NCBI GenBank assembly: GCA_030950485.1
Contig: JAUZRK010000014.1
Span: 2,431-66,430 of the forward strand
DNA from: Candidatus Dojkabacteria bacterium
GTDB taxonomy: Bacteria; Patescibacteriota; Dojkabacteria; J137
Length of the DNA stretch: 64,000 nucleotides
Direction: 5' to 3'
The notes under the pieces were generated by a model, which was not told the DNA's origin, ran no database searches, and was given only the letters and a program-made list of their open reading frames with translations. This document shows, in pieces, positions 1-64,000 of this stretch. Position numbers and translations under genes: made by a program. How positions within the stretch are numbered: position 1 is the first letter of the stretch; each line of letters opens with the position of its first letter.

Positions 1-403
1 TTTCTAATCCAACACCTATAGTAAAGGTAATGGCATTTAAATCACTATTAAAATAACAATATTCCGTGCTTTCTAAAACAGTATTTTCAAAAAAGGTAGA
101 GTACTCTTTGTCTAGGTGTAGTTTAAGCTCACTACTACTTTTTGGGATTTTCCCAAAATCAGATTGATATTCATAGATAATGAGTTGAATTTCGTTTAGT
201 GATGCTCTTCGCTGAGTATCTCGTTGAGCCCTCTGAGCTAATTGAATTCCTTCTATCGGATCTATGAAGTTTCCAACGTCATTATTACTCTCTTTTTGAT
301 CATTTTCATTATTAGATCTTGAACCAACAGCAAGGATGATCCCTAAAAATAATGATACAAGAAAAATAATTAATACAGCTATTAAACCTCTTTTATCTTT
401 CAT
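1..403 (-). CDS. Hypothetical membrane-anchored protein. The 5' part lies in the window and the gene continues beyond the left edge.
   Basis: Own translation of the minus strand from ATG (rev-comp of 401-403): MKDKRGLIAVLIIFLVSLFLGIILAVGSRSNNEN..., with an N-terminal hydrophobic helix. No stop before position 1. Not in the ORF track because it is open-ended. Confidence 0.35.
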   Translation of the reverse strand, partial: MKDKRGLIAVLIIFLVSLFLGIILAVGSRSNNENDQKESNNDVGNFIDPIEGIQLAQRAQRDTQRRASLNEIQLIIYEYQSDFGKIPKSSSELKLHLDKEYSTFFENTVLESTEYCYFNSDLNAITFTIGVGLE

Positions 404-408
404 CTAGC

Positions 409-2289
409 TTAGTCTTTTATAAAATTACCAACTATTCCGCCTGCTGCATCTATAAGCTGATTACTTTTCATAACAATAGACTCAGTTCTTAATCCACAGT
501 TAAAAGCTGACCGCTCTTCAACAGTTACTTTTTCATCAAAGTAATTTGGTATATCTAATAAATTACCAAAAGGTGGAACACCACCAATGATTAATCCATA
601 ACGCTCCTTTATTACTTCAGGTTTTTCCATTTCAACCTTCTCTCCAACTATTTCTTCAACAGCTTTAAAATCTATCCTCATATTTCCAGGTATATTTACT
701 ATATAGTTTTTTTCAGATTTCTTTCCTTTTAGAATAATTGCTTTTACTTCCTCACTTTCTTTTGTTCCTCTAACTCTCGCTGAGTCTTCAGAAGTAGGTG
801 TTTCTTCATGTACACTATATTCATATTGAAATTCTTTAGCATCTAAAAGCGACTTTATAGCCTTAACCATATCTTTACCATCGTTAATATCAGAAGCAAG
901 TGTCTTAATACCTAGTTCATTCATTTGTTCTTTTGAAATTGTACCTGGCCCTTCCATAACCGAAGTCTTACCTCCATAAGTCATTGGGAATGCGATAGTC
1001 TCTTTTAATGATTCTTCTCCTGCAAAAAGCATAACTAGTCTATCTAGACCTAGTGCAATTCCACCATGTGGAGGAGTTCCTAAATCAAAAGCTTTAAGCA
1101 TATGCCCTACTCCTGATTCAATTTCCGAATCACTATACCCCATTATTTTATAAGTAGCTCTTAGAATTTCAGCCTTATGTGCTCTTACACTTCCTCCTCC
1201 TACTTCATATCCATTACAAACAAGGTCATATTGCTGACTAACAATATCTCCTATATTTTCACCATTTAAGTGCCATTCTAAATATTCTTCATTTGGCATA
1301 CTGAAAGGATTATGTGTAAATGTCCACCCACTTTTCCCATCTCGTACTTCAGCTTTATCATCAGAATCAACTTTCTTGAAGAAAGGGAATTTATGTACCC
1401 AAGCAAATGCAAGTTCACCATTTTTCTTTTGTTCTTCAGTTCTCATATCGAATTTATCTGCACCATACTTCTCAATTGCCTGATCATACGGAATTCTAGG
1501 AAAATCAGTAGTTGTCAATTTAACATCAAATTTTGCTGCTACTTCTTTTACTATAGACTCAATAAGCTGCATTATTTCTTCTTGTGTTCTAAAACTAGTT
1601 TCTACATCTATTTGAGTATGTTCAAAACCTCTATCTGCTCTTAAATCTTCATCCCTTATACATCTAGCTAACTGAAAATAATTCTCTACACCTGCTGTCA
1701 TCAAAAGCTGTTTATATTGTTGTGGACTTTGAGGTAATGCGTAAAACTTTCCAGGATTTAATCTAGAGGGTACTACAAAGTCTCTTGATCCCTCTTTTGT
1801 AGAAGCAGTTAACATTGGTGTTTCAACCTCTGTAAAACCTCTGTTTAAAAATGCATTTCTAAATTCAAAAGCTAGTTTTGATCTTAACTTCAAAACTTTT
1901 CTCATTCGCTCTCTTCTTAAATCTAAATATCTAAATTTAAGTCTTGCTTCTTCTTTTATATCATATCCATCTCCAATTACTGGAATGGGTAGGGGATTAG
2001 CTTTGTTCAAAACTTTATACTCTAAAACTTCAATTTCTATTGTTCCAGTTATCATATCAGGATTAATCTGGTTTTCTGGCCTTGCATTTACCTTTCCCTT
2101 AACTTCGATAACAGTTTCGTTTGTAATATCTTTAAACATCTTAACGCCAACACACTGAACGATTCCACTTCTATCTCTTAAAGTAACAAACGCTACTTTA
2201 CCCATTAGTCTATAATTTTCAACCCATCCCTTAATAGTTACCTCCTGATCAATTTTTTCTAGTGTATCTTTTATTAGAGTTCTTTCCAT
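409..2289 (-). CDS. aspS: Aspartyl-tRNA synthetase, bacterial type, with a ~180-aa C-terminal extension resembling a YbaK/ProX-type aminoacyl-tRNA deacylase domain
   Basis: 626-aa ORF. Class II motifs: FRYLDLRR, QSPQQYKQLLM, CIRDEDLRADRGFEHTQIDVETSF and GGIALGLDRLVMLFAG (motif 3). The C-terminal tail contains IIGGVPPFG and a ...AAGG... motif typical of the YbaK/ProX fold. Confidence 0.85.
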   Translation of the reverse strand: MERTLIKDTLEKIDQEVTIKGWVENYRLMGKVAFVTLRDRSGIVQCVGVKMFKDITNETVIEVKGKVNARPENQINPDMITGTIEIEVLEYKVLNKANPLPIPVIGDGYDIKEEARLKFRYLDLRRERMRKVLKLRSKLAFEFRNAFLNRGFTEVETPMLTASTKEGSRDFVVPSRLNPGKFYALPQSPQQYKQLLMTAGVENYFQLARCIRDEDLRADRGFEHTQIDVETSFRTQEEIMQLIESIVKEVAAKFDVKLTTTDFPRIPYDQAIEKYGADKFDMRTEEQKKNGELAFAWVHKFPFFKKVDSDDKAEVRDGKSGWTFTHNPFSMPNEEYLEWHLNGENIGDIVSQQYDLVCNGYEVGGGSVRAHKAEILRATYKIMGYSDSEIESGVGHMLKAFDLGTPPHGGIALGLDRLVMLFAGEESLKETIAFPMTYGGKTSVMEGPGTISKEQMNELGIKTLASDINDGKDMVKAIKSLLDAKEFQYEYSVHEETPTSEDSARVRGTKESEEVKAIILKGKKSEKNYIVNIPGNMRIDFKAVEEIVGEKVEMEKPEVIKERYGLIIGGVPPFGNLLDIPNYFDEKVTVEERSAFNCGLRTESIVMKSNQLIDAAGGIVGNFIKD

Positions 2290-2427
2290 TTTTAATGTTT
2301 AATAATATGAAGCTGCCATAATTCTATCATAAATAAGAGGGAAAAAAGAAATTAAGAATCGAGAATTGTAATTTAAAGTATTGATAGAGACAGCAAAATT
2401 TATAGCGAAACTAATTTAACTGATATA

Positions 2428-2730
2428 ATGAAAATATTAAAGAATTTATTTATGGTAGAGATCGTTTTATTTGTATGTTCATTGGTAATTATAGTGCCTT
2501 TATTATTTCTAGGTGCTTTATTTGTCAACTTTAGAAGAACACTTAGTGGTCAACCTGCTTTGACAACTGAGAAAGCAGTAATTGAATTATTTAAGGAATC
2601 CTACAAAAAGACTTACTCTAGACTGAAAGAAATTTTTAATATAAAGTCTAAAGCCAGTAAAACAAAAACTAAAAAAGAAGAAAAGAAGCCAGATAATTTT
2701 GAAGATGCTGAGTTTCGAGATGTGAATTAG
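2428..2730 (+). CDS. Small membrane protein, hypothetical
   Basis: 100-aa ORF with an N-terminal hydrophobic segment and a Lys-rich tail. No recognisable family. Confidence 0.35.
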   Translation: MKILKNLFMVEIVLFVCSLVIIVPLLFLGALFVNFRRTLSGQPALTTEKAVIELFKESYKKTYSRLKEIFNIKSKASKTKTKKEEKKPDNFEDAEFRDVN

Positions 2731-2733
2731 TTT

Positions 2734-2800
2734 CTAGTTGTTAGTTTTTAGTAGTACTTTGAATTTTACTAACAACTAACAACTGAAAACTAACAACTAG
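2734..2800. promoter_or_regulatory. Perfect 15-bp inverted repeat (ctagttgttagtttt / aaaactaacaactag) separated by 37 nt. It fills the gap between the small ORF and mutS and ends 3 nt before the mutS ATG.
   Basis: Read directly: left arm 2734-2748, right arm 2786-2800. The loop carries a direct repeat aactaacaact. Confidence 0.5.
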
Positions 2801-2802
2801 TA

Positions 2803-5337
2803 ATGACACCAATGCAGGAGCAATACAATGATATTAAGAAAGAATATAAAGATCATATTCTTCTTTTCAGACTTGGCGACTTTTATGAAATCTTTCATGA
2901 AGATGCTGTAAAAGCTAGTAAAATATTAGGTATTACATTAACAGGTAGGGGGAAAGGAGAAACTAGATACCCTATGGCTGGTATTCCCCATCACTCACTT
3001 TCTAGTTATTTACCTAAACTTATTAAAGCAGGTGTTAAAGTAGCAATTGCTGACCAAACAGAGGAGGCAACACCTGGTAAATTAGTTGAAAGAGAAGTTA
3101 CAAAAATTATTACACCAGGAACTGTTATAGATGAAAATACTTTAGATTCTTCTAAGAATAATTATATTGCCTCTGTCTTAGAAGATGATACGAAAAGTTT
3201 TAGTTTAGTTTATTGTGATTTAACAACTGGGGAACTTAAAGCATTTACTTCAGACAGCGCTCTAGTCATAAGAAATGAAATAAATAAAGTCTCTCCTTCA
3301 GAATTATTAATTAGAGAAGATCAGTTCGAAACCATTGGTAAACTTACAAGCTTTCATCTTGAAAAACTTGAGAAAAGTGAATTTAATCTTAAAAGTTCTT
3401 ATGAGATTTTATTAAAGCAATTTGATGTAAATAATCTAAAAGGATTTGGTATTGAAGATGACGAAGCAATGATAAGCGCTGCAGGTGCGTTAATTAAATA
3501 CATTAGAAAGAACCAAAAAAACAATCTAAAACATATTAAAAATATCAAGCCATACGAATATTCTAATGTAATGCAGTTAGATTATGAAACAATTAGAAAT
3601 CTTGAGCTTTTGAGTTCAATGACAAATGGGAATGAAAATGATTCATTATATTCAGTAATAAATAAATGTAAAAATCCTATCGGAAAGAGGCTTCTTAGAC
3701 AATATATCCTTCATCCTATAACGAATAAAGAGATTTTAGATGATAGATTAGATGCTGTTGAGTATTTTTATAATAATACCTTACTTACCTCTGACATTAG
3801 GGACTCGCTAAATTCAATCGCAGACATAGAAAGAATTACAGGAAGACTTGGAACTGGATCAATTAACCCAAAAGATATAAGAGCCCTTGGAAGAAGTTTG
3901 GAGGAACTTTTAAGATTTATAAAACTAATTAACCAGACAGAAGGAGAATTACCAACTAGACTAAGCTACTTAATAAGAAATATTGAAGTTGAGAAAGTAG
4001 AAGAATTAATAAATTTAATAAATAAATCTATTAAAGAAGATCCTCCGACAGTTATTAATGAAGGTGGGATATTTACTGAAGGATATAATGAGAGGATTGA
4101 CGAATTAAGATCAGTTAAAGGGAACGCCAAGGGTATACTTAAAGATATTCAAGAAAGAGAGTCTAAAAGAAATAATATTCCATCATTAAAAATCTCTTTC
4201 AACAGAGTATTTGGTTATTATATTGAAGTTACTAAAACTCATATAGATAAAGTTCCAGCTGATTATATAAGAAAACAAACTTTAGCAAATGCAGAAAGAT
4301 TTATTACTGAAGAACTTAAAGAAATTGAAGATAAGATTCTAAATAGCGATGATGAATTAATAAAATTAGAGTTTGATTTATATAAAGAGTTTATAGAAGT
4401 ATTAGCAAAAGGCATCAGTATAATACTAAAAGCCGCTAGTGTTATCGGGGAAATAGATGTTCTTTCTAACTTTGGACATATTGCAAAACAATATCAATAT
4501 ACTAAACCAGAGCTTTTAGAAGAAGATTTTATAGAAATTATTGATGGAAGACATCCTGTTGTAGAACAGATAACAAAAGAATTTGTTCCTAATTCAACTG
4601 AATTTAATGATTATTCAAAAATCCATATACTAACTGGACCTAATATGTCTGGTAAATCTACATATATAAGACAAGTAGCACTAATAACATTAATGGCTCA
4701 AATCGGCTCTTTTATACCAGCAAAAAAAATGTCTCTTGGGCTTGTTGATAGGATTTTTACAAGAGTAGGAGCATCAGATAATCTCTCTAAAGGTGAGTCT
4801 ACTTTTATGGTTGAGATGAATGAAACAGCAAATATCTTAAATAATGCTACAAGTAGAAGTCTTGTTATTTTAGATGAAGTTGGAAGAGGTACTAGTACTT
4901 ATGATGGAGTTGCAATAGCTTGGTCGATAGTAGAGTATCTTGACGAAAATATTAAGAGTAAAACTCTCTTTGCTACACACTATCATGAGCTTATAGAGTT
5001 AGAAAAAAAAGATAATATCATTAAAAACTATAATGTCTCTGTTTTAGAAAAAGATGAAAAAATCTTATTTCAACATAAAATAATTGCTGGATCTACAAAT
5101 AGAAGTTATGGAGTACATGTAGCTAAACTTGCGGGTATACCGGATAAGGTTGTTGCTAGGTCTAATGAAATATTAGAGAGATTTGAAAATACAAATAGCG
5201 AAGATACTTCTAGCAAGTTAAAGGAAACAGAAGTAATTTATAAACCAATTTCAAGTACAACTGATACTTCTATAAAGACAGTTTCTACTCCAAAAAAACC
5301 TAAGCAGATTCACCCTGGACAACTAGGACTAATCTAG
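2803..5337 (+). CDS. mutS: DNA mismatch repair protein MutS
   Basis: 844 aa. N-terminus MTPMQEQY...FRLGDFYEIF is the mismatch-binding domain. Walker A GPNMSGKSTYIRQ and ABC signature region present. TAG stop. Confidence 0.9.
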   Translation: MTPMQEQYNDIKKEYKDHILLFRLGDFYEIFHEDAVKASKILGITLTGRGKGETRYPMAGIPHHSLSSYLPKLIKAGVKVAIADQTEEATPGKLVEREVTKIITPGTVIDENTLDSSKNNYIASVLEDDTKSFSLVYCDLTTGELKAFTSDSALVIRNEINKVSPSELLIREDQFETIGKLTSFHLEKLEKSEFNLKSSYEILLKQFDVNNLKGFGIEDDEAMISAAGALIKYIRKNQKNNLKHIKNIKPYEYSNVMQLDYETIRNLELLSSMTNGNENDSLYSVINKCKNPIGKRLLRQYILHPITNKEILDDRLDAVEYFYNNTLLTSDIRDSLNSIADIERITGRLGTGSINPKDIRALGRSLEELLRFIKLINQTEGELPTRLSYLIRNIEVEKVEELINLINKSIKEDPPTVINEGGIFTEGYNERIDELRSVKGNAKGILKDIQERESKRNNIPSLKISFNRVFGYYIEVTKTHIDKVPADYIRKQTLANAERFITEELKEIEDKILNSDDELIKLEFDLYKEFIEVLAKGISIILKAASVIGEIDVLSNFGHIAKQYQYTKPELLEEDFIEIIDGRHPVVEQITKEFVPNSTEFNDYSKIHILTGPNMSGKSTYIRQVALITLMAQIGSFIPAKKMSLGLVDRIFTRVGASDNLSKGESTFMVEMNETANILNNATSRSLVILDEVGRGTSTYDGVAIAWSIVEYLDENIKSKTLFATHYHELIELEKKDNIIKNYNVSVLEKDEKILFQHKIIAGSTNRSYGVHVAKLAGIPDKVVARSNEILERFENTNSEDTSSKLKETEVIYKPISSTTDTSIKTVSTPKKPKQIHPGQLGLI

Positions 5338-5409
5338 AATTATTCTAGAACTTCTCATTTTCTTTTATGCTCATTAAATATATAGATTTATATTTCTGAC
5401 TTTTTCCTT

Positions 5410-5439
5410 TTGACTTCAAACTTTTTACTTTTCTATATT
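5410..5439 (+). promoter_or_regulatory. Sigma70-like promoter of the hrcA operon (-35 TTGACT, 18-nt spacer, -10 TATATT)
   Basis: TTGACT at 5410-5415 and TATATT at 5434-5439, immediately upstream of the CIRCE-like element. Confidence 0.45.
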
Positions 5440-5440
5440 T

Positions 5441-5467
5441 TTAGCAAGATCTCGTTCAATTTGCTAA
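5441..5467. promoter_or_regulatory. Degenerate CIRCE-like operator (TTAGCA-N15-TGCTAA) in front of hrcA
   Basis: ttagcaagatctcgttcaatttgctaa. The consensus CIRCE is TTAGCACTC-N9-GAGTGCTAA; here only the outer hexamers are kept. Position between promoter and start codon is canonical. Confidence 0.45.
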
Positions 5468-5473
5468 AATTAC

Positions 5474-6232
5474 GTGATGGAAAATGATATATCCAAAAGA
5501 CAACAGAACCTTCTAAATGCGGTTATAAAAGAATTCGTAGATACGGCAGAAGCTGTAGGTTCTATTAATCTGTTAAATAAATATAACTTTAAGGTAAGTT
5601 CTGCAACTATACGAAATGAAATGGCAGAATTAGTTTTAACTGGCTATTTATATAAAAAGCATACTAGCGCTGGAAGAATACCAACGACAAAAGGTTGGAG
5701 GTTTTTTGTAGATAATCTTAAAGAGGAATTAAATTATGTAGATGCTTCAAAAGCTGCATTAGACAATCAAGCAAAAACTCAATTTGTTTCAGACCTTGTT
5801 AAATTAAAAAATGAGAAAGGAGATTTAATTAGGCAGAGTTTGAACTTTTTATGTATGCTTTCTGATAATCCAACTATTGCCTTAATTGGCAAGAACGTAT
5901 ATTACTCTGGTCTGTCACTTCTCCCAAAAATTCCTGAGTTGCAAGAAGAAGATAACCTAAAAAGATTACTTCAGATTTTAGAAGACTACTATACCTTATC
6001 AGAAGTGTTCAATAAATCTGAGAAAAAAGAGGATGTAAATATCCTTATAGGTGAAGAAGAAACAGGAGATGAAAGATTTAAAAACTACTCTGTTATCTTT
6101 TCTGAAATTAGTTTTAGTAATGGTGAAAGAGGTTTTATAGCTGTAATTGGACCTAACAGAATGGATTATCAAAAAATCATTTCATCTTTAAAATATATTT
6201 CAGATACGATTAAGTTTATTGTAAACAATTAA
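5474..6232 (+). CDS. hrcA: Heat-inducible transcription repressor HrcA (short form). The likely start is the ATG at 5477.
   Basis: SSATIRNEMAELVLTGYLYKKHTSAGRIPTTKGWRFFVDNL matches the HrcA wHTH region. 252 aa. Confidence 0.75.
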   Translation: MMENDISKRQQNLLNAVIKEFVDTAEAVGSINLLNKYNFKVSSATIRNEMAELVLTGYLYKKHTSAGRIPTTKGWRFFVDNLKEELNYVDASKAALDNQAKTQFVSDLVKLKNEKGDLIRQSLNFLCMLSDNPTIALIGKNVYYSGLSLLPKIPELQEEDNLKRLLQILEDYYTLSEVFNKSEKKEDVNILIGEEETGDERFKNYSVIFSEISFSNGERGFIAVIGPNRMDYQKIISSLKYISDTIKFIVNN

Positions 6233-6244
6233 TTAGATTAGGCT

Positions 6245-6673
6245 ATGGATAATCTTGAAACTAGAATTAATTCATTAATAGAAAAAACACTTAGCCTCTT
6301 ATATATTGAACTTACTGATGAAATTAAATATATAAATGTTGATTATGTATCATTTAAAGTTAGTGATTTAGACATTCAACTAAATTTAAGTGAAATGAAA
6401 ATCTTTGAGAAGACAAGAGATTACGCTATTTATATTTTAAATGAGGCTAAAAATACAGAATTAGGTTTTTTAGAAATCGTTAAATTCAGTACACTAGATG
6501 ATGACTATATTGACCTAAGACATAGCAACTATAAAAAACTTAAAAGCTCTTATAGTAATAAACTTAAAGAAGTGATAACTGAGGATGGTTATGAATTACA
6601 ACAGTTGAAAAATAAAAATGATTTTGTAGTATATTTTGTTGAAAAACCTTTATCTTTAGATATTAAAAACTAA
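6245..6673 (+). CDS. Hypothetical protein between hrcA and grpE
   Basis: 142-aa ORF in operon context. No recognisable domain. Confidence 0.4.
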   Translation: MDNLETRINSLIEKTLSLLYIELTDEIKYINVDYVSFKVSDLDIQLNLSEMKIFEKTRDYAIYILNEAKNTELGFLEIVKFSTLDDDYIDLRHSNYKKLKSSYSNKLKEVITEDGYELQQLKNKNDFVVYFVEKPLSLDIKN

Positions 6674-6676
6674 TAC

Positions 6677-7600
6677 ATGAAGAAAATTTACAATATTATT
6701 GATGAGATAATAAATAACTCTAAGAGAGCTTTAAATTCTAATTTAGATGATATTGATATAAAAAATATAAGTTCTAATTACGTAGCAATTCAATCTACGG
6801 ACAATAATGATTATGATCAGTTAATAGAACTACTGTCTGAGATAGGTAAACTTCACTCAGAAAAAAAAACCGGAATAATATTTCAGTTAGAATCAAGCTA
6901 CAAGACAGATTTGGGAGATATTGAATTAGTTAGAGTAAGAAAACCAGATCCTAATGGTGTTATTGTTGGCTTTGCCGATTTTAATATTACTAACTATGAA
7001 GAATTCAAAGCAAAATATCTAGATAAATCAAATTTTTCAATTCAAACATCTTCAGATGGTAAAGAGTTAATCCAATTAAAGGATGATGCTCAATTAATAT
7101 TTTTCCCAAAAGAACCTATAAAAGTTAATAATAAAAATATGAAAAAAGATGACAACAATCAAGAAGAAAATAGCCAACTTATTGAGGAACTAAAAAACAA
7201 GAATCTTCAACTAATGGCTGACTTTCAAAATTACAAAAAAAGAATTGATGCAGAGAAAGCTACTTTTGGAGCTATTGCAAACATGAGTTTAATTACAGAA
7301 CTTTTAGAGGTTCATGATGATTTAGGATTAGCTTTACAAGATGAGAATCTAGATCTTGATAATGCTAAGGGTTCTATTAAAACAGCTCAAGAAAAACTAG
7401 TAGGTTCTGCAAAAAATGCAGGAATAGAAAGAGTTGAGGTTAAGATTGGTGATGATTTTGATAGAGAGAAAATGGAAGCTATTTCTACAGTCCCAAATCC
7501 TGAGATGAAAGATAAGGTTATTGCTGTAATTAGTTCTGCTTTTAAATATGCTGATAAAGACGGTATTTTGAAAGCTGCGAAAGTTATTGTTGGTAAATAA
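6677..7600 (+). CDS. grpE: Nucleotide exchange factor GrpE with an unusual ~150-aa N-terminal extension
   Basis: C-terminal half LIEELKNKNLQLMADFQNYKKRIDAEKA...VIAVISSAFKY is GrpE. Alternative start NMKKDD near 7141. Confidence 0.75.
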   Translation: MKKIYNIIDEIINNSKRALNSNLDDIDIKNISSNYVAIQSTDNNDYDQLIELLSEIGKLHSEKKTGIIFQLESSYKTDLGDIELVRVRKPDPNGVIVGFADFNITNYEEFKAKYLDKSNFSIQTSSDGKELIQLKDDAQLIFFPKEPIKVNNKNMKKDDNNQEENSQLIEELKNKNLQLMADFQNYKKRIDAEKATFGAIANMSLITELLEVHDDLGLALQDENLDLDNAKGSIKTAQEKLVGSAKNAGIERVEVKIGDDFDREKMEAISTVPNPEMKDKVIAVISSAFKYADKDGILKAAKVIVGK

Positions 7601-7670
7601 TTAACTTAATGAAAACCACTTTGAAGATACTACAAATAGACCTTATGCTGCGCTCGCTTCAACAATTTAA

Positions 7671-8057
7671 ATTAATGATTCAGAACTTCTAATAATAAGT
7701 GGGCAATTAACGTGGGTACCGAGACCTTTTGACACTGATTTAACAATTTCAAATGCTAGAAAAATATATGATTATATAAGGAACAGAGACATACAATTTA
7801 TTTTTACAGGTGACTTTAATGTAGGCTCAAGGACGATTACTTCAATGCAATTTGAAGAATTGGGTTTAAATTTAACTAGAAACTATAGTTTTACAAATAC
7901 TTTAAATCCTGATCTACACAGAGCTAAACATTTATTTCCTGAAGGCATCCCATGCGATCAAGTGATTGTTGACAAAAGAATTGAAGTTATAGATTTTAAA
8001 ATCATAACCCAAAATATCTCTGATCATTACGGACTAAGTTTGACTTTTAAAATTTAA
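7671..8057 (+). pseudogene. Remnant of an endonuclease/exonuclease/phosphatase (EEP) family gene, C-terminal half only
   Basis: Own translation upstream of ORF 7845..8057 in the same frame gives ...IFTGDFNVGSRT...SDHYGLSLTF (EEP GDxN and SDH motifs). The N-terminal half is absent and there is no start codon. Confidence 0.45.
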
Positions 8058-8122
8058 AATATTTTATTGCTTTAATCCTCTAGGTCAATTTAATGTACAA
8101 TTAAATATATTAAATAAAAAAA

Positions 8123-8770
8123 ATGGAACAACAAAAACAAGTAAATCAACCTGTAGTTAATACACAAAGTACACCAAATACTACTGTAAATAATTCAAGT
8201 AATGTGAAGATGAATTTCGTATTGTTTATAAGTATTATTGCAATTATCGCCAGTGGAATTGCAATATTTCTTGTAGTTAGCGATAGTGGTAATTCTGATA
8301 ATGACATAGATAAGACTGAGCCTACTAATGAATCTGATGACGGACAAGCTGTTATGGGATACCCTGCGGGAGAAAGAGATATTGATGAAATGGTTGTAAA
8401 TAATCGAAATTCAGGAGAATATAATGATCCATTATTAGGTAACGGTGCAGCTTCTACTTTAGAAATTTTTGAAGCAGATACATATTTGTTTGACATAACT
8501 GATCTTCCACTTAATGATGGTGATGTTTTCTATTTTGCTATAGAGTCTTCTTTTGGTGAAAAATTATATAGTACTGATCAGTTTATATATAGTCCAAATA
8601 ATGCTTTAGTAAATTCAGAAGGTATTGCTTATTTAGAGGCATCTTTGGAAACATTTACTTACTTTAGAGTAGATACTCCTTTATATATTCAACTTTATGA
8701 AATTGTTCCTGACTCATTAGGAAACACTACTGAATATTTATCAGGAGGTTATCAGTTATTCAATATCTAA
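8123..8770 (+). CDS. Hypothetical exported or membrane-anchored protein
   Basis: 215 aa with an N-terminal TM helix after a polar leader. Confidence 0.4.
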   Translation: MEQQKQVNQPVVNTQSTPNTTVNNSSNVKMNFVLFISIIAIIASGIAIFLVVSDSGNSDNDIDKTEPTNESDDGQAVMGYPAGERDIDEMVVNNRNSGEYNDPLLGNGAASTLEIFEADTYLFDITDLPLNDGDVFYFAIESSFGEKLYSTDQFIYSPNNALVNSEGIAYLEASLETFTYFRVDTPLYIQLYEIVPDSLGNTTEYLSGGYQLFNI

Positions 8771-8787
8771 TATATTTTAATAGCTAA

Positions 8788-9561
8788 TTGCTTTTAGTAA
8801 ATTTTGTATTAATGAAACAAAATACCTTTTCAATTGTAGCTAGAGATCCAAAATCAGGAAAAATTGCTGTTGGTGGTTCAAGTAATTGGTTCGCATACTC
8901 TAGATTAGTACCTTGGATTGAAGCTGGATTGGGAGCAGTTGCTACTCAAGCAGAGACTAGTCTCTCCTACCCTAAAGTGATTTTTGAATCATTAAAATCA
9001 GGAAAAGATATTAAAAGCTCTCTCATCGCTGCTACTTTAAGTGATGAAAATAAAAACATAAGGCAAGTAATTGTAATAGATAATAATGGAAACACATCAG
9101 TATTTACTGGAGAAAAATGCGTTAAATTTGCCTCAGATTATTCTGAACTAAATTTTGCAGTTGCTGGTAATATGCTTGCTAATGACAAGGTTATCCCAAG
9201 TATTATTGAATCATTTAAAACAGCAGACGAGGAATTGCCTTTAGCGGAAAGAATGATTCAAGCTTTAAAAGCTGGTCAAGACGCTGGTGGTGATTTTAGA
9301 GGAAAAAGATCAGCTGGTCTTTTAGTTTCTGAATCCGAAAAGATTGGTACTCATATGGATTATATCTCAACTAATATTCGAATTGATGATCACGTAGACC
9401 CAATCTTAGAAATGGAAAGAATTTATAATATCTCAAAAGCATATAAATTCATGGAGGCTGGGGATAATTTCGCGTATGAGCTAAATGATAAAGAAAATGC
9501 ATTAAAATCTTATCAAGAAGCATTTAAACTACAACCTGAGAACGATGAAGTTTTATTCTGA
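8788..9561 (+). CDS. DUF1028 family protein (Ntn-hydrolase-like)
   Basis: N-terminal TFSIVARDPKSGKIAVGGSS resembles the DUF1028 signature. Confidence 0.5.
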   Translation: MLLVNFVLMKQNTFSIVARDPKSGKIAVGGSSNWFAYSRLVPWIEAGLGAVATQAETSLSYPKVIFESLKSGKDIKSSLIAATLSDENKNIRQVIVIDNNGNTSVFTGEKCVKFASDYSELNFAVAGNMLANDKVIPSIIESFKTADEELPLAERMIQALKAGQDAGGDFRGKRSAGLLVSESEKIGTHMDYISTNIRIDDHVDPILEMERIYNISKAYKFMEAGDNFAYELNDKENALKSYQEAFKLQPENDEVLF

Positions 9562-9681
9562 TTTACAAAATTATTAAAAGATATTGGTGAAACAGCTGAG
9601 TTTGAAAAAAGATTTGATAAATTGCTTAAGAGAGATCCTAAATGGAAACAATATTTAGAACGAGTAGAAGCTGTTTAGTAA

Positions 9682-9754
9682 GCTGAAATAGCTCAGTTGG
9701 TAGAGCGGCGGTATCGTAAACCGTAGGCCGCGAGTTCGACTCTCGCTTTCAGCT
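9682..9754 (+). tRNA. tRNA-Thr (anticodon CGU)
   Basis: Hand-folded cloverleaf: acceptor GCTGAAA/TTTCAGC, D-arm GCTC-AGTTGGTA-GAGC, anticodon stem GCGGT/ACCGT with loop ATCGTAA (U33, CGT), T-arm GCGAG-TTCGACT-CTCGC. No encoded CCA. T-run follows. Confidence 0.85.
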
Positions 9755-9770
9755 TTTTTTAATAATCTGC

Positions 9771-10058
9771 TTACATGTTCATATTACTCATATCCATTAC
9801 CTCATAAATTCTTACTTTCTTTAGGCCAGGTGCAGACTTAACAAGATCAATTGCATCTTCCATACTATCTGCTTTTAAAATCATATAGCCAGTTAATTCA
9901 TCTTGATCTGATTCGATGTCTTTTTTTTCACCACCATCAAATAAAGCAGAGTTCATAATTGGAGCTCCCATATCTACAACATTTTCTTTATGTGCTTCAA
10001 ACCATTTCATCCAATCTTCCATTGATGCTCCCCCATCTTTATTTTGACCAACATGCAT
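9771..10058 (-). CDS. Small protein, possibly YciI-like (dimeric alpha/beta barrel) family
   Basis: 95 aa. The C-terminal pattern GYMILKADSMEDAIDLVKSAPGL...RIYEV is reminiscent of the YciI-like fold. Weak call. Confidence 0.35.
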   Translation of the reverse strand: MHVGQNKDGGASMEDWMKWFEAHKENVVDMGAPIMNSALFDGGEKKDIESDQDELTGYMILKADSMEDAIDLVKSAPGLKKVRIYEVMDMSNMNM

Positions 10059-10245
10059 AATAATGTATTTTCTTATAGTTTATTTTGATAAAGAAATTTA
10101 AATTTGAAGTAAGTATTACACATATTATTTAGCTTATATAGATTAAGAAAAAATACGTATATTTATACAAACCTAAGAATTAAAAATATTTAGAATGGAA
10201 AAATTTAAGTAAATTCTGTAGTATTATGTAATTAATCAAACAAAG

Positions 10246-10629
10246 ATGAGTGGGATAGAAGTTATAGTAGAAGATAGTATATTTCAAAATTTTAGTGAAG
10301 TTGTAGGTGAAAGTGATTTCTTAGATAAACTTACTAACAAAGTAAGAACGATTAGTGAAGAAGATGGTTTAGTTTTTGAAGACGGAAGCCTTAGGGTAAT
10401 AGATATTGGTGAAGGGTATAGAATGAGTGTTGAAAAAGTTCCAATTGGTCCATTAACTAACAAAATTGTCGTCTCACTTTCATCAATAGGCTATGATGAA
10501 GATGATGACAATATAGCTAAAGCTCATAAAGTTAATGAGACTATTCAATTTACTTCCGCCCCCAATTCTAACGAAATAAAATGCAGATACGTTTACTCCG
10601 GAGAAGAACTGGATGCAGTGGTTATATGA
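10246..10629 (+). CDS. Hypothetical protein
   Basis: 127-aa ORF. Overlaps the next gene in another frame. Confidence 0.3.
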   Translation: MSGIEVIVEDSIFQNFSEVVGESDFLDKLTNKVRTISEEDGLVFEDGSLRVIDIGEGYRMSVEKVPIGPLTNKIVVSLSSIGYDEDDDNIAKAHKVNETIQFTSAPNSNEIKCRYVYSGEELDAVVI

Positions 10630-11116
10630 CGAGCTAGTAAAAGATAATCATGAAGTCATTATGCCTACTTTACCTAATGCTGATCATCCAAGTAGAAATG
10701 AATGCCTAAATGAAATTATTAAATTGCTAAAAGATCTTAATCATAAGGAGTTAGTAATGATTGGACATTCTTTAGGAGTAACTTCAGCACTTGATTATAT
10801 TGAGGAGTGTAATAAAAAAGTGCTTGGTTTGATATCTGTTTCAGGCTTTCACTTAGATACTGGTCATGAGTTAAACAGTTATTTTATGAAAGAGAAAGAT
10901 ATAGATTTCGAGAAAGTTAATACAAATCTTAATAATAAGGCTGTTATATACGGTGATAATGATCCATATTTGACTAAAGAGATTAGAGAAGCTCTTGCAG
11001 ATGAGCTGGATGTTGATCCTTATATAATTGAGAATGGCGGACATTTGAATGAGAGTGCTGGGTTTAGTGAGCTTCCTTTAATTACAGATATTCTTAATAG
11101 CTGGGAAATTAACTAA
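10613..11116 (+). CDS. Alpha/beta serine hydrolase, RBBP9/YdeN-like
   Basis: Nucleophile elbow VMIGHSLGV. N-terminus WMQWLYDEL resembles the HWFPWLKK region of YdeN. The N-terminus may be truncated or frameshifted. Confidence 0.5.
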   Translation: MQWLYDELVKDNHEVIMPTLPNADHPSRNECLNEIIKLLKDLNHKELVMIGHSLGVTSALDYIEECNKKVLGLISVSGFHLDTGHELNSYFMKEKDIDFEKVNTNLNNKAVIYGDNDPYLTKEIREALADELDVDPYIIENGGHLNESAGFSELPLITDILNSWEIN

Positions 11117-12342
11117 GTTTCGCTCAACCCATCAAAATCATAATACTTCTTCCCCTTTAAATTATCAGGAAGATACTCTTGATCAACTTTCTTACCTTTC
11201 TTCTCTTCTAACCATTTATATCTAGTATGCCCCTTACCGTAACCAGCATCTTTAACAACGTCATTAACTTCATTTCTAAGATGAAGAGGAATTGGATCTA
11301 AGTCTATATTTTTTACATCACCTAGCGCATCTCCTATCGCTGTATAGCTAGCAATAGATTTCTTACTGGTCGCTAGATAAGTTGCGCATTGTCCTAAAAT
11401 TATAGTACTCTCAGGCATTCCTATCATTTTTATAGCTTGCATAGTAGAAGTTGCGAGAATTAGTGCTTGAGGATTTATATTTCCTATATCTTCAGAAGCG
11501 AATATGACCATCCTTCTTGCAATAAATACAGGATCTTCTCCAGCATCAATCATTCTAGCTAGATAATGAACAGTAGCGTCAGGATTAGAGCCCCTCATAG
11601 ATTTTATAAAAGCCGAAATTGTATCGTAATGACTATCTCCTGATTTATCGTACCTTGCTACTTTTTTTTGTAAGACTTTTTCTATAATTTCTTTATTAAT
11701 ATCTTTAGCATAGTTATTAACTAGCTGAACTGCATTGATAATCTTTCTAGCATCACCATCAGATAATGCTTTAATATAATTCTTAGATTCTTCATCCCAT
11801 TTATGTTTTGGGTATTGTTTTAAAGCGCTATCTATAACCTTTTCTAAGTCATCATTAGATAGCTTATTAAATATGTATACTTGGGATCTTGAAATTAATG
11901 GAGCTATTATTTCAAAGCCTGGATTTTCTGTAGTTGCTCCAATTAGTGTTATTGTTCCATCTTCTACTGGTGGTAAAAAAGCATCTTGTTGCGCTTTATT
12001 AAATCTATGTATCTCATCAACAAATAATATTGTTCGCTTTTTTAATGCTTCAAAGGTTCCTTCTTGATTATTTCTCTTGGCTCCCTCGATTATCTCCCTT
12101 ACTTCTTTTATCGATCCACCGACTGCAGAATATCCAATAAAAACTGCATCTACATAATTTGAGATTAATTTAGCCAATGTTGTTTTTCCAGATCCTGGTG
12201 GTCCCCAGAATATCATTGAAGAAATATCACCAGATTCCAACATTCTCCTAATCGGTCCATCTTCGCCTACAAGATGTTTTTGACCTATGAATTCATCTAA
12301 AGAACTTGGTCTAAGTTTTTCTGCTAACGGCCTAGTATTCAT
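11113..12342 (-). CDS. rarA: Replication-associated recombination protein A (AAA+ ATPase RarA/MgsA)
   Basis: GPPGSGKTTLAKLI (Walker A), ILFVDEIHRFNK (Walker B / sensor) and a conserved MgsA C-terminal domain. Confidence 0.85.
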   Translation of the reverse strand: MNTRPLAEKLRPSSLDEFIGQKHLVGEDGPIRRMLESGDISSMIFWGPPGSGKTTLAKLISNYVDAVFIGYSAVGGSIKEVREIIEGAKRNNQEGTFEALKKRTILFVDEIHRFNKAQQDAFLPPVEDGTITLIGATTENPGFEIIAPLISRSQVYIFNKLSNDDLEKVIDSALKQYPKHKWDEESKNYIKALSDGDARKIINAVQLVNNYAKDINKEIIEKVLQKKVARYDKSGDSHYDTISAFIKSMRGSNPDATVHYLARMIDAGEDPVFIARRMVIFASEDIGNINPQALILATSTMQAIKMIGMPESTIILGQCATYLATSKKSIASYTAIGDALGDVKNIDLDPIPLHLRNEVNDVVKDAGYGKGHTRYKWLEEKKGKKVDQEYLPDNLKGKKYYDFDGLSET

Positions 12343-12445
12343 ATATAATTATACCCTATTTTTGTAATTAATACCTTTTATTCAGATTTACAAAAATATT
12401 GAATGCCTTTGTACTTGTGTTATCATATTTTGGAATCTAATATAT

Positions 12446-12880
12446 ATGGTTGCACTTAGTAGAAGTGATATAGAATATACTGACAATGATATTGAAAGTA
12501 ATGTGGTAAATAGTATTTTTACTCCAGAACTTGATAGAGATAGATATAGCACGTCTGAAGAATTTGAATCACCTTGCTTCTTAGCAGAGTTACATAACTT
12601 AGATGATCTGCTAAATGGTTATTTGATTAGGTTTAATAGTGGTGATGAACTTAAAGATATTGAGGTAGCAAAAGATAAAATTTCACTGAGTCTAAAAGTA
12701 ATCGCTTTGAGAGTTATCAATGATGATGAAAAGTATATAGCTACAATGAGTATTTGCTACTCCTACTTCCAAATCTACTCTAATTCTAACCCAGTTATAA
12801 TGAAAGAAATATCTTCGGTATTTACGAAAATTATGCAAGAATTCCACCCGGTTACAATGAAATCTTCTCTTAGTTTATAG
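12446..12880 (+). CDS. Hypothetical protein
   Basis: 144-aa ORF. Confidence 0.3.
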   Translation: MVALSRSDIEYTDNDIESNVVNSIFTPELDRDRYSTSEEFESPCFLAELHNLDDLLNGYLIRFNSGDELKDIEVAKDKISLSLKVIALRVINDDEKYIATMSICYSYFQIYSNSNPVIMKEISSVFTKIMQEFHPVTMKSSLSL

Positions 12881-12881
12881 C

Positions 12882-13403
12882 TTGCTTTTGTTGCTCTATT
12901 TTGGCATCTATATTATAATAGTTATGATTATTATGAGCGATACAATAGACGAAACTGTAGCACATATTACTGACGTATCAGCAGCAATGACAGAGCTTGA
13001 CGGTATTAAGATGCAAATACATTATGATGATTCAGCTCCTACCTTAAGCTTTAAGCCTGAAACTGATATATCCAAATATAATACTCATACAGATTCAATC
13101 AGACCAACGTCTGCTAGATCTGTAGTTCATAGAAATTTTACAACTAAAGTGACAGAAGGTAAAATCATTTCACCTCAAGATGATGCAAATGTTACTGGAG
13201 TTAAGTTTGGAGATCTTAAAAATTCAATCGTCAGAGTACTCAGTAATGTTCACATCCCAGAAAAGCAAACTGAAGCAAGGTTTTTTATGCTAGATTCTGT
13301 AGCTACATATACTGGAGAAAATCCAGTATATTTAGAATTAACAGCTAGTTTTATAGATGAAGCAGCAAAAAGGCTTCATATACAATTTCTAGAAGAACAA
13401 TAG
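12882..13403 (+). CDS. Hypothetical protein. The true start is probably an internal ATG.
   Basis: 173-aa ORF with a hydrophobic N-terminus. Confidence 0.3.
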   Translation: MLLLLYFGIYIIIVMIIMSDTIDETVAHITDVSAAMTELDGIKMQIHYDDSAPTLSFKPETDISKYNTHTDSIRPTSARSVVHRNFTTKVTEGKIISPQDDANVTGVKFGDLKNSIVRVLSNVHIPEKQTEARFFMLDSVATYTGENPVYLELTASFIDEAAKRLHIQFLEEQ

Positions 13404-13423
13404 TATTGTTTTCATTAAATACT

Positions 13424-14101
13424 CTAACTATCAACATTCATAAGTCTAATACCTTTACTCTTATAAATATTGATAGTGTTTTCTAAATCAAAGTGCCTAT
13501 TATCCTTATTCAATAATTCATCTAGAGTCATTAGTAAATTTTCACCGTTATCAAACACATCCTTAAGTTCACCTTTTACATTTATAGCTTCGTAAATTAA
13601 ATAAAATTTATCGTGAACTATACTCCCTTCGTTATCTTTATCAATCTTATGATTTACACCTTTAAATATAAACTCTGCTTTTAAACCAGTTTCTTCTATT
13701 AAACATCTAAATGCTGTATCTTCTGGATTCTCTCCTATAAGTACTTTTTCAGTAGGAAGTTCGTAATAATTTTTAAATGGTTCAATTAATCTCTTCTGAA
13801 CTATAACCCTATCTTCGATATAGTTGCATATAATCAAAACAGAAACTCTTTGATTTTTTAAAATAGTAGATGTCTTATTACTTATATTTAAAGATAGCTC
13901 TTTTCCTTTCGAAGTAAGAGAATAGTTAGAGTCTTTATCTTTAACTATTAACTCAAGTTTTAAAAGTTGGTTTACATGATAATTAAACCAATCTGTAGTT
14001 AACCTCTTTCTATTTAACTCTGCAAATCTAGCTGAATCATTTTTAGCTAAATATTTTATTACTTCAGCCTGCACTTCATGAATTGATTTATGATTTGTCA
14101 T
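13424..14101 (-). CDS. wHTH-Nudix hydrolase fusion protein
   Basis: N-terminal DNA-binding-like segment plus Nudix box GENPEDTAFRCLIEETGL (GX5EX7REUXEEXGU). Confidence 0.55.
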   Translation of the reverse strand: MTNHKSIHEVQAEVIKYLAKNDSARFAELNRKRLTTDWFNYHVNQLLKLELIVKDKDSNYSLTSKGKELSLNISNKTSTILKNQRVSVLIICNYIEDRVIVQKRLIEPFKNYYELPTEKVLIGENPEDTAFRCLIEETGLKAEFIFKGVNHKIDKDNEGSIVHDKFYLIYEAINVKGELKDVFDNGENLLMTLDELLNKDNRHFDLENTINIYKSKGIRLMNVDS

Positions 14102-14168
14102 TACGAAAGAGCCCTTTACTATAAAATTTACTATTGGAATTTTACAATCATTTATTACATTTTACTAA

Positions 14169-14588
14169 ATGATTATGAATCAGGTTCAGATAATCGATAA
14201 AGTTGCATTTATATACATTAAGAATAACAAATTACTTTCAGCTAGATCAATAAATAAAACAGCGTTTTATACGCCTGGGGGAAAAAGAGAGAAAAATGAA
14301 TCAGACATAGAATGCCTTACAAGAGAGCTTAAAGAAGAACTAAATGTAGATTTTATAGCAATTTCAGCAAATCACTACGGAGACTTTCAAGCTCATGCTC
14401 ATGGTAAAGACATGAGTATCGTAGTTAAAATGAAGTGTTATTTTGGAGAATTTAAAGGAGAATTATTACCTAGTTCAGAAATTGAAGAAATAAAATGGTT
14501 AGATTCAAATGATATAGGTAAAGATTATACGTCAAAAGTAGATTGGTTGATTTTAGCTCAGTTAAAAGTTGATGGGAAAATATTATAA
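14169..14588 (+). CDS. Nudix hydrolase (MutT-like)
   Basis: Nudix box GGKREKNESDIECLTRELKEELNV. Confidence 0.6.
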   Translation: MIMNQVQIIDKVAFIYIKNNKLLSARSINKTAFYTPGGKREKNESDIECLTRELKEELNVDFIAISANHYGDFQAHAHGKDMSIVVKMKCYFGEFKGELLPSSEIEEIKWLDSNDIGKDYTSKVDWLILAQLKVDGKIL

Positions 14589-14592
14589 AAAA

Positions 14593-14625
14593 TGTAGGCG
14601 ATAATGGCTATTGTCGCCTACGCTT
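14593..14625. terminator. Palindromic bidirectional intrinsic terminator between convergent genes
   Basis: tgtaggcgataatggctattgtcgcctac flanked by A- and T-runs. Confidence 0.5.
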
Positions 14626-14634
14626 TATATTTTA

Positions 14635-15291
14635 TTAAAACTCAACACCAACTGCCCACCTACTCTTAGTTGAATTACAGTTTTTATCACTACATTCTCC
14701 GTAGCACGTAAAAAGTGTTGCGGAGTTGTCACCTAACCACGAACTCATTATATATCTATCTTTTTCATTTACTGGACTAGAAAAAGTTATAGTTCCGTTT
14801 AAATATCTATCATTAATACAAGCCTCAAAATTATCTCCAATTTTTGAGTTCAAGATCTGAGCAAAATCAGTAGTAGGCGAATTACAGAATCCATCTACGC
14901 AGTTATTGTGGCCTATGATTACTTTATTTTTATTAAAGATAGTATTTTGTACTATACTTGGTATGCTTGAAGCATCCCAGTTCTCCTCCAGAATAATATC
15001 AAGTTTTATAGGATCATTAAAACTATCCGTCATAATCCAGTTCCCTAAACATTTCTCACTTGTTTCAATATTCTTTAATGGCTCTATAGCTTTTAGAACT
15101 TCCACTAACTTTGAGTTATTATCTGACACCCTGTTTATAAGTTGGAATAAGCTGTTTTTCTTATATATAAATGAAGAATTTGACTTGGTATGATGATCGG
15201 ATGCCCTAACAGTATCAAAAGTTATAACAAAAGCTATAAACGATAAAACTAGAAGAATAAGCAATGTATACACTTTTAATATAGTCCTCAT
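14635..15291 (-). CDS. Cys-rich secreted or membrane-anchored hypothetical protein
   Basis: 218 aa, N-terminal TM/signal segment, multiple Cys. Confidence 0.4.
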   Translation of the reverse strand: MRTILKVYTLLILLVLSFIAFVITFDTVRASDHHTKSNSSFIYKKNSLFQLINRVSDNNSKLVEVLKAIEPLKNIETSEKCLGNWIMTDSFNDPIKLDIILEENWDASSIPSIVQNTIFNKNKVIIGHNNCVDGFCNSPTTDFAQILNSKIGDNFEACINDRYLNGTITFSSPVNEKDRYIMSSWLGDNSATLFTCYGECSDKNCNSTKSRWAVGVEF

Positions 15292-15334
15292 ATTGAGAGA
15301 ATTATATCACAATAAATTATTTATATTACTTATT

Positions 15335-16741
15335 CTATTGCTCCGCTGACTCGCTCCTTCTCTCTGAAGCTAAGACATAAGTTCTAAAAGTTGAGAGTTT
15401 ATATCCAAATTTGTCTACAAAATCATCAGCGACATCTTTTCCATCTTTATATGCTCTCTCCAGCAATCTATAAATTAAATAGCCAGACAATCCATACTCT
15501 GCATTAAGCTCATTTATGTAGTTCTTTAGCCCCTTCTCTTCATTAATCAAGTTCCAATCTGAAATATTAAAAGCTTTAAGCTCTGTTAGAATTGCTTGAT
15601 TAAGTTCTTCCCTAGCAATCTCATACGCTCTCCTTGAAGGAGCAAATTCACTGTCCGACTTTCTTTTTTCTCTATAGATCTTATGGGCAGTCTTCCATTT
15701 CGGTTTAGCTACATCTAATTCCTCAGTTGCAATATCCCAAGCTTCTCTAAAAGAAGTTTCTCCCGTACCAAATCTAGCATCAATTATTTCCCAATCTATA
15801 AGATTATAATCAAAGCCTCTTTCTAAATTTACAGCTGCTATAATTTCTCTCTGATATGAGCTATCAACTGGAATTATTTCCCGATTATTAGTAAACCATC
15901 TTATCAAAGAAGACGTCGTCATATTTAAGCTATCAAATTCGCTATTTAGTCTTTCAACAATAACTGCTCTAGTAACTCTAACTGTTTCGTCCGACCTTTC
16001 TTCGTAATAATATTTTTTTACTAATTCAATAAAGTGTAAATATTCCTCATTACTTAAAACTATTTGAGGATTACCATTCATATTTTTTTCTATTCTGGGA
16101 TTTACAATTTGCTTAGAAATTAGATTTCTAGAAACCCATACGCTTAAAGAATCACCATTAATACAATTTGACCCATCAGCTTTGCCGTATCTTCCATTTA
16201 ATGTAGCAGCAATTTGATTATATGTTAAAGTTTCTTCTTGATTATATAAAAGAATTATATTATCTATAATATCTCTATACTTTTCATTTCGCGGATTTAA
16301 AAAGGTAGTATAAACTACGTTTGAAAGGAGGATTTCAGTCTGTCGCTCTAAAGCTTTTTCTGTATCTGTTAGCTTTGATCGTAATTTAGGAATAAAGTTT
16401 TTTGTATTAGAAATGTCTTTAACTCTGGCTTTAATATATTCTTCACCTTCAAGATTAAATCCTTTTGAAAAAACTTTCTAGCTATGATAATTAGGTATAA
16501 AATCACTTACCGGTATTCCCAAATCAACTATTATTTCTGCAAGTGATTCATTTGTTAAGTAGTTTCCATCTTCATCTCTAGCATATAAAAATTCTTCCCA
16601 AGTAAATCTATTAGCTGGGCATACTAAGTTATATTCGTCTACTTCATCTACTACCCTACCTATTAGTTGAGATAAGTTATAGCCAGAGTTTTCAATTGTT
16701 GTTGGATCATCAGAATCGTTTACCATAAGGAATAATAACAC
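15335..16741 (-). pseudogene. Hypothetical gene (~469 codons) with an in-frame TAG at 16478-16480. ORFs 16478..16741 and 15335..16081 are one continuous frame.
   Basis: Own translation of 16082-16477 in the frame of both flanking ORFs shows no further stops (...NYHS*KVFSKGFNLEGEEYIKARV...EKNMNGNPQIV...). Confidence 0.45.
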
Positions 16742-16763
16742 ACCTTTGATATATAGCGAATAG

Positions 16764-17042
16764 CTATCTTATCAGATCAATCTCAAACGCTCCCATACCT
16801 CCAGTAAAATACCCTGCTGTTTTAAAATGCTTAACATATTTATGGTTCTTAAGAAGCTTCTCTACAATCGGTCTTACTACCCTACCCTTACCAGTAATAA
16901 CAAGAACTCTTTTATCATTCTTAAGATATGAGTCTTCAATAAATTCGAAAAGATATCTTTCAATATCGTACGGATCTAATTTTCCTAAAAGATGAAAATC
17001 AAACGTAGAATCAGCTTCAAAATTTTCTTCCCACGGGTACAT
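16764..17042 (-). CDS. Smr-domain protein
   Basis: LVITGKGRVVRPIVEKLLKNHKYVKHF matches the Smr signature (xITGKG...L...V...L). Confidence 0.5.
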   Translation of the reverse strand: MYPWEENFEADSTFDFHLLGKLDPYDIERYLFEFIEDSYLKNDKRVLVITGKGRVVRPIVEKLLKNHKYVKHFKTAGYFTGGMGAFEIDLIR

Positions 17043-17045
17043 AAG

Positions 17046-18548
17046 CTAAAAATTCAAATTACCAATTGGTGAACTAGTAGGCGGGTTAGCCTCTTGAATT
17101 GTTATACTTACGCTATTACTGAATTCAGAACACGCATTATCATTTATAGTACAAAGTGTAAAACTATAAGAACCCGGAGTTAGTGTCCAATAATAATTTC
17201 GAGAATCTTGAGTTAACATTACAGAATTTGCACTGTTAGCTGAATATTCTGGGCCATTTAAACCAAGTATTAAGTAATACCCCTTACTATTATCAAAACC
17301 TGTTATATCCCAGCTTAAGTTCGCTCCATTATCATCAGTAGATGCATATAGATTAAATACATCTTTTACAGTAATTACTTCAATTATTCTTGTAACTTTA
17401 AGCTCTTTAGTTGTTTCGTTATTATTTAATGGATTAATAGCCTTAATCTCTATTTCATTTAATCCCTCAGAAAGATCAATCTTATACGTAAACACTCCGT
17501 TTACAGAATCTATTTCTTCATCATTTATCGTTATAATTGCATCTTTTGAGCTCGTTCTACCTGTTATTTCAAGAGTGGGATCTTTAATTTCAAAATCGCT
17601 ATCCTTAGGAGAGGTAATAGTTAAATCTGGTGCTGTTAAGTCAAGATCTAGAGTTGAAGGAAAACCTCTCTTTGATATTGAATCAAGATCTTCGTCTTTA
17701 TCAATTCTAGATAATACTTCTGATCTAAAGCTATCACTGTCGCTTAAGTTTAATGATCTAACATCAATAAAGATTTCATCTAATAGTTTTTGTCTTTTAT
17801 ACCAGCTAGTTATTGATATTTCCTCTACAATTTTTCCCTCTGCAGAAGAGCAATTTAAGCTATCCCTATCAACTTGAGCTAGACTACCTGAAGGGATATC
17901 AATTGTTTCTTCATTACAACCAACTGCTTCAACATTATTTTCTTCTACACTTACAAAAGTCTCTCCACTAAACCTTTCATAAACATTAAAGATTGATTTA
18001 CCTGCAGTTATAGTAGAACTTGAAGCCTCAACATTAATTGTTGAAGACTGAATCCTGCTCCAAATACTACCAGAAAGTAATTCTATGTTTATATCGTTAT
18101 TAGTAAGACTTATAACAAGCTCAGTATTAGGATCAACACTTATAAATGAATTATCAGGAAGAAAAATGTAAGAAAAACTGTTTGTTGCATTTTTAATATA
18201 TGAAGGATTATCCAAGACTATCTCTCCTGCCTCCATTATTTCATAAACATCTTCTTCTGAAGATTTATAACTTATAGTACCCGAGCCTCTTACTAAAACA
18301 ATATCATTCAAACCTGTTTGTATTTGATTAGATTCACCTCCAAACTTTGTAAGAAGTGCTAAAACAAATGCAACTAAGACAATTATTCCAAATATAAATA
18401 TTTTTTTTCTATTATCTGATGCTTTATCTATATATTTATTTAGTTTTTCTCTAATAGTTTTTTTATCAGCTATTAGATTAGCTTCTTCAGAAATATCATT
18501 TGTAATTATTTCTTCATTTGCTGTTGATTTCATTTTTATTCTTTCCAT
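17046..18548 (-). CDS. Membrane-anchored protein with FecR-like beta-sandwich domain
   Basis: TM helix near residue 50, then the IVLVRGSGTISY...ELLSGSIWSRI pattern typical of FecR domains. Ser/Asp-rich linker. Confidence 0.45.
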   Translation of the reverse strand: MERIKMKSTANEEIITNDISEEANLIADKKTIREKLNKYIDKASDNRKKIFIFGIIVLVAFVLALLTKFGGESNQIQTGLNDIVLVRGSGTISYKSSEEDVYEIMEAGEIVLDNPSYIKNATNSFSYIFLPDNSFISVDPNTELVISLTNNDINIELLSGSIWSRIQSSTINVEASSSTITAGKSIFNVYERFSGETFVSVEENNVEAVGCNEETIDIPSGSLAQVDRDSLNCSSAEGKIVEEISITSWYKRQKLLDEIFIDVRSLNLSDSDSFRSEVLSRIDKDEDLDSISKRGFPSTLDLDLTAPDLTITSPKDSDFEIKDPTLEITGRTSSKDAIITINDEEIDSVNGVFTYKIDLSEGLNEIEIKAINPLNNNETTKELKVTRIIEVITVKDVFNLYASTDDNGANLSWDITGFDNSKGYYLILGLNGPEYSANSANSVMLTQDSRNYYWTLTPGSYSFTLCTINDNACSEFSNSVSITIQEANPPTSSPIGNLNF

Positions 18549-18581
18549 ATTAGATATCTTACTAAATTAATAATATGTTTA

Positions 18582-21500
18582 CTATCTGCTGATTTCATTA
18601 ATCATTACTTTAGCAGTCTTCCCAATACCAAATACATCTGGTGAATACATTAGATTTACTTTTGGAGGATTAACATTATATTCTCCACTAAAAGTAGCTC
18701 TTGTTAAATATTCATATTTATAAGCACCTTTTGGTAGATTGCTCATAAGTAACCCAACTCTATCTCCTAATAATCTCTCTCTAGTTATAAGATAACCTAA
18801 ATTAGTATAACTATTATTACTTATATCAGAATTTCTTGCAAAGTAGTTATAGTCATTATCAATTTTACTCTTTAAAGATTGATCTACTGTACCTAAATTA
18901 AAATTCACTAATTCATAACCAGCAGCTATTGGAGCCTCAACTAATACTTGTGAATAATCTCCCTCGGATATTATATATAAAGTATGCTTTATTATATCTC
19001 CTTCTTTAATATTTTCAATAACTCCATCTATTGATTCAATTTCTTCAAAGATAGTAAATCCATGAGAAACAGGTCTTATATCACTAAAATCAGGATAGGT
19101 ATTTAAGTTCAATCTGTAATATTGATTATGATTAGAAAAATTATATAGCGTTAACTCATTTAACTTATCTAAATTCCCAACTGTCAGGCTCTCCTCACTA
19201 CATTCAATACAAATATCCTTATTATTCAATAACGCACTAAATTTAATATCTCCGTCAATTATTTCATCTCTATCAATTCTATAGTTAGAAACAGTATTAA
19301 TAACTGATGCTACAGAGAATGTTGAGTAGTTATTGTTTTCATTATCTCTTAACCACATCATTCCCTTTTCAGTTAATGAATCGTAACCTCCATCTCTAAT
19401 TAAAGTTAGTAATACAGTTGCTGTAACATTCTCATTCGAGTCAGAATAATAGTAAGTACTAGAATCATTTGATTCCCAATAAATTAAGCCTGCACTTAAT
19501 GTTCCAGAATTAATTAAATCATTCATTAACTCGTCATATCTTGAAGAGTTTTTATCCAAAGACATAACTAGCCAAGCTTTAGCGCTATTATCATATACCT
19601 TATCGTAAATATTATTTATCAGTGATTCAGTAGATTTTGATTCATACAAACTAGTAACATATATTCCTAAAGCTCTAGATGTAAGCGTAGTAGAATTTTT
19701 GTCTGTCTTTAAGAGTATTTCTAATCTATCTACTCCTTTATTAACAACTGTACTACTAACGCTAATGCCATTTCCCTCAGCAATATATAAAGCGTAAAGT
19801 GCATACGCAGTATTTTCAATATTTGCTTGAGAATATTGCTTATTCCAGAAATCCCAGCCTCCAGATGAAAGTTGTAGATCATATAATTTACTAACCAAAG
19901 CACTAACTTCTTTATCATTCAAACCATCTAAATCATTTAGGTTTCTAAGTCCTAAATATGAAATCAATTTTGATGATGTTTGGTCAGTACAGTAGTAATT
20001 ATATTTAGTAATATATTCCTTCTCCTGACCAATATTTTTTGCAAGTGAAGGAGTAACCTCTAGATCTAAATTAGAATAAATAGCATCATCAGATACTTCT
20101 ATTATCTCAGTAGCGCTAAAATTAAGTTTTCCTGTGGTACTATTCGTCTCATAATGAGTAGCAAAATTTAAAGGTATTTCTTTTAGTACTGAGTCTAATT
20201 TTTCTTCCCCTTTATATAAGTTAAACTGAAATTTAACTAATGGATCTGTACTTGTAGCTTCTATAGCTACTTCATAAATTTCCCCTTTATTAGCAGCTAT
20301 TGTAATCGGCTCTGTTAATAAGACTTCTTCATTTCCAGATACATTTGAAATTATCTCAATTGAAGCATCAATATCTTTATCTGTATTATTCTGTAGTAAA
20401 GCACCAACGTTAAGCTTATCTCCATATGTCACAAATCTTGGTAGACTTGGAAATATTTGATAGTTAAGATTAGATATAATCTCTACTTTCTCTTGTCCAA
20501 AAAGATCTTCACCGCTACTAGCTTTTGCCACTATTACCCATGTTGTTAAATTGTCAGGTAATTCAAAATCTAAAGTTGCTTTACCATCTTTTCCAGTTTT
20601 AATTTCTGTCTGCCAGAAAGCCGTATCTTTAAATTCTTTTCTTGTGTCTAACTCATCAAATAAATTTGTAGATCCTCCTCCGCCTCCACCCTTGTCTCCC
20701 CATACAAGGTCTTCTCTAACTTTATCTATACTTAATGTTAGATTGTTACTTGAAGCAATATTGTACTCTCTTAATTTGTACATTACTTCTAATATGTTCT
20801 TATCTCCTATCAAAGCTAAATCGAATAAAGCTTTATCTACTACCGAAACAGTAACTCTTGAGTCAATATTTACTCCCTTTCTTGAAGTATTTATTTTCAG
20901 TTCGACCTTATCTCCCGGCTTATAACTTTTTTTATCTGAATTAATATCAACATCTAGCTTTTTATCTTCAAAGTCTACAACCAGTTCAGTAGTACCAATT
21001 CTAAAATCAGCTTTATTGCTAGCTGATGAGTTCTGTCCTTCAACAATTACACTAGTTAAGAAAATATTAGGAACATATTCTTCCTTAATCTCCTTATTTA
21101 TCTGATAACTAGGTGAATCTGATTTAACTACTTCATATTCTAGTATGTTATCCCAACTATAAATATTTAATAAATAAGCACTATTAAAGTTAGTACTAAT
21201 ATTTAGTTTTGCTATATCAGAAACACTATAAGCATTTTTATCTTTTTCAATATCAATTTCATGACTATCACCTAATTTATAACTATAGCTATAGTAATAA
21301 GGATCATATGCTCTAAATAAAGCTCTACTAACTTCAACTCCATTTCAAAAAACCTTTGCTACATATAAGCCTCCACTTGAAGGTATGAAATTTACAGAGG
21401 CCTTTCCATTTGAAGTCCGTAATCCTTCTTCGTATAAATATATATCATCAAAAATATATTCATAGTAAAGTCCTAAGCTGGAATCTTCTGTTCTTACCCA

Positions 21501-24500
21501 ATCTTCATTTCGCTTGTAGAACGCTACAGTAAAATTTGAGTCAACAGGATTAGAGTTAGTATCCAATGATACATAATCTATATTTAGCTCCTCTCCAACT
21601 GTATTAAAATAACTAGAGAATCTATAACCAAGTTGAATATCTGAATTTATTACTTTTATATCTTTCGAAGTAATAACTACTTCATTATTAATATCTATTA
21701 TTTCAGCATAAAATGTATTTAGCTGTAGGACATATTTAGGATCGATAGTTGAGTTAAATCTAATGATTGCCTCGCCATTCTCGTCAGTTCTTGCTTCTCC
21801 TTCAAGTACTATTTCACTTTCAAAATCAGATACATTTTCACAATATAAATAACAATACATATACATATCAGAAAGATCATCGGCCAGTTTATTGGTAAAA
21901 CTATAGTCGGAGTATTCTGGAATTGATGTAAAAGTGTCTCTTAATGTTATTTTCCAATTTACTTCTGCATTTGAAAGAGCCGCACCGCTAAAATATCTAC
22001 TATTTAATTTTATTTGAACTTCTTCACCAGTCTGAGCTATATCATTTGCTTCAAGCTCAACATAAAAATCTTTCTTCTTATAGTCTTCTACTAAAAATTG
22101 AGCGCTTGTATTGCTTGCGTCTGCTACATCAATAAAAAACTTAACTCCTTCCGAACCTTCTGGAATTACAAATGAACCATTAAATTCTCCGTTACCATTT
22201 AAATCATAATTTTTCTTAATACTGTCTAAATTTATACCATTAGCATAAATATTTAATTTTACTGAGTCGGAATTAAATTTAGGATAGCTAGTTGGAAAAC
22301 TAGAAATTGGATAACTAGTAGCACTTTCTCCATCATTAGGAACAACCATTCCTGTATCAGTCCATTCTCTAACGTAACCTTTAAAATTAACAGTGTCTCC
22401 AGGCTTATATAAAGTTCTATCAGTATAGACATACGCAATTATTGGATCTAGTGTTGCTCTACCTTTTGGATACCAGTATCCTCCCATTCCATTGCTCCAA
22501 TTTGAATCTAATATTCCAAACCTACCCTTATACTCAGCATAAATAATCAAATCTTGCTTAGAGTAATTATTTCCGTGATGTAGTCCTTTTGAAAGTAAGA
22601 CTCCGTCAGAACCAGTAGATCCTAAGAATGATCCATTACTTAAATATATCTTTGCCCCTGAGACAGGTTCACCGCTAACTGCATCTACAATCCAAGTTAG
22701 ATCAGATGTAGTTCCCTGATGTAGTGTTAATGCAAGAGATGAATAATTTATAATCTGTAAGTCTTGGTCATTTATTATCAACATATATACACCTTCGCCC
22801 TTTGTTTTATCAGTAATATCTACTTTATATTGGCTTGTTTCATTAAACTACTCTTTATACATTTCTGAATTATCAACGCTCCAAGAGCTAATCATTGAAC
22901 TACTAAAGTAGTTTGCTAGTTCAGCAGTGTTCATGTAATTACCGTTCTGAGAATAAATATACCCGCCGGATTTAAAAGTATTTGGGGATAGCTTATATAA
23001 TTTATAATTAAAGCTTGAATAATTTGTACTACTAAACCATACTTCCAATGGATTTGATGCGTTGTACATCGCTCTTTCACCTCCTACAATTTCAATACTT
23101 GGGTCGTAATCTTTTGTTTTATAAGAAAAAGATACTGGATATTTTAATCCTAAACCATCAGCAGAATTTCCATTTAAAACTTGAATATTATAGCTAGTCG
23201 AAGGTTCATTATAACCCTTTAATGATACATATCTATCGCCACTATACCAATATGATTCATCTCTAGTTAAAGTCTTACCATTTACTAAAATATTACCGAC
23301 AAGACTATCTACATTCATTTCAGTAGTAAAACTAATTGAGGGTTCACTATGATAAGCAAGTCCAGTTGAATCATTAATTGAAACGTTTATATCTGCTTCA
23401 GGATAATCAACAGTCGAAAAAACTACTCTTCTTTCTTCGCCTAGTGGAGAATTTGTTTCTAATGCTCTTAAATCTCCACTAAAAATAATTTGATAATTAG
23501 TTATTGGGTTTAAGTTAATACCTGGTTGAATGTATATATAATTAGAAGAGCCTTTAGTCTCCTGTGAAAGAATAATTTGAATATCGTATCCTTGATTATA
23601 TTCAGGCACTAATTTAATTTTATTAATATCAAGCTGAACAGCAACATTAAATTCTATAGAAATTCTTTCTGAAAGACCGTATCCTCCGCCTAATGAATTT
23701 TCTGATAAAAGAATAGGTTTCTCTCTTTCAATACTCCATTCGAAAGGTTCCTGCATCTTTAAACCGTCAGTTGATTCTATTAATTCATTATTAACATTTA
23801 CGGTATAAATATAACCTAGATCAAATCCATTTGATGGTCTAAATCTTAATGTTGTAGTTGAAAGCCATTCGTATTCACCTTCAACTTCAGGTGTGATTGT
23901 AACCGGAATCTCCTTTTCTTGTTGATCATCGACACTTGCTAGAGATGTCACAGGTTTGTTAAATGTAATAATAATATCCTGATTTTTTTCTTTTAGTATT
24001 TGAGGAGTATTAATTATTACCTCTGGATATGTAGTTGTCTCGAATTTGAATGATTGGATCTTATTTTTAATATCATTATTTTCTATAGTTACCTCAGATT
24101 CTGTTGCAAGTTTTAATGATTCATCAGGGATTAAAATTAGTTTATTTTCTTCCCACTTAGCTTCATAATCTATTTCAGGTGTTATCTCAATACTTTCCTA
24201 AAACTCATCTCTGATTTTTACAACACCATTAAGATTTATTTCAATTGATGAATCTATAGGTACTTCTGAAATATTTCTTCTAGGGGAAGATCCTGTTAGA
24301 TAGATAGTGTCCAATTTTTTCTCAAAACCAAAAGTATCTATATTTATTAGTGAGGTCAAAAAGAAAAACGAAAAGAATAGAATTGAAAAACCAACGATAG
24401 GTCGGCTTCTTTTATTATTAACTTTGTTTATAATTTTAGAATTCCTTATTCTCAAAGCTAGACTTGTAATTCTTGCTTTTGCGAATTTGATAATAGAAAT

Positions 24501-25025
24501 TAGAAAACGAATATGTGTAAGAGGATTAAGACTCTTCTTAAACTTTTTTTCTTTTAAGTTTTCAAACAAAGAAACTATTACTAATACTAAAATTACAGCA
24601 AGTATAGAAATAACTGCTACAAATGCAATAGATTGATCATAATTCTCAATTGCTAGCTGTGTTAGAAAAATAAGCAATATAATACTTGCAGAGTATGCTG
24701 GGTATTTAATAGTACTTTTAAGTAAATTCCTATAGATTATAAGAACGATAAATGTAAGGATTAAGAATAATACTATTTGAGTTAATAGCCTCTCATTATA
24801 AGTATTAAACGAAGTTTGATTAAACTGATCAAACATTCTGACGTAAACATAAACTGTAAAAAATACTCCTAAAAATTTCAGTATATTAAATTTATTAGAT
24901 TTGATTTTTTGATACGTTACTCTCGAAGAATTAACTAATTTATTTTTAATTAAGGTAAATGTAGTCTTAGATTTTTCAATGATTCTACTAACACTAAAAA
25001 ATTCTTTAAAATTGAAAGTCTTCAT
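18582..25025 (-). pseudogene. Giant alpha-2-macroglobulin-family protein (~2148 codons, N-terminal TM anchor) interrupted by three in-frame stops: TAG 24198-24200, TAG 22848-22850, TGA 21345-21347
   Basis: All four ORF pieces share one frame. Own translation across each junction and across the ORF-free stretch 20814-21344 shows no other stops. Signature TAFWQTEIKTGKDGKATLDFELPDNLTTWVIVAKA (A2M MG-domain motif). Thioester-like YNYYCTDQTSS (CxxQ retained). Gly6 hinge. Confidence 0.6.
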
Positions 25026-25098
25026 ACGAAAAAGTAACTTATATAAAACTGGGGCTTTATACCCGTATTATAGAGACAATTGTTCCATTAAAAAAGTG

Positions 25099-27121
25099 TC
25101 AATTTTTTAAAGGGTTATAGTCGAAAGTAATGTTCTGACAATCTGTAGTATCTTCAAATCCTTGATTAAAGCTATTGAAGTCTATATTACTGCTAGTATT
25201 AAACTTAACAATATCATCACTACAAATAGTAATTTTCAAAAGTTCTGAATAATTAAATTCATAATCATTCGCTGTGACTAAATTTATAGAGTAATTCCAA
25301 ATAGGTGCTGCTGCTACAGATCCGTATAGTCCATCCATTTCTCTTCCTAATGAATTTCCAACCCAAACTCCAACTATATATTCTGGGGTATATCCCATAG
25401 TAAGAGCATCTTTAAAATTTTGTGTAGTTCCAGTTTTAGCAGCACTGGGAAAGCTAGTTCTTAAAGAACTTAATGAACCAAATTGATCCCTTCTAGCGTC
25501 ATTATCTGAAAGTATATTTGTAATCATCTGAGTTATCGCTACTGTATTCTCTCCAAAAATTTTGCTACTATTTTTTTCTTGCTTATGCTCCCAAATTATA
25601 GTTCCACTACTGTCCTCTATCCTATCTATCATATAAGGTGTAGATAATTCCCCCTCATTTTGAAATAAACTGTACGCATAAGTAAGAGCAAATAAACTTA
25701 CTTCACACGCTCCAACAGTTGCAACTATTCCACACTCACTCGCACTATTTATGCTACCAAGCCCAACTTGTTTCATTAAATCTATAAAACTCTCAACCCC
25801 CAATCTCTCTGTCATTATCATAGCCGGGAGATTATATGAATTAGCTAATGATAATGTTATAGTCTGTAGCCCATGTTCTTTCAAATCTGCGTTATGGGGT
25901 GTAAAGTCCTCGCCTTTAACTTCAAAGATTCGTAATTTATCTAAAATTACTGATTGAGGTATGTATCCTTTATCAAATGCCAGCGCGTATAAAAACGGTT
26001 TTAATGTTGATGCAGGTTGAATTAGACCAAGAGAGTGATTGTATTCTCCATTATTTTCTTTGTCAAAAAAATCTACAGAGCCTATCATTGTAATAAGTGC
26101 TCCATTATTATCTGTAATAATAACTGCTGAGTTGTTAGCTCCTTTCTGTTCTAATTCTTTCATTTGATTATCAAGGAAAGTAAGTATTTCCGAATGTACA
26201 CTATAATCATAAGTAGTATAGACTTTTAGCTCAGTACTTAGATCAATTTCCAATTCTTTTCTAATTTCATTAACTTCATCATTTACCATCATTGAAAAAT
26301 GTGGGGCTTTTAGCAGATTAATATTTTCTTTTATAAAAAGTTCTTCCTCTATAGCCGACCTAAATTCTACTTCAGTAATATAATCATTTTTTAACATCCT
26401 TTCTAAAACTAAGTTCATTCTTTTAAGACCTAGCCCCCAAATCTGCATATGGATTAAAAACTGAGGGCTTATTTATCACGCCAATCAAATAACTACATTC
26501 AGTAAGACTTAAATTTGAAGTTGTTTTGCCAAAGTACGAGTTAGCTGCAGCTTCAATACCATAATTCAGATTTCCAAAGTTAACATTGTTAAAATACATT
26601 TCTAGAATTTCATCCTTAGAATATTCTGAATTTAATTTAACAGCATATATTGTCTCGTCTAGTTTTGATTTAAATGATCTATCAAAATAACTCCCTTCCG
26701 ATATTTTTACTAATTGCTGAGAAATCGTGCTTCCGCCTCTATCTTGGCCAAATACGCCATCTAACATAGCTCTTTAAACCCCCTTCGTACTTACGCCAAT
26801 ATTATTGTAAAAACTTTCATCTTCTGTCGATACTAAAGCGTTTATACAATTTTCAGGAATCTGATCGAATTCAATTGGAAAGTTTTTAATTGGTTCATCT
26901 TCAATTACTCTTAATGAAAGCTCGCCATTTCTATCGTAAATCGCAGTTGAATTATCGTAGTCAGTATTCAGTTCAAAGTCATAATTCATGTATCTGTAAA
27001 CAAAATATATAGATGGGAAAAGTATGAATATATCAAAGAATATAAATAGAATGACTAATAAATATTTCTTATTAATTTTACCTCTAGCTGAGTTGTATTT
27101 TTCTATCACTTTTCTTTTCAT
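25099..27121 (-). pseudogene. Class A penicillin-binding protein (GT51 glycosyltransferase + transpeptidase), disrupted by an in-frame TAA (26774-26776) and a +1 frameshift in a G5/C5 run (26434-26438)
   Basis: GT51 motifs EDESFYNNIGVS...GGSTISQQLVK...NPYADLG. If one G is removed, translation reads through as ...DLGLGLKRMNLVLERMLKNDYI (PBP linker). Transpeptidase SxxK / SxN-like motifs downstream. Confidence 0.65.
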
Positions 27122-27284
27122 TGATACATTATAGTTTACATTATAGATGACGTAGATGGGGGGAGAAAAAGGACAGGGTTTTAATAAGAGAATTATTTAT
27201 ACAGCTCTGATTTAAATAAAAACCTCGCTGGAATATTTCTAACCTGGGTATAACTCTCCTCCAACCCTTAGCTTTGCGTTAATG

Positions 27285-27863
27285 CTATTCAACTCCAAGT
27301 TCATCAACCATAGCAAGCAACTTACTAACAGTCTTTAAACTCCTAGTAGTAGCTATTCGATTCAAGGCTCTCTCGAAGAAGTTATTATTAAGCTGAGTAT
27401 TACCATAACCTTCTGGAAGATATAGATATAGATATAGATATAGATATAGATATATATTCTTTCCATTGATTTTAAATTCCTCAGTCGCGCCCCTATAACC
27501 GTTCAAACTAAAAGTATTAACATTTGTAGACTCTTCGTTTAAGAATGTGAAATGAAAATACTTAGGATCATTATTCTTATCTTCTAAAAATGGGTTACTG
27601 TCTATTATCTCTCTTAGCTCTCTTGCTTCAATAACAATAATTGGGATTGATAATCCAAAATTATTAGCTATTGTCGAGTGTATCTCCGATTGAAGCTCTT
27701 CTATATTCTTTCTTTTAGTTTGAAGGACAACGTTTCCGCTTTGAATATAAGTTTTAACATTACTATAATCTAGATTTACGATTACTTTTCTAAGATCTTC
27801 CATCTTTATAATATTGTTTCCACCTAGATTAATTCCTCTAAGTAATGCTATATATGTATTCAT
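27285..27863 (-). CDS. DUF1697 family protein carrying an internal (Tyr-Leu)6 repeat
   Basis: N-terminus MNTYIALLRGINLGGNN is the DUF1697 signature. The YLYLYLYLYLYL stretch is encoded by the (TATAGA)6 repeat. Confidence 0.5.
   Translation of the reverse strand: MNTYIALLRGINLGGNNIIKMEDLRKVIVNLDYSNVKTYIQSGNVVLQTKRKNIEELQSEIHSTIANNFGLSIPIIVIEARELREIIDSNPFLEDKNNDPKYFHFTFLNEESTNVNTFSLNGYRGATEEFKINGKNIYLYLYLYLYLYLPEGYGNTQLNNNFFERALNRIATTRSLKTVSKLLAMVDELGVE
27417..27456. repeat. Hexanucleotide tandem repeat (GATATA/TATAGA) x6 inside a coding region
   Basis: gatatagatatagatatagatatagatatagatata read directly. Confidence 0.85.
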
Positions 27864-27873
27864 TTATATTTCT

Positions 27874-29637
27874 TTAAAAAATTTCAAAATTCTCTAATAA
27901 TTTCTTATCCCCTTCTACCTGATAAGTTAATAGATCTCTATATATTCCTTCTCTAGTAGATAATTCTTTAGGAGCTCCTGAATCTACAATTTTTCCTCCA
28001 TCTACTACAAATATCTTATCAACATTTTGAATAGTTGAAAATCTATGGGCGATAATAATTACCATTTTTCCTTTCATTAAAGTTTCCATAGCTTCTTGAA
28101 CTTCAGCTTCAGATTTAGAATCTAAATTGCTGGTAGCTTCATCTAGTATTACTACTGGTGAGTTATCTAAAATTGCTCTAGCTATTTGGATTCTCTGTTT
28201 TTGTCCGCCTGATAGCTTAATTCCTCTCTCTCCAATTTGAGAATCAATTCCATCCTTAAATTTAGAGACAAATCCCCATACATTTGCTTTTTTTAATGAT
28301 TCAATAACATCAGCATCATCTACTACTTTACCGTAAGCAACATTCTCTCGAATAGTTGTAGAGAACAATTCATTTTCTTGAAAAACTAGTGAGATGTTAG
28401 ATCTAACCTGATTATGAGAAAGTTCACTATATTTTGTATCATTTATAAATAAATCTCCATTAGTCGAATTATAGAATTTAGTTATTAGATTTATTATGGT
28501 TGATTTACCAGCTCCTGAATGACCAACTAGAGCCACTTTCTCTCCCATTTTAATCTCCAGACTAACATCTTTAAGAACTTCTTCACCCTTTTCGTAACTA
28601 AATGCAACATCTTTAAAACTAATTGAGTTTATTTCAATCTTATCTTTTATTACTTCTTCGTATTTTTCCTCAGCTTTTATATCCATTATTTCAAAAAATT
28701 CTTTTGTTCCAGCCTCTGTAGTTTGAATTTGAGATAAAATAAAACTCATAGCAAATAAAGGTCTTCTTATTTGATTTATTAACTGAATTAAAAGCACTAC
28801 TGTACCTAGTGAGTAAGTACCTTCAAATCCTCCATAAAAAATAACTATACTCATTGCTAGTAAGATTATATTTAGACTAGTATTTCTTAGGAAATCGAAA
28901 ATATGAAATGTCTTACTCTGTCTTGCATATATTTTATTTATGCTTTCTTGCTCTTTATCCACATAATTTAGTTCATTACTCTGATTAGTAAATCCCTTAA
29001 CTAATCTCATATTGGTTATCACTTCTTGAATTCTTCCTCTAGAATTATCCTCATGCTTATTTTTTGCTACTTCCTCTTTTCCCCATTTTTTAGCCGAGTA
29101 CATACTTAAAGTTGTATAAATTGGGAAAAGTATTATTGTAAATAAAGCTACCTGCCAACTATATACAGCCATTAATGCAATTGTAAATACAGAAAGCAAT
29201 ACATTTGGAAAAATGAAATTAGAAGCAGCTTTCATAAATTGCTCGACTGAAAAAATACCTCTATTAAGCTGGTTTACAATTTTTCCTGAAAGCTCTGTAT
29301 CAAAATAGCTTTGAGGTAATCTAAAAATATGGTCATAAAATTTTACTAGTAGAAATCTCCTAAGCTCTCCTCCAAAATGATCTCCAATTCTTTGAGATAA
29401 TGAACTCAATAGTGTTTGAAGCATTAACGCTCCAAAACTTGCGATTATTAGTACTAACAATAATTCTTTATCTCCATCTCCTGACGTTATCTCAGATTCT
29501 ATTTGATCAACCATTGCTTTTGATAAAAGAGGAGCAAATTGAGTTACAACTGCGGATACAAATGATAGGGCTAATATTGTATATAAAATTCCGTGTAGTG
29601 GTTTGGAAATCTTTAGGGTTCTAATTATGTTTTTCAT
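27874..29637 (-). CDS. ABC transporter, fused permease-ATPase exporter (MsbA/MdlB-like)
   Basis: Six predicted TM helices, Walker A GHSGAGKST, signature LSGGQKQRIQIARA, Walker B VVILDEATS. Confidence 0.8.
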   Translation of the reverse strand: MKNIIRTLKISKPLHGILYTILALSFVSAVVTQFAPLLSKAMVDQIESEITSGDGDKELLLVLIIASFGALMLQTLLSSLSQRIGDHFGGELRRFLLVKFYDHIFRLPQSYFDTELSGKIVNQLNRGIFSVEQFMKAASNFIFPNVLLSVFTIALMAVYSWQVALFTIILFPIYTTLSMYSAKKWGKEEVAKNKHEDNSRGRIQEVITNMRLVKGFTNQSNELNYVDKEQESINKIYARQSKTFHIFDFLRNTSLNIILLAMSIVIFYGGFEGTYSLGTVVLLIQLINQIRRPLFAMSFILSQIQTTEAGTKEFFEIMDIKAEEKYEEVIKDKIEINSISFKDVAFSYEKGEEVLKDVSLEIKMGEKVALVGHSGAGKSTIINLITKFYNSTNGDLFINDTKYSELSHNQVRSNISLVFQENELFSTTIRENVAYGKVVDDADVIESLKKANVWGFVSKFKDGIDSQIGERGIKLSGGQKQRIQIARAILDNSPVVILDEATSNLDSKSEAEVQEAMETLMKGKMVIIIAHRFSTIQNVDKIFVVDGGKIVDSGAPKELSTREGIYRDLLTYQVEGDKKLLENFEIF

Positions 29638-29733
29638 TTGTTATATTTGGAAAAATTTAAGATGAACTTCACTATTTTATCATAGTAGTTAGGTAGAAGT
29701 TTTTGTATTATGATTCTGTAAAATATTTTAAAG

Positions 29734-30141
29734 ATGAGCGAATCGGCTAATTTATGTAAGACTTGCTTGGAACAAGACTTAGACATGGGTGCTGGGAAGG
29801 AATTTGGCTGCCAACTTCTAAGCCAGTTAATAGTGGAGCGAATAGATAATAGGATAGAAAAACCTATTTCTGCACCTGAGGATTGTAGGTTAGATAACTT
29901 AGCAACCGAGATTGCATCTGATATACTTTTACAAATAGATACAGATTCTGTTAGTAATATAATTTCAAAAACGCCTATCACTATTTATAGAGAAGAAATT
30001 AATTATGCAGTAGCTATACATTTAGCTGAAAGATCCAACAATGAAAGAGAAAGAGTATTAAAAGCTCTAGAATCGAGACTCGTTAGTTTGAATGTTACGG
30101 TTATAGAAGAACATAGTGATAGTACAGATATTGCTTCATGA
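29734..30141 (+). CDS. Hypothetical protein
   Basis: 135-aa ORF upstream of the CapA-like gene. The antisense ORF 29634..29981 is rejected as low complexity. Confidence 0.35.
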   Translation: MSESANLCKTCLEQDLDMGAGKEFGCQLLSQLIVERIDNRIEKPISAPEDCRLDNLATEIASDILLQIDTDSVSNIISKTPITIYREEINYAVAIHLAERSNNERERVLKALESRLVSLNVTVIEEHSDSTDIAS

Positions 30142-30176
30142 TTCATATATTAATAAAACACTGTCAGCTAACAAAA

Positions 30177-31222
30177 TGAAAAAAGTCATATTAGGATTCA
30201 TAGTTTTTATAATAAGTTTATCTCTAACACTCCTCTTTCTGAATAATAAGAAAGCATTAACAGACCAAGCTACAGATAAAGAAGTTATCTCCCTAAATAA
30301 ACAAATTGAAGTGGAAGAAATTTTAGTAACTGATGAGGATACTATTAAACCAATTAAACTATTAATTACAGGTGATGTTAGTACTTCAGGACTTACTGTA
30401 GAATATATGGTTGAAACTGGAGCTACTCCATTTCAATTCGTAGAAAACTACTTCAATACAGCAGATATAGTTTTAGTTAATTCAGAAATGGTATTAGCTG
30501 AAGAAGAAGGCTATCCTCAAAATAAGCCCTATACTTTAAGGGGTCCTGTAGATGCAACTATGAATGCATTTACAAATGCTAATGTTTCGATCGTATCTAT
30601 AGCTAATAATCATAGTTCAGATTTTGGTCCAGATGCTTTCGTAAATATGCTAGATATTTTTGAAGAAAATAATCTTAAATACTTTGGAGGTGGCAGAACT
30701 GTTAGTGATACTTTTTCTGCTGAATTTATTGAATTAAATGATACAGTAATTGCATTTATTGGAGTTAATGAGTCGGAGACATTTTTTACATCAGTAAATA
30801 ATAATAGAGCCGGTGGAGCCTATTTTAATGAATCATTATTAAAACCTGCTTTTGATGAAGCAAAGCTAAAGGCAGGTATAATAATAGTAATGCCTCATTG
30901 GGGAATTGAGCACCAACCTACTTCTAATTCATTTCAACAAGAGTGGGCTCATAAATTTATAGACTGGGGAGCTGATTTAGTAGTTGGCTCACATCCACAT
31001 ATCATTCAAGAAAGCGAATACTATCAAGATACTCCAATTTATTACTCTCTTGGAAATTTTGTATTTTCAGGATTTAGTTGGATTGAAACTGGTCAGGTAG
31101 GGTTACTTCTTGAAGTTGAGATTGAAAACGATGAAATAAAAAGTATAAATGAGTACAAGGTAGAGTTAACTTACCAGGGGTTTCCTAAATTTATAGATGG
31201 TAGTATGAATGGAAACGAGTAA
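30177..31222 (+). CDS. CapA/PgsA-family metallophosphatase-like protein, membrane-anchored
   Basis: Start taken at ATG 30177 (MKKVILGFIVF..., TM helix). ANNHSSDFG motif typical of the CapA family. ORF track start 30116 is a GTG. Confidence 0.55.
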
Positions 31223-31335
31223 GTTTCTAAATCAGAGCTTATTATTCTATATTTAATATACATCTATTTCAATCAAAAGAGCTGCTAGACATACAATTCG
31301 CTCCAATGATGTACTCCATTAGTTAATATCAGTTA

Positions 31336-32229
31336 ATGCCCGAACTAATTGAACAATTAGATTTTCATGATCAAGAAGAACCAGTATTTAATTCTGACAC
31401 TGGTATTTACGAAAATGATGAGATCACTGGAGAATATCCTATAGCTATAGACGCAATAATGCTTGATCTTAACCTTATGTATTCTAACCCGGATAGTGAT
31501 AACTACTCTGGTGAAGTTAAAATGATGGTTTTATTATCAGAAGAAAGTCCAAACGATTATACTGAAACAAAGCTCAAGTTCAGATATTCATCCGATCCTA
31601 GAGTTCAAAGACATTCAGACTTACTAAATACTGACGAACAACAATTATTCCAAATAACATTAAAAAATGGAGAACTAAACGGAGATAGAGTACTTGAGCT
31701 ACATATAAATGTTGTTAACCCTAATATAAAAGATTTAACTGTAGTAATACAAGCTTTTACTATGAATATAATTAGATCTTCAACTTTATCTGAGGTGCCA
31801 TGTGTCGTCCATATTAGTACTGCAGCATCTACCAGTGTAAAATCAATATTATATAAAGATCCAAAGCGTATACCTCCAAATTCGTCTGCAAGGTTCTTAG
31901 CAAATCAAACAATTAAAACCTGTATGGAACTTGGTAAAGTTAAGACAAGTATATTTAATGAAAACCATAGAGCCTATGTATATGATTTAACTAGAGGATT
32001 ATTATTTTCCGCTCCAGCACATGCTAATATCTTTTCTAATCCATATCTTGATTTTGATGGTAGTACTGAGGTAATGCCAATCAGAACTTATATAACTCAG
32101 TCAGGTGAAAGAATTATCTCTATTTTTCCAGGTACATTCGAAAATATGAGTATAGAGGATGTAGAAGATACACTACAGAATTTTACTAGAATACTGTTAC
32201 AACAAAAATTAAAAAATAAAAATATATGA
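31336..32229 (+). CDS. Hypothetical protein
   Basis: 297-aa ORF, no recognisable family. Confidence 0.35.
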   Translation: MPELIEQLDFHDQEEPVFNSDTGIYENDEITGEYPIAIDAIMLDLNLMYSNPDSDNYSGEVKMMVLLSEESPNDYTETKLKFRYSSDPRVQRHSDLLNTDEQQLFQITLKNGELNGDRVLELHINVVNPNIKDLTVVIQAFTMNIIRSSTLSEVPCVVHISTAASTSVKSILYKDPKRIPPNSSARFLANQTIKTCMELGKVKTSIFNENHRAYVYDLTRGLLFSAPAHANIFSNPYLDFDGSTEVMPIRTYITQSGERIISIFPGTFENMSIEDVEDTLQNFTRILLQQKLKNKNI

Positions 32230-32278
32230 ATTGTGTATAAACTACCTGGTGAAACAAATTTAACTTCAAAAAACTTAA

Positions 32279-32623
32279 GTGAATTTTACTAAAATTAGTG
32301 ATTATCTAAATAATTCTAGAACAGGAGGAAGCTCATATAGATTTGAGACAAATCAAGATAAAGACAAAGTGTCAGAAACAATCTTAGCTTACAGAATTCA
32401 CTTTGTAGGTATCAAAGTAAGAGAAGTTAACGATATAGATGATAAGCTCGAAAATTCATCTAAACTTAGGAATGAAGCTACACTTGGTTTATTTAAATAC
32501 GTTTCAGACTGCGAAAAACAATATAAAGAGGAGGGAATTTGGGGGGCTAGCGAGTTTAAATCAGAAACAGCTGATCTACTGAGAGACAATAATATTATTC
32601 CCCTAGAGGAATTAGAGTCATAG
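32279..32623 (+). CDS. Hypothetical protein
   Basis: 114-aa ORF. Confidence 0.3.
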   Translation: MNFTKISDYLNNSRTGGSSYRFETNQDKDKVSETILAYRIHFVGIKVREVNDIDDKLENSSKLRNEATLGLFKYVSDCEKQYKEEGIWGASEFKSETADLLRDNNIIPLEELES

Positions 32624-32728
32624 TAACTATTTTTCTCTAAATAAAGAAAAAAACATAAAACCAAAAGAATAATTCATTTAAAATCTTTTCAACTAAATAT
32701 AACTACCTGACAAAACCTTTGTCAGATA

Positions 32729-33625
32729 TTGCCACGTCTTATTATCTATCCAGTTATAAAACATTATATGAGTACTGTAAAAAAAGTAATTCTAAATTCA
32801 GGTATAGAAGTTTACCTCAGAGGTGAGATAAACAATCCAGGAAAAATAAAAATATTTGTTCACGGATTTGGTTCAAACGAGACAGGAGGATCGCTTGTTT
32901 CTAAAATGTATCCTGGTGGATTTTCTCCAGAGCTTGCTAATCAAGATGAGGCAAATTTAGTAGTAAGCTTTAATGCTTGTAACGTAACTCATGAACTAAC
33001 AGCTTTTGGAGATAGAGAAGTTCAGAGATTCCCATCGCTTAGTGAGTATGCTGAAATGTTAAATTCAGTAATTAGCGAAGTATCTCAAAGTTATTCTGAT
33101 TTAGATATACATTTAATTGGACATAGTTTAGGAACATTAGCAATTTTAAAACTAATGTCAGAACTAGAATCTGATATTCCAGCTATAAGTAGAATAAGTC
33201 TACTTGCTCTACCTGTTGATGCCTCTCCTGAAAGAATGAGAAGGACATATGAAAGCGGGGGGAGAATGATAAAAGTAGGAGATGAATACCATATCTTAAG
33301 AACAGATGGCTCTGTCACAATCGTAACTGAAGATTTTTGGAAGGATCAAGAGAAAATAAATGTACTAGACTCTGCTGAGATTTTAACTAAGAGGTTTGCT
33401 GAAAATCTTGAAGTAATAGTTGCAAGTAAAGATACGGTTCTTTTCCCAGAGCAAGGTTTCGTAGAAGAGAGATATAGCGAATTATATTCTCCTTTATTAG
33501 ATGTGCTCGATTATAATGGAGCTCACTTTGGAGTGATTAATATGAATCCTGAAACAGAGAATGGTCACGACTTTATAGATGAAGTTGATTCAGTTGCTGT
33601 TCTAAGTCATTTATCTAATAAATAA
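32729..33625 (+). CDS. Alpha/beta-fold hydrolase
   Basis: Nucleophile elbow IGHSLGT. Overall alpha/beta hydrolase pattern. Confidence 0.5.
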   Translation: MPRLIIYPVIKHYMSTVKKVILNSGIEVYLRGEINNPGKIKIFVHGFGSNETGGSLVSKMYPGGFSPELANQDEANLVVSFNACNVTHELTAFGDREVQRFPSLSEYAEMLNSVISEVSQSYSDLDIHLIGHSLGTLAILKLMSELESDIPAISRISLLALPVDASPERMRRTYESGGRMIKVGDEYHILRTDGSVTIVTEDFWKDQEKINVLDSAEILTKRFAENLEVIVASKDTVLFPEQGFVEERYSELYSPLLDVLDYNGAHFGVINMNPETENGHDFIDEVDSVAVLSHLSNK

Positions 33626-33642
33626 TATTACTTCCTTAAAAT

Positions 33643-34372
33643 ATGAAAAATAAAACAATATTACTTTGTGGTGGAAATGGTGAGTTAGCTAGAACTTATT
33701 ATAAAACCCAATCCAGATAATCATTTTATTCTAGTTGATATAGATAAAGAACCGCATTCAGATAGTAAATACTTGAGTAACTTTAGTTTTATCCAAGCAG
33801 ATATTACTAACGGTGAGGAGTTAGAAAAGAGAATCAAAGGTAATATTTCTAACTTAAAAATTGATAGTATTTTACTAACTCCAGCCTATAACTCTCATCG
33901 ATTACTCAAAGATACTGCATATGACGAAATCAAGACAGCAATTGACCGTAAAGCTATAGGATTCATTAACTTAGTAAAATCGGTTCTAAACCATTTGAAT
34001 TCAGGTGCATCAGTAGTATTTATAGGATCAGTCCATAGCCTAAGCACAAAGGATAATTCGTGTGTATCATACTCAGCTGCGAATGGTGCAGTAATTTCCT
34101 CAGTAATTAACTTAGCTATTGAATTTAAACATTTGTATAGATTCAATGTAATTTCACCAGGAGGGTTCGTAACTGAAAACTATAAAAATACATACTTAGA
34201 TTGGAAAGATAAACTAAGAAAAAAGACTGCATTTCCGATTGATAGTATAATAAATACAATTGAATTTTTATTTAGTGATATGAGCTATGGTATTTCTGCT
34301 CAAAATATAATAGTAGATGGAGGGCGATCAGTTATGAGATGTAGCGCTGCAGATTGGGAGCTTAAAGTATAA
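33643..34372 (+). pseudogene. Short-chain dehydrogenase/reductase (SDR) with a frameshift near 33700-33715
   Basis: ATG 33643 frame encodes MKNKTILLCGGNGELARTYYKTQSR*. The +1 frame continues NPDNHFILVDIDKEP...(ORF 33773..34372) with the catalytic region. Removing one base in the aaaaccc run restores ...YYKTNPDNHFILVDID. Confidence 0.5.
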
Positions 34373-34518
34373 CTAAAAAAGTGCTGATGGAAATAGCTTA
34401 GAAGCTTTTTATAAGCCCTCAACGAAGAGTCGAAATTTTTACTGTAATTATTCTGTATTAATTTAGTTGACCAATACATCTTAGCTATAATAAGTATATA
34501 GCAACTATGACTTAGAAG

Positions 34519-35199
34519 ATGCCTGTTCTATATTCTACAAATGGGAATACCCATAATAATTCCCAAGACGAAAGTAAATATATACTACAAGAGGATACGC
34601 CCGAACAATCTGTTCAACTTATAACTGCACATCTAGACAATTTAAGTGAACAGGGAGTTCCAGTTACAACTCTTTTACACCACCTTACAAATGATATTGG
34701 CAGAATTGCAGTAATTATTACAGGTTCTAACTCGGAATTACAATCTAGTGATAAAAAAATAGCTTTGAATCCAGAACGAGTAAGGGTAATACTAAATGCT
34801 GTAGAAGCAAATAAAAAAAGATATTCTTACCTAGATGAAATTCAAGACTATGCTGGTACGAGCGATTCAACTGTAAACGCGTGGAGAGAATGTTCAACTC
34901 TTGCTCATACCTATCCGTTTATCGTAGCGCCTGGACATACTATGAGAATAATACCTTTTAATATCGTTACCGATGAAGCTGTACTTCTCGATAATATATG
35001 TAGCGGAACTGCAATTGGTAGACACTGCTCAGAGATAGCTAGAAACAAAAATAATCCTGACTATGAAGGCTATTATAGGTTACTAGACTGGATAAGAATT
35101 AGTGAAATCTTTGAGCAAAATACAGACCTATTTTCTGAGTTACCGGAACTTGGTTTTCAAGTTATGAAGTTTAGTGAATTAAATGCAAAGTCAATTTAA
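34519..35199 (+). CDS. Hypothetical protein. It may continue through two in-frame TAA codons to 35445.
   Basis: 226-aa ORF. Same-frame downstream sequence IKGEYPYTWIE*PVEVGTNPDFIWFIKNEKLIDFNPRVAGRGNEKQQAIEREVEKLRLIQRYAPEFDLAINDAELWPISSK has no start codon of its own. Confidence 0.35.
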   Translation: MPVLYSTNGNTHNNSQDESKYILQEDTPEQSVQLITAHLDNLSEQGVPVTTLLHHLTNDIGRIAVIITGSNSELQSSDKKIALNPERVRVILNAVEANKKRYSYLDEIQDYAGTSDSTVNAWRECSTLAHTYPFIVAPGHTMRIIPFNIVTDEAVLLDNICSGTAIGRHCSEIARNKNNPDYEGYYRLLDWIRISEIFEQNTDLFSELPELGFQVMKFSELNAKSI

Positions 35200-35580
35200 A
35201 TTAAAGGAGAATATCCATATACATGGATCGAATAACCAGTTGAAGTAGGCACAAATCCTGATTTCATTTGGTTTATAAAGAATGAAAAGTTAATTGACTT
35301 CAATCCTAGAGTTGCTGGGAGAGGAAATGAAAAACAACAGGCAATAGAGAGGGAAGTCGAAAAGCTTAGATTAATTCAACGATATGCTCCTGAATTTGAC
35401 CTCGCAATAAATGACGCTGAGCTTTGGCCAATAAGTAGTAAATAAAGCTCGAATATTCCGACTCAATTCTTATACTTTCAATTCCCGTTTAATTGAAATG
35501 TAAGTTTTATAGTATACTTTTATCTAGAAAAATAAATAAAATAGAATTTTTGTTTAGCGAGAAAAGTATTAAAATAAGTT

Positions 35581-36570
35581 ATGAATGATGATTTAGGTTT
35601 TCAGCTCTTACTTTACATTAAGGATAATGGAGCACATACAGCTACAGAACTATCAGAGGTTTTTAATATAAAGAGGACTACTCTTCTCTATCAGCTTAAT
35701 TTTCTAATTGAAAAAAAACTAGTCGATAAAGAAAAAAAAGGAAGAGAAGTATATTTTAAAATTAATTCATTAAGCTCAATAGAGAGTTACTTTAGAGACA
35801 AAATTGATATTCTAAACAGTCAGTTAGATAAACTTGTACTAGATACTACTAAACTAAATCGAAAGCTTGTAGTTATTGCTGATGATTTTGGACTTACAAA
35901 ATCCATTAGTGATGGATGCCTTGTTGCTTATAACTCAGGTATTATAAGTGAATTAGCTCTTATTCTAAACTCTAATGGAACAAAATATGCTTTGGATAAA
36001 ATTATAGAAGCAAATATTAGAAACGTTGGACTAAATTTTGAGTATGAGTTTGCAAATAATGAACATATATCGCAAACCGAAGCTATTAATTCTATAAAAT
36101 CAGGTATCTTTAATTTTCAAAAAGATGTTGGTTTTAAGCCATCAAGTATTTATCTAGCCAAAGAGCTCTATTTAAGGTTAGAGATATTGGAGGAAATTGC
36201 TAATTATTGTAAAGAAAACTCAATTTCTTTACGTTTACCAAAAATTATCAATCAAAATAAAAGTGAAAATTACGCCGCAGAGGTAATGATGAACCGAGTC
36301 GGCGTTAAAACTACAGACTTTAATACAACATTCGAAAAGACATTCTCTATTTATAAACTTAAAAATAATATTCTTAACATTCTAAACAATATTGAAGAAA
36401 ATAAGAGTCTAGAAATAAATCTATCTCCAGGCTTTATCGACAGAGAAACCGTGGAATTAGTAGATCAGATTATAGATAGAGGAAAACATTTAGTAATATC
36501 TATTGATAATGAATTAGAAGAAGAGATTAAGAAATTAAATTACCAGATTGTATCATTTAACCAGCTATGA
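35581..36570 (+). CDS. wHTH regulator domain fused to YdjC/ChbG-like carbohydrate deacetylase domain
   Basis: N-terminal HTH (TELSEVFNIKRTTLLYQLNFL) and YdjC-type motif VVIADDFGLTKSISDG. Confidence 0.5.
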   Translation: MNDDLGFQLLLYIKDNGAHTATELSEVFNIKRTTLLYQLNFLIEKKLVDKEKKGREVYFKINSLSSIESYFRDKIDILNSQLDKLVLDTTKLNRKLVVIADDFGLTKSISDGCLVAYNSGIISELALILNSNGTKYALDKIIEANIRNVGLNFEYEFANNEHISQTEAINSIKSGIFNFQKDVGFKPSSIYLAKELYLRLEILEEIANYCKENSISLRLPKIINQNKSENYAAEVMMNRVGVKTTDFNTTFEKTFSIYKLKNNILNILNNIEENKSLEINLSPGFIDRETVELVDQIIDRGKHLVISIDNELEEEIKKLNYQIVSFNQL

Positions 36571-37379
36571 AGAAGAAAGTTATAGTAACAGCCTCCGATT
36601 TTGGGCTTACTAAGCCTGTTAATGAAGGAATTAAATGGATAATACACAATCCCAATAATATCCTTACTGAACTTTCTCTAGTAGTTAACGCTCCTGGAAG
36701 TGAACACGCAGCTGAAATGGCAAAAACTTTGAACGTAAATGTCGGAACCTGTTTTAACTTAACTAGATTTAAGCCAATTAGCGATCAAGTTGCTACTCTT
36801 ACAAAGGAGAATGGAGAATTTTACAAACCTGATTTAGGTAAGTGGGATTTTAGTTTTATAGAAAAATTTAAAGAAGAAGAAATTAAAAGAGAATTAGAAG
36901 CGCAGTATAAATGGTTCTTAGAAAAAGTTAATAAAAAGCCAACGTCTATAAGATTTAGGAAAAATGAAAATGGAGATCCTAAAATCTTAAAACCTGTTGC
37001 CGAGATCGCTAAACGAGAAGATATAGCAATGGCAACTCCAGTTTGGATATGGCGGGAGAACTTCTCTGCACATAACTTTGCTAAAGAAAAAGGGGTTAAA
37101 CTTACTGATCATGTAATTATTACCTCACCCGGATGGGCGCATGAAAATCATTCAATAGCGGTCGATATTACAAAGACTGATAAGCTTGTAGAAACTATAA
37201 ATCAAAATAATGGTATTAGCGAGGTAGTTATTATTGCTGGCTTTTTAGATAAAGAGCTATTAGAAATTACAAAGACACTAAATTGGCAGAGATTGATTCC
37301 AATTGAAGTAATAAAAAACGGCGAGCTTAGTAGCAGACTCAAAGATGAGTTTGAACTGATAAGTTTTAGTGATTTATGA
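36567..37379 (+). CDS. YdjC/ChbG-like carbohydrate deacetylase
   Basis: VIVTASDFGLTKPVNEGI motif. 4-nt ATGA overlap with the upstream paralogue. Confidence 0.5.
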   Translation: MKKKVIVTASDFGLTKPVNEGIKWIIHNPNNILTELSLVVNAPGSEHAAEMAKTLNVNVGTCFNLTRFKPISDQVATLTKENGEFYKPDLGKWDFSFIEKFKEEEIKRELEAQYKWFLEKVNKKPTSIRFRKNENGDPKILKPVAEIAKREDIAMATPVWIWRENFSAHNFAKEKGVKLTDHVIITSPGWAHENHSIAVDITKTDKLVETINQNNGISEVVIIAGFLDKELLEITKTLNWQRLIPIEVIKNGELSSRLKDEFELISFSDL

Positions 37380-37401
37380 TAAATAGAAATTAACTTATTG
37401 A

Positions 37402-38646
37402 TTAGCTCTTTTCCTCCCAAACCTTACAAATCTCAACAACCGTCCTCATAGAATCAAACATATCCTGCAAAGAAATATATTCCTGCTTACCATGATAATT
37501 TTGTTGCCCAGTGAAAAGCTTAGGGCAAGGCAAACCTTTATGCGTTAAAGTAGCGCCATCAGTTCCCCCTCGAATTGGTTTCGTAATAACTTCTATGCCC
37601 AATCTGTCCATCGCCTCTTTAGCATAATCTACAACCTTAATATGATTTTTGATTACTTCATTCATACTTTTATATTGCTCATTAAACTCAACCTCAAATT
37701 TAGCTCCAAATTGATCAGCAGCTTTTTTAGCAAGTGTATTAATAATTTCCTTGTAATCATTTATCTTCTCTAATTCAAAATCTCTAAGAATAAATGTAAT
37801 ACTCGCCTCTTCATTTCCTGAATTCATAGTTATTGGATGAATGAAACCTTTATACCCATCTGTATGTTCAGGTGAATGTTCATCAGGTAGAAGTGTCACA
37901 AAATATGAAAGAGCTTTTATTGCATTAATCATTTTATCCTTAGCGTAACCAGGGTGAATAGCCTTTCCAAAAAATTTAACTTTAGCACCGTAAGCATTAA
38001 AATTTTCAAACTCTATTTCGCCCTTTACGGATCCATCTAAAGTATATCCATAATCAGCTCCGAACTTCTCTACATCAAAAAACTTAGTACCAGTTCCAAC
38101 TTCCTCATCAGGATTAAATAAAACTTTTATATCACCATGTTTAATTTCCGGATGATTAATTAAATAATCAATTGCAGACATTACTACAGCCACTCCAGAT
38201 TTATCATCTGCTCCAAGCAATGTTGTACCATCAGTAGTGACAATATCGTGTCCTACTAGATTCTTTAGATATGGATTGCTTTCTACTTTGATCACCTGAG
38301 TAGCATCATTTATAAGCTGAATATCTGAGCCATCATAATTCTCTATAAGTTGAGGATTTACTTTTTTACCTGTAACTTCAGTTGCAGTGTCGACATGAGA
38401 TACGAAAGCTAAAACTGGAACATTCTTTTCTGTGTTAGATTTTAGTATCGCAGTAACATACCCATATTCATCTATTTTTGTATCATCTAAACCAAGTTCA
38501 TTTAACTCATTTTTCAAATCGTTCAATAATACAAGCTCCTTTTCAGTACTTGGGTAAGTTTCAGAGTCTGGATCAGACTGCGTATCGTATTTTACGTATT
38601 TGAGAAACCTTGTTTTGATTTTGTCGAGATACTTTTTATTATCCAT
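37402..38646 (-). CDS. pepT: Peptidase T-like M20 metallopeptidase (tripeptide aminopeptidase)
   Basis: N-terminus MDNKKYLDKIKTRFLKYVKYDTQSDPDS...PSTEKE matches PepT. M20 metal-binding His/Asp/Glu pattern (VSHVDT, DDKSG, EE). Confidence 0.75.
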   Translation of the reverse strand: MDNKKYLDKIKTRFLKYVKYDTQSDPDSETYPSTEKELVLLNDLKNELNELGLDDTKIDEYGYVTAILKSNTEKNVPVLAFVSHVDTATEVTGKKVNPQLIENYDGSDIQLINDATQVIKVESNPYLKNLVGHDIVTTDGTTLLGADDKSGVAVVMSAIDYLINHPEIKHGDIKVLFNPDEEVGTGTKFFDVEKFGADYGYTLDGSVKGEIEFENFNAYGAKVKFFGKAIHPGYAKDKMINAIKALSYFVTLLPDEHSPEHTDGYKGFIHPITMNSGNEEASITFILRDFELEKINDYKEIINTLAKKAADQFGAKFEVEFNEQYKSMNEVIKNHIKVVDYAKEAMDRLGIEVITKPIRGGTDGATLTHKGLPCPKLFTGQQNYHGKQEYISLQDMFDSMRTVVEICKVWEEKS

Positions 38647-38683
38647 TTGAATTTCTTTAAGTATTTAAATTTTATCAGATTTT

Positions 38684-38754
38684 ATTATAGTTAGAGTTTA
38701 TATATTTCTCTTGGTTTGTGTCCCTCCCCCAATCACTCCCAGGAGGGGAGAAAC
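38684..38754. repeat. GC-rich hairpin repeat B copy 1, including a degraded copy of the DUF559 5' end
   Basis: ~80% identical to 39423-39495. Core tttgtgtccctcccc..ctcccaggagggg. Rev-comp of 38684-38712 reads EKYINSNYNK, a decayed copy of the DUF559 N-terminus MKYKNSKYNK. Confidence 0.6.
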
Positions 38755-38824
38755 AAAATAATTCATTTTTATTTAGTTTTATTTACTTAATTATTATATA
38801 TTTAATTTTAAACTAATATGCTTG

Positions 38825-38869
38825 CTCTGCCTTATCCCTCTCCTGAGAGAGTAATAGTGTGAGGTATTC
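38825..38869. repeat. GC-rich hairpin repeat A copy 1
   Basis: ctctgccttatccctctcctgagagagtaatagtgtgagg shares the ctctgc(c)ttat(t)ccctctcctg(r)gaga... core with copies at 38945 and 39631. Confidence 0.55.
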
Positions 38870-38944
38870 TCAGGGCCAAGACTAATACAATTTTGGAGAC
38901 CTCCCTATCGATAGACGTCTAATTCAAGAGTAGGAAGAATTCCA

Positions 38945-38990
38945 CTCTGCTTATTCCCTCTCCTGGGAGAGGGTTAGGGTGAGGGACTAC
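38945..38990. repeat. GC-rich hairpin repeat A copy 2 (perfect 7-bp GC stem ccctctc/gagaggg)
   Basis: ctctgcttattccctctcctgggagagggttagggtgagggactac. Confidence 0.55.
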
Positions 38991-39065
38991 ACAAGCTTTA
39001 ATCATACGCTAATCTTTAAGCAAACCAACCCAACATATATTTAGGTGAGGAACTAGTGCTACATA

Positions 39066-39449
39066 TCACTCACTTACACCATCCCAAACTCCGTCTATAA
39101 AATTCTTAATAGACTGTAAAACATCATCTACAGAGCTGACAACTTGAAACTCTGTAAATCTAAGCATCTTATAACCAATTTCACTTAGTCTTTTCTCCCT
39201 TCCTCTATCATATTCATATTTATTATCATCATGACTGGCTCCATCTATTTCTATAATAAAATTATACTCCTTACAGAAAAAATCAACTATATACTTATCT
39301 ATGGCCCTCTGTCTATAAAATTTAAAGTTATTCAACTGCCTATTTCGTAATTTACTCCATAACTTAATTTCTGCTGGTGTTTGTTTTTGTCTATTTTTTC
39401 TTGAAAATATTTTTAGATTTTTATTATACTTAGAGTTTTTATATTTCAT
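39066..39449 (-). CDS. DUF559 (Vsr-like) endonuclease-domain protein, small selfish-element-type ORF
   Basis: 127 aa. IVDFFCKEYNFIIEIDGASHDDNKYEYDRGREKRLSEIGYKMLRF matches the DUF559 fold. Embedded in a GC-rich repeat island. Confidence 0.55.
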   Translation of the reverse strand: MKYKNSKYNKNLKIFSRKNRQKQTPAEIKLWSKLRNRQLNNFKFYRQRAIDKYIVDFFCKEYNFIIEIDGASHDDNKYEYDRGREKRLSEIGYKMLRFTEFQVVSSVDDVLQSIKNFIDGVWDGVSE

Positions 39450-39495
39450 TTAGTTTGTGTCCCTCCCCTAACCCCTCCCAGGAGGGGGATAAAAC
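39423..39495. repeat. GC-rich hairpin repeat B copy 2, forming the 5' UTR and start of the DUF559 gene
   Basis: agtttgtgtccctcccctaacccctcccaggagggggataaaac. On the coding (minus) strand the GGAGGG lies ~13 nt upstream of the ATG inside a GC hairpin. Confidence 0.6.
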
Positions 39496-39630
39496 AAGAA
39501 CATATTTTTAGTTTTTAATATTCAATAATCTCTCCGAGCACTAATAATCAATAATAACATTATATTTGTTGAGTCTTAATTACATAAGAAACGCTAGTGA
39601 CCCTCACAGTAGAAATCTAAACTAACTTCC

Positions 39631-39674
39631 TGCATTGTTTTCCCTCTCCTGAGAGGGCAAGGGTAAGGGACTAG
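39631..39674. repeat. GC-rich hairpin repeat A copy 3
   Basis: tgcattgttttccctctcctgagagggcaagggtaagggactag. Confidence 0.55.
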
Positions 39675-39697
39675 TGGTTTAGCCTTAGATCAAACCG

Positions 39698-40450
39698 CTA
39701 AGCTTCTACAAACAAAAGCCCATACATAATTCCTATACCAATTAGTACAAATAAGACTTGTAGTAAGTTCTTTTTAAAATCAGATTCGTGTTTTATTTCA
39801 GGAAATAAATCAGCAATAGCAATGTAAAGAAAAGAACCAGCTGCAAAAGCTAGTAAGTAATTAGCACTTCCCTCTAATTTTGAATCAGAGAAGTAAGCAA
39901 GTAAGGCGCCTACAATAGCAAAGAGTGCCGATACAAAATTAAAAAATACTGCTTTAGATCTACTAAATCCAGAGTGCACTAAAACGCCGAAATCACCTAT
40001 CTCCTGTGGAATTTCATGCGCTATTACAGCTATTGTTGTCGCAATACCTATTTCTGTACTTGCGGTAAAGCTCGCAGCGATTATCATTCCGTCAATAAAA
40101 TTATGAAGTCCGTCAGCTATTAAATTATTGACTGCTACAGGGTGAGGATGATCTGTTGTAGTTTCATTATGGCAGTGATGCCAATGTAACAACTTCTCTA
40201 AACTTAAAAACGAAACTATTCCAAATAGCATCATCAACGCAATCTCCTTTTTAAATTCTCCGTCAGTCTCTACTATTTCTGGAATAATATGAAAAAATAC
40301 ATCTCCTATTAAACTTCCAGCAGCTAAACTAACTAAAAAAATTATTATTTTATTTAAAAACTTATGGGAAAGAGATAAGGTTAATGCTCCAACGAGAGAT
40401 ATAGAGCTAACTATAAATGTCACTAAGATTATTTGAAGAAATGTACCCAT
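39698..40450 (-). CDS. zupT: ZIP-family metal transporter (ZupT-like)
   Basis: HEIPQEIGDFGVLVHSGFS signature, His-rich loop HWHHCHNETTTDHPHP, ~8 TM helices. Confidence 0.75.
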   Translation of the reverse strand: MGTFLQIILVTFIVSSISLVGALTLSLSHKFLNKIIIFLVSLAAGSLIGDVFFHIIPEIVETDGEFKKEIALMMLFGIVSFLSLEKLLHWHHCHNETTTDHPHPVAVNNLIADGLHNFIDGMIIAASFTASTEIGIATTIAVIAHEIPQEIGDFGVLVHSGFSRSKAVFFNFVSALFAIVGALLAYFSDSKLEGSANYLLAFAAGSFLYIAIADLFPEIKHESDFKKNLLQVLFVLIGIGIMYGLLFVEA

Positions 40451-40471
40451 TTATAAATTTAAAAATCTAAG

Positions 40472-40783
40472 TTATGAACAATCGGAACATATTCCTGTTA
40501 AATTAGTAACTTCAGAAAAATTTTTTATTTTAATCTTCTTTTGTATAGTTTCAACATGACCACAAGATTCACATATCAAGTGTTGATGATCATCAAGTGA
40601 TGAAAGTTCATAAAAAGTTTCTTTAGAATTTGTAAAAACCTCTTTAATAATATTATCTCTCTCTAATCTTTTTAAGTTTCGATAAATAACTGACTTTTCA
40701 ATTTCGGGCAAGATATCTATTAAGTTATTTAAAGAGAGTAAGTGATTATTATTAAATTGTTTTAGTATTTTATCTTTATTCAT
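40472..40783 (-). CDS. Fur-family metalloregulator, probably Zur (adjacent to zupT). Start taken at ATG 40781-40783.
   Basis: Short Fur-like protein with wHTH (SVIYRNLKRLERDNIIKEV), an HQH..CESCGH metal site and a C-terminal CSDC. Confidence 0.55.
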   Translation of the reverse strand: MNKDKILKQFNNNHLLSLNNLIDILPEIEKSVIYRNLKRLERDNIIKEVFTNSKETFYELSSLDDHQHLICESCGHVETIQKKIKIKNFSEVTNLTGICSDCS

Positions 40784-40786
40784 ATG

Positions 40787-40824
40787 CAAGTTAGTTGCAT
40801 TTTAGCTCAACCGCAACTAAGTTG
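40787..40824. promoter_or_regulatory. 12-bp near-perfect inverted repeat (caagttagttgc N14 gcaactaagttg) in the divergent promoter region; candidate operator
   Basis: Read directly, 11/12 complementarity. Overlaps a -35 TTGTCA (40822-27) / -10 TATAAT (40846-51) promoter for the + strand gene and lies 4 nt upstream of the fur-like ATG. Confidence 0.45.
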
Positions 40825-40900
40825 TCAATTTAATTGTCACTATTGCTATAATGTAGCGTCTATTTAGATTATAAATAGCTAAATTATTAAATAACTATAA

Positions 40901-42423
40901 ATGAGTATAGTAGAATTGGAACCAGATGCTGTAGAAATGATACAAGCAGAAAACATGAAGAGATATGAGCAACTTAGGAATGTTCCTGGTAGCGCAGACG
41001 GTGAAGGACCACCTGTAATTGATATATTAGGAGAGTCTTCTGAAGCAGAAGAAGATAGGAAGAATGTATTTAAAGCAGTTAAACATAATCTAGGTAAAGT
41101 AGGTGAAGATTTCTCTAATAGTCCAGATTATGATCCAGAATCAATTACTAATCAAGAATTAGTAGCTAGAAGATTCTTTAATCTACGTCAAAAATTTGGA
41201 AATGACTATATTAGTGAAATTGTTTTGGAAGATATAAATTCACCTAAGTACTGCGTCGTTAATCAAAGAGCAAATTTAATGCAATATCCAATTGCAATTG
41301 ACGACTATGGCGATTATCCATATCAATTTGATTTCAGAGAAGGATTAGAACCAAATGATTGGATACTGGGTATTTTTGACGGAGTTAATGCAAACGAGGC
41401 TGGTCTTATTGTAGCTAAAGCAGAAGTTGGAAAGGGAGATATTAAAGAAAAGTGGGCGTATATCAGAACTCATAATAAAGAAGGTTGGATTAGAGAGGAT
41501 GACTTGGCGATGAAAGAAAAAGATGAAATAGATTTTGATCCGCTAAGACCTGCTAAGAATCAAGAAAGATTAGGCGAAAATTTTGGGGTTGTAGTAGAGA
41601 TAGGGCTTAAATATGATCCTATCCAAAAACGATTAGTATCAGTAGATCCATTTAAAACTAATGATAAATTAAAAAACGATCAAATAGATAAAATTGTAGC
41701 TGGTGGAATGCTTGAAGATATTGGAGACGGAATAGCAGAAAAGGGTGAAAGATCATTATTATCTTTAGGTGATCCTATTAAAATTATTTCTGAAGTTGAA
41801 GAAGATTTTTTAGTTGAACTAGCTAACGGTAAACAATATCTATTAGATAAGAATTATCTAAATAGAGGCTACTTGGAGAAAACTCCAGAAAATTTTAGAA
41901 TGATGCTAGAAAAAGCAATTGGAAATCCATATTCGTGGGGAGATGGAGATGGAATAAATTTTGATTGTTCCGGACTTACAGAAAGAGTTCAAAAAGCTTT
42001 TGGTATTGCAAGTGGAGCTGGAAGTGACGCTCAGACATTGGAAACGATTTAGGATTAGTGTATAGAGGAATGGATGTAGATTTTCTTCCTGCAGATGTTA
42101 ATGAACTTATTAACCTAGGAGTTGATATTGACAAGTTAAAAGGTAAATTCTTTTTAGTAGGAATTGAAGGAGCTCATGGTATGTTTGGAGAAATAAATGA
42201 TGATGGAAAAATTCTCTATTATCATTCTATTGGCTATACTACGGATATGAGTAAGCTGCGAAAGTTAAATAATGCTGAAACAGAGGCTGATCATCAAATT
42301 AATCCTACGACTAAGTTCTTTAGAGTAAATAAAGAAATACTTGTTCCCCTAAATAGTCAGGAAGAAGGTTTTAATATAGCTATCAAAGCTAGAAACAGAA
42401 GAATGGCAATTTTAGTAGTGTAA
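40901..42423 (+). pseudogene. NlpC/P60-family cell-wall hydrolase with SH3-like N-terminal region, split by a frameshift near 42040-42057
   Basis: ORF1 ends NPYSWGDGDGINFDCSGLTERVQKAFGIASGAGSDAQTLETI* (Cys motif). ORF2 in the next frame continues GLVYRGMD...GKFFLVGIEGAHGMFGEINDDGKILYYHS (His motif region). Inserting one T in the attt run joins them. Confidence 0.5.
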
Positions 42424-42442
42424 TTAAAACAAGTCTTAATAA

Positions 42443-42472
42443 AGAGCGGAGACTAAACCTCTGCTCTTTTTA
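42443..42472 (+). terminator. Intrinsic terminator
   Basis: agagcggagactaaacctctgctc hairpin (one G-U) followed by ttttt. Confidence 0.5.
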
Positions 42473-42555
42473 AACTTTCCTTGAATCATATCCCTAAAAC
42501 AATGTATTATGAATTTGACTCTGAATGAAATTTCTAAATATTAAGATAACTAACC

Positions 42556-45500
42556 TTGGCTGATTTTGTCCATCTACATGTCCATACGCAATACTCGCTC
42601 CTTGACGGAATGAATAAAGCCCATGACATGCTCCAGAAGGTGAAAGATAGTGGTATGGATTCAGTAGCAATCACTGATCATGGAGTACTATATGGATTAC
42701 CTGAGCTTTGGAAAGCTTCAAAAGACTACGGAGTTAAAACGATCTTCGGTTGTGAAATATATTTGTCTCCAAAAGAAATGGGACTAAGACAAGAAGTGGA
42801 TGGAATCAGATATTACCATTTGTTATTACTTGCAAAGAATAAAGAAGGTTATCAGAATCTAGTGAAGCTTGTAACAAAAAGTCACTTAGATGGAATGTAC
42901 TACAAACCCAGAATAGATCTTGAACTTTTAAAGAAATATTCAAAAGGACTAATTTGTAGCTCAGCGTGTTTAGCAGGACCAATTTCAAGACATATCGTTA
43001 GAGATGAGTTAGACAAAGCAGAATGGTGGTTAAAACAACTACATGGGATTTTCAAAGATGATTTCTACTTAGAAATTCAGAGAAACGGAATTACATGCGA
43101 AGATAAACAAAAAAAAGATGTTGAAACAAGAGTTGCAGAAAGCGAACTTCAAGAACATTTAGAAACAATAAAAGCCCAAATTAAAGTAAATAAACAACTA
43201 TATAAATACTCAGATCAATATAAAATCCCCGTGTTTGCGTCTACGGATGCACACTATTTAAATGATGAAGATAGGGAAGTTCAAAAAGTTCTATTTTGTA
43301 TTAGAGATGGTAGGAAATTAGATGATCCAAATGGGTTAAATGGATATTTAGAAACTTATATAAAAACACCTGAAGAGCTTCTAGCAGATTTTGCAGATAT
43401 GCCAGAAGTACTCGAAGAAACATTAAAAATAAATGAAAAGATTGAATCTATATCCTTAAAGCCTGATAGAGTTCAGCCTCAGTATTGGAACTTACCTAAA
43501 GATAGCACTGCAGAAGAAGAGCTGAGAAAACAAACCTATGAAGGAGCAATAAAAAAATTCGGAGAAGAAGTACCTGAGAACATAAATACTCTTAGTGATA
43601 ACGAAAAGAAAAAATATATCCCTGAAAGCGTTGTTAAACAGATAGATTATGAGCTAAGCGTGATAAAAGAGATGGGATATAATGATTACTTCCTTGTAGT
43701 TGGAGACATTATGCAGTTTGCTAGAAAGAGTGAGATTGTCGTTGGAGTAAGAGGATCTGCAGCAGGTTGTTTAGCTGCTTACTGTTTAGGTATTACAAAT
43801 GTAAACCCTATAACTTGGAGTTTAGTATTTGAAAGATTCTTAAATCTTGAAAGAGCATCGCCTCCAGATATAGATATGGATATTCAAGACGATAGACGAG
43901 AGGAACTTATTGATTATGCTAGAGAAAAATATGGAGAAGACGCTGTTGCTGGAATTATAACTTTTGGAAAGATGGCTACAAAAGCTGCAATTAGAGATGT
44001 AGCTAGGGTACTAGATATTGACCTTGCAATTGCAGATAAATTATCAAAAAAGGTAATAGTACTTTTTGGAAAACCTTACTCTTTTGACAAAATGATGGAT
44101 GAAGATCCTGAGTTTAAGGCTATGGTTGACAATAGTTCAGAGCTTCAGAGATTGGGTCAAATAGTCAAAAAAGTTGAAGGACTTAATAGACATACAGGTG
44201 TACACGCTGCGGGTTATCTTATAACACCTGGGCCTATAGATAATTATATGGCCTATCAAAGAGATTCAAAAGATCCCAAATTATTGGTAACTCAGATGGA
44301 CGGAAATTGGGTTGATAAACTTGACTACATGAAGTTTGATTTCTTAGGACTTCGAACTTTAACTATTATTAAAGATACAATACTATATGTCCGAGAAAGA
44401 CATGGTATTAATATTGATCTTGAAAAGGTAGTAGTTGATCCAGACGAAGATCCAAGTGATTACGATAAAAAAGCTTTTGAGGTATTTCAAAAAGGAGAAA
44501 CAATTGGAGTCTTCCAATTTGAAAGTCCTCCTATGCAAAAGTATTTGATGAAGCTTAAACCTAGAAGTCTTGGAGATATATGCTTTATGGCTGCGGCTTA
44601 TCGTCCCGGACCTATGCAATATATTGCAGATTATATTGATATTCGAAATGGTAAGAAAGATGCAAAATATGTAGTACCTGAACTGGAGCCTATATTGAAA
44701 CCGACTCTTGGATTTCCGGTATATCAGGAACAATTACTTCAAATTTGTATGAAACTTGGAGGATTCACCCTTGGAGAGGGAGATGTAATTCGTAATGCTT
44801 TAAAAAAGAAGCAGTTAGATATTTTAAAATCAAAGGAAGGCGATTTTAAGGAATATTTCCTTAAGAATTATGAATACGGACAAGACAAAGCAGATGAGAT
44901 CTGGGGACAGCTTGAACCTTTTGCGCAGTACGGATTCAACAAAGCACATGCTTCAGGATATGCTGTAGTTGCTTACTGGTGTGCTTACTTAAAAGGTAAT
45001 TATCCATTAGAATTTACTACAGCGTTAATGCATGCAGATCTTGGTAATACAGAGAGAATTGTTATCGACATTAAAGAAGCGAAAAGATTAGGTTTTGAAA
45101 TTCTGCCTCCCTCAATAAATCATTCATTTGTCTATTTCAAACCTGAAGGTGAAAATGGTATTAGATTTGGACTTGGTGGAATTAAAAATGTTGGTACTAA
45201 GGTTTGTGAAGCTATTATTAAGGAGCGTGAAGAGGGAGGTGAATTCTCTCATTTAGATGACTTTATAAAAAGGGTCGGCACTAAGAATCTTAATAAGCGA
45301 TCAGTTGAATGCTTAGTTAAAGTTGGAGCTATGGATACTTTTGGAGATAGAAATCAACTATTAGCTATCATTCCAGAAGTTTTTCAAAAATGTGAAAAAG
45401 ATGCGAGAGCTGAAGAAATTGGACAAACTGGATTTTTTATAAATTCATCCGAAGAACATGATTCTGTAGCAATTACAGATATGACTGTATTTCCAACTAA

Positions 45501-46119
45501 CATTACTGAAGCTACAGAAAGAGATAAAATGAATTGGGAAAGAGAGCTTGTTGGACTATATGTAACAGTACATCCAATGGAAAAATTTACTTGGACTGCG
45601 GTTTTACCAAATACCGTTCATTCTTCTGACATCGAATATTTAACCCATGGAACTCCTGTAAAATTAGTCGGAATGTTAAGTACTATTAAATATACTTTTA
45701 CAAAAAAAGATAACTCCAAAATGGCAATCGTTAGAATTGAAGATGCGATGGGGAATGCAGATGCTGTGATTTTTCCTAGAGCTTTTGAAAAATTAGAGCC
45801 AAAGGAACTTATCGCTGAAGGTAGACCCTTTATAATTGAAGGTAGTGTAAATGTTAGAGAAGATAGTAAATCAATAATAATAAATGATATTAAACCTGCT
45901 GGAGAATTAATGAGACCGACTAGAATTAAAGTAGATATTCGTAAGATTCATAATGAAGAAAAAATTAAAGAACTTAAAAGTTGTTTCAATTCAGAAGGAG
46001 AATTAGAAGTCGAAATTGTTTACGGTGGAAAAGGAAAAAATGCAAAGACTGCTATGATGAAGGCGGATTATAATGATGAGGCTTGTTTGAAGGTTTTGAG
46101 TGAGTGGGTGGTTATATAG
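42556..46119 (+). CDS. dnaE: DNA polymerase III alpha subunit
   Basis: 1187 aa. PHP domain HLHVHTQYSLLDG, polymerase core and OB fold. No internal stops. TAG stop. Confidence 0.9.
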   Translation: MADFVHLHVHTQYSLLDGMNKAHDMLQKVKDSGMDSVAITDHGVLYGLPELWKASKDYGVKTIFGCEIYLSPKEMGLRQEVDGIRYYHLLLLAKNKEGYQNLVKLVTKSHLDGMYYKPRIDLELLKKYSKGLICSSACLAGPISRHIVRDELDKAEWWLKQLHGIFKDDFYLEIQRNGITCEDKQKKDVETRVAESELQEHLETIKAQIKVNKQLYKYSDQYKIPVFASTDAHYLNDEDREVQKVLFCIRDGRKLDDPNGLNGYLETYIKTPEELLADFADMPEVLEETLKINEKIESISLKPDRVQPQYWNLPKDSTAEEELRKQTYEGAIKKFGEEVPENINTLSDNEKKKYIPESVVKQIDYELSVIKEMGYNDYFLVVGDIMQFARKSEIVVGVRGSAAGCLAAYCLGITNVNPITWSLVFERFLNLERASPPDIDMDIQDDRREELIDYAREKYGEDAVAGIITFGKMATKAAIRDVARVLDIDLAIADKLSKKVIVLFGKPYSFDKMMDEDPEFKAMVDNSSELQRLGQIVKKVEGLNRHTGVHAAGYLITPGPIDNYMAYQRDSKDPKLLVTQMDGNWVDKLDYMKFDFLGLRTLTIIKDTILYVRERHGINIDLEKVVVDPDEDPSDYDKKAFEVFQKGETIGVFQFESPPMQKYLMKLKPRSLGDICFMAAAYRPGPMQYIADYIDIRNGKKDAKYVVPELEPILKPTLGFPVYQEQLLQICMKLGGFTLGEGDVIRNALKKKQLDILKSKEGDFKEYFLKNYEYGQDKADEIWGQLEPFAQYGFNKAHASGYAVVAYWCAYLKGNYPLEFTTALMHADLGNTERIVIDIKEAKRLGFEILPPSINHSFVYFKPEGENGIRFGLGGIKNVGTKVCEAIIKEREEGGEFSHLDDFIKRVGTKNLNKRSVECLVKVGAMDTFGDRNQLLAIIPEVFQKCEKDARAEEIGQTGFFINSSEEHDSVAITDMTVFPTNITEATERDKMNWERELVGLYVTVHPMEKFTWTAVLPNTVHSSDIEYLTHGTPVKLVGMLSTIKYTFTKKDNSKMAIVRIEDAMGNADAVIFPRAFEKLEPKELIAEGRPFIIEGSVNVREDSKSIIINDIKPAGELMRPTRIKVDIRKIHNEEKIKELKSCFNSEGELEVEIVYGGKGKNAKTAMMKADYNDEACLKVLSEWVVI

Positions 46120-46162
46120 TGGTTAGTTTTTAGTGGTTAGGGATTAGGTTGATTAATGATGG

Positions 46163-46216
46163 TAACCAGGAAGATTTTGAAAATGTAGGGGTGGGTTTCA
46201 AACCCACCCCTACATT
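46163..46216. terminator. Perfect 24-bp palindrome (ttttgaaaatgtaggggtgggttt c aaacccacccctacattttcaaaa); bidirectional terminator between dnaE and ppa
   Basis: Arms are exact reverse complements. T-runs on both strands. Confidence 0.7.
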
Positions 46217-46217
46217 T

Positions 46218-46799
46218 TCAAAATGCATCCTTAAACTTCTCATTGTATCTTTCAACACACTCTTCAATAATCTCCATTGCCTTTTTAACATCATGGAAAC
46301 CTAAAACTTTACAAGTTCCTGGCTTCTTTAGATCTTTATAATGTTCCCAGTAATATCTTGTTTCTGTTTCCCAATGTTCCCCTAATTGTTTGTAATCATT
46401 GATATGATTAACTCTTTTATCATCACTTAAAACAGCAATTACTTTATCATCTCTCTCTCCCCCATCTTCAAAAGTAATTAATCCTATAATTCTTGCTTCA
46501 GCTACAGATCCTGGGATTAATGGTTCAGTAACGTTAACTATTTCTATATCCAAAGGATCACCATCATCATCCCAAGTCATTGGAATAGCGCCATAAGCAA
46601 ATGGATAAGATAAAGAGGAGTAACCTACTCTATCTAGTTTTAAATGACCTGTCTCATTTATAAACTCATATTTGTTTATAGTATGAGAGTTAATCTCAAT
46701 TGCACAATTCAAAATCATTTCATCCTTATCAGCGAATGTTGGTAGAGTATGAATTAAATTTGGCATTGTCTTTGAATGCTTAATATTTAAATCAGCCAT
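46218..46799 (-). CDS. ppa: Inorganic pyrophosphatase, family I
   Basis: WDDDGDPLDIEIV, YPFAYGAIPMT and HYKDLKK match soluble PPase motifs. Confidence 0.85.
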   Translation of the reverse strand: MADLNIKHSKTMPNLIHTLPTFADKDEMILNCAIEINSHTINKYEFINETGHLKLDRVGYSSLSYPFAYGAIPMTWDDDGDPLDIEIVNVTEPLIPGSVAEARIIGLITFEDGGERDDKVIAVLSDDKRVNHINDYKQLGEHWETETRYYWEHYKDLKKPGTCKVLGFHDVKKAMEIIEECVERYNEKFKDAF

Positions 46800-46882
46800 T
46801 ACTAAATTTATAAGAAATTAAAATACTTTGTTGTAAGCTTAATGCACAGAAAGTATACTATAAAGAAGTAAAACTTAGAAGA

Positions 46883-47491
46883 TTGATGAATTTTAAATTG
46901 AAACATACGATTATAATTATTTTAGGGCTACTAGCAATAAACTTGCTTGTACTTATAGTGTTTCTATTAGTTAAGAATAGTGATATCGGAGATGATGTAT
47001 TTCAGAAAAAAGGAGAAGTTAATACTGAAATATATAGTGAAGAGAATTACGATAATGCTCTAATAAAAGAATATCCTTTAAATGAATACTTAAACTTCGA
47101 CTATACTAAATTTTATATTGTTCATAGCGGAAATATTATCGTTGGTATTGAAGGAACAAGTTTAAAATTTAAATCAGAAGATCAAATAGAAATTAGCTCT
47201 GGTACTGTTTATATTGAGACAACTTCACCTGGATTCACTATTGTAACTAAATTTGGAACTATATCTCTAAGAGATGAAACTTCTATAGTACTAGACCTTA
47301 TTGAAAACAAATTGGTAACAATACAAGGTGAGGCTCAATTTAGAGATAAGCTAATTCCAGCTGGTAGAATTGATAAAATTGATATTGCTGAATATGAAGT
47401 AAGAGACATTGGAAAAGTTAGTAACTTAAGAAATGATCAAATATTTAGTTTATTAGGTTTTCTTGAGGTATTAAAAATTGATATTGATTAG
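46883..47491 (+). CDS. Membrane-anchored hypothetical protein (possible FecR-like beta-sandwich)
   Basis: N-terminal TM helix, then beta-rich repeats. Confidence 0.35.
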   Translation: MMNFKLKHTIIIILGLLAINLLVLIVFLLVKNSDIGDDVFQKKGEVNTEIYSEENYDNALIKEYPLNEYLNFDYTKFYIVHSGNIIVGIEGTSLKFKSEDQIEISSGTVYIETTSPGFTIVTKFGTISLRDETSIVLDLIENKLVTIQGEAQFRDKLIPAGRIDKIDIAEYEVRDIGKVSNLRNDQIFSLLGFLEVLKIDID

Positions 47492-47572
47492 GATACTACA
47501 TATGTAGTATATTAATAAAGTCATGCTAGAATATCTAGTGTTCAGAAATAATTTAATTATTAGTATTTATAT

Positions 47573-48313
47573 ATGTTGAATAAAATCCCAGCCTGGGTAT
47601 ATATAGCTGCAGTAGCTATTATCGGAGGAATATTAATTATTGCCTTAGCAGCAACAAAAGAAGATTCATTAACTTTAGCAGAAGAAGATTCTGTAGCAAT
47701 TGCTGAAGAATTAAATTTAGATATAGATAAATTTAAAGAAGATATGGCTAGCTCTGAAATAAGCGATTATGTAGAGAGCGAAAAAGCAAGAGGAGAAGAG
47801 AGAGGTGTTACAGGAACACCTGCAATTTTTATAAATGGGGAAACTTACGAAGGAACTCGAAGTTATGAAGCAATTAGTTCTCAGTTAGAGAATCTTTTAG
47901 ATAACCCTATAAATGATGAGAAGCCAACTTTTGAGGTATATGCTGATTTCAATTGTCCTAATTGTGCAGCATTTGATCCTCTAAGGTTATTTTTATCAGA
48001 CAATTATGGTGATAGAGTAGAATTTATAAGCTTACCTTACCCGTTCTTAAGAGATTCTTCTTTTGGATATGCTAGGGCATTTGAAGCTGCGAAAAACCAA
48101 GGAGCAGGAGATATGTTTGAAAAAGCTTTATACTCAAAATTATTCCCTGACAGGGCTGACTATGACTCATTTAGTTTAGATGATGAAGTAGACACGACTA
48201 ATGTTGAAGATAATGAAGGCGTTGTTACAAACGAAGTTCCAGTACCAGGTTTTGAAGGTGTTGAGGAAACAGTTGTTAATACAGACTCAAATTCAGTAAA
48301 AGTTACTGAATAA
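47573..48313 (+). CDS. Membrane-anchored DsbA-like thioredoxin-fold protein (CPNC active site) with apparently permuted segment order
   Basis: FEVYADFNCPNCAAF (CxxC). The GVTGTPAIFINGETYEG segment, normally C-terminal in DsbA, precedes the CxxC. Asp/Glu-rich C-terminus. Confidence 0.45.
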   Translation: MLNKIPAWVYIAAVAIIGGILIIALAATKEDSLTLAEEDSVAIAEELNLDIDKFKEDMASSEISDYVESEKARGEERGVTGTPAIFINGETYEGTRSYEAISSQLENLLDNPINDEKPTFEVYADFNCPNCAAFDPLRLFLSDNYGDRVEFISLPYPFLRDSSFGYARAFEAAKNQGAGDMFEKALYSKLFPDRADYDSFSLDDEVDTTNVEDNEGVVTNEVPVPGFEGVEETVVNTDSNSVKVTE

Positions 48314-48334
48314 TAAGTATTTTTCAATCTTTAA

Positions 48335-48365
48335 AGTGACCGCTGTTCAGCGGTCACTTTTTTGT
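48335..48365 (+). terminator. Intrinsic terminator
   Basis: aagtgaccgctgttcagcggtcactt hairpin followed by tttttg. Confidence 0.7.
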
Positions 48366-48395
48366 TATAATAGCTTTGAATAAATTAAAATATAT

Positions 48396-49139
48396 ATGCG
48401 AAGATTTAGATTCTATAACGAAAGACAAAACTTAAAAATAGGATCAAGTGTACTTATAACTAAAGATGAGGCTGAACATATACGAAAATCACTTAGACTA
48501 ACTAAAGGTGATACTATCTATATATTTAATGGCGAAAAAGAGTTCAAAGCAGAACTCACTAGATCAAGAAACAATTTAACTATGGCAAAAATAATTGAAG
48601 AATATAAAGAAACTAAAGCCTATCAAGCTAATTTAACTGTTTTCCTTGCTTTAAGTAAAGCAACTAGTTTTGAATATTCATTAGCAAAGCTAACTGAAGT
48701 AGGAGCTAATAAGATAATTCCTGTAAAAACTGAATACAGTATAGTTAATCTTGAAAACAAAGTAGATAAGAAATTGGTCAGATGGCAGAAGATTTTAACT
48801 GAAGCAAGTAAGCAATCAGAAAGAATTGATGTTCCAGTAATAACAAAGCCTATAGAATTTAAAGATATTGAAAAAGAAAACCTTGCAGAATATAGCTCTA
48901 CTCTATTTTTCACTACTAAAGAGGAAGAATATAGCGAACTAAATGATGTTAAATTAGGCGAAGATATTGCTATTTTTATTGGTCCAGAGGGGGGATTCTC
49001 ACCTAATGAGAAGAAGCATGCAAAGGAAAACCTAAATTTAGAGTCTGTAAGTTTAGGATCTAATATCCTTAAATCTGATACTGCAGCTGTTCTAGCTTCT
49101 GGTTTAGTACTTTATCTTTCTGGACTTGTTGCACACTGA
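48396..49139 (+). CDS. rsmE: 16S rRNA (uracil1498-N3)-methyltransferase RsmE
   Basis: MRRFRFY...EAEHIRKSLRLTKGDTIYIFNG and C-terminal GPEGGFSPNE match RsmE. TGA stop. Confidence 0.7.
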   Translation: MRRFRFYNERQNLKIGSSVLITKDEAEHIRKSLRLTKGDTIYIFNGEKEFKAELTRSRNNLTMAKIIEEYKETKAYQANLTVFLALSKATSFEYSLAKLTEVGANKIIPVKTEYSIVNLENKVDKKLVRWQKILTEASKQSERIDVPVITKPIEFKDIEKENLAEYSSTLFFTTKEEEYSELNDVKLGEDIAIFIGPEGGFSPNEKKHAKENLNLESVSLGSNILKSDTAAVLASGLVLYLSGLVAH

Positions 49140-49145
49140 GATAAA

Positions 49146-51293
49146 TTAGTCTTTCCTAAGTAAACTAGCCCTCATCAATCGTATTTCATTATAACTATAA
49201 TTATCTCCTAAAAATTCCTTTATCGGAGCTAGTTTCTGCTTACCGATTTTTTTACATGCATCTAAAATCTTTTTTTGTTTGTCTTTTGGGACCAGTTTGA
49301 ATATATCAATATCCTCACCTCCTAAATATGCCTTTTCTAAATGAGAAATTACTGTAAAAACTTTAATTCCTCTATTCTCTACTATCTCTTCTGGACTTAG
49401 TCCTTTATAGAATAAAGAAGCAGTTTCATCAATTGTAGCTGATCTAGAGATACCTCTAGTCCTTTTTTGCTTTATTGGTATTGGAACTGATCTAACATCA
49501 TTCTCTTCACAATAAAGTTTTATTTCCTTAATAAAATCTTTACCGTAATCATCAAATTTCTTTTGTCCTACTCCTTTTATACGTTTAAATTCTATTCGCT
49601 TTTGAGGAAAGTATTGAGCCATTTCTTTAAGAGAGCTGTCCTGAAAGATAAGATATGGTGGAACATCTTCTCTGTCTGCTATCTTTTTTCTTATAACTCT
49701 TAGTCTATCAAATAAATTTGTATCAACTTCACCATCTAATAAATCTCTTTTTAATGTCATTTGTTGTCTAATTTTATGTAAAACTACTTGTTCACCTCCT
49801 TTTAAAACTAATGATGCTTTTTGAGAAAGTCTTAGAACAGGATATTTATCCTGACTTAAAAGTAAATATCCTTGTTGGATAAGTTCTTTTATATATAACT
49901 GTAAATCCCTAACATTAATATCTGTAATGATCTTATACGTTGAAAGCTCATCATGAGCTAATTCTTTGATTTTCTTTGATTTAGAACCTGTAAGAATTTT
50001 TGCTGTATGTGTAACTCCAAATCTTTGATCTAATTTATAAACACAGGACAATACTTTTTGGGCAAGCTCAGTACCGTCAAAATCTTTTAATGGATCGATA
50101 CAATTATCACAAGCTTTACAATTACCTTTACTATATTTTTCATCAAAATACTCTAGTAGAGCGTGCCTTCTACAAACAGAGCTTTCAGCAAAATTTAGAA
50201 GCATTCTTAGCTGGAATCTCGCAACTTCTACTTCACTCTCATCTTCCATTTGTAAAATAAAATATTCAATTTTTGCTTTATCTCCATAACCAAAAAATAA
50301 AATACAATCACTTACCAGACCATCTCTTCCTGCTCTACCTGTTTGTTGATAATATTGTTCTATGCTCTGTGGAAGATCATAGTGAATCACATATCTAACG
50401 TCAGGTTTATTTATACCCATTCCGAAAGCAGTAGTAGCAATAATAATATCTACATCATCTCTAATAAACTTCTCTTGATTAGATTCACGTTCATCACTGC
50501 TTAAACCGGCATGATAAGGTAAAGCCTTAAATCCGTCTACTTTCAATGATTCTGTTAATTCATCTACTTGTTTTCTACTAAAACAATATATTATTCCTGA
50601 TTCTCCCTGTTTACTATTTATAAATTCTAATAGTTGAGCATATACCTGAACTTTTGGTTTAATATAGTACTTTAAATTTGGTCTATCAAAGCTAGTTGTA
50701 TATGAATTATTTTCTTTAAAGCTTAGTTGATTAACTATGTCTTTCCTTACTCTTTTAGTTGCAGTAGCAGTTAAAGCAATAATTGGAACATTTGGAAAAA
50801 TAGAACGTAAAACACTTAGTTTTCTATATTCTGGTCTAAATTCATGTCCCCATTGGGAAATACAGTGAGCCTCATCAATAGCAAACAAGCTGATATTTAA
50901 TTTTTTTATAAATTCTAAAAAATCTTCTTGAAGTAATCTCTCAGGTGCTAAATAAAGTATAGATATTTCATTAGATCGAAGCTTTTTAAAGATAGTAGAT
51001 CTTTCCTCATCTGAAAGCGTACTATTTTAAAATGCCTCCTTTACCCCATTCTGAAGAAGACTATCTGTCTGGTCTTTCATTAATGAGATTAGAGGAGAGA
51101 CTACTATTGTTAACCCATCCTGAACTATTGCGGGTATTTGGTAACAAAGTGATTTTCCACCTCCAGTTGGCATTAATACAAATGTATCCTTTTTGTCTAA
51201 TACATCATTTATAATTTCTTCCTGTGAAGGTCTAAATTCAGTATAGCCAAAGTACTTTTCTAAAGTTTTATAAATATCTTCTGTTGTTGACAT
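49146..51293 (-). pseudogene. recQ: ATP-dependent DNA helicase RecQ interrupted by one in-frame TAA (51027-51029)
   Basis: Upstream piece ...[15 protein letters not shown]...LQNGVKEAF*. Same-frame continuation NSTLSDEERSTIFKKLRSNEISILYLAPERLL...FAIDEAHCISQWGHEFRPEY. Helicase, RQC-like Zn (CxxC) and HRDC regions intact. Confidence 0.7.
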
Positions 51294-51469
51294 ATAATCA
51301 GGCTCTGTTAAAAAATCAATTTTAAATTGACAGGTAAGCTTTAACTTAAATTCTACTATCTTTTAATTAATTTAGCAGGTTAACGATATAAGCTCGTAAG
51401 AAATTTGAAAGAATATAAAGTCTAATTTTGTATGAATTTTTATTTCTTATTCATACAATATCATAAACG

Positions 51470-52177
51470 CTATCTTAATGCTTGAATACCTAAGTTAGGA
51501 TCATTAATGATTACATAATCTATTCCTATAGAAGCTAGTTCTTGCAGCCTCTCTAAGCTAGTCTCTCCGGCAGTCCTTGGCTCTCTAGTACCAGTAGTAA
51601 CAATTACTTTACCGTTTAACTGATGAATTCCTTCAACTCTACTTTTGGTGACATGTTTATCCCATAGTCTATAGAAGCTGCCCCTATATTTTAAAAAATC
51701 TATATAACCATCTGGATCTTGATCTAAACCTACTATTTCTACTTTTGAATGATTCTTAATAAGATGATTTATTAATTTTTCTTCTCTTGCTCCGACCAAA
51801 ACTCTCGAATTATCAATTTATTTTAATTTAACAATTTCAAGCGCTTTATCTACTAGACCAAGGCTATCTTGCTTTAAATCAAACATAAGTTTACCTTTAA
51901 ATGTATTTATTTTTTCTATTATATCTTCAAACCTAGAAATCAAAATATCTCCATTCTCATCTATTAGGTCCTTAAATGATTCATAATTTAAATTTTCAAC
52001 ATCTACTCCATATTTTTCCCTAGCAGTTTTAGAATGAGTACATAGAACGATCCCGTCACTACTTAAGCAAAGGTCTATTTCTAAAACATCCGGTAATAAT
52101 TTTATTGCTTCAAGATATGATCTTAAAGTATTCTCCTTATATTTTGCTGAATAACCTCCATGAGCTATTATTTTCAT
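51470..52177 (-). pseudogene. Glycerophosphodiester phosphodiesterase (GDPD) with one in-frame TAA (51818-51820)
   Basis: N-terminal piece IIAHGGYSAKYKENTL...EIDLCLSSDGIVLCTHS and C-terminal piece ...IGIDYVIINDP are in the same frame, separated by 6 codons and one TAA. Confidence 0.55.
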
Positions 52178-52683
52178 TTAGTATATTCTAAAATTTTAGC
52201 CATTCTTATTTCATCCATATATAAACCATTTATCAAATATACATCTTTACTCCTTCCCTCTTCAATAAAACCCATTTTTTCGTATAAATGCCTTCCTACT
52301 TTGTTACCTTCCATAAAAATAAGTTCAAGTCTATGCAATTTCTTTTCTCTTGCCCAATTCTCCATTTCAATAAATAATTGTTTTCCTAACCCTTTACCTC
52401 GATATTCTCTTAGTAACCCTAGAACTATAAAAGTTTTATGTTTAATTTTTTTTAGGTAACTACCCTGTGCTTCTAAAAATCCTACTAAGTTACCTTCATC
52501 TTCCACTACAAAAATATTAGAATTTGCTCTATTTAAATAGTTAAAGATGATGTTTCTTTGTCCTTCAACAGTTGTAGCTCTTTCTCCCTTTTCATAAAGC
52601 ATAAACTCTGAATCAGTATCTACGGCATTTCTTAATGATAGATATTCCTCTGCGTCTTTTAGTGTTATTTGTCTTATTTGCAT
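52174..52683 (-). CDS. GNAT-family N-acetyltransferase
   Basis: LREYRGKGLGKQLF (acetyl-CoA binding motif A). Confidence 0.65.
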   Translation of the reverse strand: MQIRQITLKDAEEYLSLRNAVDTDSEFMLYEKGERATTVEGQRNIIFNYLNRANSNIFVVEDEGNLVGFLEAQGSYLKKIKHKTFIVLGLLREYRGKGLGKQLFIEMENWAREKKLHRLELIFMEGNKVGRHLYEKMGFIEEGRSKDVYLINGLYMDEIRMAKILEYTK

Positions 52684-52948
52684 GTATAAGTAGTAATTAT
52701 TAATTCATAGTAACTTGTAGTAATTTAAGTTAAGAGCGTATACTTTCGTGCTATCGATAAAGAGATTCATATTAATAATATTTCACATTCTTACTTTAAT
52801 TTTTTGCTTTTATCTTTTTATTTTTCTTTTTACCTCATCTCGATACATTTTTCTCGCTCCACTCAAAAAAACACTCGATACTGCACTTTTTTATTTTGGC
52901 ATGAGCTTAATATTTAAAACTCACAACCTGCCTTTTTACTTTTTACTT

Positions 52949-54784
52949 TTACTTATATCCCTCAGCTTGTGCTTCGAATGCTTTCTTGTACTTTCCATTT
53001 AAACTCATAAGCTCCTCATGTGATCCTTTTTCTATTATCTCACCATCATCAATTACATATATTTTATCTGCTTGTCTTACAGTTGAAAACCTATGAGATA
53101 TTATAATTACTGTTTTATTTTTAGCAAATTCATAAAGTCTCTGAAATATTTCATATTCACCTTTAGCATCAATTGCGCTTGTAGGTTCATCCAATATTAA
53201 AATTGGGGCATCTCTAAAAAATGCTCTAGCTAAGGCTATCCTTTGCCACTGACCGCCAGAAAGATCTGTACCTTCAGGGAAATGTTTATTTAATATTTGA
53301 TCATAACCATTTGAAAGTTTTCTTATAAAACTATCTGCTCCAGATTTGATAGAAGCATTTACTGCAGCATCAAAATCATCTATCTTATCTACATCACCAA
53401 CAGTAATACTTGTCTTTGCAGGTAAAAATCCATATTTTGCAAAACTTTGAAACAAAATTCCGAGTTTTGAATACCAATCTTCTAAGTCAAGATCTTTAAT
53501 ATTAATTCCATCGATTAAAATGCTTCCACTAGAGGTATCATAAAATCTGGATAATAATTTTATAAGTGTAGTTTTTCCTGCACCATTCTCTCCTACTAGA
53601 GCAATTTTTTCACCAGGTTCTATATCTAGACTTATGTTTTTAAGGACTTTTATATCTGTTTCAGGATATGTAAAGCTAACATTATCAAATGATATAAATG
53701 GAGGCTTATTTTTCTTCTCTAACTTCTTACTACCAGATTCAATTCTATTCTTCAGGTCAATAAATTTATAATAATCAACCATATACTGGCCATTATCATA
53801 TAACGTTGAAATATTTTTGAAAAAGTTTGAAAGTGATCCGGCATAATTAACTGAAGCTGCTGCATAAAAAGTTAGTAGTCCTATTGTTATATTTCCTTCA
53901 ATAACTTGATTAACTGCAAATACCCAGAAAGATAAAATCCCTATAGTTGCAACAATTGTTGATGAAGTTTCTAATAATCCTTTCTTTAAATTTGCTTTTC
54001 TTTCAGAGCTAAAAAAATCATTAAACAAGTTTTCAACAAAGCCAAACAAATAATTCTTTGTTCTAAAGATTCTAAGTTCCATCAATGAGGATTCATCGCT
54101 TAAATATCCTGCTGCGCTATCATATAATCTCCTTGTTTCTGTCTTACTATTCCAAATATGCCAAACAGTCTTTGAGGTTTTTATTCTAACTATTAGTGCG
54201 GGTAGCGAAGAAAGAGAAATTATTAAAAAGAAAAGTGGTGAAAAAAAAGCAATAATAGACATACTTACAATTATTCGTCCCAAGTCAGGAATTATCCAAA
54301 GCATCTTACCTACAAACTGTTGAGGTCTATAAGTATAAGAATCTTTAGCTTTTCGTATTAAATCATTCTGCTTAGGGTTTTCATAGTGATATAAATCAAG
54401 TTCAGATGACTTTCTTAAAAATTGTAAAGTAAATACTTCTCCTAAGTTGTATTGAATATCCGTATCAAGATATGTCTGTATTGTACTGATGATTCTGTCA
54501 AAAATATTAATACTGAGAAAAATTATTATTAGTATCCAAAGCTCATCAGAAAACCCCTCTGATTGTAATCCCTGGTCTGTAATTCTAACAAGTTCATCAA
54601 TAACTTTTGTGCTTGTATACGCGATAGCAAAAGGAATTAAAGGAATAATGAATGTTACCAATGTAATTATAAATAGCTTAAATTTAACCTCCCTATAAGC
54701 AATCTTTAAAGTTCTTATTGCAGAGGCTTTTACTTCTTTTAAAGTTATTTTAGTACTTGAATTATTTATTTTTTTATCATTCAT
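52949..54784 (-). CDS. ABC transporter, fused permease-ATPase exporter
   Basis: Walker A GENGAGKTT, signature LSGGQWQRIALARA, Walker B ILILDEPTS. N-terminal TM domain. Confidence 0.8.
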   Translation of the reverse strand: MNDKKINNSSTKITLKEVKASAIRTLKIAYREVKFKLFIITLVTFIIPLIPFAIAYTSTKVIDELVRITDQGLQSEGFSDELWILIIIFLSINIFDRIISTIQTYLDTDIQYNLGEVFTLQFLRKSSELDLYHYENPKQNDLIRKAKDSYTYRPQQFVGKMLWIIPDLGRIIVSMSIIAFFSPLFFLIISLSSLPALIVRIKTSKTVWHIWNSKTETRRLYDSAAGYLSDESSLMELRIFRTKNYLFGFVENLFNDFFSSERKANLKKGLLETSSTIVATIGILSFWVFAVNQVIEGNITIGLLTFYAAASVNYAGSLSNFFKNISTLYDNGQYMVDYYKFIDLKNRIESGSKKLEKKNKPPFISFDNVSFTYPETDIKVLKNISLDIEPGEKIALVGENGAGKTTLIKLLSRFYDTSSGSILIDGINIKDLDLEDWYSKLGILFQSFAKYGFLPAKTSITVGDVDKIDDFDAAVNASIKSGADSFIRKLSNGYDQILNKHFPEGTDLSGGQWQRIALARAFFRDAPILILDEPTSAIDAKGEYEIFQRLYEFAKNKTVIIISHRFSTVRQADKIYVIDDGEIIEKGSHEELMSLNGKYKKAFEAQAEGYK

Positions 54785-55581
54785 TTCGACATTATTTTAA
54801 CACTTTAATTGAGCTTGTAGAATTTTATACAGCCTTGTATCAAATTGTAGTTTTTGTATACTATAGTAAGTTATTAATATATATGTCAGAAAATAAAGAA
54901 CTAGAAAAAGCAATTTTAAAAATATCTGAGCACTATGATTTAAAACATATAGTTCGAAGAGCATTTATCAACGGGATTTTTACAGCATCCGGACTATTTA
55001 TTGGAGCAATTCTTGTTTTCGTAGTTGCAACGCAAGTTTTAAATGGCGTTAAAGAAGTTCCTCTTTTAGATACATTCTTAAGAGAAACAAGATTAGATAT
55101 AGTTATAGAATCGCAGATAAATGAAATATCTGGTAAAAATGGTCAAAGTGCTGTTATAGATAGTTCTGAGTCATACTCCAACTTAACTTATACAAATTCT
55201 ACATATAATTTTTCTTTTGATTATCCAGTTATCTTCTCCTCTACTTTTGAAGGATCTATTGCCGAAGAAGATAATTCTTATTTAATTTCATTAAGAAACG
55301 GTAAGATTTACGTTGACTCAATAGATATTTATATAAACCACAGTATAGAGTTTAGTGGATCAAGTTATACAGAAGTAGTTAATAACAATCTTATAGGCGA
55401 TATTGAAATGTATATTTTTGAGGAAGAAATTACTATTGATTCTGTAAGCTATCCAAACCCAACTATTATAGCTAGTTTTGAAAAAGGTGGAGATGAATAT
55501 GTTGTTATAGTTAAAGCTAAAGAAAGCAATTCAGCTATAGCTAGAGAATTACTTACAAGTATCCTGCAAAGTGTATTGTAA
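54757..55581 (+). CDS. Hypothetical membrane protein. The likely start is the ATG near 54884.
   Basis: ORF with one TM helix (FTASGLFIGAILVFVVA). Confidence 0.35.
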   Translation: MNYLFFYHSFRHYFNTLIELVEFYTALYQIVVFVYYSKLLIYMSENKELEKAILKISEHYDLKHIVRRAFINGIFTASGLFIGAILVFVVATQVLNGVKEVPLLDTFLRETRLDIVIESQINEISGKNGQSAVIDSSESYSNLTYTNSTYNFSFDYPVIFSSTFEGSIAEEDNSYLISLRNGKIYVDSIDIYINHSIEFSGSSYTEVVNNNLIGDIEMYIFEEEITIDSVSYPNPTIIASFEKGGDEYVVIVKAKESNSAIARELLTSILQSVL

Positions 55582-55899
55582 AAAAAAGGTATTGGCGCGC
55601 CTCAAGATTCTTTGTATAGTGGATCTAATGTTAATGGTTCGCGTACATACTAGAGCCATTCTTTTCAGTTTGATTCTAGCAACTTAGAAAGAATCACTAA
55701 CAAAAGAATCTAAATATATCTTACCAACTGAATTTAACTAGGTCAATGTAAATATTTGGAGATATTATTATCTTGTAGGTGTAGTTTATATTAGTACGAT
55801 ATCGAATAACTAACATTTAGGTTAGTTATATATACCTTAATTCAAAGAGTATAAGTTAGCTAACTCTATTTAGAATATATATATTCTATTATAAACAGA

Positions 55900-56409
55900 T
55901 TATTTCTTCTGTTTAAACATTAATTCTCGCTTATATTCTGAGATATCGATAAAGTCATCTGCAGTTTCCATAAGTGTATTATTAGCAGTCTTCTTGAAAG
56001 CAATTACCTCAACTAAACAACCCGCAGATTGAAGAAAAGTAACAACTGGAACAAAGTCACCATCTCCTGAAACTAAAACTATCGAGTCTACTTTTGGAGC
56101 AAGTCTAACAGCATCCATTGCAATTCCAACATCCCAGTCTCCTTTTTTAGCTCCTCCTATAAATGTCTGTAAGGCTTTTTCTTTAATCTCAAAGCCTGCA
56201 GTATTTACTGCCTCAAAAAATTCATTCTGTTCTCCAGGCTCTGCATTAATAACATATGCTATTCCTCTAGTCAGAGGTCTGTCTTGAACTGCAAGTTTTA
56301 GTAAATTCTTAAAATTCACCTTAGCTCTGTATAAATTTTTTGCTGAGTAATAAAGGTTTTGTACATCTACTAATACAGCAACTCTTTGATTTGGATTTCT
56401 TACAATCAT
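55900..56409 (-). CDS. NYN-domain (LabA-like) protein
   Basis: VAVLVDVQNLYYSAKN ... IVLVSGDGDF matches NYN/LabA. Confidence 0.65.
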   Translation of the reverse strand: MIVRNPNQRVAVLVDVQNLYYSAKNLYRAKVNFKNLLKLAVQDRPLTRGIAYVINAEPGEQNEFFEAVNTAGFEIKEKALQTFIGGAKKGDWDVGIAMDAVRLAPKVDSIVLVSGDGDFVPVVTFLQSAGCLVEVIAFKKTANNTLMETADDFIDISEYKRELMFKQKK

Positions 56410-56558
56410 ATTTTTTATGTAACATTTTTATATACATATAATATAGCAATTTAACCTTAAATAGCAAGTAAGTTTAAAATATTAACTATAATCAATAAAT
56501 AAGTAAACTACACAATAGAGTTATGAAGATTGTATAACTGAGTTTAGAGAGTACTATT

Positions 56559-57446
56559 TTAATTAATCTTAAAGTCCAATTTATCATCGTCTCTTCGCCC
56601 TACATTAAATGCATCTTGGAGTTCAGTCACTGCACTTTCAAATCCTGGGATTACCGATTCAATTGCCCCTGTTTCTAATAAAGGGTATAGCTTTGAAACT
56701 AAATTTTTAGATAAGCTTTCTTCAACTTCAGCTCCAGTTTCCTTTAACAATAAGTTAAATTCATTCATAGCATCATTAAGATCAGCTATTTCTCCTGTTC
56801 TAGCTATAATAGGTCCCTCAAGACTTACTAGTTCTGTTAAAGACTCTCCGTTGTATAGATTAATCGCTATTCTTAAATTCCAAATTTCGTTTCCAAATTG
56901 AATTTCTCTATATGCTTCAACAGTTATCAACTGATTTTTAGAAATACAACTTACTCTAAGGCGCATACTTTCATTTAAATATTGATTCCCATTTATTTCG
57001 GACATTTCATCTACTAAATAGTGTGCAGTAGTAATAATACAATCTTCGTTTAATTGAAGTTGTCCATTATCAAATGTAGGATTCTCCACTACAATACCAA
57101 AAGACATGTCTGCATCCTGATTTGATAAAATTTCATCAGCAAAAAAATATATTAGTGCTTTTGCTCTTTCATTAGGACCTTTAAAAGATCTCGTTAAATC
57201 TTCACCTGGGAAATAAGCAGACTGATGCCTTAGTGATTCAGGCATAACAAATTTTGCCTGAGCATTACCATCAGCTTGACGTGAATAAATTCCAAATGCT
57301 AAATTAGTACCATTAGTCTCAATTTTTATAAACTGCAGACCATCATCAGTAAAATTATCTAAATGAATAGTCGTATTACTACCTTGAACACCTTTTGTTA
57401 GTAAATCATAATGCTCCCATTCTTCTTTTTTTTCCATCAACGTCAT
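56559..57446 (-). CDS. Hypothetical protein
   Basis: 295-aa ORF. Confidence 0.35.
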   Translation of the reverse strand: MTLMEKKEEWEHYDLLTKGVQGSNTTIHLDNFTDDGLQFIKIETNGTNLAFGIYSRQADGNAQAKFVMPESLRHQSAYFPGEDLTRSFKGPNERAKALIYFFADEILSNQDADMSFGIVVENPTFDNGQLQLNEDCIITTAHYLVDEMSEINGNQYLNESMRLRVSCISKNQLITVEAYREIQFGNEIWNLRIAINLYNGESLTELVSLEGPIIARTGEIADLNDAMNEFNLLLKETGAEVEESLSKNLVSKLYPLLETGAIESVIPGFESAVTELQDAFNVGRRDDDKLDFKIN

Positions 57447-57550
57447 TCATTAACGAAATAATTACACAAATAGTTAGAAAAACAGAAGAGTACGTTACTA
57501 ATGTTTTATTTAAAAGCCCCATATTTATTTAATAATAATAGTGTTGAATT

Positions 57551-57576
57551 ATATATATATATATATATATATATAT
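57551..57576. repeat. (AT)13 dinucleotide microsatellite in a divergent intergenic region
   Basis: atatatatatatatatatatatatat read directly. Confidence 0.9.
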
Positions 57577-57679
57577 GGAGCAATAAGTTGCATATTTATT
57601 GCATACTAAGCTTTTAACTCTACTTTCTACTTTTTACAATAAAAGCTATAATCATTGTGCTTAAATTAACATAAAAACT

Positions 57680-58762
57680 ATGAAATTATCTTTAGGAATT
57701 GTTGGTCTTCCAAATGTTGGTAAATCTACTCTATTTAATGCTCTTACAAAACAGCAAGTTTTAGCTGAGAATTACCCATTTGCTACTATTGATCCTAACG
57801 TTGGAGTAGTAGCTGTACATGATGAAAGAATTAATAAGATTGCAGAAGTAGTAAAACCTAACAAAACAGTATCGGCAACAGTTGAATTTGTTGATATTGC
57901 AGGACTGGTTAAAGGAGCTGCAGAGGGAGCAGGGTTAGGAAATAAGTTTCTAGCTAATATTAGAGAAACAAATGCTATTGTTCATTTAGTTAGGGCTTTT
58001 AATGATGGAAATATAACTCATGTTGAGAATGGAATTGATCCTAAACGTGATATTGAATTAATTAATATTGAATTAATTTTAAAGGACTTAGATAGTGTAA
58101 AGAATAAAATTGGATCAATGGCTGCAAAGGCTAAATTCGATCAAAAGTTAAAACAGGCAGTTACTCATTTAGAAGAACTATATAAACATTTAGAGGAGGG
58201 TAAACTTGCAGTAGATTTCCCTATGCCAAAGGATGAAGATGTTAAGTACGAGAGAAGGAATATCTTTTTATTAACAGATAAGCCTGTAATCTATCTTGTA
58301 AATGCTACAGAGGATCAATTTGAAGAAAGTTATAAGATGGTTAAAGAAATCGTTGGTGATAAGGATGTTATTACTATGGATATAAAGTTAGAGGCTGAAT
58401 TAGGAGAGATGGATGATGGAGATAGAGATGAATTTATGAAAGATTTAGGTTTAGAAATGACTGGGCTTGAGAAATTAACAATGGAGGCATATAAACTACT
58501 TGGTTTAATCTCATATTTTACAGCTGGTGTTCAAGAAGTAAGAGCATGGACTATTAAGAAAGGTGAGAATGCGAAACAAGCGGCGAGAGCTATTCATAAT
58601 GATATTTCGGATAATTTCATTGCGGCTGATGTAACTAGTTGGGACGCTTTTGTAGAATTAGGCGGCTGGGTAAAGGTTAAAGATGGTGGAAAGCTTCGAC
58701 TGGAAGGTAAAGAGTATATTGTTGCAGACGGAGATGTGGTTTTGTTTAAGCATAACGGGTAA
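57680..58762 (+). CDS. ychF: Ribosome-binding ATPase YchF (Obg family)
   Basis: GIVGLPNVGKSTLFNALT, DIAGLVKGA and a TGS C-terminal domain. Confidence 0.9.
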   Translation: MKLSLGIVGLPNVGKSTLFNALTKQQVLAENYPFATIDPNVGVVAVHDERINKIAEVVKPNKTVSATVEFVDIAGLVKGAAEGAGLGNKFLANIRETNAIVHLVRAFNDGNITHVENGIDPKRDIELINIELILKDLDSVKNKIGSMAAKAKFDQKLKQAVTHLEELYKHLEEGKLAVDFPMPKDEDVKYERRNIFLLTDKPVIYLVNATEDQFEESYKMVKEIVGDKDVITMDIKLEAELGEMDDGDRDEFMKDLGLEMTGLEKLTMEAYKLLGLISYFTAGVQEVRAWTIKKGENAKQAARAIHNDISDNFIAADVTSWDAFVELGGWVKVKDGGKLRLEGKEYIVADGDVVLFKHNG

Positions 58763-58877
58763 GGCAAAAATTAAAAGTAGAAAGTAAATAGCAAATAAAA
58801 AACAAAGTGCAGTATCGAGTGTTTTTCGAACGGAGCGAGAAAAATGTATCGAGATGAGAGAGATCTTAAACTAAAAA

Positions 58878-59972
58878 CTACAAATTACCATAAATACTTA
58901 AAAGCACGCTTTCATTCTCACTATTCGAATATCTTTTAGCAGTAGTAATCGCGTTAGATCTAATTCCCTGTACTACTTCCCAATTATTATAAATATACTC
59001 AATTTTCATAACTAACTCTTCCTTTGTATTCACTATAAACCCATTCTCCCCATCTTTAATAAACTCATTAGATCCTTTAGTATTAGATGAAATTACAATA
59101 CATCCTCTAGACATAGCTTCTAAAGTAGTCATACCGAAACTTTCTCTCATACTAGCTATGATATAGATATCTGAGTTATCAGCCTCACTTATAAATTCTT
59201 CCTTTGTATAGGCTTTTAAGTCTATGTTTAGATTATTTAAATCTGAACTGAATTCATTATATCCTTGTAGTGGTCCAATAATTTTAAATTTAATACTTGG
59301 TATTTTCTTAGCAGCATACTTTATCCATTCAGGTCTCTTTACTGTGTCTACTCTACCCATAAAAAATACTCTATTTGTTCTACTTGAGTTGACTTTAGAG
59401 TTCTCAAAGAATTTATCATCTATAGAGTTTGGAATTGTAACTTGTTTTCCCTCAGAGACTAACAGTTTTTTTAGATAAGGTTTCTCCCAATCTGCAACTC
59501 TTATTACCTTGTCGTATAACTTTAACTCCCACCAACCTATTAATATATCGTAAGTTTTATCCATAAATTTTAGAAAGATCGACCTTCTTGAATCCTTATC
59601 GAATGGCCCGTGTGTTGTCAATAAGACTTTCTTCCGTAATAGTTTGCCTATTATCAATGCTTGTAAGCTGTGGGGGTGTCTATAGCCGTGAGTGTGTATT
59701 ATAGCTGGTTTAGTTTTGATTATTGAAAGGATTGGGAACCAAAACATAGAAGTACCTCCAAGCTTAAACCAAACTTTAAATCTTTTTACTTTTATATCTT
59801 CAAATTCATCATTCTTAGTTAGCTTTTCTTTTGTGCCTTTTAGAATATTTGAGCTGAATATTTCTACGATATTACCAGCTTTTTTTAAAGATACTGCATT
59901 ATTAAATGCAACTTGCCATATTCCGCATGCAGATGGTTTAGAGTATGGTGTTAGTATTAGTATTTTTTTCAT
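58878..59972 (-). CDS. Glycosyltransferase family 4 (GT-B fold)
   Basis: ESFGMTTLEAMSRGCIVISS...ENGFIV (EX7E motif). Confidence 0.65.
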   Translation of the reverse strand: MKKILILTPYSKPSACGIWQVAFNNAVSLKKAGNIVEIFSSNILKGTKEKLTKNDEFEDIKVKRFKVWFKLGGTSMFWFPILSIIKTKPAIIHTHGYRHPHSLQALIIGKLLRKKVLLTTHGPFDKDSRRSIFLKFMDKTYDILIGWWELKLYDKVIRVADWEKPYLKKLLVSEGKQVTIPNSIDDKFFENSKVNSSRTNRVFFMGRVDTVKRPEWIKYAAKKIPSIKFKIIGPLQGYNEFSSDLNNLNIDLKAYTKEEFISEADNSDIYIIASMRESFGMTTLEAMSRGCIVISSNTKGSNEFIKDGENGFIVNTKEELVMKIEYIYNNWEVVQGIRSNAITTAKRYSNSENESVLLSIYGNL

Positions 59973-60096
59973 ATTTTAATTATCTCATATATTAAAAAGC
60001 TATGTCTCCTAATATGCGCAGCATTTTTATTTTGTTATAATGGTTTTATACAAACATAATTTAATGGGTTATGAATATAGATTTATACTAATTTAA

Positions 60097-61500
60097 ATGG
60101 CATTGTCCGTAGAAGAGAATAAAAAACTAAAAAAGATATCTCAAAATATCTTGTCAGATTTAGAAAAAGCTGGTGGATATTATATAGGTTCTAAGTTTGA
60201 TAGAAAGAAAAATCGAATGATGCCTTCACCAAGTCCATACTATATTTCTCAAAGAAAACTATCCCTTTGTGAAACCAACGGTGAGAAAATTTTCAAAATG
60301 TGGGATACAACTCAGATGCTTTATAAAAAAGCAATACTTGGAGAAATAGAAGAACCTAATTTAATACTACAAACTATTGAAGGCGATATAACTCAGGCAC
60401 AAAGAGAAGTACAAAGACTAATTGCCAGAAAACAAAGTACTTTACCTATATTTGCTAGAGCTGATCTTACTAGTTTCTGGCATCTTGCTGAAGTGCAAGA
60501 AAGAATGGGGGCGCTTGGTTTATTTCAAAATTGGCTAGAAGCGATTAAAAAAAATATACCTTTGGAAGAAGGTACCGAATATATCGGTAAAGAGAGTTTA
60601 ATTGATGATATAGTCAAAGGAATAATAGAATCAACTCAAAAAGAAGATCCAACAGTTGTACTTATAACACCAAAAAACTATTTAGCTGAACAAAAATCTT
60701 TAGCTAAGAAGCTTTCTAGCTTAGGTATTATCACTTTTGTGGTAGAAAAGGATAAATTGGATAATCTCAAAGTAAAAGATGGTTATATATATTATCCAGT
60801 AAATAGAAAAAAACAAGTAAAAGTTGACTTCATATATAGAAGAGAGGTAAATGCTGCAATACTTGCAAACTCAAACATAGGAAAAAATATAATTGAAGCC
60901 TCAATTGAAAACAAAGTTGTATGTGAGCCACCTCTCAATATGATATATGATACGAAGTCTCCATTAGCCTTTGTTAAACACCCTAGGCTGAGTAAATTCT
61001 TTACAAATGAAAGTGAAATAGTACCAGAAACATCTTTTATTCCAGCTAATAAGAATCTATCATTTATTTATAAAGGACAAAACCTCAATTTAGAACAAAT
61101 ATTAGACTTATCAGTCTCCAAAAGACTTTTTGTAATTAAATATAGCGGCCCAAATATAGAATATGGCTTTGGAGGAAGAGGAGTATTTAATGTTAATGAT
61201 AGTAGAAGAAGTGCAAATAGAGTTTTAGACATTGCCATAGAGCAAGTCAAATTAGGTAATCCTTGGATCATTCAAAATTATGATAAGACAAGAGCACATT
61301 TAATTTGGTTAGATAAATCAAACGAAGTTAAAGAAACTAATAAAAGTGCATCTAGATGGATGGTTTATTATAGGAGAGAAAAGAATGGTAAAGTAAACTT
61401 GTTTAATATAATGGGAACAAATCGACCAGGAGACTCTTGGAAAGCATCAGGTAGCCCAAAGTCTGTTGTTCAAACTGTGAGATTCTTACCCAAATCCTAA
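60097..61500 (+). CDS. Hypothetical protein, possibly ATP-grasp-like
   Basis: 467 aa. Weak resemblance only (Gly-rich FGGRGVF). Confidence 0.35.
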   Translation: MALSVEENKKLKKISQNILSDLEKAGGYYIGSKFDRKKNRMMPSPSPYYISQRKLSLCETNGEKIFKMWDTTQMLYKKAILGEIEEPNLILQTIEGDITQAQREVQRLIARKQSTLPIFARADLTSFWHLAEVQERMGALGLFQNWLEAIKKNIPLEEGTEYIGKESLIDDIVKGIIESTQKEDPTVVLITPKNYLAEQKSLAKKLSSLGIITFVVEKDKLDNLKVKDGYIYYPVNRKKQVKVDFIYRREVNAAILANSNIGKNIIEASIENKVVCEPPLNMIYDTKSPLAFVKHPRLSKFFTNESEIVPETSFIPANKNLSFIYKGQNLNLEQILDLSVSKRLFVIKYSGPNIEYGFGGRGVFNVNDSRRSANRVLDIAIEQVKLGNPWIIQNYDKTRAHLIWLDKSNEVKETNKSASRWMVYYRREKNGKVNLFNIMGTNRPGDSWKASGSPKSVVQTVRFLPKS

Positions 61501-61521
61501 AACAAAATATTAAATATTTAA

Positions 61522-61558
61522 AAGACCTCAGCTTATAAGCAAACTGAGGTCTTCTTTG
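61522..61558. terminator. Bidirectional intrinsic terminator between convergent genes
   Basis: agacctcagcttataagcaaactgaggtct followed by tctttg. Confidence 0.55.
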
Positions 61559-61572
61559 AAATCAGAAACTCA

Positions 61573-62343
61573 TTACCCAAGTAATTCCCATAATGTTTTA
61601 TGAATTGATAGGAATGCATCATGCAGGATCTTAGAATTAATCAAAATTGCATGTGGTTTTGTCTTATTTAGTTCAATAAGGGCAACTTGCTCATCAAATA
61701 TCAATACATCAAAGTCTGAAGAAAATACCTCAGGATATACAAATTTTACATGATAATCTTTCCATTGCTTTTCACTAAGATCTCTTGCAGACTTACTATC
61801 CTTAAAAATTCTAAAAACATTTCTAGTCCTCTTTTCTGTTAATGCTTTTTCATGAAGTCCCATAGGGCCTCCAAAAACATCTACAAATTTATCAAAATCT
61901 GCAAAAGAATACATATCCGTAACATTTGCTGTCATATTATAAATATATCTGACTTCTTCTTTACCTTCGTAATATTTAACAGCCAACTTACTATTCTCTC
62001 TCCCCTCTGGAACCATCTTATCAATAAGCTTCACAATTTCAGGTAAACCTTGCTCCATTTTCTGAACAGCCCATCTTTTTTGTTCAATTAAAAACTTCAA
62101 TTTCTCTGGCGATTCAGCAACAACCATTCTTCTTTCACCATAATTCGTCTGACTAACTAAACCTTTCTTGATCAACTCTTCTACATTGTTATGGGTAGTA
62201 GATCTTTTTATTTTAGTCTTTCTTGAAAGATTCATTATAGTATTTGGCCCTGTTTTTAGAAGTGCTAAATATAAATTTATCTCTCTATCTGTAAGTCCGA
62301 ATTCTGTTAAAAACACTTTAAGATTGACATCTACTTTGTCCAT
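61573..62343 (-). CDS. TrmB-like wHTH transcriptional regulator
   Basis: N-terminus DREINLYLALLKTGPNTIMNLSRKTKIKRSTTHNNVEELIKKGLV is a TrmB-type wHTH. Confidence 0.5.
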   Translation of the reverse strand: MDKVDVNLKVFLTEFGLTDREINLYLALLKTGPNTIMNLSRKTKIKRSTTHNNVEELIKKGLVSQTNYGERRMVVAESPEKLKFLIEQKRWAVQKMEQGLPEIVKLIDKMVPEGRENSKLAVKYYEGKEEVRYIYNMTANVTDMYSFADFDKFVDVFGGPMGLHEKALTEKRTRNVFRIFKDSKSARDLSEKQWKDYHVKFVYPEVFSSDFDVLIFDEQVALIELNKTKPHAILINSKILHDAFLSIHKTLWELLG

Positions 62344-62527
62344 ACTTTATTTAATAATAATTGTCATATATAATTGTCGCCTTTGTTATTATAACAGAGT
62401 AAACCCCTTGCTGTAAAGTGTATTCAATCTGTAACAATGTCCTGACAACACAGCCATACGAAACCTTGTATAATATTTACTAGTTGCAATATCAGACGGT
62501 TTAGCATATAATAAATGTATCTAATCC

Positions 62528-62833
62528 TTGGCAACAAAAATGAATTATTCAGATTACTCAATTGATTATCCGGAATACTTATCTTATAAAGAAAGTATGA
62601 AAGTTGAAGGTAAGTTAAAAGAGATTTGGGATGATTTACTTAACAGAATTAGTGAAGAAAATTTAAAGAAAGAAGCAATTAAGAAAGGTTTTGAAATTGT
62701 TGATAATCCAGATATGGAAGACGACGTTATTGCTTACTACTTTATGTTTAAAATCCCCGAAGCCAGCGCTGAATTAGAAAAATATCTAGAAGAGAGTTTG
62801 TATCCATTTTTGGTTTGTTTAAAGGAAGATTAA
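62528..62833 (+). CDS. Hypothetical protein
   Basis: 101-aa acidic ORF. Confidence 0.3.
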   Translation: MATKMNYSDYSIDYPEYLSYKESMKVEGKLKEIWDDLLNRISEENLKKEAIKKGFEIVDNPDMEDDVIAYYFMFKIPEASAELEKYLEESLYPFLVCLKED

Positions 62834-62944
62834 AAGAGTTAATAAAATTATAAATAAAAACAAGGTATTAATCTTGTTTTTTTGTTTTCTTAGTGAGTTT
62901 GATTATTTAGTCTTTATAAACTATAATTATTCAGTTCTTTGAAA

Positions 62945-63018
62945 GCGAGTATCGTATAGTGGTATTATCCCTGCCTTCCAAGCAGGTGACACGGGTTCGA
63001 GTCCCGTTACTCGCTCCA
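62945..63018 (+). tRNA. tRNA-Gly (anticodon UCC), CCA encoded
   Basis: Acceptor GCGAGTA/TACTCGC, anticodon stem CCTGC/GCAGG with loop CTTCCAA, T-arm ACGGG-TTCGAGT-CCCGT, 3' TCCA. Confidence 0.8.
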
Positions 63019-63030
63019 ATTAAAATTAAA

Positions 63031-63052
63031 ACACCGAAAGGTGTTTTTTTGT
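63031..63052 (+). terminator. Intrinsic terminator after tRNA-Gly
   Basis: acaccgaaaggtgt hairpin followed by ttttttt. Confidence 0.6.
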
Positions 63053-63251
63053 TTATAGAATATAATCAAAGATTCCCCGAATCATTAAATTGCACACTCT
63101 AAATCTTCAAAATACACTTCATTTGGAACTCACATAACTTTAATAGTAGGAAATTTCTAAAAAATGTATCAAAACTTGCGCCGTAATACAATGTTATAAA
63201 CAAAAAATAATGATATAAACGTTATAACTTATATCTATATTGAACATTCGT

Positions 63252-64000
63252 ATGAAAATCAATAAAAACTTTCTTAATATACAGCTTTCTGTATTAGTTG
63301 TTCTATCAACACTATTAACCCCGTTAATATTCTTAATTCCAGCTAAAGCTCAGGTTTATCCAAGCTTTAACCTGTCGGTTGAATGTGTCGAGGAAAATAC
63401 TGATGGTACGTATACAGCGTACTTTGGGTATAGAGATAATGAGTATTACGATATCGATTTAAGGAGTTCTTTAACTACTACAGATAAATTTGGTCCAGCT
63501 ATACTACGGCAAGGAAATATAGATAAAGCCTTTAGTATTACTGACAGTATAGAAAATGATATTACATGGACTGCAAACTATGAAGGTATATTTGAGAGAA
63601 GTGCTACTGCGAGTATTGAGTCAGAGAGGTGTGAGAAAGATTTAGGACCAGGGTACAACCCTGCTCCAGCTGAGGAGACAAATCAAAAGTTAGAAGTAGA
63701 AAATCAAAAGGAGAAAGAACAAATTTCTGTTATAGATCAAGTTGTTCCAGAGGAAAATGAAGAACCAGTAACTAGCAACCTAGAAGCAGAACAAAATATT
63801 GAAGATAATAATTCTCCCCTTCGGGGAGATGCCGGTCCTCCGGCAGAGGGGGTTGTGTTGAATAAAAATATTGATATCTCACTACTAATTATTGATGGAG
63901 ATGTCTTTGCAACGTCAGATTTAGTTAAACTTAATTCAAGCTCTACTTATAACTTAATAGAATCAAGATTACTCCATTGTGATAACAGTTTAGATTGTAA
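63252..64000 (+). CDS. Secreted hypothetical protein, 5' part. The gene runs off the right edge of the window.
   Basis: Own translation from ATG 63252: MKINKNFLNIQLSVLVVLSTLLTPLIFLIPAKAQV... (signal peptide) with no stop to position 64000. Confidence 0.4.
   Translation, partial: MKINKNFLNIQLSVLVVLSTLLTPLIFLIPAKAQVYPSFNLSVECVEENTDGTYTAYFGYRDNEYYDIDLRSSLTTTDKFGPAILRQGNIDKAFSITDSIENDITWTANYEGIFERSATASIESERCEKDLGPGYNPAPAEETNQKLEVENQKEKEQISVIDQVVPEENEEPVTSNLEAEQNIEDNNSPLRGDAGPPAEGVVLNKNIDISLLIIDGDVFATSDLVKLNSSSTYNLIESRLLHCDNSLDC

What the first reader, a model, noticed from the sequence alone, without database searches (positions are those of the whole stretch)
409..2289. AspRS with a C-terminal YbaK/ProX-like deacylase-type extension
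The AspRS catalytic core ends at motif 3 (GLDRLVMLFAG...AFPMT) around residue 440. About 180 more residues follow, containing GGVPPFG and a C-terminal ...AAGG... motif characteristic of the YbaK/ProX trans-editing fold. I am not aware of a described AspRS fused to a YbaK-type domain. It could edit mischarged tRNA or relate to non-discriminating Asp-tRNA(Asn) metabolism, or it could be a gene fusion created by a lost stop codon.
Basis: partly seen in the sequence, partly recalled or inferred. Interest (0 to 1): 0.6.

Follow-up and report, generated by a model that had tools for sequence, protein, structure and literature searches.

The report
AspRS with tethered ProX-type editing domain
This gene encodes an aspartyl-tRNA synthetase permanently joined to a YbaK/ProX-type tRNA-proofreading domain; the pairing recurs on three different AspRS types in ultra-small bacteria and archaea, which suggests that AspRS, thought not to need proofreading, has a quality-control partner there.

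Summary
Window 409-2289 (-) is one 626-aa ORF: OB anticodon domain, bacterial-type AspRS core, then a complete YbaK/ProX (INS-superfamily) domain (Pfam PF04073, E 1.5e-20; AlphaFold pLDDT 97; TM 0.84 to ProX structures). It is not a lost-stop artefact: 117 of the 120 closest homologue clusters (52-75% identity; Dojkabacteria and other Patescibacteria) share the architecture. The universal catalytic Lys (K516) and the GXXXP loop (G569-P573) are invariant. The same domain subfamily is fused to the C-terminus of three AspRS scaffolds: bacterial GAD-less (this one), bacterial with GAD (~742 aa) and archaeal-type (~600 aa). It also occurs as a separate gene directly downstream of aspS or upstream of asnS, including in a DPANN archaeon. 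I tested and refuted three simple explanations: replacement of the missing GAD domain, absence of AsnRS, and replacement of a missing ProRS INS domain. Best reading: a hydrolytic aminoacyl-tRNA deacylase functionally coupled to AspRS; its substrate is unknown. Candidates are Asp-tRNAAsn, a non-cognate or D-amino acid on tRNAAsp, or classical Ala-tRNAPro-type substrates. I found no description in the searchable literature; a 2024 review lists seven editing synthetase families, without AspRS.

The parts
409..2289 (-). Complete CDS (626 aa plus stop codon) of the AspRS::ProX-like fusion protein
   Evidence: Single ORF. Identical to NCBI protein P0001, annotated 'amino acid--tRNA ligase-related protein [Candidatus Dojkabacteria bacterium]'. 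NCBIfam aspartate--tRNA ligase equivalog NF001750 scores 559.6 bits against a cutoff of 443.
2008..2241 (-). OB-fold anticodon-binding domain (residues 17-94)
   Evidence: Pfam PF01336, E 2.4e-15.
979..1953 (-). Class IIb catalytic core, bacterial AspRS type (residues 113-437), including motif 3
   Evidence: Pfam PF00152, E 5.7e-103. Best PDB sequence matches are bacterial AspRS chains 4rmf, 4o2d, 1eqr and 1c0a, E about 1e-101 to 1e-107.
1414..1440 (-). Site of the missing GAD insertion domain (residues ~284-292 replace ~128 residues)
   Evidence: In the alignment to 4rmf, query 283->293 corresponds to chain 286->414. No PF02938 hit.
892..978 (-). Ordinary bacterial AspRS C-terminal tail (residues 438-466), low-confidence in the model; acts as the flexible tether
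   Evidence: Aligns with the C-terminal tails of solved bacterial AspRS. pLDDT is 55-68 for residues 431-470 in the full-length model.
412..882 (-). Appended ProX/YbaK-fold (INS-superfamily) domain, residues ~470-626
   Evidence: PF04073 at 494-614. AlphaFold2 model pLDDT 97.1, pTM 0.90. Foldseek TM 0.84 to 2cx5 and 1wdv. Family profile against PDB: 3op6 at E 3e-28.
742..744 (-). Codon of K516, the universal INS-superfamily catalytic/CCA-positioning lysine
   Evidence: Invariant in 69 fused sequences and in 163 of 163 clade members. Aligns with K46 of H. influenzae YbaK. Its role is described in PMC10164551.
571..585 (-). GXXXP loop G569-G-V-P-P573 (the 'GGVPPFG' motif)
   Evidence: G569 is conserved in >=90% and P573 is invariant; 161 of 163 and 163 of 163 in the wider clade.
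808..810 (-). Codon of H494, an invariant subfamily residue at the end of the first strand
   Evidence: Invariant in fused sequences; 158 of 163 in the clade.

Best explanation
The gene encodes a working bacterial-type AspRS (GAD-less) with an INS-superfamily (YbaK/ProX-fold) aminoacyl-tRNA deacylase domain attached through a flexible ~30-residue connector. The domain is functionally coupled to AspRS. After AspRS charges a tRNA, the aminoacylated CCA end is captured by the tethered domain, either in cis or by rebinding after release. K516 steers the A76 phosphate, and the GXXXP loop together with the A76 2'-OH promotes water-mediated hydrolysis of an unwanted aminoacyl ester. This makes it a post-transfer proofreading module for the Asp/Asn branch of translation. 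Shown: the architecture, the fold, the intact catalytic signature, deep conservation, and recurrent fusion or adjacency to AspRS genes. Inferred: that it is catalytically active, that its target is a product of AspRS, and what that target is. Candidates in decreasing order of my preference: Asp-tRNAAsn; a non-cognate or D-amino acid on tRNAAsp; small amino acids on other tRNAs.
For: Architecture and fold. Not an artefact: 117 of the 120 nearest clusters are fused. Purifying selection on the catalytic signature: the tail averages only 34% identity against 62% for the AspRS body, yet K516 and P573 are invariant and H494, G569, F596, G599 and S604 are conserved in >=90%. The homologous Lys is strictly conserved and essential for deacylation in every INS member tested (PMC10164551). 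Link to AspRS: the same domain clade is fused C-terminally to three AspRS scaffolds. These are bacterial GAD-less, bacterial with GAD (P0151, P0199; L155 scores 885 bits on NF001750) and archaeal-type (50 loci; NF003483 scores 439-481 bits against a cutoff of 353). Genuine split pairs aspS->proX occur in L015, L085, L127, L143 and L150/L151, and proX->asnS pairs with 1-53 nt spacing occur in L007 and L096. Of 71 classifiable metagenome loci, 56 are fused to AspRS and 5 lie next to aspS or asnS. P0199's tail is closest to free-standing proteins, which suggests more than one fusion event. In every previously known synthetase-editing fusion the editing domain acts on that synthetase's own tRNA (established knowledge; PMC11295145).
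Against: No biochemical data exist. AspRS is not known to need editing, and bacterial AspRSs tested in vitro made no misacylated Glu-tRNAAsp or Glu-tRNAAsn (PMC6523644). Nine of 71 domain genes have no adjacent Asp/Asn synthetase. Two free-standing orthologues sit directly downstream of tRNA-Pro(GGG) and tRNA-Ala(GGC) genes, which points to classical Ala-tRNAPro editing. The connector is low-confidence, so the geometry for cis-editing is unknown. For the Asp-tRNAAsn idea specifically, gatCAB presence or absence could not be tested. Also, archaeal tRNAAsp and tRNAAsn share G1-C72 (PMC1635274), which makes acceptor-stem discrimination harder in the DPANN case.
Confidence: 0.6

Rival explanations
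1. The domain is a generic trans-editing factor of the ProXp-ala, ProXp-x or ProXp-ST kind. It would clear Ala, Abu, Cys, Ser or Thr from tRNAPro or other tRNAs, and is attached to AspRS only for co-expression, stability or proximity to the translation machinery.
For: All characterised INS-family members act on errors of ProRS or of Ser/Thr-misactivating synthetases (PMC11295145). By single-sequence search the nearest solved relative is ProXp-x 2cx5. Free-standing orthologues P0128 and P0123 lie 22 nt and 63 nt downstream of tRNA-Pro(GGG) and tRNA-Ala(GGC) genes. Three fused-AspRS genomes have an INS-less ProRS nearby (L008, L009, L070).
Against: The fusion partner is always AspRS, on three unrelated scaffolds, with further adjacency to aspS or asnS. 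A generic factor would be expected to show varied partners. INS-containing ProRS co-occurs with fused AspRS on the same contigs: P0493/P0003, P0494/P0112, and P0488/P0031, the last with a double INS. With a family profile the domain is far closer to the uncharacterised 3op6 (E 3e-28) than to ProXp-x, YbaK or ProXp-ala (E 1e-18 to 5e-12).
Confidence: 0.2
2. The domain is a non-hydrolytic acceptor-end binding module. It would raise tRNA affinity, or hold and protect the aminoacyl end (for example for hand-off of Asp-tRNAAsn), in the way the YqeY domain is appended to Deinococcus GlnRS.
For: The conserved Lys and loop also serve CCA-end binding (PMC10164551). There is precedent for C-terminal tRNA-binding appendages on synthetases (PMC1865053, listed) and for AspRS-GatC fusions (NCBIfam NF009460). 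Many carriers are GAD-less AspRSs that may bind tRNA more weakly.
Against: The full catalytic signature is conserved, not just a binding surface. The fusion also occurs on GAD-containing AspRS, and 65 of 80 GAD-less AspRSs in the genome scan have no such domain within 10 kb, so it does not compensate for GAD loss. AsnRS is present in the fused genomes, so hand-off to an amidotransferase is not obviously required.
Confidence: 0.12
3. The fusion is an artefact: an assembly chimera, a sequencing error that removed a stop codon, or a decaying pseudogene tail.
For: The window comes from a metagenome-assembled genome. Split aspS/proX pairs exist in relatives, so a single base error could mimic a fusion.
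Against: The identical architecture appears in 117 of the 120 nearest clusters from many independent samples and sources, in 13 GTDB genomes and in 56 metagenome contigs. The reading frame is continuous, with a conserved linker. The domain models at pLDDT 97 with an intact active site.
Confidence: 0.01

Closest known systems
ProXp-ala fused to the N-terminus of ProRS in protists (Plasmodium, Trypanosoma, Leishmania)
   Same: A normally free-standing INS-superfamily domain covalently attached to a class II synthetase. In T. brucei the fusion improves deacylation (PMC11286415).
   Different: The partner there is ProRS and the position is N-terminal. The substrate (Ala-tRNAPro) follows from ProRS's known error. 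Here the partner is AspRS, the position is C-terminal, the subfamily is different (3op6-like) and no AspRS error is known.
INS editing domain of bacterial ProRS
   Same: Same fold and same catalytic Lys and GXXXP signature; a cis-acting post-transfer editing module.
   Different: INS is inserted between motifs 2 and 3 of ProRS. It is only distantly related in sequence (profile E 3e-9 to 0.4).
lpg1207 of Legionella pneumophila (PDB 3OP6), an uncharacterised single-domain YbaK-like protein
   Same: Closest solved relative by family profile (E 3e-28). It shares the H...T...K...G-x-x-P-P-F-G...F-N-x-G signature.
   Different: It is free-standing, of unknown function, and falls just outside the clade holding the AspRS-fused domains in the NJ tree. 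No paper mentions 3OP6 in the searchable library.
ProXp-x (T. thermophilus TTHA1699, PDB 2CX5), an Abu-/Ala-tRNA deacylase
   Same: Best structural match (TM 0.84, rmsd 2.2 A) and best single-sequence PDB hit (E 1.5e-10).
   Different: 22-27% identity. It falls outside the clade, is single-domain, and prefers A73 tRNAs (PMC11295145), whereas the tRNAAsn genes captured here have G73.
Bifunctional AspRS-GatC (NCBIfam NF009460) and Deinococcus GlnRS-YqeY
   Same: C-terminal appendages on synthetases of the Asx/Glx systems that tie the enzyme to handling of a mischarged or intermediate aminoacyl-tRNA (PMC1865053, listed).
   Different: Those appendages are amidotransferase-related tRNA-binding or scaffold modules, not hydrolase-fold editing domains.

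Membership tests
Bacterial-type aspartyl-tRNA synthetase (class IIb) | N-terminal OB-fold anticodon-binding domain | tested here: met
   PF01336 at residues 17-94, E 2.4e-15.
Bacterial-type aspartyl-tRNA synthetase (class IIb) | Class II D/K/N catalytic core scoring above the curated AspRS equivalog cutoff | tested here: met
   PF00152, E 5.7e-103. NF001750 scores 559.6 bits (cutoff 443) and TIGR00459 scores 493.7 (cutoff 373.85).
Bacterial-type aspartyl-tRNA synthetase (class IIb) | GAD insertion domain between motifs 2 and 3 | tested here: not met
   No PF02938 hit. About 128 residues are missing relative to 4rmf, 1eqr and 1c0a. The same deletion is found in unfused CPR AspRSs of 460-475 aa.
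Bacterial-type aspartyl-tRNA synthetase (class IIb) | Aspartylation of tRNAAsp, and discriminating versus non-discriminating behaviour towards tRNAAsn | not testable with these tools
   Needs an enzymatic assay. Sequence similarity to D- and ND-type solved enzymes is equal.
INS / YbaK / ProX superfamily (Pfam PF04073 tRNA_edit) | Profile match above the gathering threshold over the full domain | tested here: met
   74-77 bits against a cutoff of 25.5, profile 1-122/123.
INS / YbaK / ProX superfamily (Pfam PF04073 tRNA_edit) | YbaK fold | tested here: met
   Model pLDDT 97.1. All 37 Foldseek PDB hits with E<=1e-3 are INS-superfamily structures; TM 0.84 to 2cx5 and 1wdv.
INS / YbaK / ProX superfamily (Pfam PF04073 tRNA_edit) | Strictly conserved catalytic Lys (Cc ProXp-ala K45, YbaK K46, ProRS K279) | tested here: met
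   K516 aligns with YbaK K46. It is invariant in 69 fused sequences and in 163 of 163 clade sequences. Its role is given in PMC10164551.
INS / YbaK / ProX superfamily (Pfam PF04073 tRNA_edit) | GXXXP loop | tested here: met
   G569-G-V-P-P573; G is present in 161 of 163 and P in 163 of 163. That this loop is the oxyanion/backbone element of the family rests on my own knowledge of the INS literature.
INS / YbaK / ProX superfamily (Pfam PF04073 tRNA_edit) | Aminoacyl-tRNA deacylase activity | not testable with these tools
   Requires deacylation assays.
YbaK proper (Cys-tRNAPro deacylase, TIGR00011 / NF007951) | Score above the curated equivalog cutoff | tested here: not met
   TIGR00011 scores 49.7-53.2 bits against a cutoff of 153.25. 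NF007951 scores 23.5-26.7 against 243. 1dbu gives E 0.11 by single sequence.
ProXp-x / ProXp-ala (characterised free-standing families) | Clustering with the family's reference structure (2cx5; 5vxb, 1vjf, 1vki) | tested here: not met
   Profile E-values are 5e-18 (2cx5) and 5e-12 to 7e-15 (ProXp-ala) against 3e-28 for 3op6. The references fall outside the clade in the NJ tree, which is weakly resolved.
Synthetases with a cis-editing domain (seven families known: Ile, Val, Leu, Thr, Ala, Phe, Pro) | Editing-fold domain covalently part of the synthetase and conserved across lineages | tested here: met
   The count of seven families is from PMC11295145; the list of names is from my own knowledge.
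Synthetases with a cis-editing domain (seven families known: Ile, Val, Leu, Thr, Ala, Phe, Pro) | The domain hydrolyses a mischarged product of the same synthetase | not testable with these tools
   No known AspRS misacylation product. Needs biochemistry.

The most novel reading that the evidence does not exclude
The tethered domain is an Asp-tRNAAsn-specific deacylase. These reduced genomes encode AsnRS, often beside aspS and a tRNAAsn gene, together with an AspRS of relaxed (ancestrally non-discriminating) tRNA specificity. The appended domain would erase the Asp-tRNAAsn that AspRS makes, perhaps by reading the U1-A72 pair of tRNAAsn against G1-C72 of tRNAAsp, as GatCAB does. That would be proofreading of tRNA identity rather than amino-acid identity, and would make AspRS an eighth editing synthetase family. 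A variant of equal novelty is chiral proofreading of D-Asp scavenged from host peptidoglycan.
Probability: 0.2. Interest if true: 0.9.

Novelty: new variant of a known kind. Interest (0 to 1): 0.68.

Why it matters
AspRS is a textbook example of a synthetase that needs no proofreading, and current reviews list seven synthetase families with editing domains, AspRS not among them. Here a catalytically intact editing-fold domain has been captured repeatedly by three different AspRS scaffolds, in CPR bacteria and as a neighbouring gene in a DPANN archaeon. That implies an unrecognised fidelity or regulatory problem in the Asp/Asn branch of translation in ultra-small symbionts. It also gives a handle on an uncharacterised INS subfamily, the 3op6-like clade with over 1,000 representative clusters. 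The hypothesis is directly testable with recombinant protein, tRNA transcripts and a K516A mutant. In the same phylum, AsnRS with an N-terminal YbaK-like domain and ProRS with a duplicated INS domain suggest that Dojkabacteria invest unusually heavily in tRNA proofreading despite having tiny genomes.

Tried and rejected
1. Lost-stop or assembly artefact: rejected.

2. The tail compensates for the missing GAD domain: rejected. GAD-containing AspRSs carry the same tail, and 65 of 80 GAD-less AspRSs in the genome scan have no such domain within 10 kb.

3. Fused lineages lack AsnRS and so need ND-AspRS chemistry: rejected. AsnRS lies on the same contigs as fused AspRS in at least six cases by matching contig lengths, and this is seen directly in L008 and L009.

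4. The tail substitutes for a missing ProRS INS domain: suggested by L001 versus L008, L009 and L070, but rejected as a rule. INS-containing ProRS shares contigs with fused AspRS in three cases.

5. Membership in YbaK proper, ProXp-x or ProXp-ala: not met.

6. The AsnRS N-terminal tRNA_edit domain is the same domain relocated: rejected. It is 28% identical, belongs to a different subfamily, and co-occurs with a fused AspRS on L006.

7. 'AAGG' as a family motif: not conserved.

8. Regulatory RNA leader (T-box) upstream of aspS: no Rfam hit.

9. Other asnS, proS or editing genes in the window: none.

10. Technical dead ends. Alignment A3 was too diverse for the metagenome scan. The Enzymes 2020 review and the JBC 2013 paper are not held. 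The sole GatCAB/Patescibacteria paper was irrelevant. gatCAB presence per genome and pocket geometry could not be examined, because there is no whole-genome access and model coordinates are not exposed.

11. My first BLAST labelling of the ~600-aa proteins as AsnRS fusions was wrong. NCBIfam corrected it to archaeal-type AspRS.
Full report
**1. The observation**

Window 409-2289 on the minus strand is one uninterrupted 626-aa ORF with an ATG start. Pfam finds an OB anticodon-binding domain (17-94), the class II D/K/N catalytic core (113-437, E 6e-103) and a full-length tRNA_edit domain PF04073 (494-614, E 1.5e-20, 74 bits against a cutoff of 25.5). NCBIfam places the protein above the curated cutoff of the bacterial aspartate--tRNA ligase equivalogs: NF001750 scores 559.6 against 443. 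The exact protein is in NCBI as 'amino acid--tRNA ligase-related protein [Candidatus Dojkabacteria bacterium]'. This fits the ~30% G+C.

- Residues 438-466 are the normal C-terminal tail of bacterial AspRS, because they align with solved AspRS chains. The appendage is therefore about 160 residues (467-626).
- 'AAGG' is not conserved among homologues, whereas GGVPPFG is the conserved GXXXP loop.

**2. The appended domain**

A 38-sequence alignment of tails gave an AlphaFold2 model with pLDDT 97.1 and pTM 0.90. All 37 significant Foldseek matches in the PDB are YbaK, ProX or ProRS-INS structures. The best are 2cx5 and 1wdv, at TM 0.84 and rmsd about 2 A.

By family profile the nearest solved sequence is the uncharacterised Legionella protein 3op6 (E 3e-28). 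This is well ahead of YeaK, YbaK, ProXp-x and APE2540 (about 1e-18) and ProXp-ala (about 1e-12 to 1e-15). The protein fails the YbaK equivalog cutoff, scoring 50 bits against 153.

Among 69 fused homologues H494, K516 and P573 are invariant. T499, S500, G569, P572, G575, F596, G599 and S604 are conserved in at least 90%. Across 163 fused and free-standing clade members, K516 and P573 remain at 100%.

K516 aligns with K46 of YbaK. [quoted passage not shown]

The tail evolves faster than the AspRS body (34% against 62% mean identity to the query) but keeps the catalytic signature. In the full-length model both parts are confident, while residues ~431-470 are not (pLDDT 55-68). That indicates a flexible tether.

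**3. Not an artefact, and much wider than this genome**

- 117 of the 120 closest protein clusters (52-75% identity) have the same three Pfam domains. They are named Dojkabacteria, WS6, Beckwithbacteria or Patescibacteria.
- In a scan of GTDB species genomes, 13 of the 80 best loci are fused. These include Dojkabacteria and a Microgenomates-group genome. Two more (WWE3, Doudnabacteria) have an unfused aspS followed directly by a separate ~153-aa orthologue of the tail.
- Those junctions are genuine two-gene structures. One has TAG, a GGGGAG Shine-Dalgarno-like sequence, then ATG in another frame; the other has a 72-nt spacer with hairpins.
- An exhaustive search with the tail finds 1117 representative clusters at E<=1e-3. 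These include AspRS fusions that retain GAD (P0151 at 748 aa, P0199 at 744 aa).
- A metagenome scan seeded with free-standing members gave the main surprise. Fifty of the 80 loci encode ~600-aa proteins in which the same domain follows an archaeal-type AspRS. NF003483 scores 439-481 bits against a cutoff of 353 in the four I checked.
- The same scan gave five ~742-aa GAD-type bacterial AspRS fusions, one GAD-less fusion, four aspS->proX split pairs, one proX->asnS pair, nine genes without an adjacent Asp/Asn synthetase, and nine fragments.
- Submitter names place the archaeal-type fusion in Woesebacteria, a split pair in 'archaeon GW2011_AR3', and a GAD-type fusion in a Tara Oceans 0.1-0.22 um fraction.

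**4. Hypotheses tested**

(a) GAD replacement: refuted, because GAD-containing AspRSs also carry the tail and most GAD-less ones do not.

(b) Absence of AsnRS: refuted.

(c) Replacement of a missing ProRS INS domain: three fused genomes have an INS-less ProRS (L008, L009, L070), and one unfused genome has an INS-containing one (L001). I then tried to break the correlation and succeeded. INS-containing ProRS shares contigs with fused AspRS in three cases, one of them with a duplicated INS.

(d) Context of free-standing orthologues is mixed.
- L007 and L096 lie 1-53 nt upstream of bona fide asnS.
- L015, L085, L127, L143, L150 and L151 lie just downstream of aspS.
- P0128 and P0123 lie 22 and 63 nt downstream of tRNA-Pro(GGG) and tRNA-Ala(GGC) genes, with no Asp/Asn synthetase nearby.

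I cannot explain that last observation under the AspRS-linked model. It keeps the generic-editing rival alive.

**5. Mechanism**

The best-supported reading is a hydrolytic post-transfer editing module tethered to AspRS and working with it. Several things are shown:
- the fold;
- an intact active-site signature under purifying selection;
- recurrent fusion to three AspRS scaffolds, plus operon-like adjacency, which is classical Rosetta-stone evidence of functional coupling.

Inferred: that it hydrolyses an aminoacyl-tRNA made by AspRS.

The substrate is unknown. The idea I favour is Asp-tRNAAsn clearance in AsnRS-containing reduced genomes. Three points make it attractive:
- aspS, a tRNAAsn gene and asnS cluster together in Dojkabacteria.
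- All captured tRNAAsn genes have U1-A72/G73.
- Bacterial tRNAAsp has G1-C72, a difference that another acceptor-end enzyme, GatCAB, exploits (PMC1635274).

There is also a precedent for a synthetase hydrolysing a mischarged intermediate (GluRS2 in H. pylori; title of PMC3241645, listed).

The idea remains speculative. gatCAB status could not be assessed, and archaeal tRNAAsp and tRNAAsn share G1-C72. Tested bacterial AspRSs make no misacylated Glu-tRNAAsp or Glu-tRNAAsn (PMC6523644), so an amino-acid error is not documented either.

**6. Comparison with what is known, and novelty**

[quoted passage not shown] The exceptions it gives are the protist ProXp-ala-ProRS fusion and the plant C-terminal domain, and it describes three clusters (ProXp-7, -8, -9) as uncharacterised (PMC11295145).

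Ten full-text searches found no description of an AspRS or AsnRS fused to such a domain. The library omits most subscription journals. The proteins are already in public databases under plain names such as 'aspartate--tRNA ligase'.

I classify this as a new variant of a known kind: a known fold and a known enzyme in a new, recurrent and unexplained combination.

**7. Caveats**

- The NJ tree of a 150-residue domain is weakly resolved, so the number of independent fusions is uncertain.
- Both locus samples are ranked by similarity, not random.
- Some 'free-standing' representatives may be fragments.
- Several MAG titles ('uncultured Pseudomonadales' or 'Gammaproteobacteria') look like placeholder names, because the loci carry CPR-type AspRS.

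Noticed in passing
window 1414-1440 (residues ~284-292 of the AspRS); also L016-L089: This bacterial-type AspRS lacks the ~128-residue GAD insertion domain. The same GAD-less form (460-475 aa) is the standard AspRS across many Patescibacteria lineages in the genome scan.
   Followed up: partly
L005 10001-11896; L006 3890-5737; proteins P0313, P0334, P0385: Some Dojkabacteria AsnRS proteins (615-631 aa) carry an N-terminal tRNA_edit domain of a different subfamily: 28% identical to the AspRS tail and nearest to APE2540/YbaK. On L006 one co-occurs with a fused AspRS 2.7 kb upstream, so both Asp/Asn synthetases of one genome carry editing-fold domains.
   Followed up: partly
proteins P0488 (729 aa) and P0480 (746 aa), and about a dozen similar hits of 726-782 aa: ProRS proteins from Dojkabacteria and other Patescibacteria have two tRNA_edit stretches inserted in the catalytic core, apparently a tandem-duplicated INS domain. 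P0488 shares a 598,548-bp contig with fused AspRS P0031.
   Followed up: partly
L090 5883-5958 / 5981-6442; L092 5863-5937 / 6001-6498 (also L091, L093, L161): Two free-standing orthologues of the AspRS tail lie 22 nt downstream of a tRNA-Pro(GGG) gene and 63 nt downstream of a tRNA-Ala(GGC) gene. These are the two tRNAs of the classical Ala-tRNAPro editing problem. This is unexplained under the AspRS-linked model.
   Followed up: partly
L003, L005, L006, L007, L008, L009, L096, L130: A tRNA-Asn(GTT) gene sits just upstream of asnS, and aspS, tRNA-Asn, asnS, a prephenate dehydratase gene and proS form a loose conserved cluster in Dojkabacteria. tRNA-Asn is the most frequent tRNA in the fetched loci (10 of 64). 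All copies have U1-A72/G73.
   Followed up: partly
protein P0195 (448 aa): A protein made of three tandem tRNA_edit domains and nothing else.
   Followed up: no
L150 2666-4465; L151: The split pair of archaeal-type aspS followed 7 nt later by the ProX-like gene belongs to 'archaeon GW2011_AR3' (KHO46761.1 and KHO46760.1, the latter annotated hypothetical), with a bona fide asnS 1.5 kb downstream. The association therefore crosses the bacteria/archaea boundary.
   Followed up: partly
window 17046-23951 (-): A run of minus-strand ORFs carries pieces of a bacterial alpha-2-macroglobulin: MG2 (21345-22784), A2M plus bMG10 (18582-20813) and Big_5 (22848-23951). Next to them is a FecR/glucodextranase-B domain protein (17046-18548). 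This may be a large surface protein split into several ORFs, or a multi-gene set.
   Followed up: no
window 49146-50888 (-): The RecQ-like helicase ORF starts in the middle of the DEAD domain: profile positions 121-165 match residues 2-48. The N-terminal half may lie in a separate upstream ORF (for example 51027-51293) or may have been lost by a frameshift.
   Followed up: no
window 60097-61500 (+) and 40901-42052 (+): ORFs of 467 aa and 383 aa with no Pfam match at E<=1e-5.
   Followed up: no

Follow-up and report, generated by a model that had tools for sequence, protein, structure and literature searches.

Single-base lesions shared by two Dojkabacteria assemblies: context-dependent consensus errors or recent gene inactivation?

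The window analysed here, a stretch of 64,000 nucleotides from an uncultured Candidatus Dojkabacteria metagenome-assembled genome (MAG) belonging to the CPR, raises the question of why conserved genes should be interrupted by single in-frame stops or one-base frameshifts while their frames otherwise remain open: the sequence may be wrong, the genes may have died recently, or the organism may decode through the lesions. Our results lead us to put at roughly 55% the probability that the 13 lesions, mostly or in their entirety, stem from consensus errors left uncorrected in the MAG. Overall, 10 in-frame stops (among about 19,000 codons and in seven genes) and three frameshifts interrupt nine of about 56 genes (Table 1). 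Direct translation upheld the seven minus-strand stops and the three single-base frameshifts reported by a first-pass annotation, and also established the two plus-strand stops of an orphan gene that it had listed as merely possible. One additional lesion, the TGA of the DUF1028 gene, lies outside the range that it covered (15335–52177); its estimate of about 8 of about 60 broken genes was sound as to the genes being broken, with the count now standing at nine of about 56.

Table 1 Interrupted genes in the window and the position of each lesion.
Gene	Position	Strand	Codons	Lesion
DUF1028 + TPR gene	8788–9678	+		TGA 9559–9561, between DUF1028 and second TPR repeat
Hypothetical gene (one continuous frame)	15335–16741	−	468	TAG 16478–16480
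A2M-like gene	18582–25025	−	2,147	TGA 21345, TAG 22848, TAG 24198; no indels
Class A PBP, PBP1C-like	25099–27121	−	673	TAA 26774–26776; frameshift in G5, 26434–26438
Short-chain dehydrogenase (SDR)	33643–34372	+		1-base frameshift in AAAACCC, 33703–33709 (one base extra)
Orphan gene	34519–35445	+		TAA 35197–35199, TAA 35233–35235
NlpC/P60-type hydrolase	40901–42423	+		1-base frameshift in GGAAACG, 42040–42046 (one A missing)
recQ	49146–51293	−	715	TAA 51027–51029
Glycerophosphodiester phosphodiesterase (GDPD)	51470–52177	−	235	TAA 51818–51820

After each stop the frame stays open for 115–920 codons, where non-coding sequence at 31% GC would be expected to contain about one stop per 13 codons, and the first possible start codon lies 46–177 codons from the lesion stops; the continuity of the frames therefore exceeds chance. 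Shine-Dalgarno sites were tried as a means of separating adjacent same-frame genes, and no such motif was found upstream of the genes, the organism being devoid of it there. The affected genes have intact catalytic motifs, are colinear at full length and display no further decay. That conserved sequence flanks the lesions on both sides, as had been claimed, is borne out by Pfam domains, PDB alignments and ORFs of relatives, all of which continue across. The orthologue comparison put forward in the first-pass annotation returned sense codons and uninterrupted ORFs for the PBP and A2M-like genes in the nearest relatives (L004 and L005), which encode an intact single-ORF PBP followed by an intact single-ORF A2M. 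Merged across its three stops, the A2M-like protein of 2,147 amino acids (aa), for which the best homologue in a first search had only 25% identity, is colinear with the intact 2,090- and 2,132-aa orthologues of these relatives, in agreement with the earlier remark that the gene is free of indels. The relatives carry Ile at TGA 21345, N or F at TAG 22848 and E or N at TAG 24198.

The PBP frame is restored by deleting one G from the G5 run, and with G4 restored the protein reads ...NPYADLGLGLKRMN..., with a length equal to the relatives (whose single-ORF PBPs measure 661–662 aa, versus 673 aa for the merged protein of the window). The Pfam Transgly domain, residues 78–242 of the merged protein, covers both the stop and the frameshift, and in 120 homologues the column of the stop is occupied by L, I, A, V or F, a hydrophobic profile that points to TTA as the ancestral codon. 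In recQ, the Pfam DEAD domain (21–183) covers the stop, gap-free alignments to PDB structures of RecQ run through it, and the stop coincides with the conserved Leu of the segment ...AAFLNSTL... in solved RecQ structures, implying a change from TTA to TAA, that is, from TTTTTAAA to TTTTAAAA. Pfam TPR_19 (236–289) covers TGA 9559, across which consensus-TPR chains in the PDB also align, and adh_short (4–184) covers the frameshift junction in the repaired SDR protein. The catalytic Cys motif of the NlpC/P60-type hydrolase lies upstream of its frameshift, and a putative His region (GAHGMFGE...YYHS), proposed by inference rather than from an alignment, would follow the shift in the alternative frame.

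Another MAG from this strain and project, the sister MAG GCA_030949735.1 (locus tag Q9M91; matching contig JAUZSD010000009.1), provides a direct comparison over 55.1 kb of aligned sequence, in which the two differ by 6 substitutions and 30 indels; the MAG paired with it has locus tag Q9M76 (proteins MDQ69856xx). All 13 lesions of the window are present in the sister MAG in identical form, although the two are separate assemblies with different contig boundaries. Within coding sequence, the indels are all frame-breaking in the sister MAG, where dnaE is broken twice by such private indels, and none is frame-breaking in the window across 55 kb. The 30 private frame-breaking indels of the sister MAG therefore indicate that the data of this project are error-prone and that the errors are mainly indels. 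Four of the six substitutions are synonymous third-position transitions, and the A2M-like gene contains four of the six; the latter excess was considered as a sign of relaxed constraint and rejected, being too large for neutrality alone. Because the cluster adjoins private indels of the sister MAG, it may be a patch of low quality or else a tract exchanged by recombination. Outside the two MAGs, a search for close relatives found no protein of at least 90% identity, a scan of genome contigs for close relatives returned no match, and an exact-pattern scan of JGI metagenome contigs across the recQ stop returned 0 matches.

The sequence context of the lesions was quantified as homopolymer content, namely the number of positions in runs of at least 3 within a 15-nt window. 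Controls yielded 3.5 (background) and 3.3 (simulated random nonsense mutations), and the six inter-MAG substitutions 2.7. The private indels of the sister MAG, which are proven errors, reached 5.7 (P = 2e-5), the shared frameshifts 6.3 and the shared in-frame stops 6.7 (P ~1e-4 versus simulated nonsense mutations; 8e-5 when matched by stop type, and from 2e-5 to 1e-2 over other parameter choices). All stops except one reside in a homopolymer-rich context, an enrichment of about 18-fold, and at 6.7 versus 2.7 this context is unlike that of ordinary polymorphisms. The first-pass annotation had held that substitutions to stops argue less for error than homopolymer indels do; because the stops share the homopolymer-rich context of the demonstrable errors in the sister MAG, they favour error too.

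The three stops with an inferable ancestor (recQ, PBP and A2M-21345) all replaced a Leu TTA codon by a change of its second base, and all are located at junctions of a T run of at least 4 with an A run of at least 2, a context shared by just 4.6% of all 561 TTA codons. Lesion 21345 (T7A3 to T6-G-A3) is the same type of event as a private error of the sister MAG at 22200 (TTT[G]AAA), and a single base gained or lost in a run adjoining another run suffices to mend each of the three frameshifts. The position of Leu TTA codons at T-run/A-run junctions, together with the homopolymer context, favours context-dependent consensus errors. A search for a motif shared by the stops, including methylation-type motifs, turned up only TTAAA, a consequence of the TAA codons. 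A junction-shift test proved powerless, 7 of the 10 stops being revertible by moving a run boundary versus 77% of simulated nonsense mutations; the stops at 16478, 22848 and 9559 are not simple junction shifts.

We propose that the genome was obtained with a platform that miscalls around homopolymers, either long-read or flow-based. Where short runs abut (T-run/A-run, T-run/G or A-run/C-run), the consensus would gain or lose one base, yielding the three frameshifts, or alternatively, at constant length, a run boundary would be moved or a wrong base inserted, such that the error has the appearance of a substitution. Of such substitutions in a coding frame, about half would, at a T/A junction, create TAA from Leu TTA or Lys AAA. 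Under this scenario the genes would be intact in the organism, with nothing read through or recoded. Random errors cannot be shared between assemblies, so these errors would have to be systematic unless the two assemblies share reads, and errors that depend on context would recur in both assemblies of the strain. Several observations count against consensus errors: all 13 lesions recur unchanged in the sister MAG; over 55 kb, frame-breaking differences private to the window are absent; the lesions comprise 10 substitutions and 3 indels versus 30 indels and at most 6 substitutions for the demonstrable errors; the long A/T runs in coding sequence (42 of 7–9 bases and 347 of 5–6 bases) are all in frame, an unexpected result if the platform miscalls short runs; 9 further occurrences of the T5A3 context are uncorrupted; and the stops have no shared motif. 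As a weak counterargument, the clearly essential AsxRS, GrpE, DnaE, PPase, RsmE and YchF genes are all spared (P ~0.1).

Of the three explanations entertained by the first-pass annotation, assembly error and recent pseudogenes both stand and read-through or recoding is unsupported. A serious competitor, to which we nevertheless give somewhat less than an even chance, is that the lesions are real and represent the very recent inactivation, by nonsense mutations and 1-base indels, of dispensable and mostly envelope-related genes (A2M with PBP1C, NlpC/P60, GDPD, recQ, SDR, DUF1028 and two orphans), through relaxed selection or drift in a small episymbiont population and with transient misalignment (dislocation) during replication at run junctions as the mutagenic process. 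Every lesion occurs in two separately assembled MAGs; the synonymous third-position transitions suggest two real populations; the window consensus gets every long homopolymer right and lacks private errors; the lesions are mainly substitutions, unlike the indel-dominated errors of the project; the stops occur in proportions (TAA:TAG:TGA = 5:3:2) that fit the random-substitution expectation of 49:23:27%; and the orthologues of relatives are intact. A change of T5A3 to T4A4 agrees with dislocation mutagenesis, an established mechanism. Multiple hits per gene (A2M 3, PBP 2 and orphan 2; P = 0.13) and the sparing of essential genes (P ~0.1, the window holding too few such genes) would also point this way and are non-significant. 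Against real lesions stand the approximately 18-fold enrichment of stops in the homopolymer context of proven errors, unlike the inter-MAG substitutions, and the noise evident in the sister assembly. In real pseudogenes, frameshifts usually equal or outnumber nonsense mutations, making the 10:3 ratio of nonsense to frameshift lesions unusual, and 10 neutral nonsense mutations would imply about 200 substitutions yet just 3 indels. Larger deletions, IS elements and eroded motifs are absent, coding density is 90%, and 15% of the genes would have to be freshly dead, for which we know of no precedent in a CPR genome. It is only tentatively that one can envision a CPR episymbiont population in which some 15% of the genes, the A2M–PBP1C envelope-defence pair, recQ, NlpC/P60 and GDPD among them, have been lost very recently via misalignment-type point lesions mainly at run junctions. 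Improbable is a mixture in which error accounts for the frameshifts and for some of the junction-type stops while a few stops, for example those of A2M, are real: the three stops that are not simple junction shifts and the four inter-MAG substitutions in A2M would fit it, but no sequence feature divides the lesions into two classes, all stops but one are homopolymer-rich, and the A2M differences may mark the low-quality patch of the sister MAG beside its private indels.

Even less credible is that the lesions are decoded, with stop read-through, reassignment or suppression and programmed frameshifting producing full-length proteins. Clean frame flanks every lesion on either side, catalytic motifs are preserved, and some CPR lineages, namely Gracilibacteria and Absconditabacteria, do reassign TGA to Gly (genetic code 25) and likewise have in-frame stops inside conserved genes. 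Unlike in code 25, all three stops are affected here, each a few times and at only about 10 sites that are not spread over most genes, and all three still terminate ordinary genes (TAA 27, TAG 18 and TGA 11 among 56 genes); the ancestral residue, where inferable, is Leu rather than Gly or Trp. No common downstream context or motif accompanies the stops, and the tRNA genes of the window, tRNA-Thr(CGT) and tRNA-Gly(TCC), include no suppressor. Regarding programmed frameshifting, G5, AAAACCC and GGAAACG have nothing in common and present no orthologue-conserved feature. Recoding is rejected because all three stops are normal terminators and because the nearest relatives have sense codons and unshifted, intact ORFs at the lesion sites; there is no evidence for a new decoding mechanism, whether the lesions are errors or real.

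The preferred explanation, consensus error, has a known counterpart: residual long-read consensus errors reportedly truncate predicted proteins, as Watson and Warr are said to have described in 2019. Like long-read or flow-based consensus errors, the lesions are single-base events at homopolymers in otherwise intact genes, and the sister assembly of the project exposes the error process directly. By contrast, indels normally make up nearly all such errors, which are worst in long runs, whereas here substitutions prevail at 10:3, long runs are called correctly and a second assembly has the lesions too. Salmonella Typhi, Yersinia pestis, Sodalis and Mycobacterium leprae are pseudogene-rich and recently host-restricted. 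As in those genomes, many genes of the window have one to three point lesions where the orthologues of relatives are intact, and dispensable functions may be preferentially hit; conversely, the window lacks IS insertions, deletions and eroded genes, its coding density is very high, nonsense lesions exceed frameshifts and lesion positions follow homopolymer context. If the lesions are errors, this MAG and GCA_030949735.1 would be unfit, before read-level polishing, for pseudogene counts, gene-content comparison or genetic-code inference, and length-conserving miscalls at run junctions could mimic nonsense mutations in AT-rich genomes. If they are real, they would offer a rare view of an ultra-small CPR bacterium as a wave of gene inactivation begins, with a distinctive homopolymer-linked mutation signature informative on population size and lifestyle.

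The remaining interrupted genes add minor observations. In the 468-codon hypothetical gene, to which no Pfam family matched, the TAG is followed by 132 codons that bear a coding signal and precede any start codon. The orphan gene has a segment (35236–35445) with a high coding score and without any ATG, GTG or TTG, and its sole match among 1.84 billion representative proteins was its own 226-aa N-terminal product. A Ser_hydrolase N-terminus merged by hand was discarded, as the same nucleotides were used in two frames. For GDPD, the PDB alignments end short of the stop, and both sister MAGs carry an annotation for its 119-aa N-terminal fragment.

Ten in-frame stops and three one-base frameshifts interrupt nine otherwise intact genes of the window (GC 31%; about 57.5 kb of 64 kb coding, in 56 genes). 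Translation across ORF junctions bore out every lesion listed in the first-pass annotation, but its tally was slightly low: it had missed the TGA at the second TPR repeat, outside the range it covered, which pushes the lesion-bearing region upstream of 15335. Among the Pfam matches, Transgly (78-242) covers both lesions of the class A, PBP1C-like PBP, and DEAD (21-183) and adh_short (4-184) extend across the recQ stop and the frameshift in the short-chain dehydrogenase (SDR), respectively; RecQ structures align over the recQ stop without a gap. Downstream of the stops, 46-177 clearly coding codons precede the first possible start codon, and the segment 35236-35445 holds no possible start at all, so the post-stop pieces cannot be independent genes. 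At each of the three frameshifts, a one-base insertion or deletion within a run that borders a second run restores the frame. The gene at 34519-35445 (308 codons) is an orphan, its sole match among 1.84 billion representative proteins being its own 226-aa N-terminal product.

Lesions in the window, from translation across ORF junctions except where another basis is given
Lesion	Gene or context	Position	Strand	Other basis
TGA	gene 8788-9678	9559-9561	+	position 6 of clear second TPR repeat after DUF1028
TAG		16478	-	
TGA	A2M	21345	-	
TAG	A2M	22848	-	
TAG	A2M	24198	-	
Frame change	PBP, G5 run	26434-26438		
TAA	PBP	26774	-	
Frame change	SDR, AAAACCC	33703-33709		
TAA	orphan gene 34519-35445	35197	+	
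TAA	orphan gene 34519-35445	35233	+	
Frame change	GGAAACG	42040-42046		
TAA	recQ	51027	-	
TAA		51818	-	

Comparison with orthologues, as the first-pass annotation had suggested, was run for PBP and the alpha-2-macroglobulin-like gene (A2M), and both are uninterrupted, in the same operon, in the two nearest relatives, which are Illumina-derived Logan contigs (L004 and L005; PBP 46% identical). Their PBP is a single ORF of 661 and 662 aa (673 aa when merged here) and their A2M, directly 3' of PBP, a single ORF of 2090 and 2132 aa (2147 aa merged); the A2M proteins are mutually only 28-35% identical, indicating fast evolution. The two genes form a conserved pair (window 18582-27121, minus strand; L004 10001-18282; L005 8634-16998), mirroring the yfaS-pbpC pairing in Proteobacteria. 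The recQ stop matches the conserved Leu of AAFLNSTL, and the column of the PBP stop holds L/I/A/V/F across 120 homologues, of which Leu (TTA) alone is one step from TAA. At A2M 21345, where both relatives have Ile, the likeliest origin would be Leu, through TTA to TGA; the columns of the remaining A2M stops (E/N and N/F) carry no information on the ancestral codon. All three determinable ancestral codons are thus Leu TTA with the second base changed, and all three sit where a T run of at least 4 meets an A run of at least 2, a context shared by 4.6% of 561 TTA codons in a test chosen post hoc, after data inspection, and therefore to be read with caution.

Exact protein look-ups identified the MAG as Candidatus Dojkabacteria (CPR/Patescibacteria). 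The region is present in two sister MAGs in NCBI, with locus tags Q9M76 and Q9M91; a literature search found no paper on these assemblies. The 275-aa A2M fragment of the window has an exact copy in Q9M76 (contig of 66,650 bp) but not in Q9M91, which makes Q9M76 the most likely source. Compared with Q9M91 (GCA_030949735.1, contig JAUZSD010000009.1, 111,788 bp) over 7049-62179 (55.1 kb), the window differs at 36 sites, comprising 6 substitutions and 30 indels. Wherever an indel lies within a gene, the frame is lost in Q9M91 (twice in dnaE) and kept in the window, so Q9M91 is clearly error-laden. Q9M91 nevertheless shares all 13 window lesions, and over the 55.1 kb compared no frame is broken in the window alone; the lesions are therefore not random errors of one assembly but are real, or systematic errors, or the product of two assemblies with shared reads. 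A 2.8-kb part of A2M (21697-24536) holds four of the six substitutions and two of the 30 indels, a cluster explained either by locally poor sequence in GCA_030949735.1 or by a recombination tract or variable region.

Homopolymer context was scored as the number of positions in runs of at least 3 per 15-nt window. The mean was 3.5 over all positions, 3.3 for random nonsense mutations simulated in the same genes and 2.7 for the six inter-MAG substitutions, as against 5.7 for the private indels of Q9M91, which are proven errors (P = 2e-5), 6.7 for the shared in-frame stops (P about 1e-4) and 6.3 for the shared frameshifts. The stops' enrichment, about 18-fold, holds when matched by stop type (P = 8e-5), over other window and run-length settings (2e-5 to 1e-2) and with the seven firm stops of the first-pass annotation only. 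In context the stops thus resemble the proven errors rather than ordinary substitutions; lesion 21345 (T7A3 to T6-G-A3) moreover has a counterpart in a private error of Q9M91 at 22200 (TTT[G]AAA).

We therefore favour context-dependent consensus errors, at a probability of roughly 0.55. That the lesions mark genuine recent pseudogenes is a tentative but serious reading: both assemblies carry them, and the contig ends of the two differ; of the six inter-MAG substitutions, four are synonymous transitions at third positions, the pattern that true polymorphism between two populations would give; and none of the 42 coding A/T runs of 7-9 bases, and none of 347 runs of 5-6 bases, is in error in the window, which rules out a crude consensus from nanopore data alone. 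Indels moreover make up most of the errors visible in the project (30 versus at most 6 substitutions) and substitutions most of the shared lesions (10 versus 3), the T5A3 context has nine further uncorrupted occurrences, and TAA:TAG:TGA at 5:3:2 fits random-substitution expectation. Clearly essential genes are spared (P about 0.1) and several lesions fall in each of A2M, PBP and the orphan gene (P = 0.13), though neither trend is significant. Dislocation (misalignment) mutagenesis swaps the last base of a run for its neighbour, and would also yield the run-end replacements. Against real decay stand the context enrichment, the excess of nonsense mutations over frameshifts, the lack of further visible erosion and a coding density of 90%. 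A mixture of errors and real mutations seems improbable. Read-through or recoding, which the first-pass annotation had offered, is rejected as highly implausible: all three stop codons end ordinary genes (TAA 27, TAG 18, TGA 11), the only tRNAs within the window are tRNA-Thr and tRNA-Gly, no common motif was found around the stops, and the relatives' PBP and A2M are open throughout.

Other regions may bear additional lesions. In 10246-11116, the Ser_hydrolase ORF (10613-11116, plus strand) has neither a first beta-strand nor the HG/PG motif; a TAA in its frame (10577-10579) stands where RBBP9 has the conserved Gly of 'PGNGGG', and at a C5 run just upstream (about 10558-10562) the coding frame seems to switch from ORF 10246-10629, so that one or two lesions may lie here. 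Single stops separate same-frame ORFs at 6245-7600 (plus strand; 142 aa, then a 307-aa GrpE with an unusually long N-terminus) and 16764-18548 (minus strand; 500 aa, then a 92-aa Smr protein). Each pair may be two distinct genes or one gene with another in-frame stop; Shine-Dalgarno sites do not separate the two readings, since none of about 25 start codons inspected has a Shine-Dalgarno-like purine-rich motif upstream, where the sequence is merely AT-rich. Near 29.5 kb, cumulative GC skew reaches its minimum and gene orientation diverges (minus strand to the left, plus to the right), a pattern that resembles a replication origin, though without dnaA nearby. At 409-2289 (minus strand), a class II Asp/Asn/Lys-type tRNA synthetase (tRNA-synt_2, anticodon OB fold) is fused at its C-terminus to a tRNA_edit domain of the YbaK/ProX type (PF04073, residues 494-614), an unusual combination.

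What the first reader, a model, noticed from the sequence alone, without database searches (positions are those of the whole stretch)
18582..27121. Giant membrane-anchored alpha-2-macroglobulin-like gene next to a class A PBP, mirroring the yfhM-pbpC linkage, with both genes disrupted
The ~2148-codon ORF has the bacterial A2M MG-domain signature (TAFWQTEIKTGKDGKATLDFELPDNLTTWV) and a CxxQ thioester-like site (YNYYCTDQ instead of CxEQ). It sits directly downstream of a GT51/transpeptidase PBP. Bacterial A2M genes are classically linked to pbpC as a periplasmic defence and repair pair. Here the A2M-like gene has three in-frame stops and the PBP has a TAA plus a G5 frameshift. The cluster continues with a FecR-domain protein, an Smr protein and a hypothetical gene carrying an in-frame TAG, all on the same strand.
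Basis: partly seen in the sequence, partly recalled or inferred. Interest (0 to 1): 0.6.

Follow-up and report, generated by a model that had tools for sequence, protein, structure and literature searches.

The report
Broken protease-trap and wall-synthase gene pair
This is a known bacterial envelope-defence gene pair, a giant alpha-2-macroglobulin protease trap next to a cell-wall synthase, found in an uncultured Dojkabacteria genome where both genes carry a few premature stops; it is a correct but ordinary find, and the breaks still need read-level confirmation.

Summary
Window 18582-25025(-) is one 2147-codon bacterial alpha-2-macroglobulin (A2M) gene cut by TAG, TAG and TGA. Window 25099-27121(-) is one class A PBP cut by a TAA and a +1 frameshift. 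Domain hits, alignments and a structure model place the A2M with the thioester-type YfhM/ECAM and Salmonella A2M. CTDQ sits exactly at the CxEQ thioester site. The organism is a Candidatus Dojkabacteria (CPR) MAG.

The PBP-A2M linkage is conserved. The two closest homologues (P0050, P0051) have intact PBP→A2M operons with the same unusual multi-helix N-terminal anchor. At least 33 of 80 more distant loci also carry an adjacent PBP. A2M homologues in CPR bacteria are already published.

The breaks are not special to this pair: recQ and probably 3-4 other genes in the window are also broken. All five lesions recur in a second, near-identical MAG. The genetic code is standard. Neither gene has evolved faster than its relatives, and the catalytic motifs are intact.

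Best reading: very recent pseudogenes (about 0.6). Main rival: shared consensus errors (about 0.3).

Novelty: new member of a known kind; low to moderate interest.

The parts
25099..27121 (-). Class A penicillin-binding protein, about 673 codons when repaired. It has an N-terminal TM helix, a GT51 transglycosylase domain and a transpeptidase domain. It lacks the PBP1c C-terminal domain. It is interrupted twice.
   Evidence: Pfam Transgly E=1.1e-50 and Transpeptidase E=7e-21 on the merged protein. It is 36% identical (E=2e-124) over 607 aligned columns to the intact PBP of L002, and 45.8% identical to the intact PBP of L168. NCBIfam PBP_1c scores 357.9 bits against a cut-off of 494.2 and covers profile positions 8-561 of 728.
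26774..26776 (-). In-frame TAA inside the GT51 domain (…STKGV*RAMLDG…).
   Evidence: It aligns to A, I or G in intact PBPs. It is also present in the sister MAG.
26423..26448 (-). Zone of the +1 frameshift between the GT51 and linker parts of the PBP. It contains a G5 run at 26434-26438.
   Evidence: The ORFs 26423-26767 and 25099-26448 overlap here. Sequence. The repaired reading ADLGAGLKRMNLVLE matches L168 FDLEAGIERKNLVLE.
18582..25025 (-). Alpha-2-macroglobulin family gene, 2147 codons plus the terminal TAG, interrupted by three in-frame stops.
   Evidence: There are 3 stops in frame against 215 and 354 in the other two frames.
24321..25025 (-). N-terminal polytopic membrane anchor (codons 1-235, 4-5 hydrophobic helices, K/R-rich loops).
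   Evidence: Hydropathy scans. The same architecture is present in P0050 and P0051. Of 146 full-length homologues, 118 have only one N-terminal helix.
24198..24200 (-). In-frame TAG number 1 (codon 276), inside the first Ig-like (Big_5/Big_10) domain.
   Evidence: Alignment columns.
22848..22850 (-). In-frame TAG number 2 (codon 726).
21345..21347 (-). In-frame TGA (codon 1227), just upstream of the bait-region domain. It aligns to Ile in P0050 and P0051.
22926..24278 (-). N-terminal Ig-like region (three Big_5 stretches plus Big_10), typical of the Chloroflexota/Patescibacteria clade of A2Ms.
   Evidence: Pfam Big_5 E=1.3e-16 (3 stretches) and Big_10 E=6.5e-9.
22131..22436 (-). MG2 macroglobulin domain.
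   Evidence: Pfam MG2 E=1.2e-9, residues 864-965.
20817..21257 (-). Bait-region domain (A2M_BRD).
   Evidence: Pfam PF07703 E=9.5e-19, residues 1257-1403, profile 1-140 of 140.
20355..20624 (-). A2M domain (PF00207), holding the signature FKDTAFWQ…LPDNLTTW.
   Evidence: Pfam E=5.1e-16. These were the conserved patterns picked.
19269..20030 (-). Thioester-domain (TED) region, all-helical in the model.
   Evidence: AlphaFold model with mean pLDDT 79.5; helices at residues 262-515 of the 743-aa fragment. The best Foldseek matches are 4u48, 5a42 and 4ziu. The Pfam TED model itself is not matched.
19980..19991 (-). CTDQ, at the position of the CxEQ thioester motif.
   Evidence: Cys and Gln are invariant in alignments A1 and A2. 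Among 84 homologous loci, 74 have CxEQ, 1 has CxDQ and 9 lack the Cys. P0050 has CTEQ and P0051 has CSEQ.
18636..19016 (-). C-terminal bMG10 domain.
   Evidence: Pfam PF17973 E=1.7e-16.

Best explanation
The locus is a two-gene envelope-defence module of a Candidatus Dojkabacteria (CPR/Patescibacteria) bacterium. A class A PBP of about 673 aa is followed, 73 nt downstream on the same strand, by a 2147-aa thioester-type alpha-2-macroglobulin.

Inferred ancestral mechanism, by homology to E. coli YfhM/ECAM and Salmonella A2M:
- The A2M is held on the outer face of the cytoplasmic membrane, here by an unusual N-terminal domain of about five helices.
- It exposes a bait region. When an attacking protease cleaves the bait, the protein changes shape and the Cys-Gln thioester in the TED domain links covalently to the protease.
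- The neighbouring PBP repairs peptidoglycan.

In this genome both genes are interrupted: A2M by TAG, TAG and TGA, and the PBP by a TAA and a +1 frameshift. I read these as real and very recent inactivating mutations. The module is a young pseudogene pair in a genome that also carries other broken accessory genes.

Shown:
- gene identity, domain order and conserved synteny;
- the stops are present in two assemblies;
- the genetic code is standard;
- there is no long-term rate acceleration.

Inferred: the trapping and repair mechanism, the topology, and that the lesions exist in the cells rather than only in the consensus. The confidence of 0.6 refers to the pseudogene reading. Identity as a PBP-A2M module is about 0.95.
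For: Identity:
- Pfam domains on the merged proteins.
- The clade profile hits YfhM 5a42 at E=6e-78 and Salmonella A2M 4u48 at E=2e-75.
- The model of the C-terminal 743 aa has Salmonella A2M (E=2.6e-36) and ECAM as its best fold matches.

Synteny:
- Intact PBP (662 aa) then A2M (2132 aa), overlapping by 23 nt, in L168.
- Intact PBP (661 aa) then A2M (2090 aa) in L169.
- An intact PBP that passes the PBP_1c cut-off sits upstream of P0001.
- A PBP is adjacent in at least 33 of 80 GTDB loci.

Real lesions rather than random error:
- All five lesions are identical in a second Dojkabacteria MAG, GCA_030949735.1. That MAG differs from the window by only 6 substitutions plus about 20 indels over 41.6 kb.
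- About 5.4% of random substitutions make a stop. Seven nonsense codons from random consensus error would therefore need roughly 130 substitution errors in the window, far above the 0.014% substitution difference between the two assemblies.
- At every coding site where the two assemblies differ by an indel, the window keeps the frame.
- dnaE, mutS and the amino-acid-tRNA ligase are intact, while accessory genes are broken.
- 5 of about 10 lesions fall in 15% of the coding sequence (binomial 0.009, a post-hoc test).
- 4 of the 6 inter-MAG SNPs fall in the A2M gene (binomial 0.007).
- The seven nonsense sites share no sequence motif.
- TAA, TAG and TGA all terminate confident genes (18, 10 and 8 genes), so the code is standard.

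Recency:
- Tajima relative-rate counts show fewer unique changes in the window's A2M than in P0050 (190 versus 280), and fewer in its PBP than in the L168 PBP (49 versus 79).
- The GT51 Glu motifs, the SxxK, SxN and KTG motifs, and the thioester Cys and Gln are all intact.
Against: - No reads are available.
They may share sequencing technology or even reads, so systematic consensus errors could be shared.
- The sister assembly is demonstrably error-prone, with frameshifts in dnaE, mutS and grpE.
- Several stops sit at T/A homopolymer boundaries (TTT|TAG, TTTTT|TGA, GTT|TAA|A), and the PBP frameshift sits beside a G5 run.
- recQ is also broken, which is unexpected for a healthy genome and fits a noisy consensus equally well.
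- The absence of rate acceleration and the intact catalytic motifs are just what functional genes would show.
Confidence: 0.6

Rival explanations
1. Both genes are intact and functional in the cells. The four stops and the frameshift are residual consensus errors of an error-prone (probably long-read) metagenome assembly, and they recur in the sister MAG because the errors are systematic or the data are shared.
For: - The sister MAG differs from the window almost only by single-base indels, and these break dnaE, mutS and grpE. This shows that the project's assemblies contain consensus errors.
- G-run length differs between the two assemblies at 27158, and the PBP frameshift is next to a G5 run.
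- Three or four of the stops lie at T/A run boundaries.
- Other genes, including recQ, are broken too.
- The sequences show no relaxed-selection signature, and the catalytic motifs are intact.
Against: - The errors seen between the assemblies are indels, not substitutions: 6 substitutions in 41.6 kb, at least 4 of them synonymous and so looking like real SNPs.
- Seven substitution-type stops would imply roughly 130 substitution errors.
- The stop sites share no motif, as a methylation-linked miscall would require.
- The inferred changes are mostly transversions.
- The long essential genes are untouched.
- The lesions cluster in this locus.
Confidence: 0.3
2. The stops are decoded or bypassed by stop-codon reassignment, a suppressor tRNA or programmed readthrough or frameshifting, so full-length proteins are still made.
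For: Some CPR relatives (Gracilibacteria, Absconditabacteria) reassign TGA; this is established knowledge. The frames stay open and conserved on both sides of each stop.
Against: - All three stop codons occur in frame, and all three also end confident genes (TAA 18, TAG 10, TGA 8).
- Only two ordinary tRNAs lie in the window, and there is no recoding RNA.
- The closest homologues have sense codons at these positions.
- Only a few genes are affected.
Confidence: 0.04
3. The pieces are separate, independently functional smaller genes, or unrelated genes that only look like one A2M.
For: NCBI's annotation calls the pieces as separate proteins, for example a 479-aa hypothetical protein and a 449-aa transpeptidase-domain protein.
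Against: - Single homologues of 2037-2132 aa align across every junction.
- The first stop splits one Ig-like domain, and the PBP's TAA splits the GT51 domain, which scores as one contiguous hit when merged.
- The downstream pieces have no start codon near the stop and no signal or anchor for export.
Confidence: 0.02

Closest known systems
Type I bacterial alpha-2-macroglobulin with PBP1c: E. coli YfhM (ECAM)-PbpC and Salmonella Sa-A2M (PDB 5a42, 4ziq, 4rtd, 4u48). The operon and the defence-and-repair hypothesis are described in PMC5764988.
   Same: - MG domains, bait-region domain, A2M domain, helical TED with the Cys and Gln of the thioester, and a C-terminal MG10 domain.
- These are the best sequence and fold matches in the PDB.
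- The gene is adjacent to a bifunctional class A PBP on the same strand.
   Different: - About 500 residues longer, with extra N-terminal Big_5 Ig-like domains.
- Anchored by a polytopic N-terminal membrane domain instead of a lipoprotein signal.
- The motif is CTDQ, not CxEQ.
- The PBP lacks the PBP1c C-terminal domain and scores below the PBP_1c cut-off.
- Gene order is PBP→A2M.
- The host is a CPR bacterium, assumed to have no outer membrane, so the protein would face the outside rather than a periplasm.
- Both genes are interrupted.
Intact homologues P0050 (L168, Logan SRR33375180) and P0051 (L169/L170, SRR24874942/3).
   Same: - Same operon: a PBP of 661-662 aa followed directly by an A2M of 2090-2132 aa.
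- Same polytopic N-terminal anchor of about 5 helices.
- Same short PBP C-terminal tail with two conserved Cys residues.
- 34.5% and 31.7% identity over the full length.
   Different: Both genes are intact in these relatives. Their thioester motifs are canonical (CTEQ, CSEQ). They have sense codons where the window has stops.
A2M-domain giant membrane proteins of CPR bacteria: Vampirococcus lugosii Vamp_6_203 and Vamp_19_245 (PMC8080830), and homologues in Gracilibacteria, Paceibacteria and WWE3 MAGs (PMC9793634).
   Same: Very large, membrane-localised A2M-domain proteins in Patescibacteria. They are proposed to protect the epibiont or parasite against host proteases.
   Different: Those reports do not describe the PBP linkage, Dojkabacteria members, the polytopic anchor or disrupted copies. 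No direct sequence comparison with them was made here.
Type II bacterial A2M: P. aeruginosa MagD and E. coli YfaS, in the six-gene mag operon (PMC5764988, PMC3735191).
   Same: Same superfamily and the same overall MG-domain architecture with a bait region.
   Different: Type II proteins lack the thioester Cys-Gln and sit in a magABCDEF operon. Here the Cys and Gln are kept and the neighbour is a PBP, so this is not type II.

Membership tests
Type I (thioester) bacterial alpha-2-macroglobulin, YfhM/ECAM-like | Macroglobulin (MG) domains plus a bait-region domain | tested here: met
   Pfam MG2 E=1.2e-9 and A2M_BRD E=9.5e-19 (full profile 1-140). bMG3 and bMG5 are weak.
Type I (thioester) bacterial alpha-2-macroglobulin, YfhM/ECAM-like | A2M domain (PF00207) and C-terminal MG10 domain | tested here: met
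   PF00207 E=5.1e-16 and bMG10 E=1.7e-16.
Type I (thioester) bacterial alpha-2-macroglobulin, YfhM/ECAM-like | Helical thioester domain (TED) fold | tested here: met
   The AlphaFold model (pLDDT 79.5) is all-helical over residues 262-515 of the C-terminal fragment. The top Foldseek hits are 4u48, 4u4j, 5a42 and 4ziu, with E=1e-33 to 1e-36. phmmer aligns this region to the Sa-A2M TED. The Pfam TED_complement model itself gives no hit.
Type I (thioester) bacterial alpha-2-macroglobulin, YfhM/ECAM-like | CxEQ thioester motif | tested here: not met
   The motif is CTDQ at 19980-19991. The bond-forming Cys and Gln are kept, but Glu is replaced by Asp. Of 84 homologous loci, 74 have CxEQ and only one other has CxDQ. 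The closest relatives have CTEQ and CSEQ. Whether CxDQ still forms a thioester is unknown.
Type I (thioester) bacterial alpha-2-macroglobulin, YfhM/ECAM-like | Lipoprotein signal peptide (inner-membrane lipid anchor) | tested here: not met
   The N-terminus has 4-5 hydrophobic helices over about 235 residues and no signal-peptide or lipobox arrangement. Most clade members have a single N-terminal helix.
Type I (thioester) bacterial alpha-2-macroglobulin, YfhM/ECAM-like | Genomic linkage to a class A PBP (pbpC) | tested here: met
   The PBP ends 73 nt upstream of the A2M start on the same strand. The linkage is conserved in L168, L169, L002 and L005, and in at least 33 of 80 GTDB loci.
Type I (thioester) bacterial alpha-2-macroglobulin, YfhM/ECAM-like | Uninterrupted reading frame | tested here: not met
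   There are three in-frame stops, and they are also present in the sister MAG.
Type I (thioester) bacterial alpha-2-macroglobulin, YfhM/ECAM-like | Bait-cleavage-triggered covalent trapping of proteases | not testable with these tools
   This needs biochemistry on a repaired, expressed protein.
Penicillin-binding protein 1C (PbpC; NCBIfam TIGR02073) | GT51 transglycosylase domain with catalytic Glu motifs | tested here: met
   Transgly covers 12-177 of 178, E=1.1e-50. The EDxxF motif (STEDESF) and the second Glu (DEILEMY) can be read directly in the sequence.
Penicillin-binding protein 1C (PbpC; NCBIfam TIGR02073) | Transpeptidase domain with SxxK, SxN and KTG motifs | tested here: met
   Transpeptidase E=7e-21. 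STLK, SYN and KTG can be read in fragment 25099-26448.
Penicillin-binding protein 1C (PbpC; NCBIfam TIGR02073) | PBP1c-specific C-terminal domain (BiPBP_C) | tested here: not met
   The PBP_1c profile is matched only over positions 8-561 of 728. There is no BiPBP_C hit, and only about 64 residues follow the transpeptidase domain. The L168 PBP has the same short tail, and the L169 PBP is the same length (661 aa) with no BiPBP_C hit on record. The PBP of L002 does have the domain.
Penicillin-binding protein 1C (PbpC; NCBIfam TIGR02073) | Score at or above the curated equivalog cut-off | tested here: not met
   357.9 bits against a cut-off of 494.2. PBP1A family scores 395.7 against 508.75. The protein is best called a class A PBP that is PBP1c-like.
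Type II bacterial A2M (MagD/YfaS) | No thioester Cys-Gln, and location in a six-gene mag operon | tested here: not met
   Cys and Gln are present. The neighbours are a PBP, a FecR-domain protein and an Smr protein, not mag genes.

The most novel reading that the evidence does not exclude
The lesions are real, and a natural Dojkabacteria population has just lost both partners of the PBP-A2M module together. That would be natural-history evidence that the two genes are functionally coupled: once one is lost, the other becomes dispensable. It would occur in a CPR sub-clade whose A2M has a distinctive polytopic membrane anchor, and here a CxDQ variant of the thioester site. It would also be part of a wider wave of accessory-gene decay (recQ, NlpC/P60, SDR, GDPD), which is unusual for an already streamlined CPR genome.
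Probability: 0.45. Interest if true: 0.35.

Novelty: new member of a known kind. Interest (0 to 1): 0.25.

Why it matters
The finding extends the A2M-PBP defence-and-repair pairing, first described in Gram-negative bacteria, to Dojkabacteria, and shows it is widespread in Patescibacteria and Chloroflexota. The pairing therefore also occurs outside typical Gram-negative lineages. It also documents a sub-clade with a multi-helix membrane anchor.

If the stops are real, the joint decay of both genes is modest supporting evidence for their functional coupling, and it flags ongoing gene loss in a CPR lineage. If they are errors, the case is a caution that this MAG and its sister GCA_030949735.1 contain consensus errors that fragment gene calls. 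Neither outcome changes current understanding of the family.

Tried and rejected
- **Alternative genetic code.** Rejected. TAA, TAG and TGA all end confident genes, and all three occur among the in-frame stops. No unusual tRNA or recoding RNA is in the window.
- **Old pseudogene under long relaxed selection.** Rejected. Relative-rate counts show the window's A2M and PBP have fewer lineage-specific changes than their intact relatives. A leave-one-out count at otherwise invariant columns (12 of 58) was only marginally above other long branches and was not decisive.
- **Independent validation from other assemblies.**
  - An exact 34-mer scan of JGI metagenomes found nothing.
  - A protein-seeded metagenome scan found only relatives of 29% identity or less.
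  - The exact-protein look-up found only the sister MAG.
  - A look-up meant to compare the recQ/GDPD region in the sister MAG failed.
- **Species-representative genome scan.** The second worked but did not return the window's own genome.
- **Paper search for the assembly accession.** No result.
- **Literature on a Glu→Asp change in CxEQ.** Nothing useful was found.
- **Promoter and terminator scan.** Fewer promoter-like sites than in shuffled sequence, and nothing informative.
- **Merging the GDPD and NlpC/P60 pieces.** This did not lengthen their Pfam matches, so those two lesions remain only probable.
- **Downstream genes as module members.** The FecR-domain, Smr and hypothetical genes are not conserved next to the A2M in L168, L169, L002 or L005, so I do not count them as part of the module.

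Full report
**What is in the sequence**

The window has about 30% G+C, and the finding lies on the minus strand. From ATG 25025 to the terminal TAG at 18582-18584 there is one frame of 2147 sense positions. It is broken by only three stops: TAG 24198-24200, TAG 22848-22850 and TGA 21345-21347. The other two frames of the same stretch hold 215 and 354 stops, so the long frame is certainly a gene.

Seventy-three bases upstream lies a second gene, 25099-27121. It falls into three pieces, separated by a TAA at 26774-26776 and a +1 frameshift in the overlap 26423-26448, which contains a G5 run at 26434-26438. The frameshift can be explained by one extra G in that run or by an extra A in GCT-A-GGT. 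The repaired reading ADLGAGLKRMNLVLE matches FDLEAGIERKNLVLE of the closest intact homologue.

**Identity of the two genes**

For the A2M, with stops written as X, Pfam finds:
- A2M_BRD, the bait-region domain, over the full profile (E=9.5e-19);
- three Big_5 Ig-like stretches, Big_10 and MG2;
- the A2M domain and bMG10.

Full-length homologues of 2037-2132 aa align across all three stops. The first TAG lies inside the first Ig-like domain, so the membrane-spanning N-terminal piece and the rest are one gene. A profile of the clade hits E. coli YfhM/ECAM (5a42, E=6e-78) and Salmonella A2M (4u48, E=2e-75) ahead of eukaryotic TEP, A2M, CD109 and complement proteins. The window's last 743 residues alone hit the same entries at E=7e-8 to 1e-6.

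An AlphaFold model of those 743 residues (pLDDT 79.5, pTM 0.66) shows beta-sandwich domains flanking a thirteen-helix domain. Its best fold matches are Salmonella A2M and ECAM at E=1e-33 to 1e-36. The Pfam TED model itself was not matched, so the fold result is the evidence for a thioester domain.

Cys and Gln are invariant, while Glu is Asp only here. In 84 homologous loci, 74 have CxEQ, one other has CxDQ and nine have lost the Cys.

The merged PBP gives a contiguous Transgly hit (12-177 of 178, E=1.1e-50) and a Transpeptidase hit (E=7e-21). Its EDxxF, SxxK, SxN and KTG motifs are readable. It reaches 357.9 bits on NCBIfam PBP_1c against a cut-off of 494.2. It matches only profile positions 8-561 of 728, which means it lacks the PBP1c C-terminal domain.

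**Organism and relatives**

Exact-sequence look-ups name the source as a Candidatus Dojkabacteria bacterium MAG, with locus tags Q9M76_ and a 66,650-bp contig. They also reveal a sister MAG, GCA_030949735.1, with locus tags Q9M91_.

An exhaustive HMMER search found two much closer homologues than the word-indexed search had: P0050 (2132 aa) and P0051 (2090 aa), at 34.5% and 31.7% identity over the full length. In both, an intact class A PBP of 661-662 aa sits immediately upstream on the same strand. It overlaps the A2M start by 23 nt in L168 and lies 23 nt away in L169. The L168 PBP has the same short C-terminal tail as the window's PBP.

Both A2Ms also share the window's unusual N-terminal domain of about five hydrophobic helices, whereas 118 of 146 full-length homologues have a single N-terminal helix.

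Further out:
- P0001 has an intact upstream PBP that passes the PBP_1c cut-off.
- P0005 has a convergent PBP.
- Among 80 species-representative loci, at least 33 have a class A PBP beside the A2M. These loci are mostly Chloroflexota, Peribacteria/Peregrinibacteria, Gracilibacteria and Paceibacteria. The count is a lower bound because of short contigs and flanks.

The yfhM-pbpC style linkage is therefore real and conserved in this clade.

**Are the disruptions real?**

Five lines of evidence were examined.

1. *They are not unique to the pair.*
   - recQ has an in-frame TAA at 51027-51029, and merging the pieces restores a contiguous DEAD domain (1-165 of 167).
   - The open frame 15335-16741 has a TAG followed by 132 stop-free and start-free codons.
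   - An SDR gene and an NlpC/P60 gene look frameshifted, and a GDPD gene may carry a TAA.
   - Long housekeeping genes (dnaE, mutS, an amino-acid-tRNA ligase, ABC transporters, ychF) are intact.
2. *The code is standard.* TAA, TAG and TGA end 18, 10 and 8 confident genes.
3. *The sister MAG shares the lesions.*
   - It is 99.9% identical over 41.6 kb and carries every lesion in the compared range: the five in the pair, the TAG in the hypothetical gene, and the SDR and NlpC/P60 shifts.
   - It differs from the window by only 6 substitutions and about 20 single-base indels. Those indels break dnaE, mutS, grpE and others.
   - The window is the in-frame version at every coding difference.
   - Only about 5.4% of random substitutions create a stop. 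Seven nonsense codons from random consensus error would need about 130 substitution errors, which is incompatible with a 0.014% substitution difference between the assemblies unless the errors are systematic and shared.
   - The stop contexts share no motif.
4. *The lesions and SNPs cluster.* Five of about ten lesions fall in 15% of the coding sequence (binomial 0.009, a post-hoc test). Four of the six SNPs between the MAGs lie in the A2M gene, two of them non-synonymous (binomial 0.007).
5. *Some evidence points the other way.*
   - Relative-rate counts show no acceleration in the window's A2M (190 unique changes against 280 in P0050) or in its PBP (49 against 79).
   - All catalytic motifs survive.
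   - Some stops sit at T/A run boundaries, and the frameshift sits beside a G5 run.

Taking these together, I put about 0.6 on recent genuine inactivation and about 0.3 on shared consensus error. Recoding and the separate-genes reading each get a few percent.

**How it most likely works, or worked**

The mechanism is inferred by homology with ECAM and Sa-A2M, as described in PMC5764988:
- The A2M is tethered to the cytoplasmic membrane and displays a bait region.
- Cleavage of the bait by an incoming protease triggers a conformational change and covalent capture through the Cys-Gln thioester.
- The neighbouring PBP rebuilds damaged peptidoglycan.

In CPR bacteria the same role has been proposed as protection against host proteases (PMC8080830, PMC9793634). 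The topology (N-terminus inside, five helices, ectodomain outside) is inferred from K/R-rich loops. Whether CTDQ can still form a thioester is unknown.

With the stops in place, only a 275-residue membrane fragment could be exported. The downstream pieces lack both a start codon near the stop and an anchor, so the gene as written is non-functional.

**Comparison and novelty**

This is a type-I-like bacterial A2M with its PBP partner. It departs from the textbook pair in several ways:
- extra Big_5 domains;
- a polytopic anchor instead of a lipobox;
- CTDQ instead of CxEQ;
- a PBP without the PBP1c C-terminal domain;
- a CPR host.

A2M-domain giant proteins in Patescibacteria are already published. 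The PBP linkage in this clade and the polytopic-anchor sub-clade are small additions. It is a new member of a known kind, correctly read by the first-stage reader, with an unresolved question of assembly quality.

Noticed in passing
window 49146-51293 (-): recQ is cut by an in-frame TAA at 51027-51029. It aligns to Leu in the conserved LNS motif, probably TTA→TAA. Merging the two pieces restores a contiguous DEAD domain (1-165 of 167) plus the Helicase_C, RQC, HRDC and HTH_40 domains.
   Followed up: yes
window 40901-42423 (+): An NlpC/P60 cell-wall hydrolase gene appears frameshifted near 42037-42040. The domain starts in one frame (YSWGDGDGINFDCSGL…) and an NlpC/P60-like continuation (…FFLVGIEGAHGMFGEINDDGKILYYHS) lies in another frame. 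Pfam did not extend its match when the pieces were merged. This would be a third envelope gene broken in the window. The shift is shared with the sister MAG.
   Followed up: partly
window 33620-34372 (+): A short-chain dehydrogenase gene seems frameshifted near 33690. The Rossmann N-terminus (MKNKTILLCGGNGELA…) is in a different frame from the body, which matches adh_short_C2 positions 47-234 of 236.
   Followed up: partly
window 51470-52177 (-): A GDPD-family gene may carry an in-frame TAA at 51818-51820. Only profile positions 1-101 of 244 are matched, even after merging the pieces.
   Followed up: partly
window 15335-16741 (-): A hypothetical gene has an in-frame TAG at 16478-16480, followed by 132 codons with no stop and no ATG, GTG or TTG. 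It has no Pfam match. With the FecR/Glucodextran_B gene (17046-18548) and the Smr gene (16764-17042), it continues the same-strand cluster. None of these neighbours is conserved next to the A2M in relatives.
   Followed up: partly
L001 and L087 (GCA_030949735.1 JAUZSD010000009.1), equal to window 7049-48646: The sister Dojkabacteria MAG is 99.9% identical but carries about 20 extra single-base indels, often an added C or G. These fragment dnaE, mutS, grpE, DUF1697 and others. Its gene calls are therefore unreliable, and it shows that this project's assemblies contain consensus indel errors.
   Followed up: yes
window 21697, 22221, 23532, 23813, compared with L001: Four of the only six substitutions between the two MAGs lie inside the A2M gene: I1110T, S935S, Y498Y and Y405N. 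The second 21-kb segment has none.
   Followed up: yes
window 24321-25025 (-); P0050, P0051, P0059: A polytopic N-terminal membrane domain (about 5 helices, 8 in P0059) replaces the usual single signal-anchor in a small sub-clade of giant A2Ms. Its function is unknown.
   Followed up: partly
L027, L044, L047, L052, L067, L068, L070, L084 (Chloroflexota loci): Nine of 84 homologous A2M loci have lost the thioester Cys, for example PYESTDE and PYFSSEA. This suggests repeated loss of the thioester within this clade. L022 (Anaerolineales) has CTDQ, like the window.
   Followed up: no
L004 10001-16085 (ENA ERZ25070530, contig at 2.15x coverage): Another homologue (P0004) is called as two adjacent genes of 1547 and 478 aa, split between the A2M domain and the TED/MG10 part. 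This is probably a frameshift or stop in a low-coverage contig.
   Followed up: no
window 35581-37379 (+): There are two adjacent YdjC-like genes. The first is fused to an N-terminal winged-helix (MarR/TrmB-like) domain and matches only the first 46 positions of the YdjC profile.
   Followed up: no

Follow-up and report, generated by a model that had tools for sequence, protein, structure and literature searches.

What is a GC-rich island of about 1 kb doing between two host genes of a bacterium whose DNA is otherwise poor in GC? The question arises in a genome of the Dojkabacteria (candidate phyla radiation), where a peptidase T gene (pepT) and a ZIP-family zinc transporter gene frame a small DUF559 gene surrounded by repeats (Table 1). 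The window, meaning the whole stretch of 64,000 nucleotides that was analysed, has a GC content of 31%, and within the island this rises to as much as 43% in segments of 200 nt. In the nearest relative (L083) ZIP and pepT are only 50 nt apart, with no DUF559 gene and no GC-rich repeat, and therefore the 1,051-nt island is an insertion. The empty site is defined by this one relative, which is fairly distant (69% identity for the pepT protein, its best homologue, and 61% for the ZIP protein), and the synteny is seen at a divergence too great for the junctions to be aligned. A preliminary description of this DNA, made from the sequence alone, had pointed to a GC-rich island in a low-GC genome, which is confirmed, and had proposed comparison with relatives lacking it.

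The island is thus an insertion polymorphism, and it contains one intact DUF559 gene inside inverted repeats, solo or decayed repeats, and a truncated duplicate of its own left end. It does not look like a transposon or MITE with terminal inverted repeats. Domain searches of the island gave no transposase domain of the DDE, HUH or serine/tyrosine type. There was also no sign of a target-site duplication, the outer ends being without direct repeats on inspection.

Table 1. Features of the island and its flanking genes (positions are those of the window).
Feature	Position	Strand	Evidence or remark
pepT, peptidase T, M20 family, flanking host gene	37402..38646	-	Pfam Peptidase_M20 + M20_dimer; homologues named peptidase T
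Whole island	38647..39697	.	1,051-nt gap, pepT start codon to ZIP stop codon
Truncated duplicate of cassette 5' end	38667..38780	-	blastn and repeat search
B1, third block intact (GGGGGAGGGAC), purine arm mutated (GGAGTGA)	38714..38756	-	nhmmer E 1e-9; alignment
A1, largely decayed, GAGAGAG-TAA-TAGTGTGAGGT	38831..38873	+	nhmmer E 6.6e-8; 80% identity to A2 over 40 nt
A2, intact, inverted, downstream of gene	38951..38992	+	nhmmer E 9.4e-10; exact 32-mer
Sixth, partial copy TTAGGTGAGGAACTAGTG, third block and 3' flank only	39041..39058	+	repeat search, 87% identity to A3 flank
Intact DUF559 gene, 127 aa, Vsr / EDxHD-type PD-(D/E)XK nuclease fold	39066..39449	-	PF04480
B2, intact, upstream of gene, third block toward gene	39453..39495	-	nhmmer E 3.6e-9; alignment
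A3, 6-bp stem CCCTCT/AGAGGG, third block GGGTAAGGG	39636..39674	+	nhmmer E 4.7e-9; alignment
ZIP-family zinc transporter gene, flanking host gene	39698..40450	-	Pfam Zip E 1e-49

The repeats form a single family of about 35-40 nt that occurs in both orientations, with five copies and a sixth fragment. The element consists of a pyrimidine arm, a complementary purine arm with which it forms a hairpin, and a third block, rich in G, in mirror symmetry with the purine arm. A2 reads CCCTCTCC-TG-GGAGAGGG-TTA-GGGTGAGGG-AC and B2 reads CCCCTCC-TG-GGAGGGG-TTA-GGGGAGGG-AC, its third block stopping 9 nt before the ATG of the DUF559 gene. The hairpin arms are kept in A2, B2 and A3 and decayed in A1 and B1, and A3, right behind the ZIP stop codon, forms a divergent pair with B2. 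A profile built from the five copies gave only 5 matches in the 64 kb (nhmmer, E 1e-8 to 1e-10), at the places first described; the next-best matches (E of at least 0.04) were self-overlaps. Every copy found in the window therefore sits within the 1-kb island, and for the 32-mer of A2 0 matches are expected in shuffles.

Other parts of the preliminary description need revision. It had divided the copies into two families, A and B, but the reverse-complemented B aligns with A, both in pairwise repeat comparison and in the profile. A and B make up a single family whose members lie in opposite orientations, and the DUF559 gene is therefore flanked by inverted copies. Five is not the total either, with the partial copy lying 8 nt past the DUF559 stop codon, which is probably the decayed original right end of the cassette. 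The stem that had been given for B (ctcccc...ggggag) pairs the third block with the first arm; the conserved hairpin is CCCCTCC/GGAGGGG in B and CCCTCTCC/GGAGAGGG in A. The order A-B-DUF559 then A-A-B-remnant on the coding strand stands as described. The remnant had been taken for a decayed second DUF559 copy before pepT, and a duplicate of the 5' end is indeed present: the stretch 39515-39405 matches 38780-38667 in an alignment of 116 columns with 81% identity (blastn, E 1.5e-21). It comprises 20 nt of AT-rich upstream sequence, B1 and only the first 15 DUF559 codons, and ends 20 nt before the pepT ATG. No second DUF559 domain or decayed body was found in the island even at very relaxed thresholds, and the domain of the intact gene is alone in the window.

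Computed Watson-Crick folding of single copies of the repeat gives the hairpin, at folding energies no better than shuffles (z -0.9 to +1.1). Folding energy adds nothing here, and the significance of the repeat comes from its repetition and from comparison with other loci. The DUF559 gene has a GC content of 0.27-0.31, like the host, while the repeats that flank it remain GC-rich and the distal copies decay, which we count as a point for selection on the repeat.

BoxC/PIT repeats have been known since 1992-2000 and occur in large numbers in E. coli, in cyanobacteria and in many bacteria besides. They form triplexes in vitro and mark unstable loci. The BoxC / PIT (potential intrastrand triplex) repeats reportedly go back to Bergler in 1992 and to Hoyne and colleagues in 2000 and 2002, and we know of no function or partner protein that has been assigned to them. 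Judged by its sequence, the repeat of the island is a BoxC / PIT / TMECO-type "intrastrand triplex" element, as a close variant that departs from the strict TMECO pattern. The preliminary description did not name the repeat as this published element. Positions 38965-38985 of A2 are the exact E. coli HPG1/TMECO G-block, a 21-mer (GGGAGAGGGTTAGGGTGAGGG) that is found in identical form in two earlier studies (Holder et al., 2015, PMC4666352; Kaplan et al., 2016, PMC5100583), the second of which named the same sequence HPG1, a 'G-quadruplex-hairpin-duplex switch'. The strict TMECO pattern is CCCTCNCCC-N3-6-GGGNGAGGG-N3-GGGNGAGGG (Holder et al., 2015, PMC4666352). Compared with it, both G blocks and the TTA loop of A2 are exact, and the C arm reads CCCTCTCC with a T behind it; the first loop, in turn, is tighter (2-4 nt, with an 8-bp stem), and A2 therefore does not match CCCTCNCCC-N3-6-GGGNGAGGG. 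Like the published elements, the island copies are intergenic, occur in both orientations and in inverted pairs, and are associated with local rearrangement, the motif having been linked with deletions and rearrangements in its vicinity (Holder et al., 2015, PMC4666352). They differ in their host, TMECO being reported from Proteobacteria whereas the island lies in a 31% GC bacterium of the candidate phyla radiation. The published work on BoxC/PIT/TMECO describes no associated gene or mobile element, and the link to DUF559 is added here.

The third block shows mirror (triplex-type) covariation that follows the purine-triplex rule. The triads of this rule are G*G-C, A*A-T and T*A-T, and in A2 the mirror, with its short second loop, reads GGGAGAGGG-TTA-GGGTGAGGG. 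Among the motifs that flank DUF559 genes, the third block fits better in the mirror register in 192 and in the direct register in 23, and a G of the purine arm is matched by G in 93% of cases, an A by T in 47% and by A in 40% (T or A 87%). A third block that repeats the purine arm directly, and so would form an alternative Watson-Crick hairpin, was rejected on this count. The repeat could thus fold as a hairpin or as an intrastrand purine-motif triplex in DNA. A G-quadruplex was rejected as a conserved feature: A2 and B2 have four G3 tracts, but among 286 distinct oriented motifs just 29 do.

The Rfam family whalefall-1 is listed as a metagenomic sRNA with no assigned function. No Rfam family passed its gathering score, whether in the window or in nine related loci, and the sub-threshold matches were to whalefall-1 (RF01762) only; the window copies score 17.9 and 16.3 bits, where 37 is the gathering score. 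The repeat shares with it the first hairpin, CUCUCC/GGAGAG, and the 3' tail AGGGUGAGGAC. Unlike whalefall-1, the window copies are without the 24-nt second stem-loop; other DUF559-flanking variants have a nested second hairpin at that position.

DUF559 is a very large nuclease family with no assigned function, and about 19,800 clusters at 50% identity match the protein of the island. That the open reading frame at 39066-39449 belongs to this family, as first proposed, is clear from the match to PF04480 (E 3e-32, 111.1 bits against a cut-off of 20.6). All 16 family-invariant columns are kept, the residues named being R20, E27, W31, F44, R46, Q47, D56, F57, E67, D69, G70, H73, D81 and R97. Profile searches matched PDB 3HRL (E 1.5e-32) and the homing endonuclease I-Bth0305I (3R3P, E 5e-6). 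The AlphaFold model (pLDDT 84.8) gave Foldseek matches that include 3HRL, 3R3P (probability 1.0, E 1.6e-4, TM-score 0.80 normalised to the target) and 1VSR (probability 1.0). The protein is related to I-Bth0305I and to Vsr, a kinship also drawn from published work (PMC3424549; PMC9403480).

The repeat and the gene are found together well beyond this island. Of 80 DUF559 loci sampled across many phyla, 73 (91%) have a pyrimidine-arm hairpin no more than 250 nt upstream of the gene and 60 have one no more than 250 nt downstream, and 247 of 380 hairpins fall within 300 nt of a DUF559 domain, i.e. 3.0 per kb compared with 0.11 per kb elsewhere, an enrichment of about 27-fold. Distant Vsr-like phage genes, used as a control, have a hairpin nearby in 1 case of 56. 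The copies are oriented: the nearest upstream copy points toward the gene at 46 loci compared with 9, the nearest downstream copy is inverted at 29 compared with 11, and 42 of 63 adjacent pairs that enclose the gene are convergent; convergent pairs without a gene were seen in 23 cases. The distance to the start codon varies (10-90% range 17-105 nt), and the repeat often directly abuts start and stop codons. The nearest homologues of the island gene have the same gene-plus-repeat layout in unrelated gene neighbourhoods.

The repeat variants also go with the gene. The stem core is identical upstream and downstream in 70% of loci, compared with 17% for shuffled partners (maximum 36%), and dispersed or orphan copies in the same locus carry the variant of the gene in 39% compared with 14% expected. 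The sharing of stem cores between related proteins is confounded by taxonomy. In the four genomes with two paralogues (L030, L066, L074 and L062), each paralogue has its own repeat variant, and has it on both sides. The association of DUF559 with the repeat is thus pan-bacterial, with inverted orientation and paralogue-specific variants. We found no paper that links DUF559, ycjD or COG2852 to repeats in the literature searched. The association is one-way: a scan of metagenomes with the pattern GGGA-N1-2-GGGTTAGGG-N1-2-AGGG gave 129 motif copies in 120 contigs, 0 of them near DUF559, and the motif was rejected as a predictor of the gene. A few of the 129 matches are eukaryotic telomere-like TTAGGG arrays.

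These comparisons favour the idea, raised in the preliminary description, of a small selfish element inserted in tandem with one copy decaying, which fits the empty site in the relative, the inverted repeats, the truncated 5' copy, the decayed repeats and the recurrence at other loci. The two outcomes that had been named as speaking against such ideas were a motif with no tie to DUF559 elsewhere and an ordinary conserved intergenic region. Neither describes what was found, as the motif is tied to DUF559 in other genomes and the region is no conserved spacer.

E. coli offers a familiar case, where the DUF559 gene ycjD directly adjoins BoxC elements as well as an incomplete duplicate of its 3' end. 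Genomes with ycjD have a median of 16 other BoxC places and those without it 3, a difference confounded by phylogroup, and E. coli O157 genomes without ycjD still have about 12. One locus is occupied either by the gene or by the eef operon (PMC12817139). Across 3,377 E. coli genomes ycjD lies at a single locus, and there is therefore no sign of recent transposition in E. coli; multi-locus copies of a ycjD cassette were rejected on the same evidence. A BoxC remnant at the fabI locus of eef-positive E. coli was also rejected, the match inspected being an unrelated copy between zntA and tusA.

The recurrence of the same pairing across many phyla suggests that nuclease and repeat work as a selfish unit. 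On balance we lean towards a selfish partnership of the two, comparable to REP/RAYT or to a free-standing homing endonuclease, in which the mechanism is the part that we infer, namely an action of the nuclease on the flanking repeats and a mobility caused by such action. The DUF559 protein would recognise its cognate repeat, by DNA structure or by sequence, and nick or cut it, and the break would be repaired through recombination with another copy of the repeat. Such repair would copy the gene into repeat-bearing sites and so sustain the repeat family, and it could leave tandem copies, truncated ends and deletions behind. To our knowledge a PD-(D/E)XK nuclease alone cannot carry out strand transfer, and therefore any mobility would have to use host recombination. 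A bolder form of the proposal, possible in our view yet doubtful, is that DUF559 is the missing enzymatic partner of BoxC/PIT/TMECO in a pan-bacterial symbiosis parallel to REP/RAYT. It would then be a Vsr-like nuclease recognising hairpin or triplex DNA, which spreads or maintains the repeat together with its own gene via break-induced recombination and thereby causes the reported instability.

As in REP/RAYT, a single nuclease-type gene lies inside inverted copies of a short structured repeat (in the island B2 upstream and A2, inverted, downstream), copies of the repeat far outnumber the gene and are dispersed through the genome (in the 64-kb window they are confined to the island), repeat variants are specific to the copy of the enzyme, and the gene is present or absent among related genomes. 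The enzymes differ, RAYTs being HUH/Y1 (IS200/IS605-type) transposases and DUF559 a PD-(D/E)XK Vsr-like nuclease by Pfam and structure. So do the repeats, as REPs are simple imperfect palindromes that carry a conserved GTAG-type head and lack the design of a hairpin plus a mirror third block. Like free-standing homing endonuclease genes, the DUF559 gene is small and selfish-looking, is present or absent at a fixed site and has truncated copies beside the live one. It shares homology and the fold of the catalytic domain with I-Bth0305I, but not the extra DNA-binding domains of that enzyme, and unlike I-Bth0305I it lies outside any intron or intein. The target of I-Bth0305I is a unique gene sequence, whereas the presumed target of DUF559 is a repeated structured element.

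The repeats could instead be hot spots of integration, with DUF559 a passenger, perhaps a repair or defence nuclease, that does not act on them. BoxC/PIT would then be unstable, recombination-prone intergenic elements in or between which small horizontally moving genes land. This would agree with the published link of the motif to rearrangements and deletions (Holder et al., 2015, PMC4666352), with the persistence of BoxC in E. coli lineages that lack ycjD, and with the many motif copies, the majority, that are solitary beside ordinary housekeeping genes. A Caulobacter DUF559 protein, moreover, acts as a Vsr-like factor with a tie to cytosine methylation (PMC12907096). We nevertheless consider a passenger unlikely. 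No other gene family recurs among the 75 ORFs that neighbour orphan copies, the paralogue-specific variant stands on both sides with the third block toward the gene, and the abutment of start and stop codons, the 27-fold enrichment and the upstream hairpin at 91% of loci all argue against a passenger.

Alternatively, the repeats might act at the RNA level, with an upstream hairpin in the 5' UTR by which a Shine-Dalgarno-like GGAGG is masked or presented and a downstream copy that serves as terminator or 3' mRNA stabiliser. The preliminary description had likewise suggested hairpin-controlled translation, and the placing of B2 is suggestive: its third block (GGGGAGGG) lies 9 nt and the GGAGG within it about 10 nt before the ATG, and a promoter-like site at 39579-39551 would put B2 in the 5' UTR. 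The hairpin forms whichever the orientation, the whalefall-1 'RNA' of Rfam has the same hairpin and a G-rich tail, and Vsr-like folds include RNA-binding RAP-like proteins. Set against this, the upstream and downstream copies are inverted relative to each other, the spacing to the start codon differs widely between loci, no T-tract terminator was predicted, and promoter-like sites are as numerous as in shuffles. Folding of the B 5' UTR, which had been proposed as a check, lends no support either, at a z-score of -0.65 that is no better than shuffles. The third block conforms to the mirror (purine-triplex) rule rather than to the Watson-Crick alternative, and RNA, on literature that Holder et al. 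(2015, PMC4666352) cite, cannot form a purine triplex. Neither promoter nor terminator activity was found by Hoyne and Maher (2002), as their work is summarised second-hand. With its GGAGG, this one gene could conceivably be under hairpin-controlled translation; a role of the repeats at the RNA level seems to us quite improbable.

That the gene is an ordinary Vsr-type mismatch-repair gene with unrelated GC-rich hairpins nearby is contradicted by the comparative data and very improbable: homologues are annotated 'very-short-patch-repair endonuclease' and Foldseek matches 1VSR, but the Pfam match is to DUF559 and the Vsr family (PF03852) was not reported for the protein at E <= 0.01, E. coli Vsr being of the same PD-(D/E)XK clan and a different Pfam family; unlike E. 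coli Vsr the gene stands without a Dcm-type methyltransferase beside it, the genes up to 10 kb away in both directions encoding no cytosine methyltransferase and containing no DNA methylase domain; T:G nicking is not established for DUF559; and the association with the repeat at 80 loci is far above chance and above the phage control.

Should the selfish partnership of nuclease and repeat be wrong, the island is still a clear case of a known repeat family in a candidate-phyla-radiation genome together with a mobile nuclease gene. If it is right, two long-standing puzzles, the BoxC/PIT repeats and the DUF559 family, would explain each other, and bacterial genomes would hold a second class of enzyme-repeat partnership. 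DUF559 would also become a candidate structure-specific nuclease for non-B DNA, and the many spurious 'PSPxGEG'-type tails on annotated proteins would be explained. The association is specific, oriented and matched between paralogues, and it leads to a directly testable hypothesis, that YcjD of E. coli K-12 acts on BoxC.

The host, a member of Candidatus Dojkabacteria within the candidate phyla radiation, is represented by a metagenome-assembled genome, and GC content is 31% across the window. It rises to as much as 0.43 within the 1,051-nt gap between the stop codon of the ZIP zinc-transporter gene and the start codon of pepT, where the sole substantial open reading frame encodes a DUF559 protein. 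The five GC-rich modules listed in the preliminary description (A1 to A3, B1 and B2) are all present, and a profile of them recovers exactly these five in the 64-kb window (E-values 1e-8 to 1e-10), with no occurrence of the A2 32-mer expected in shuffles. Their division into families A and B does not hold, as B, once reverse-complemented, aligns with A over its full length, and a sixth, partial copy (the fragment) was missing from that list. The shared design is a hairpin, with a pyrimidine and a purine arm, followed by a G-rich third block. On the coding strand the order is ZIP, <A3, >B2, DUF559, <fragment, <A2, <A1, >B1, first 15 codons, pepT, where > denotes a third block pointing in the direction of the gene.

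Features of the ZIP-pepT region and its surroundings
Feature	Position	Strand	Remarks
Two adjacent YdjC-family genes	35581-37379	plus	4-nt overlap; convergent with pepT; unrelated to the finding
pepT	37402-38646	minus	
Truncated cassette end with spacer to pepT	38647-38780		B1, 15 codons and AT-rich upstream 20 nt
DUF805b match	38911-38936		Weak, 12.5 bits; inside the island
Place compared with whalefall-1	38954-38986	plus	
Repeat fragment (sixth copy)	39041-39058		8 nt past DUF559 stop codon
DUF559 gene	39066-39449	minus	127 aa; PF04480, E 3e-32
Place compared with whalefall-1	39459-39490	minus	
ZIP zinc-transporter gene	39698-40450	minus	
Fur-family gene	40472-40789		Upstream of ZIP

A decayed second DUF559 gene had also been proposed. 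What exists is a duplicate of the 5' end of the cassette (116 columns, 81% identity, E 1.5e-21) that includes the first 15 codons, and no further DUF559 remnant is detectable within the island. With 20 nt between it and the pepT ATG, this truncated end is now a possible source of the pepT promoter or 5' UTR. Fragment aside, A2 and B2 are the copies closest to the gene and are intact, and A1 and, in B1, the purine arm show drift towards A/T. GC content is host-like in the DUF559 coding sequence (0.27-0.31) while the flanking repeats are still GC-rich, which points to selection acting on the repeats as such.

Among available relatives the closest is a Logan contig (L083), with pepT and ZIP 69% and 61% identical to those of the window. 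In L083 (237-2431) the two genes lie on the same strand 50 nt apart, and therefore probably form one operon, and their spacer contains neither a DUF559 gene nor a GC-rich repeat. The island is an insertion, which separates ZIP and pepT in the window, although the divergence of L083 is too great to allow alignment of the junctions.

A2 reads TTAT-CCCTCTCC-TG-GGAGAGGG-TTA-GGGTGAGGG-AC and B2 reads CCCCTCC-TG-GGAGGGG-TTA-GGGGAGGG-AC. A full-text literature search with the A2 G-block matched two papers and identified the repeat. BoxC of Escherichia coli was first seen in 1992 beside envM/fabI, was renamed PIT by Hoyne and Maher in 2000, and was described by Holder et al. (2015) as the intrastrand purine-motif triplex repeat TMECO, CCCTCNCCC-N3-6-GGGNGAGGG-N3-GGGNGAGGG (PMC4666352). 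MG1655 has 23 copies and 262 proteobacterial genomes together have 3,610, and related GC-rich motifs are abundant in cyanobacteria; copies are intergenic, in either orientation and at times in inverted pairs, are tied to local rearrangements and have no associated gene class or mobile element (PMC4666352). The identical 21-mer GGGAGAGGGTTAGGGTGAGGG has been described as a G-quadruplex/hairpin switch (Kaplan et al., 2016; PMC5100583). In neither paper is there mention of an endonuclease, of DUF559 or of ycjD. A2 reproduces the two G blocks and the TTA loop exactly, but has a tighter first loop than TMECO, of which it is therefore a close variant.

The third block mirrors the purine arm: the mirror register fits better in 192 motifs and the direct register in 23, with 73 ties. 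With the register fixed from G positions only, purine-arm G lies opposite third-block G in 93% of cases, and purine-arm A opposite T in 47% and opposite A in 40%. By base identity, these G-G, A-T and A-A matches are the triads predicted for a purine-motif triplex. This finding speaks against an attenuator-type alternative Watson-Crick hairpin, and canonical G-quadruplex potential, present in A2 and B2, is found in just 10% of variants. Several lineages carry a nested hairpin between purine arm and third block, which a fold-back third strand could accommodate.

The association of gene and repeat extends well beyond this host. Eighty loci encoding the closest DUF559 relatives were taken from one-genome-per-species contigs of Cyanobacteria, Bacteroidota, Desulfobacterota, Planctomycetota, Nitrospirota, several candidate-phyla-radiation groups and others. 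A perfect hairpin with an all-pyrimidine 5' arm occurs within 250 nt upstream of DUF559 in 73 of them and within 250 nt downstream in 60. Within the 1.27 Mb covered, 247 of 380 hairpins lie within 300 nt of a DUF559 domain (3.0 per kb vs 0.11 per kb elsewhere); near distant Vsr-like genes in viral contigs, used as a control, a hairpin was found in 1/56. Of the copies closest to the gene, the upstream one turns its third block towards it in 46 loci vs 9, and the downstream one is in inverted orientation in 29 vs 11; median spacing is 40 nt ahead of the start codon and 30 nt past the stop codon. Among adjacent oriented pairs enclosing a gene, 42/63 are convergent. The window protein's two closest homologues (L287 and L289) share the layout '< > gene <' in unrelated gene neighbourhoods.

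Stem sequences vary by lineage (CCCCC, CCCCTC, CCCCTCC, CCTCCC, CCCTCTCC and others), and the same stem core occurs on both sides of the gene in 70% of loci, compared to 17% for shuffled partners (maximum 36%). Where a genome has two paralogues (L030, L066, L074, L062), each has its own repeat variant on both sides, e.g. CCCCTCT..GGGGTGTGT and CCCCCTT..GGGGGATGA in L030. Orphan copies in the locus of a DUF559 gene match the variant of that gene in 39% of cases vs 14% expected. A metagenome scan for the G-block pattern gave 129 matches on 120 contigs, mostly complete three-block motifs in GC-rich bacteria, none of them near a DUF559 gene. Orphan copies adjoin assorted housekeeping genes. The relation is one-way: nearly every DUF559 gene is flanked by repeats, and most repeats are far from such a gene. 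REP sequences and RAYT genes show a likewise one-way pattern.

Tandem arrays of the motif lie beside or near some DUF559 genes (L061 5530-5894 and 35-221; L003 10384-10717; L064 9754-9963; L041 4841-5505), with seven copies at a ~65-nt period, four at 100 nt and six at 39 nt, and one array of alternating orientation. Tandem DUF559 cassettes, one frameshifted, and a partial second domain were also seen (L015 9368-10339; L064 9998-10699; protein P0196), as were proteins in which the DUF559 domain occurs two or three times; all of this would fit repeated insertion beside an existing copy. At L013 4922-4986 (minus strand), an above-threshold DUF805 RNA motif (RF03081, 65 bits) adjoins a divergent orphan pair of the repeat.

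In E. coli K-12 the DUF559 gene ycjD, whose product is 36% identical to the window protein, adjoins fabI, the site of the original description of BoxC. A BoxC-like hairpin overlaps its stop codon (L082, NC_000913.3 1351190-1351830), followed by a degenerate duplicate of its own 3' end (last ~60 nt) and a canonical BoxC, an arrangement that parallels the truncated 5' duplicate in the window. The cassette occupies one locus only, in 3,377/5,426 complete E. coli genomes, and ycjD and the eefRABCD efflux operon replace each other in the fabI-sapF gap (2026 paper, PMC12817139). Among 60 genomes sampled evenly from the ranking, the median number of other BoxC places was 16 in ycjD-positive and 3 in ycjD-negative genomes, a comparison confounded by phylogroup (1-3 in B2 strains, 12 in O157 strains) and taken as supporting evidence only. 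These counts agree with the 29 copies reported in strain 55989 vs 1 in IHE3034 (PMC4666352).

The DUF559 protein keeps every family-invariant residue in an alignment with 26 homologues, including the E67-x-D69-G-x-x-H73...D81 core. Its nearest solved structure is 3HRL of Neisseria gonorrhoeae, of unknown function (E 1.5e-32), then the catalytic domain of the EDxHD homing endonuclease I-Bth0305I (E 5e-6); the AlphaFold model (pLDDT 84.8) matches 3HRL, I-Bth0305I and Vsr in Foldseek. Surveys group DUF559 with Vsr and I-Bth0305I (PMC3424549, PMC9403480). The nearest homologues are just 55% identical and scattered across many phyla, and ~19,800 clusters (50% identity) match. The model (mce2bc0ed40e2) also resembles mitoribosomal protein domains of Toxoplasma and Tetrahymena, probably RAP-like, a likeness suggesting that Vsr-like folds can serve as RNA binders too. 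Many annotated DUF559 proteins (P0006, P0008, P0017, P0020, P0045, P0054) carry terminal tails at either end, like 'PTPSPSEEGN', which are gene-calling artefacts translated from the flanking repeat.

The island represents the insertion of a DUF559 cassette with inverted BoxC/PIT-type repeats as its bounds, accompanied by extra copies and a truncated neighbour. It is one case of an association between gene and repeat that is pan-bacterial, oriented and matched in variant. We lean towards a selfish partnership, REP/RAYT-like or homing-endonuclease-like, in which the nuclease acts on its cognate repeats. DUF559 would nick the cognate repeat, structure- or sequence-specifically, and recombinational repair would then copy gene and repeats, yielding tandem copies, truncations and deletions. 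It is unlikely that the repeats are recombination hot spots with the gene as passenger, a reading weakened by the paralogue-specific ends and the lack of other recurrent cargo. RNA-level regulatory or stabilising hairpins, akin to the translational control suggested in the preliminary description, seem more doubtful still, given the inverted arrangement of copies, the mirror rule, the variable repeat-gene spacing and published negative promoter and terminator tests. That DUF559 is an ordinary Vsr repair gene, for all the likeness in fold, is very improbable. The repeat and the protein family were each already known; the association is the added part, not found in the searchable literature (open, as distinct from subscription-only, papers), and both enzyme class and repeat architecture differ from those of known enzyme-repeat partnerships.

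The Rfam model whalefall-1 has a nested hairpin in the same position as the repeat lineages that carry one between purine arm and third block. Its consensus comprises a CUCUCC/GGAGAG hairpin, a 24-nt second stem-loop and the tail AGGGUGAGGAC, and was compared with two places in the window and with L038, L012, L025, L036, L050, L065, L066 and L208-L210. It seems to be a lineage variant of the three-block repeat in which the second loop contains a nested hairpin, and the whalefall-1 'sRNAs' would then probably be DNA repeats of the three-block class.
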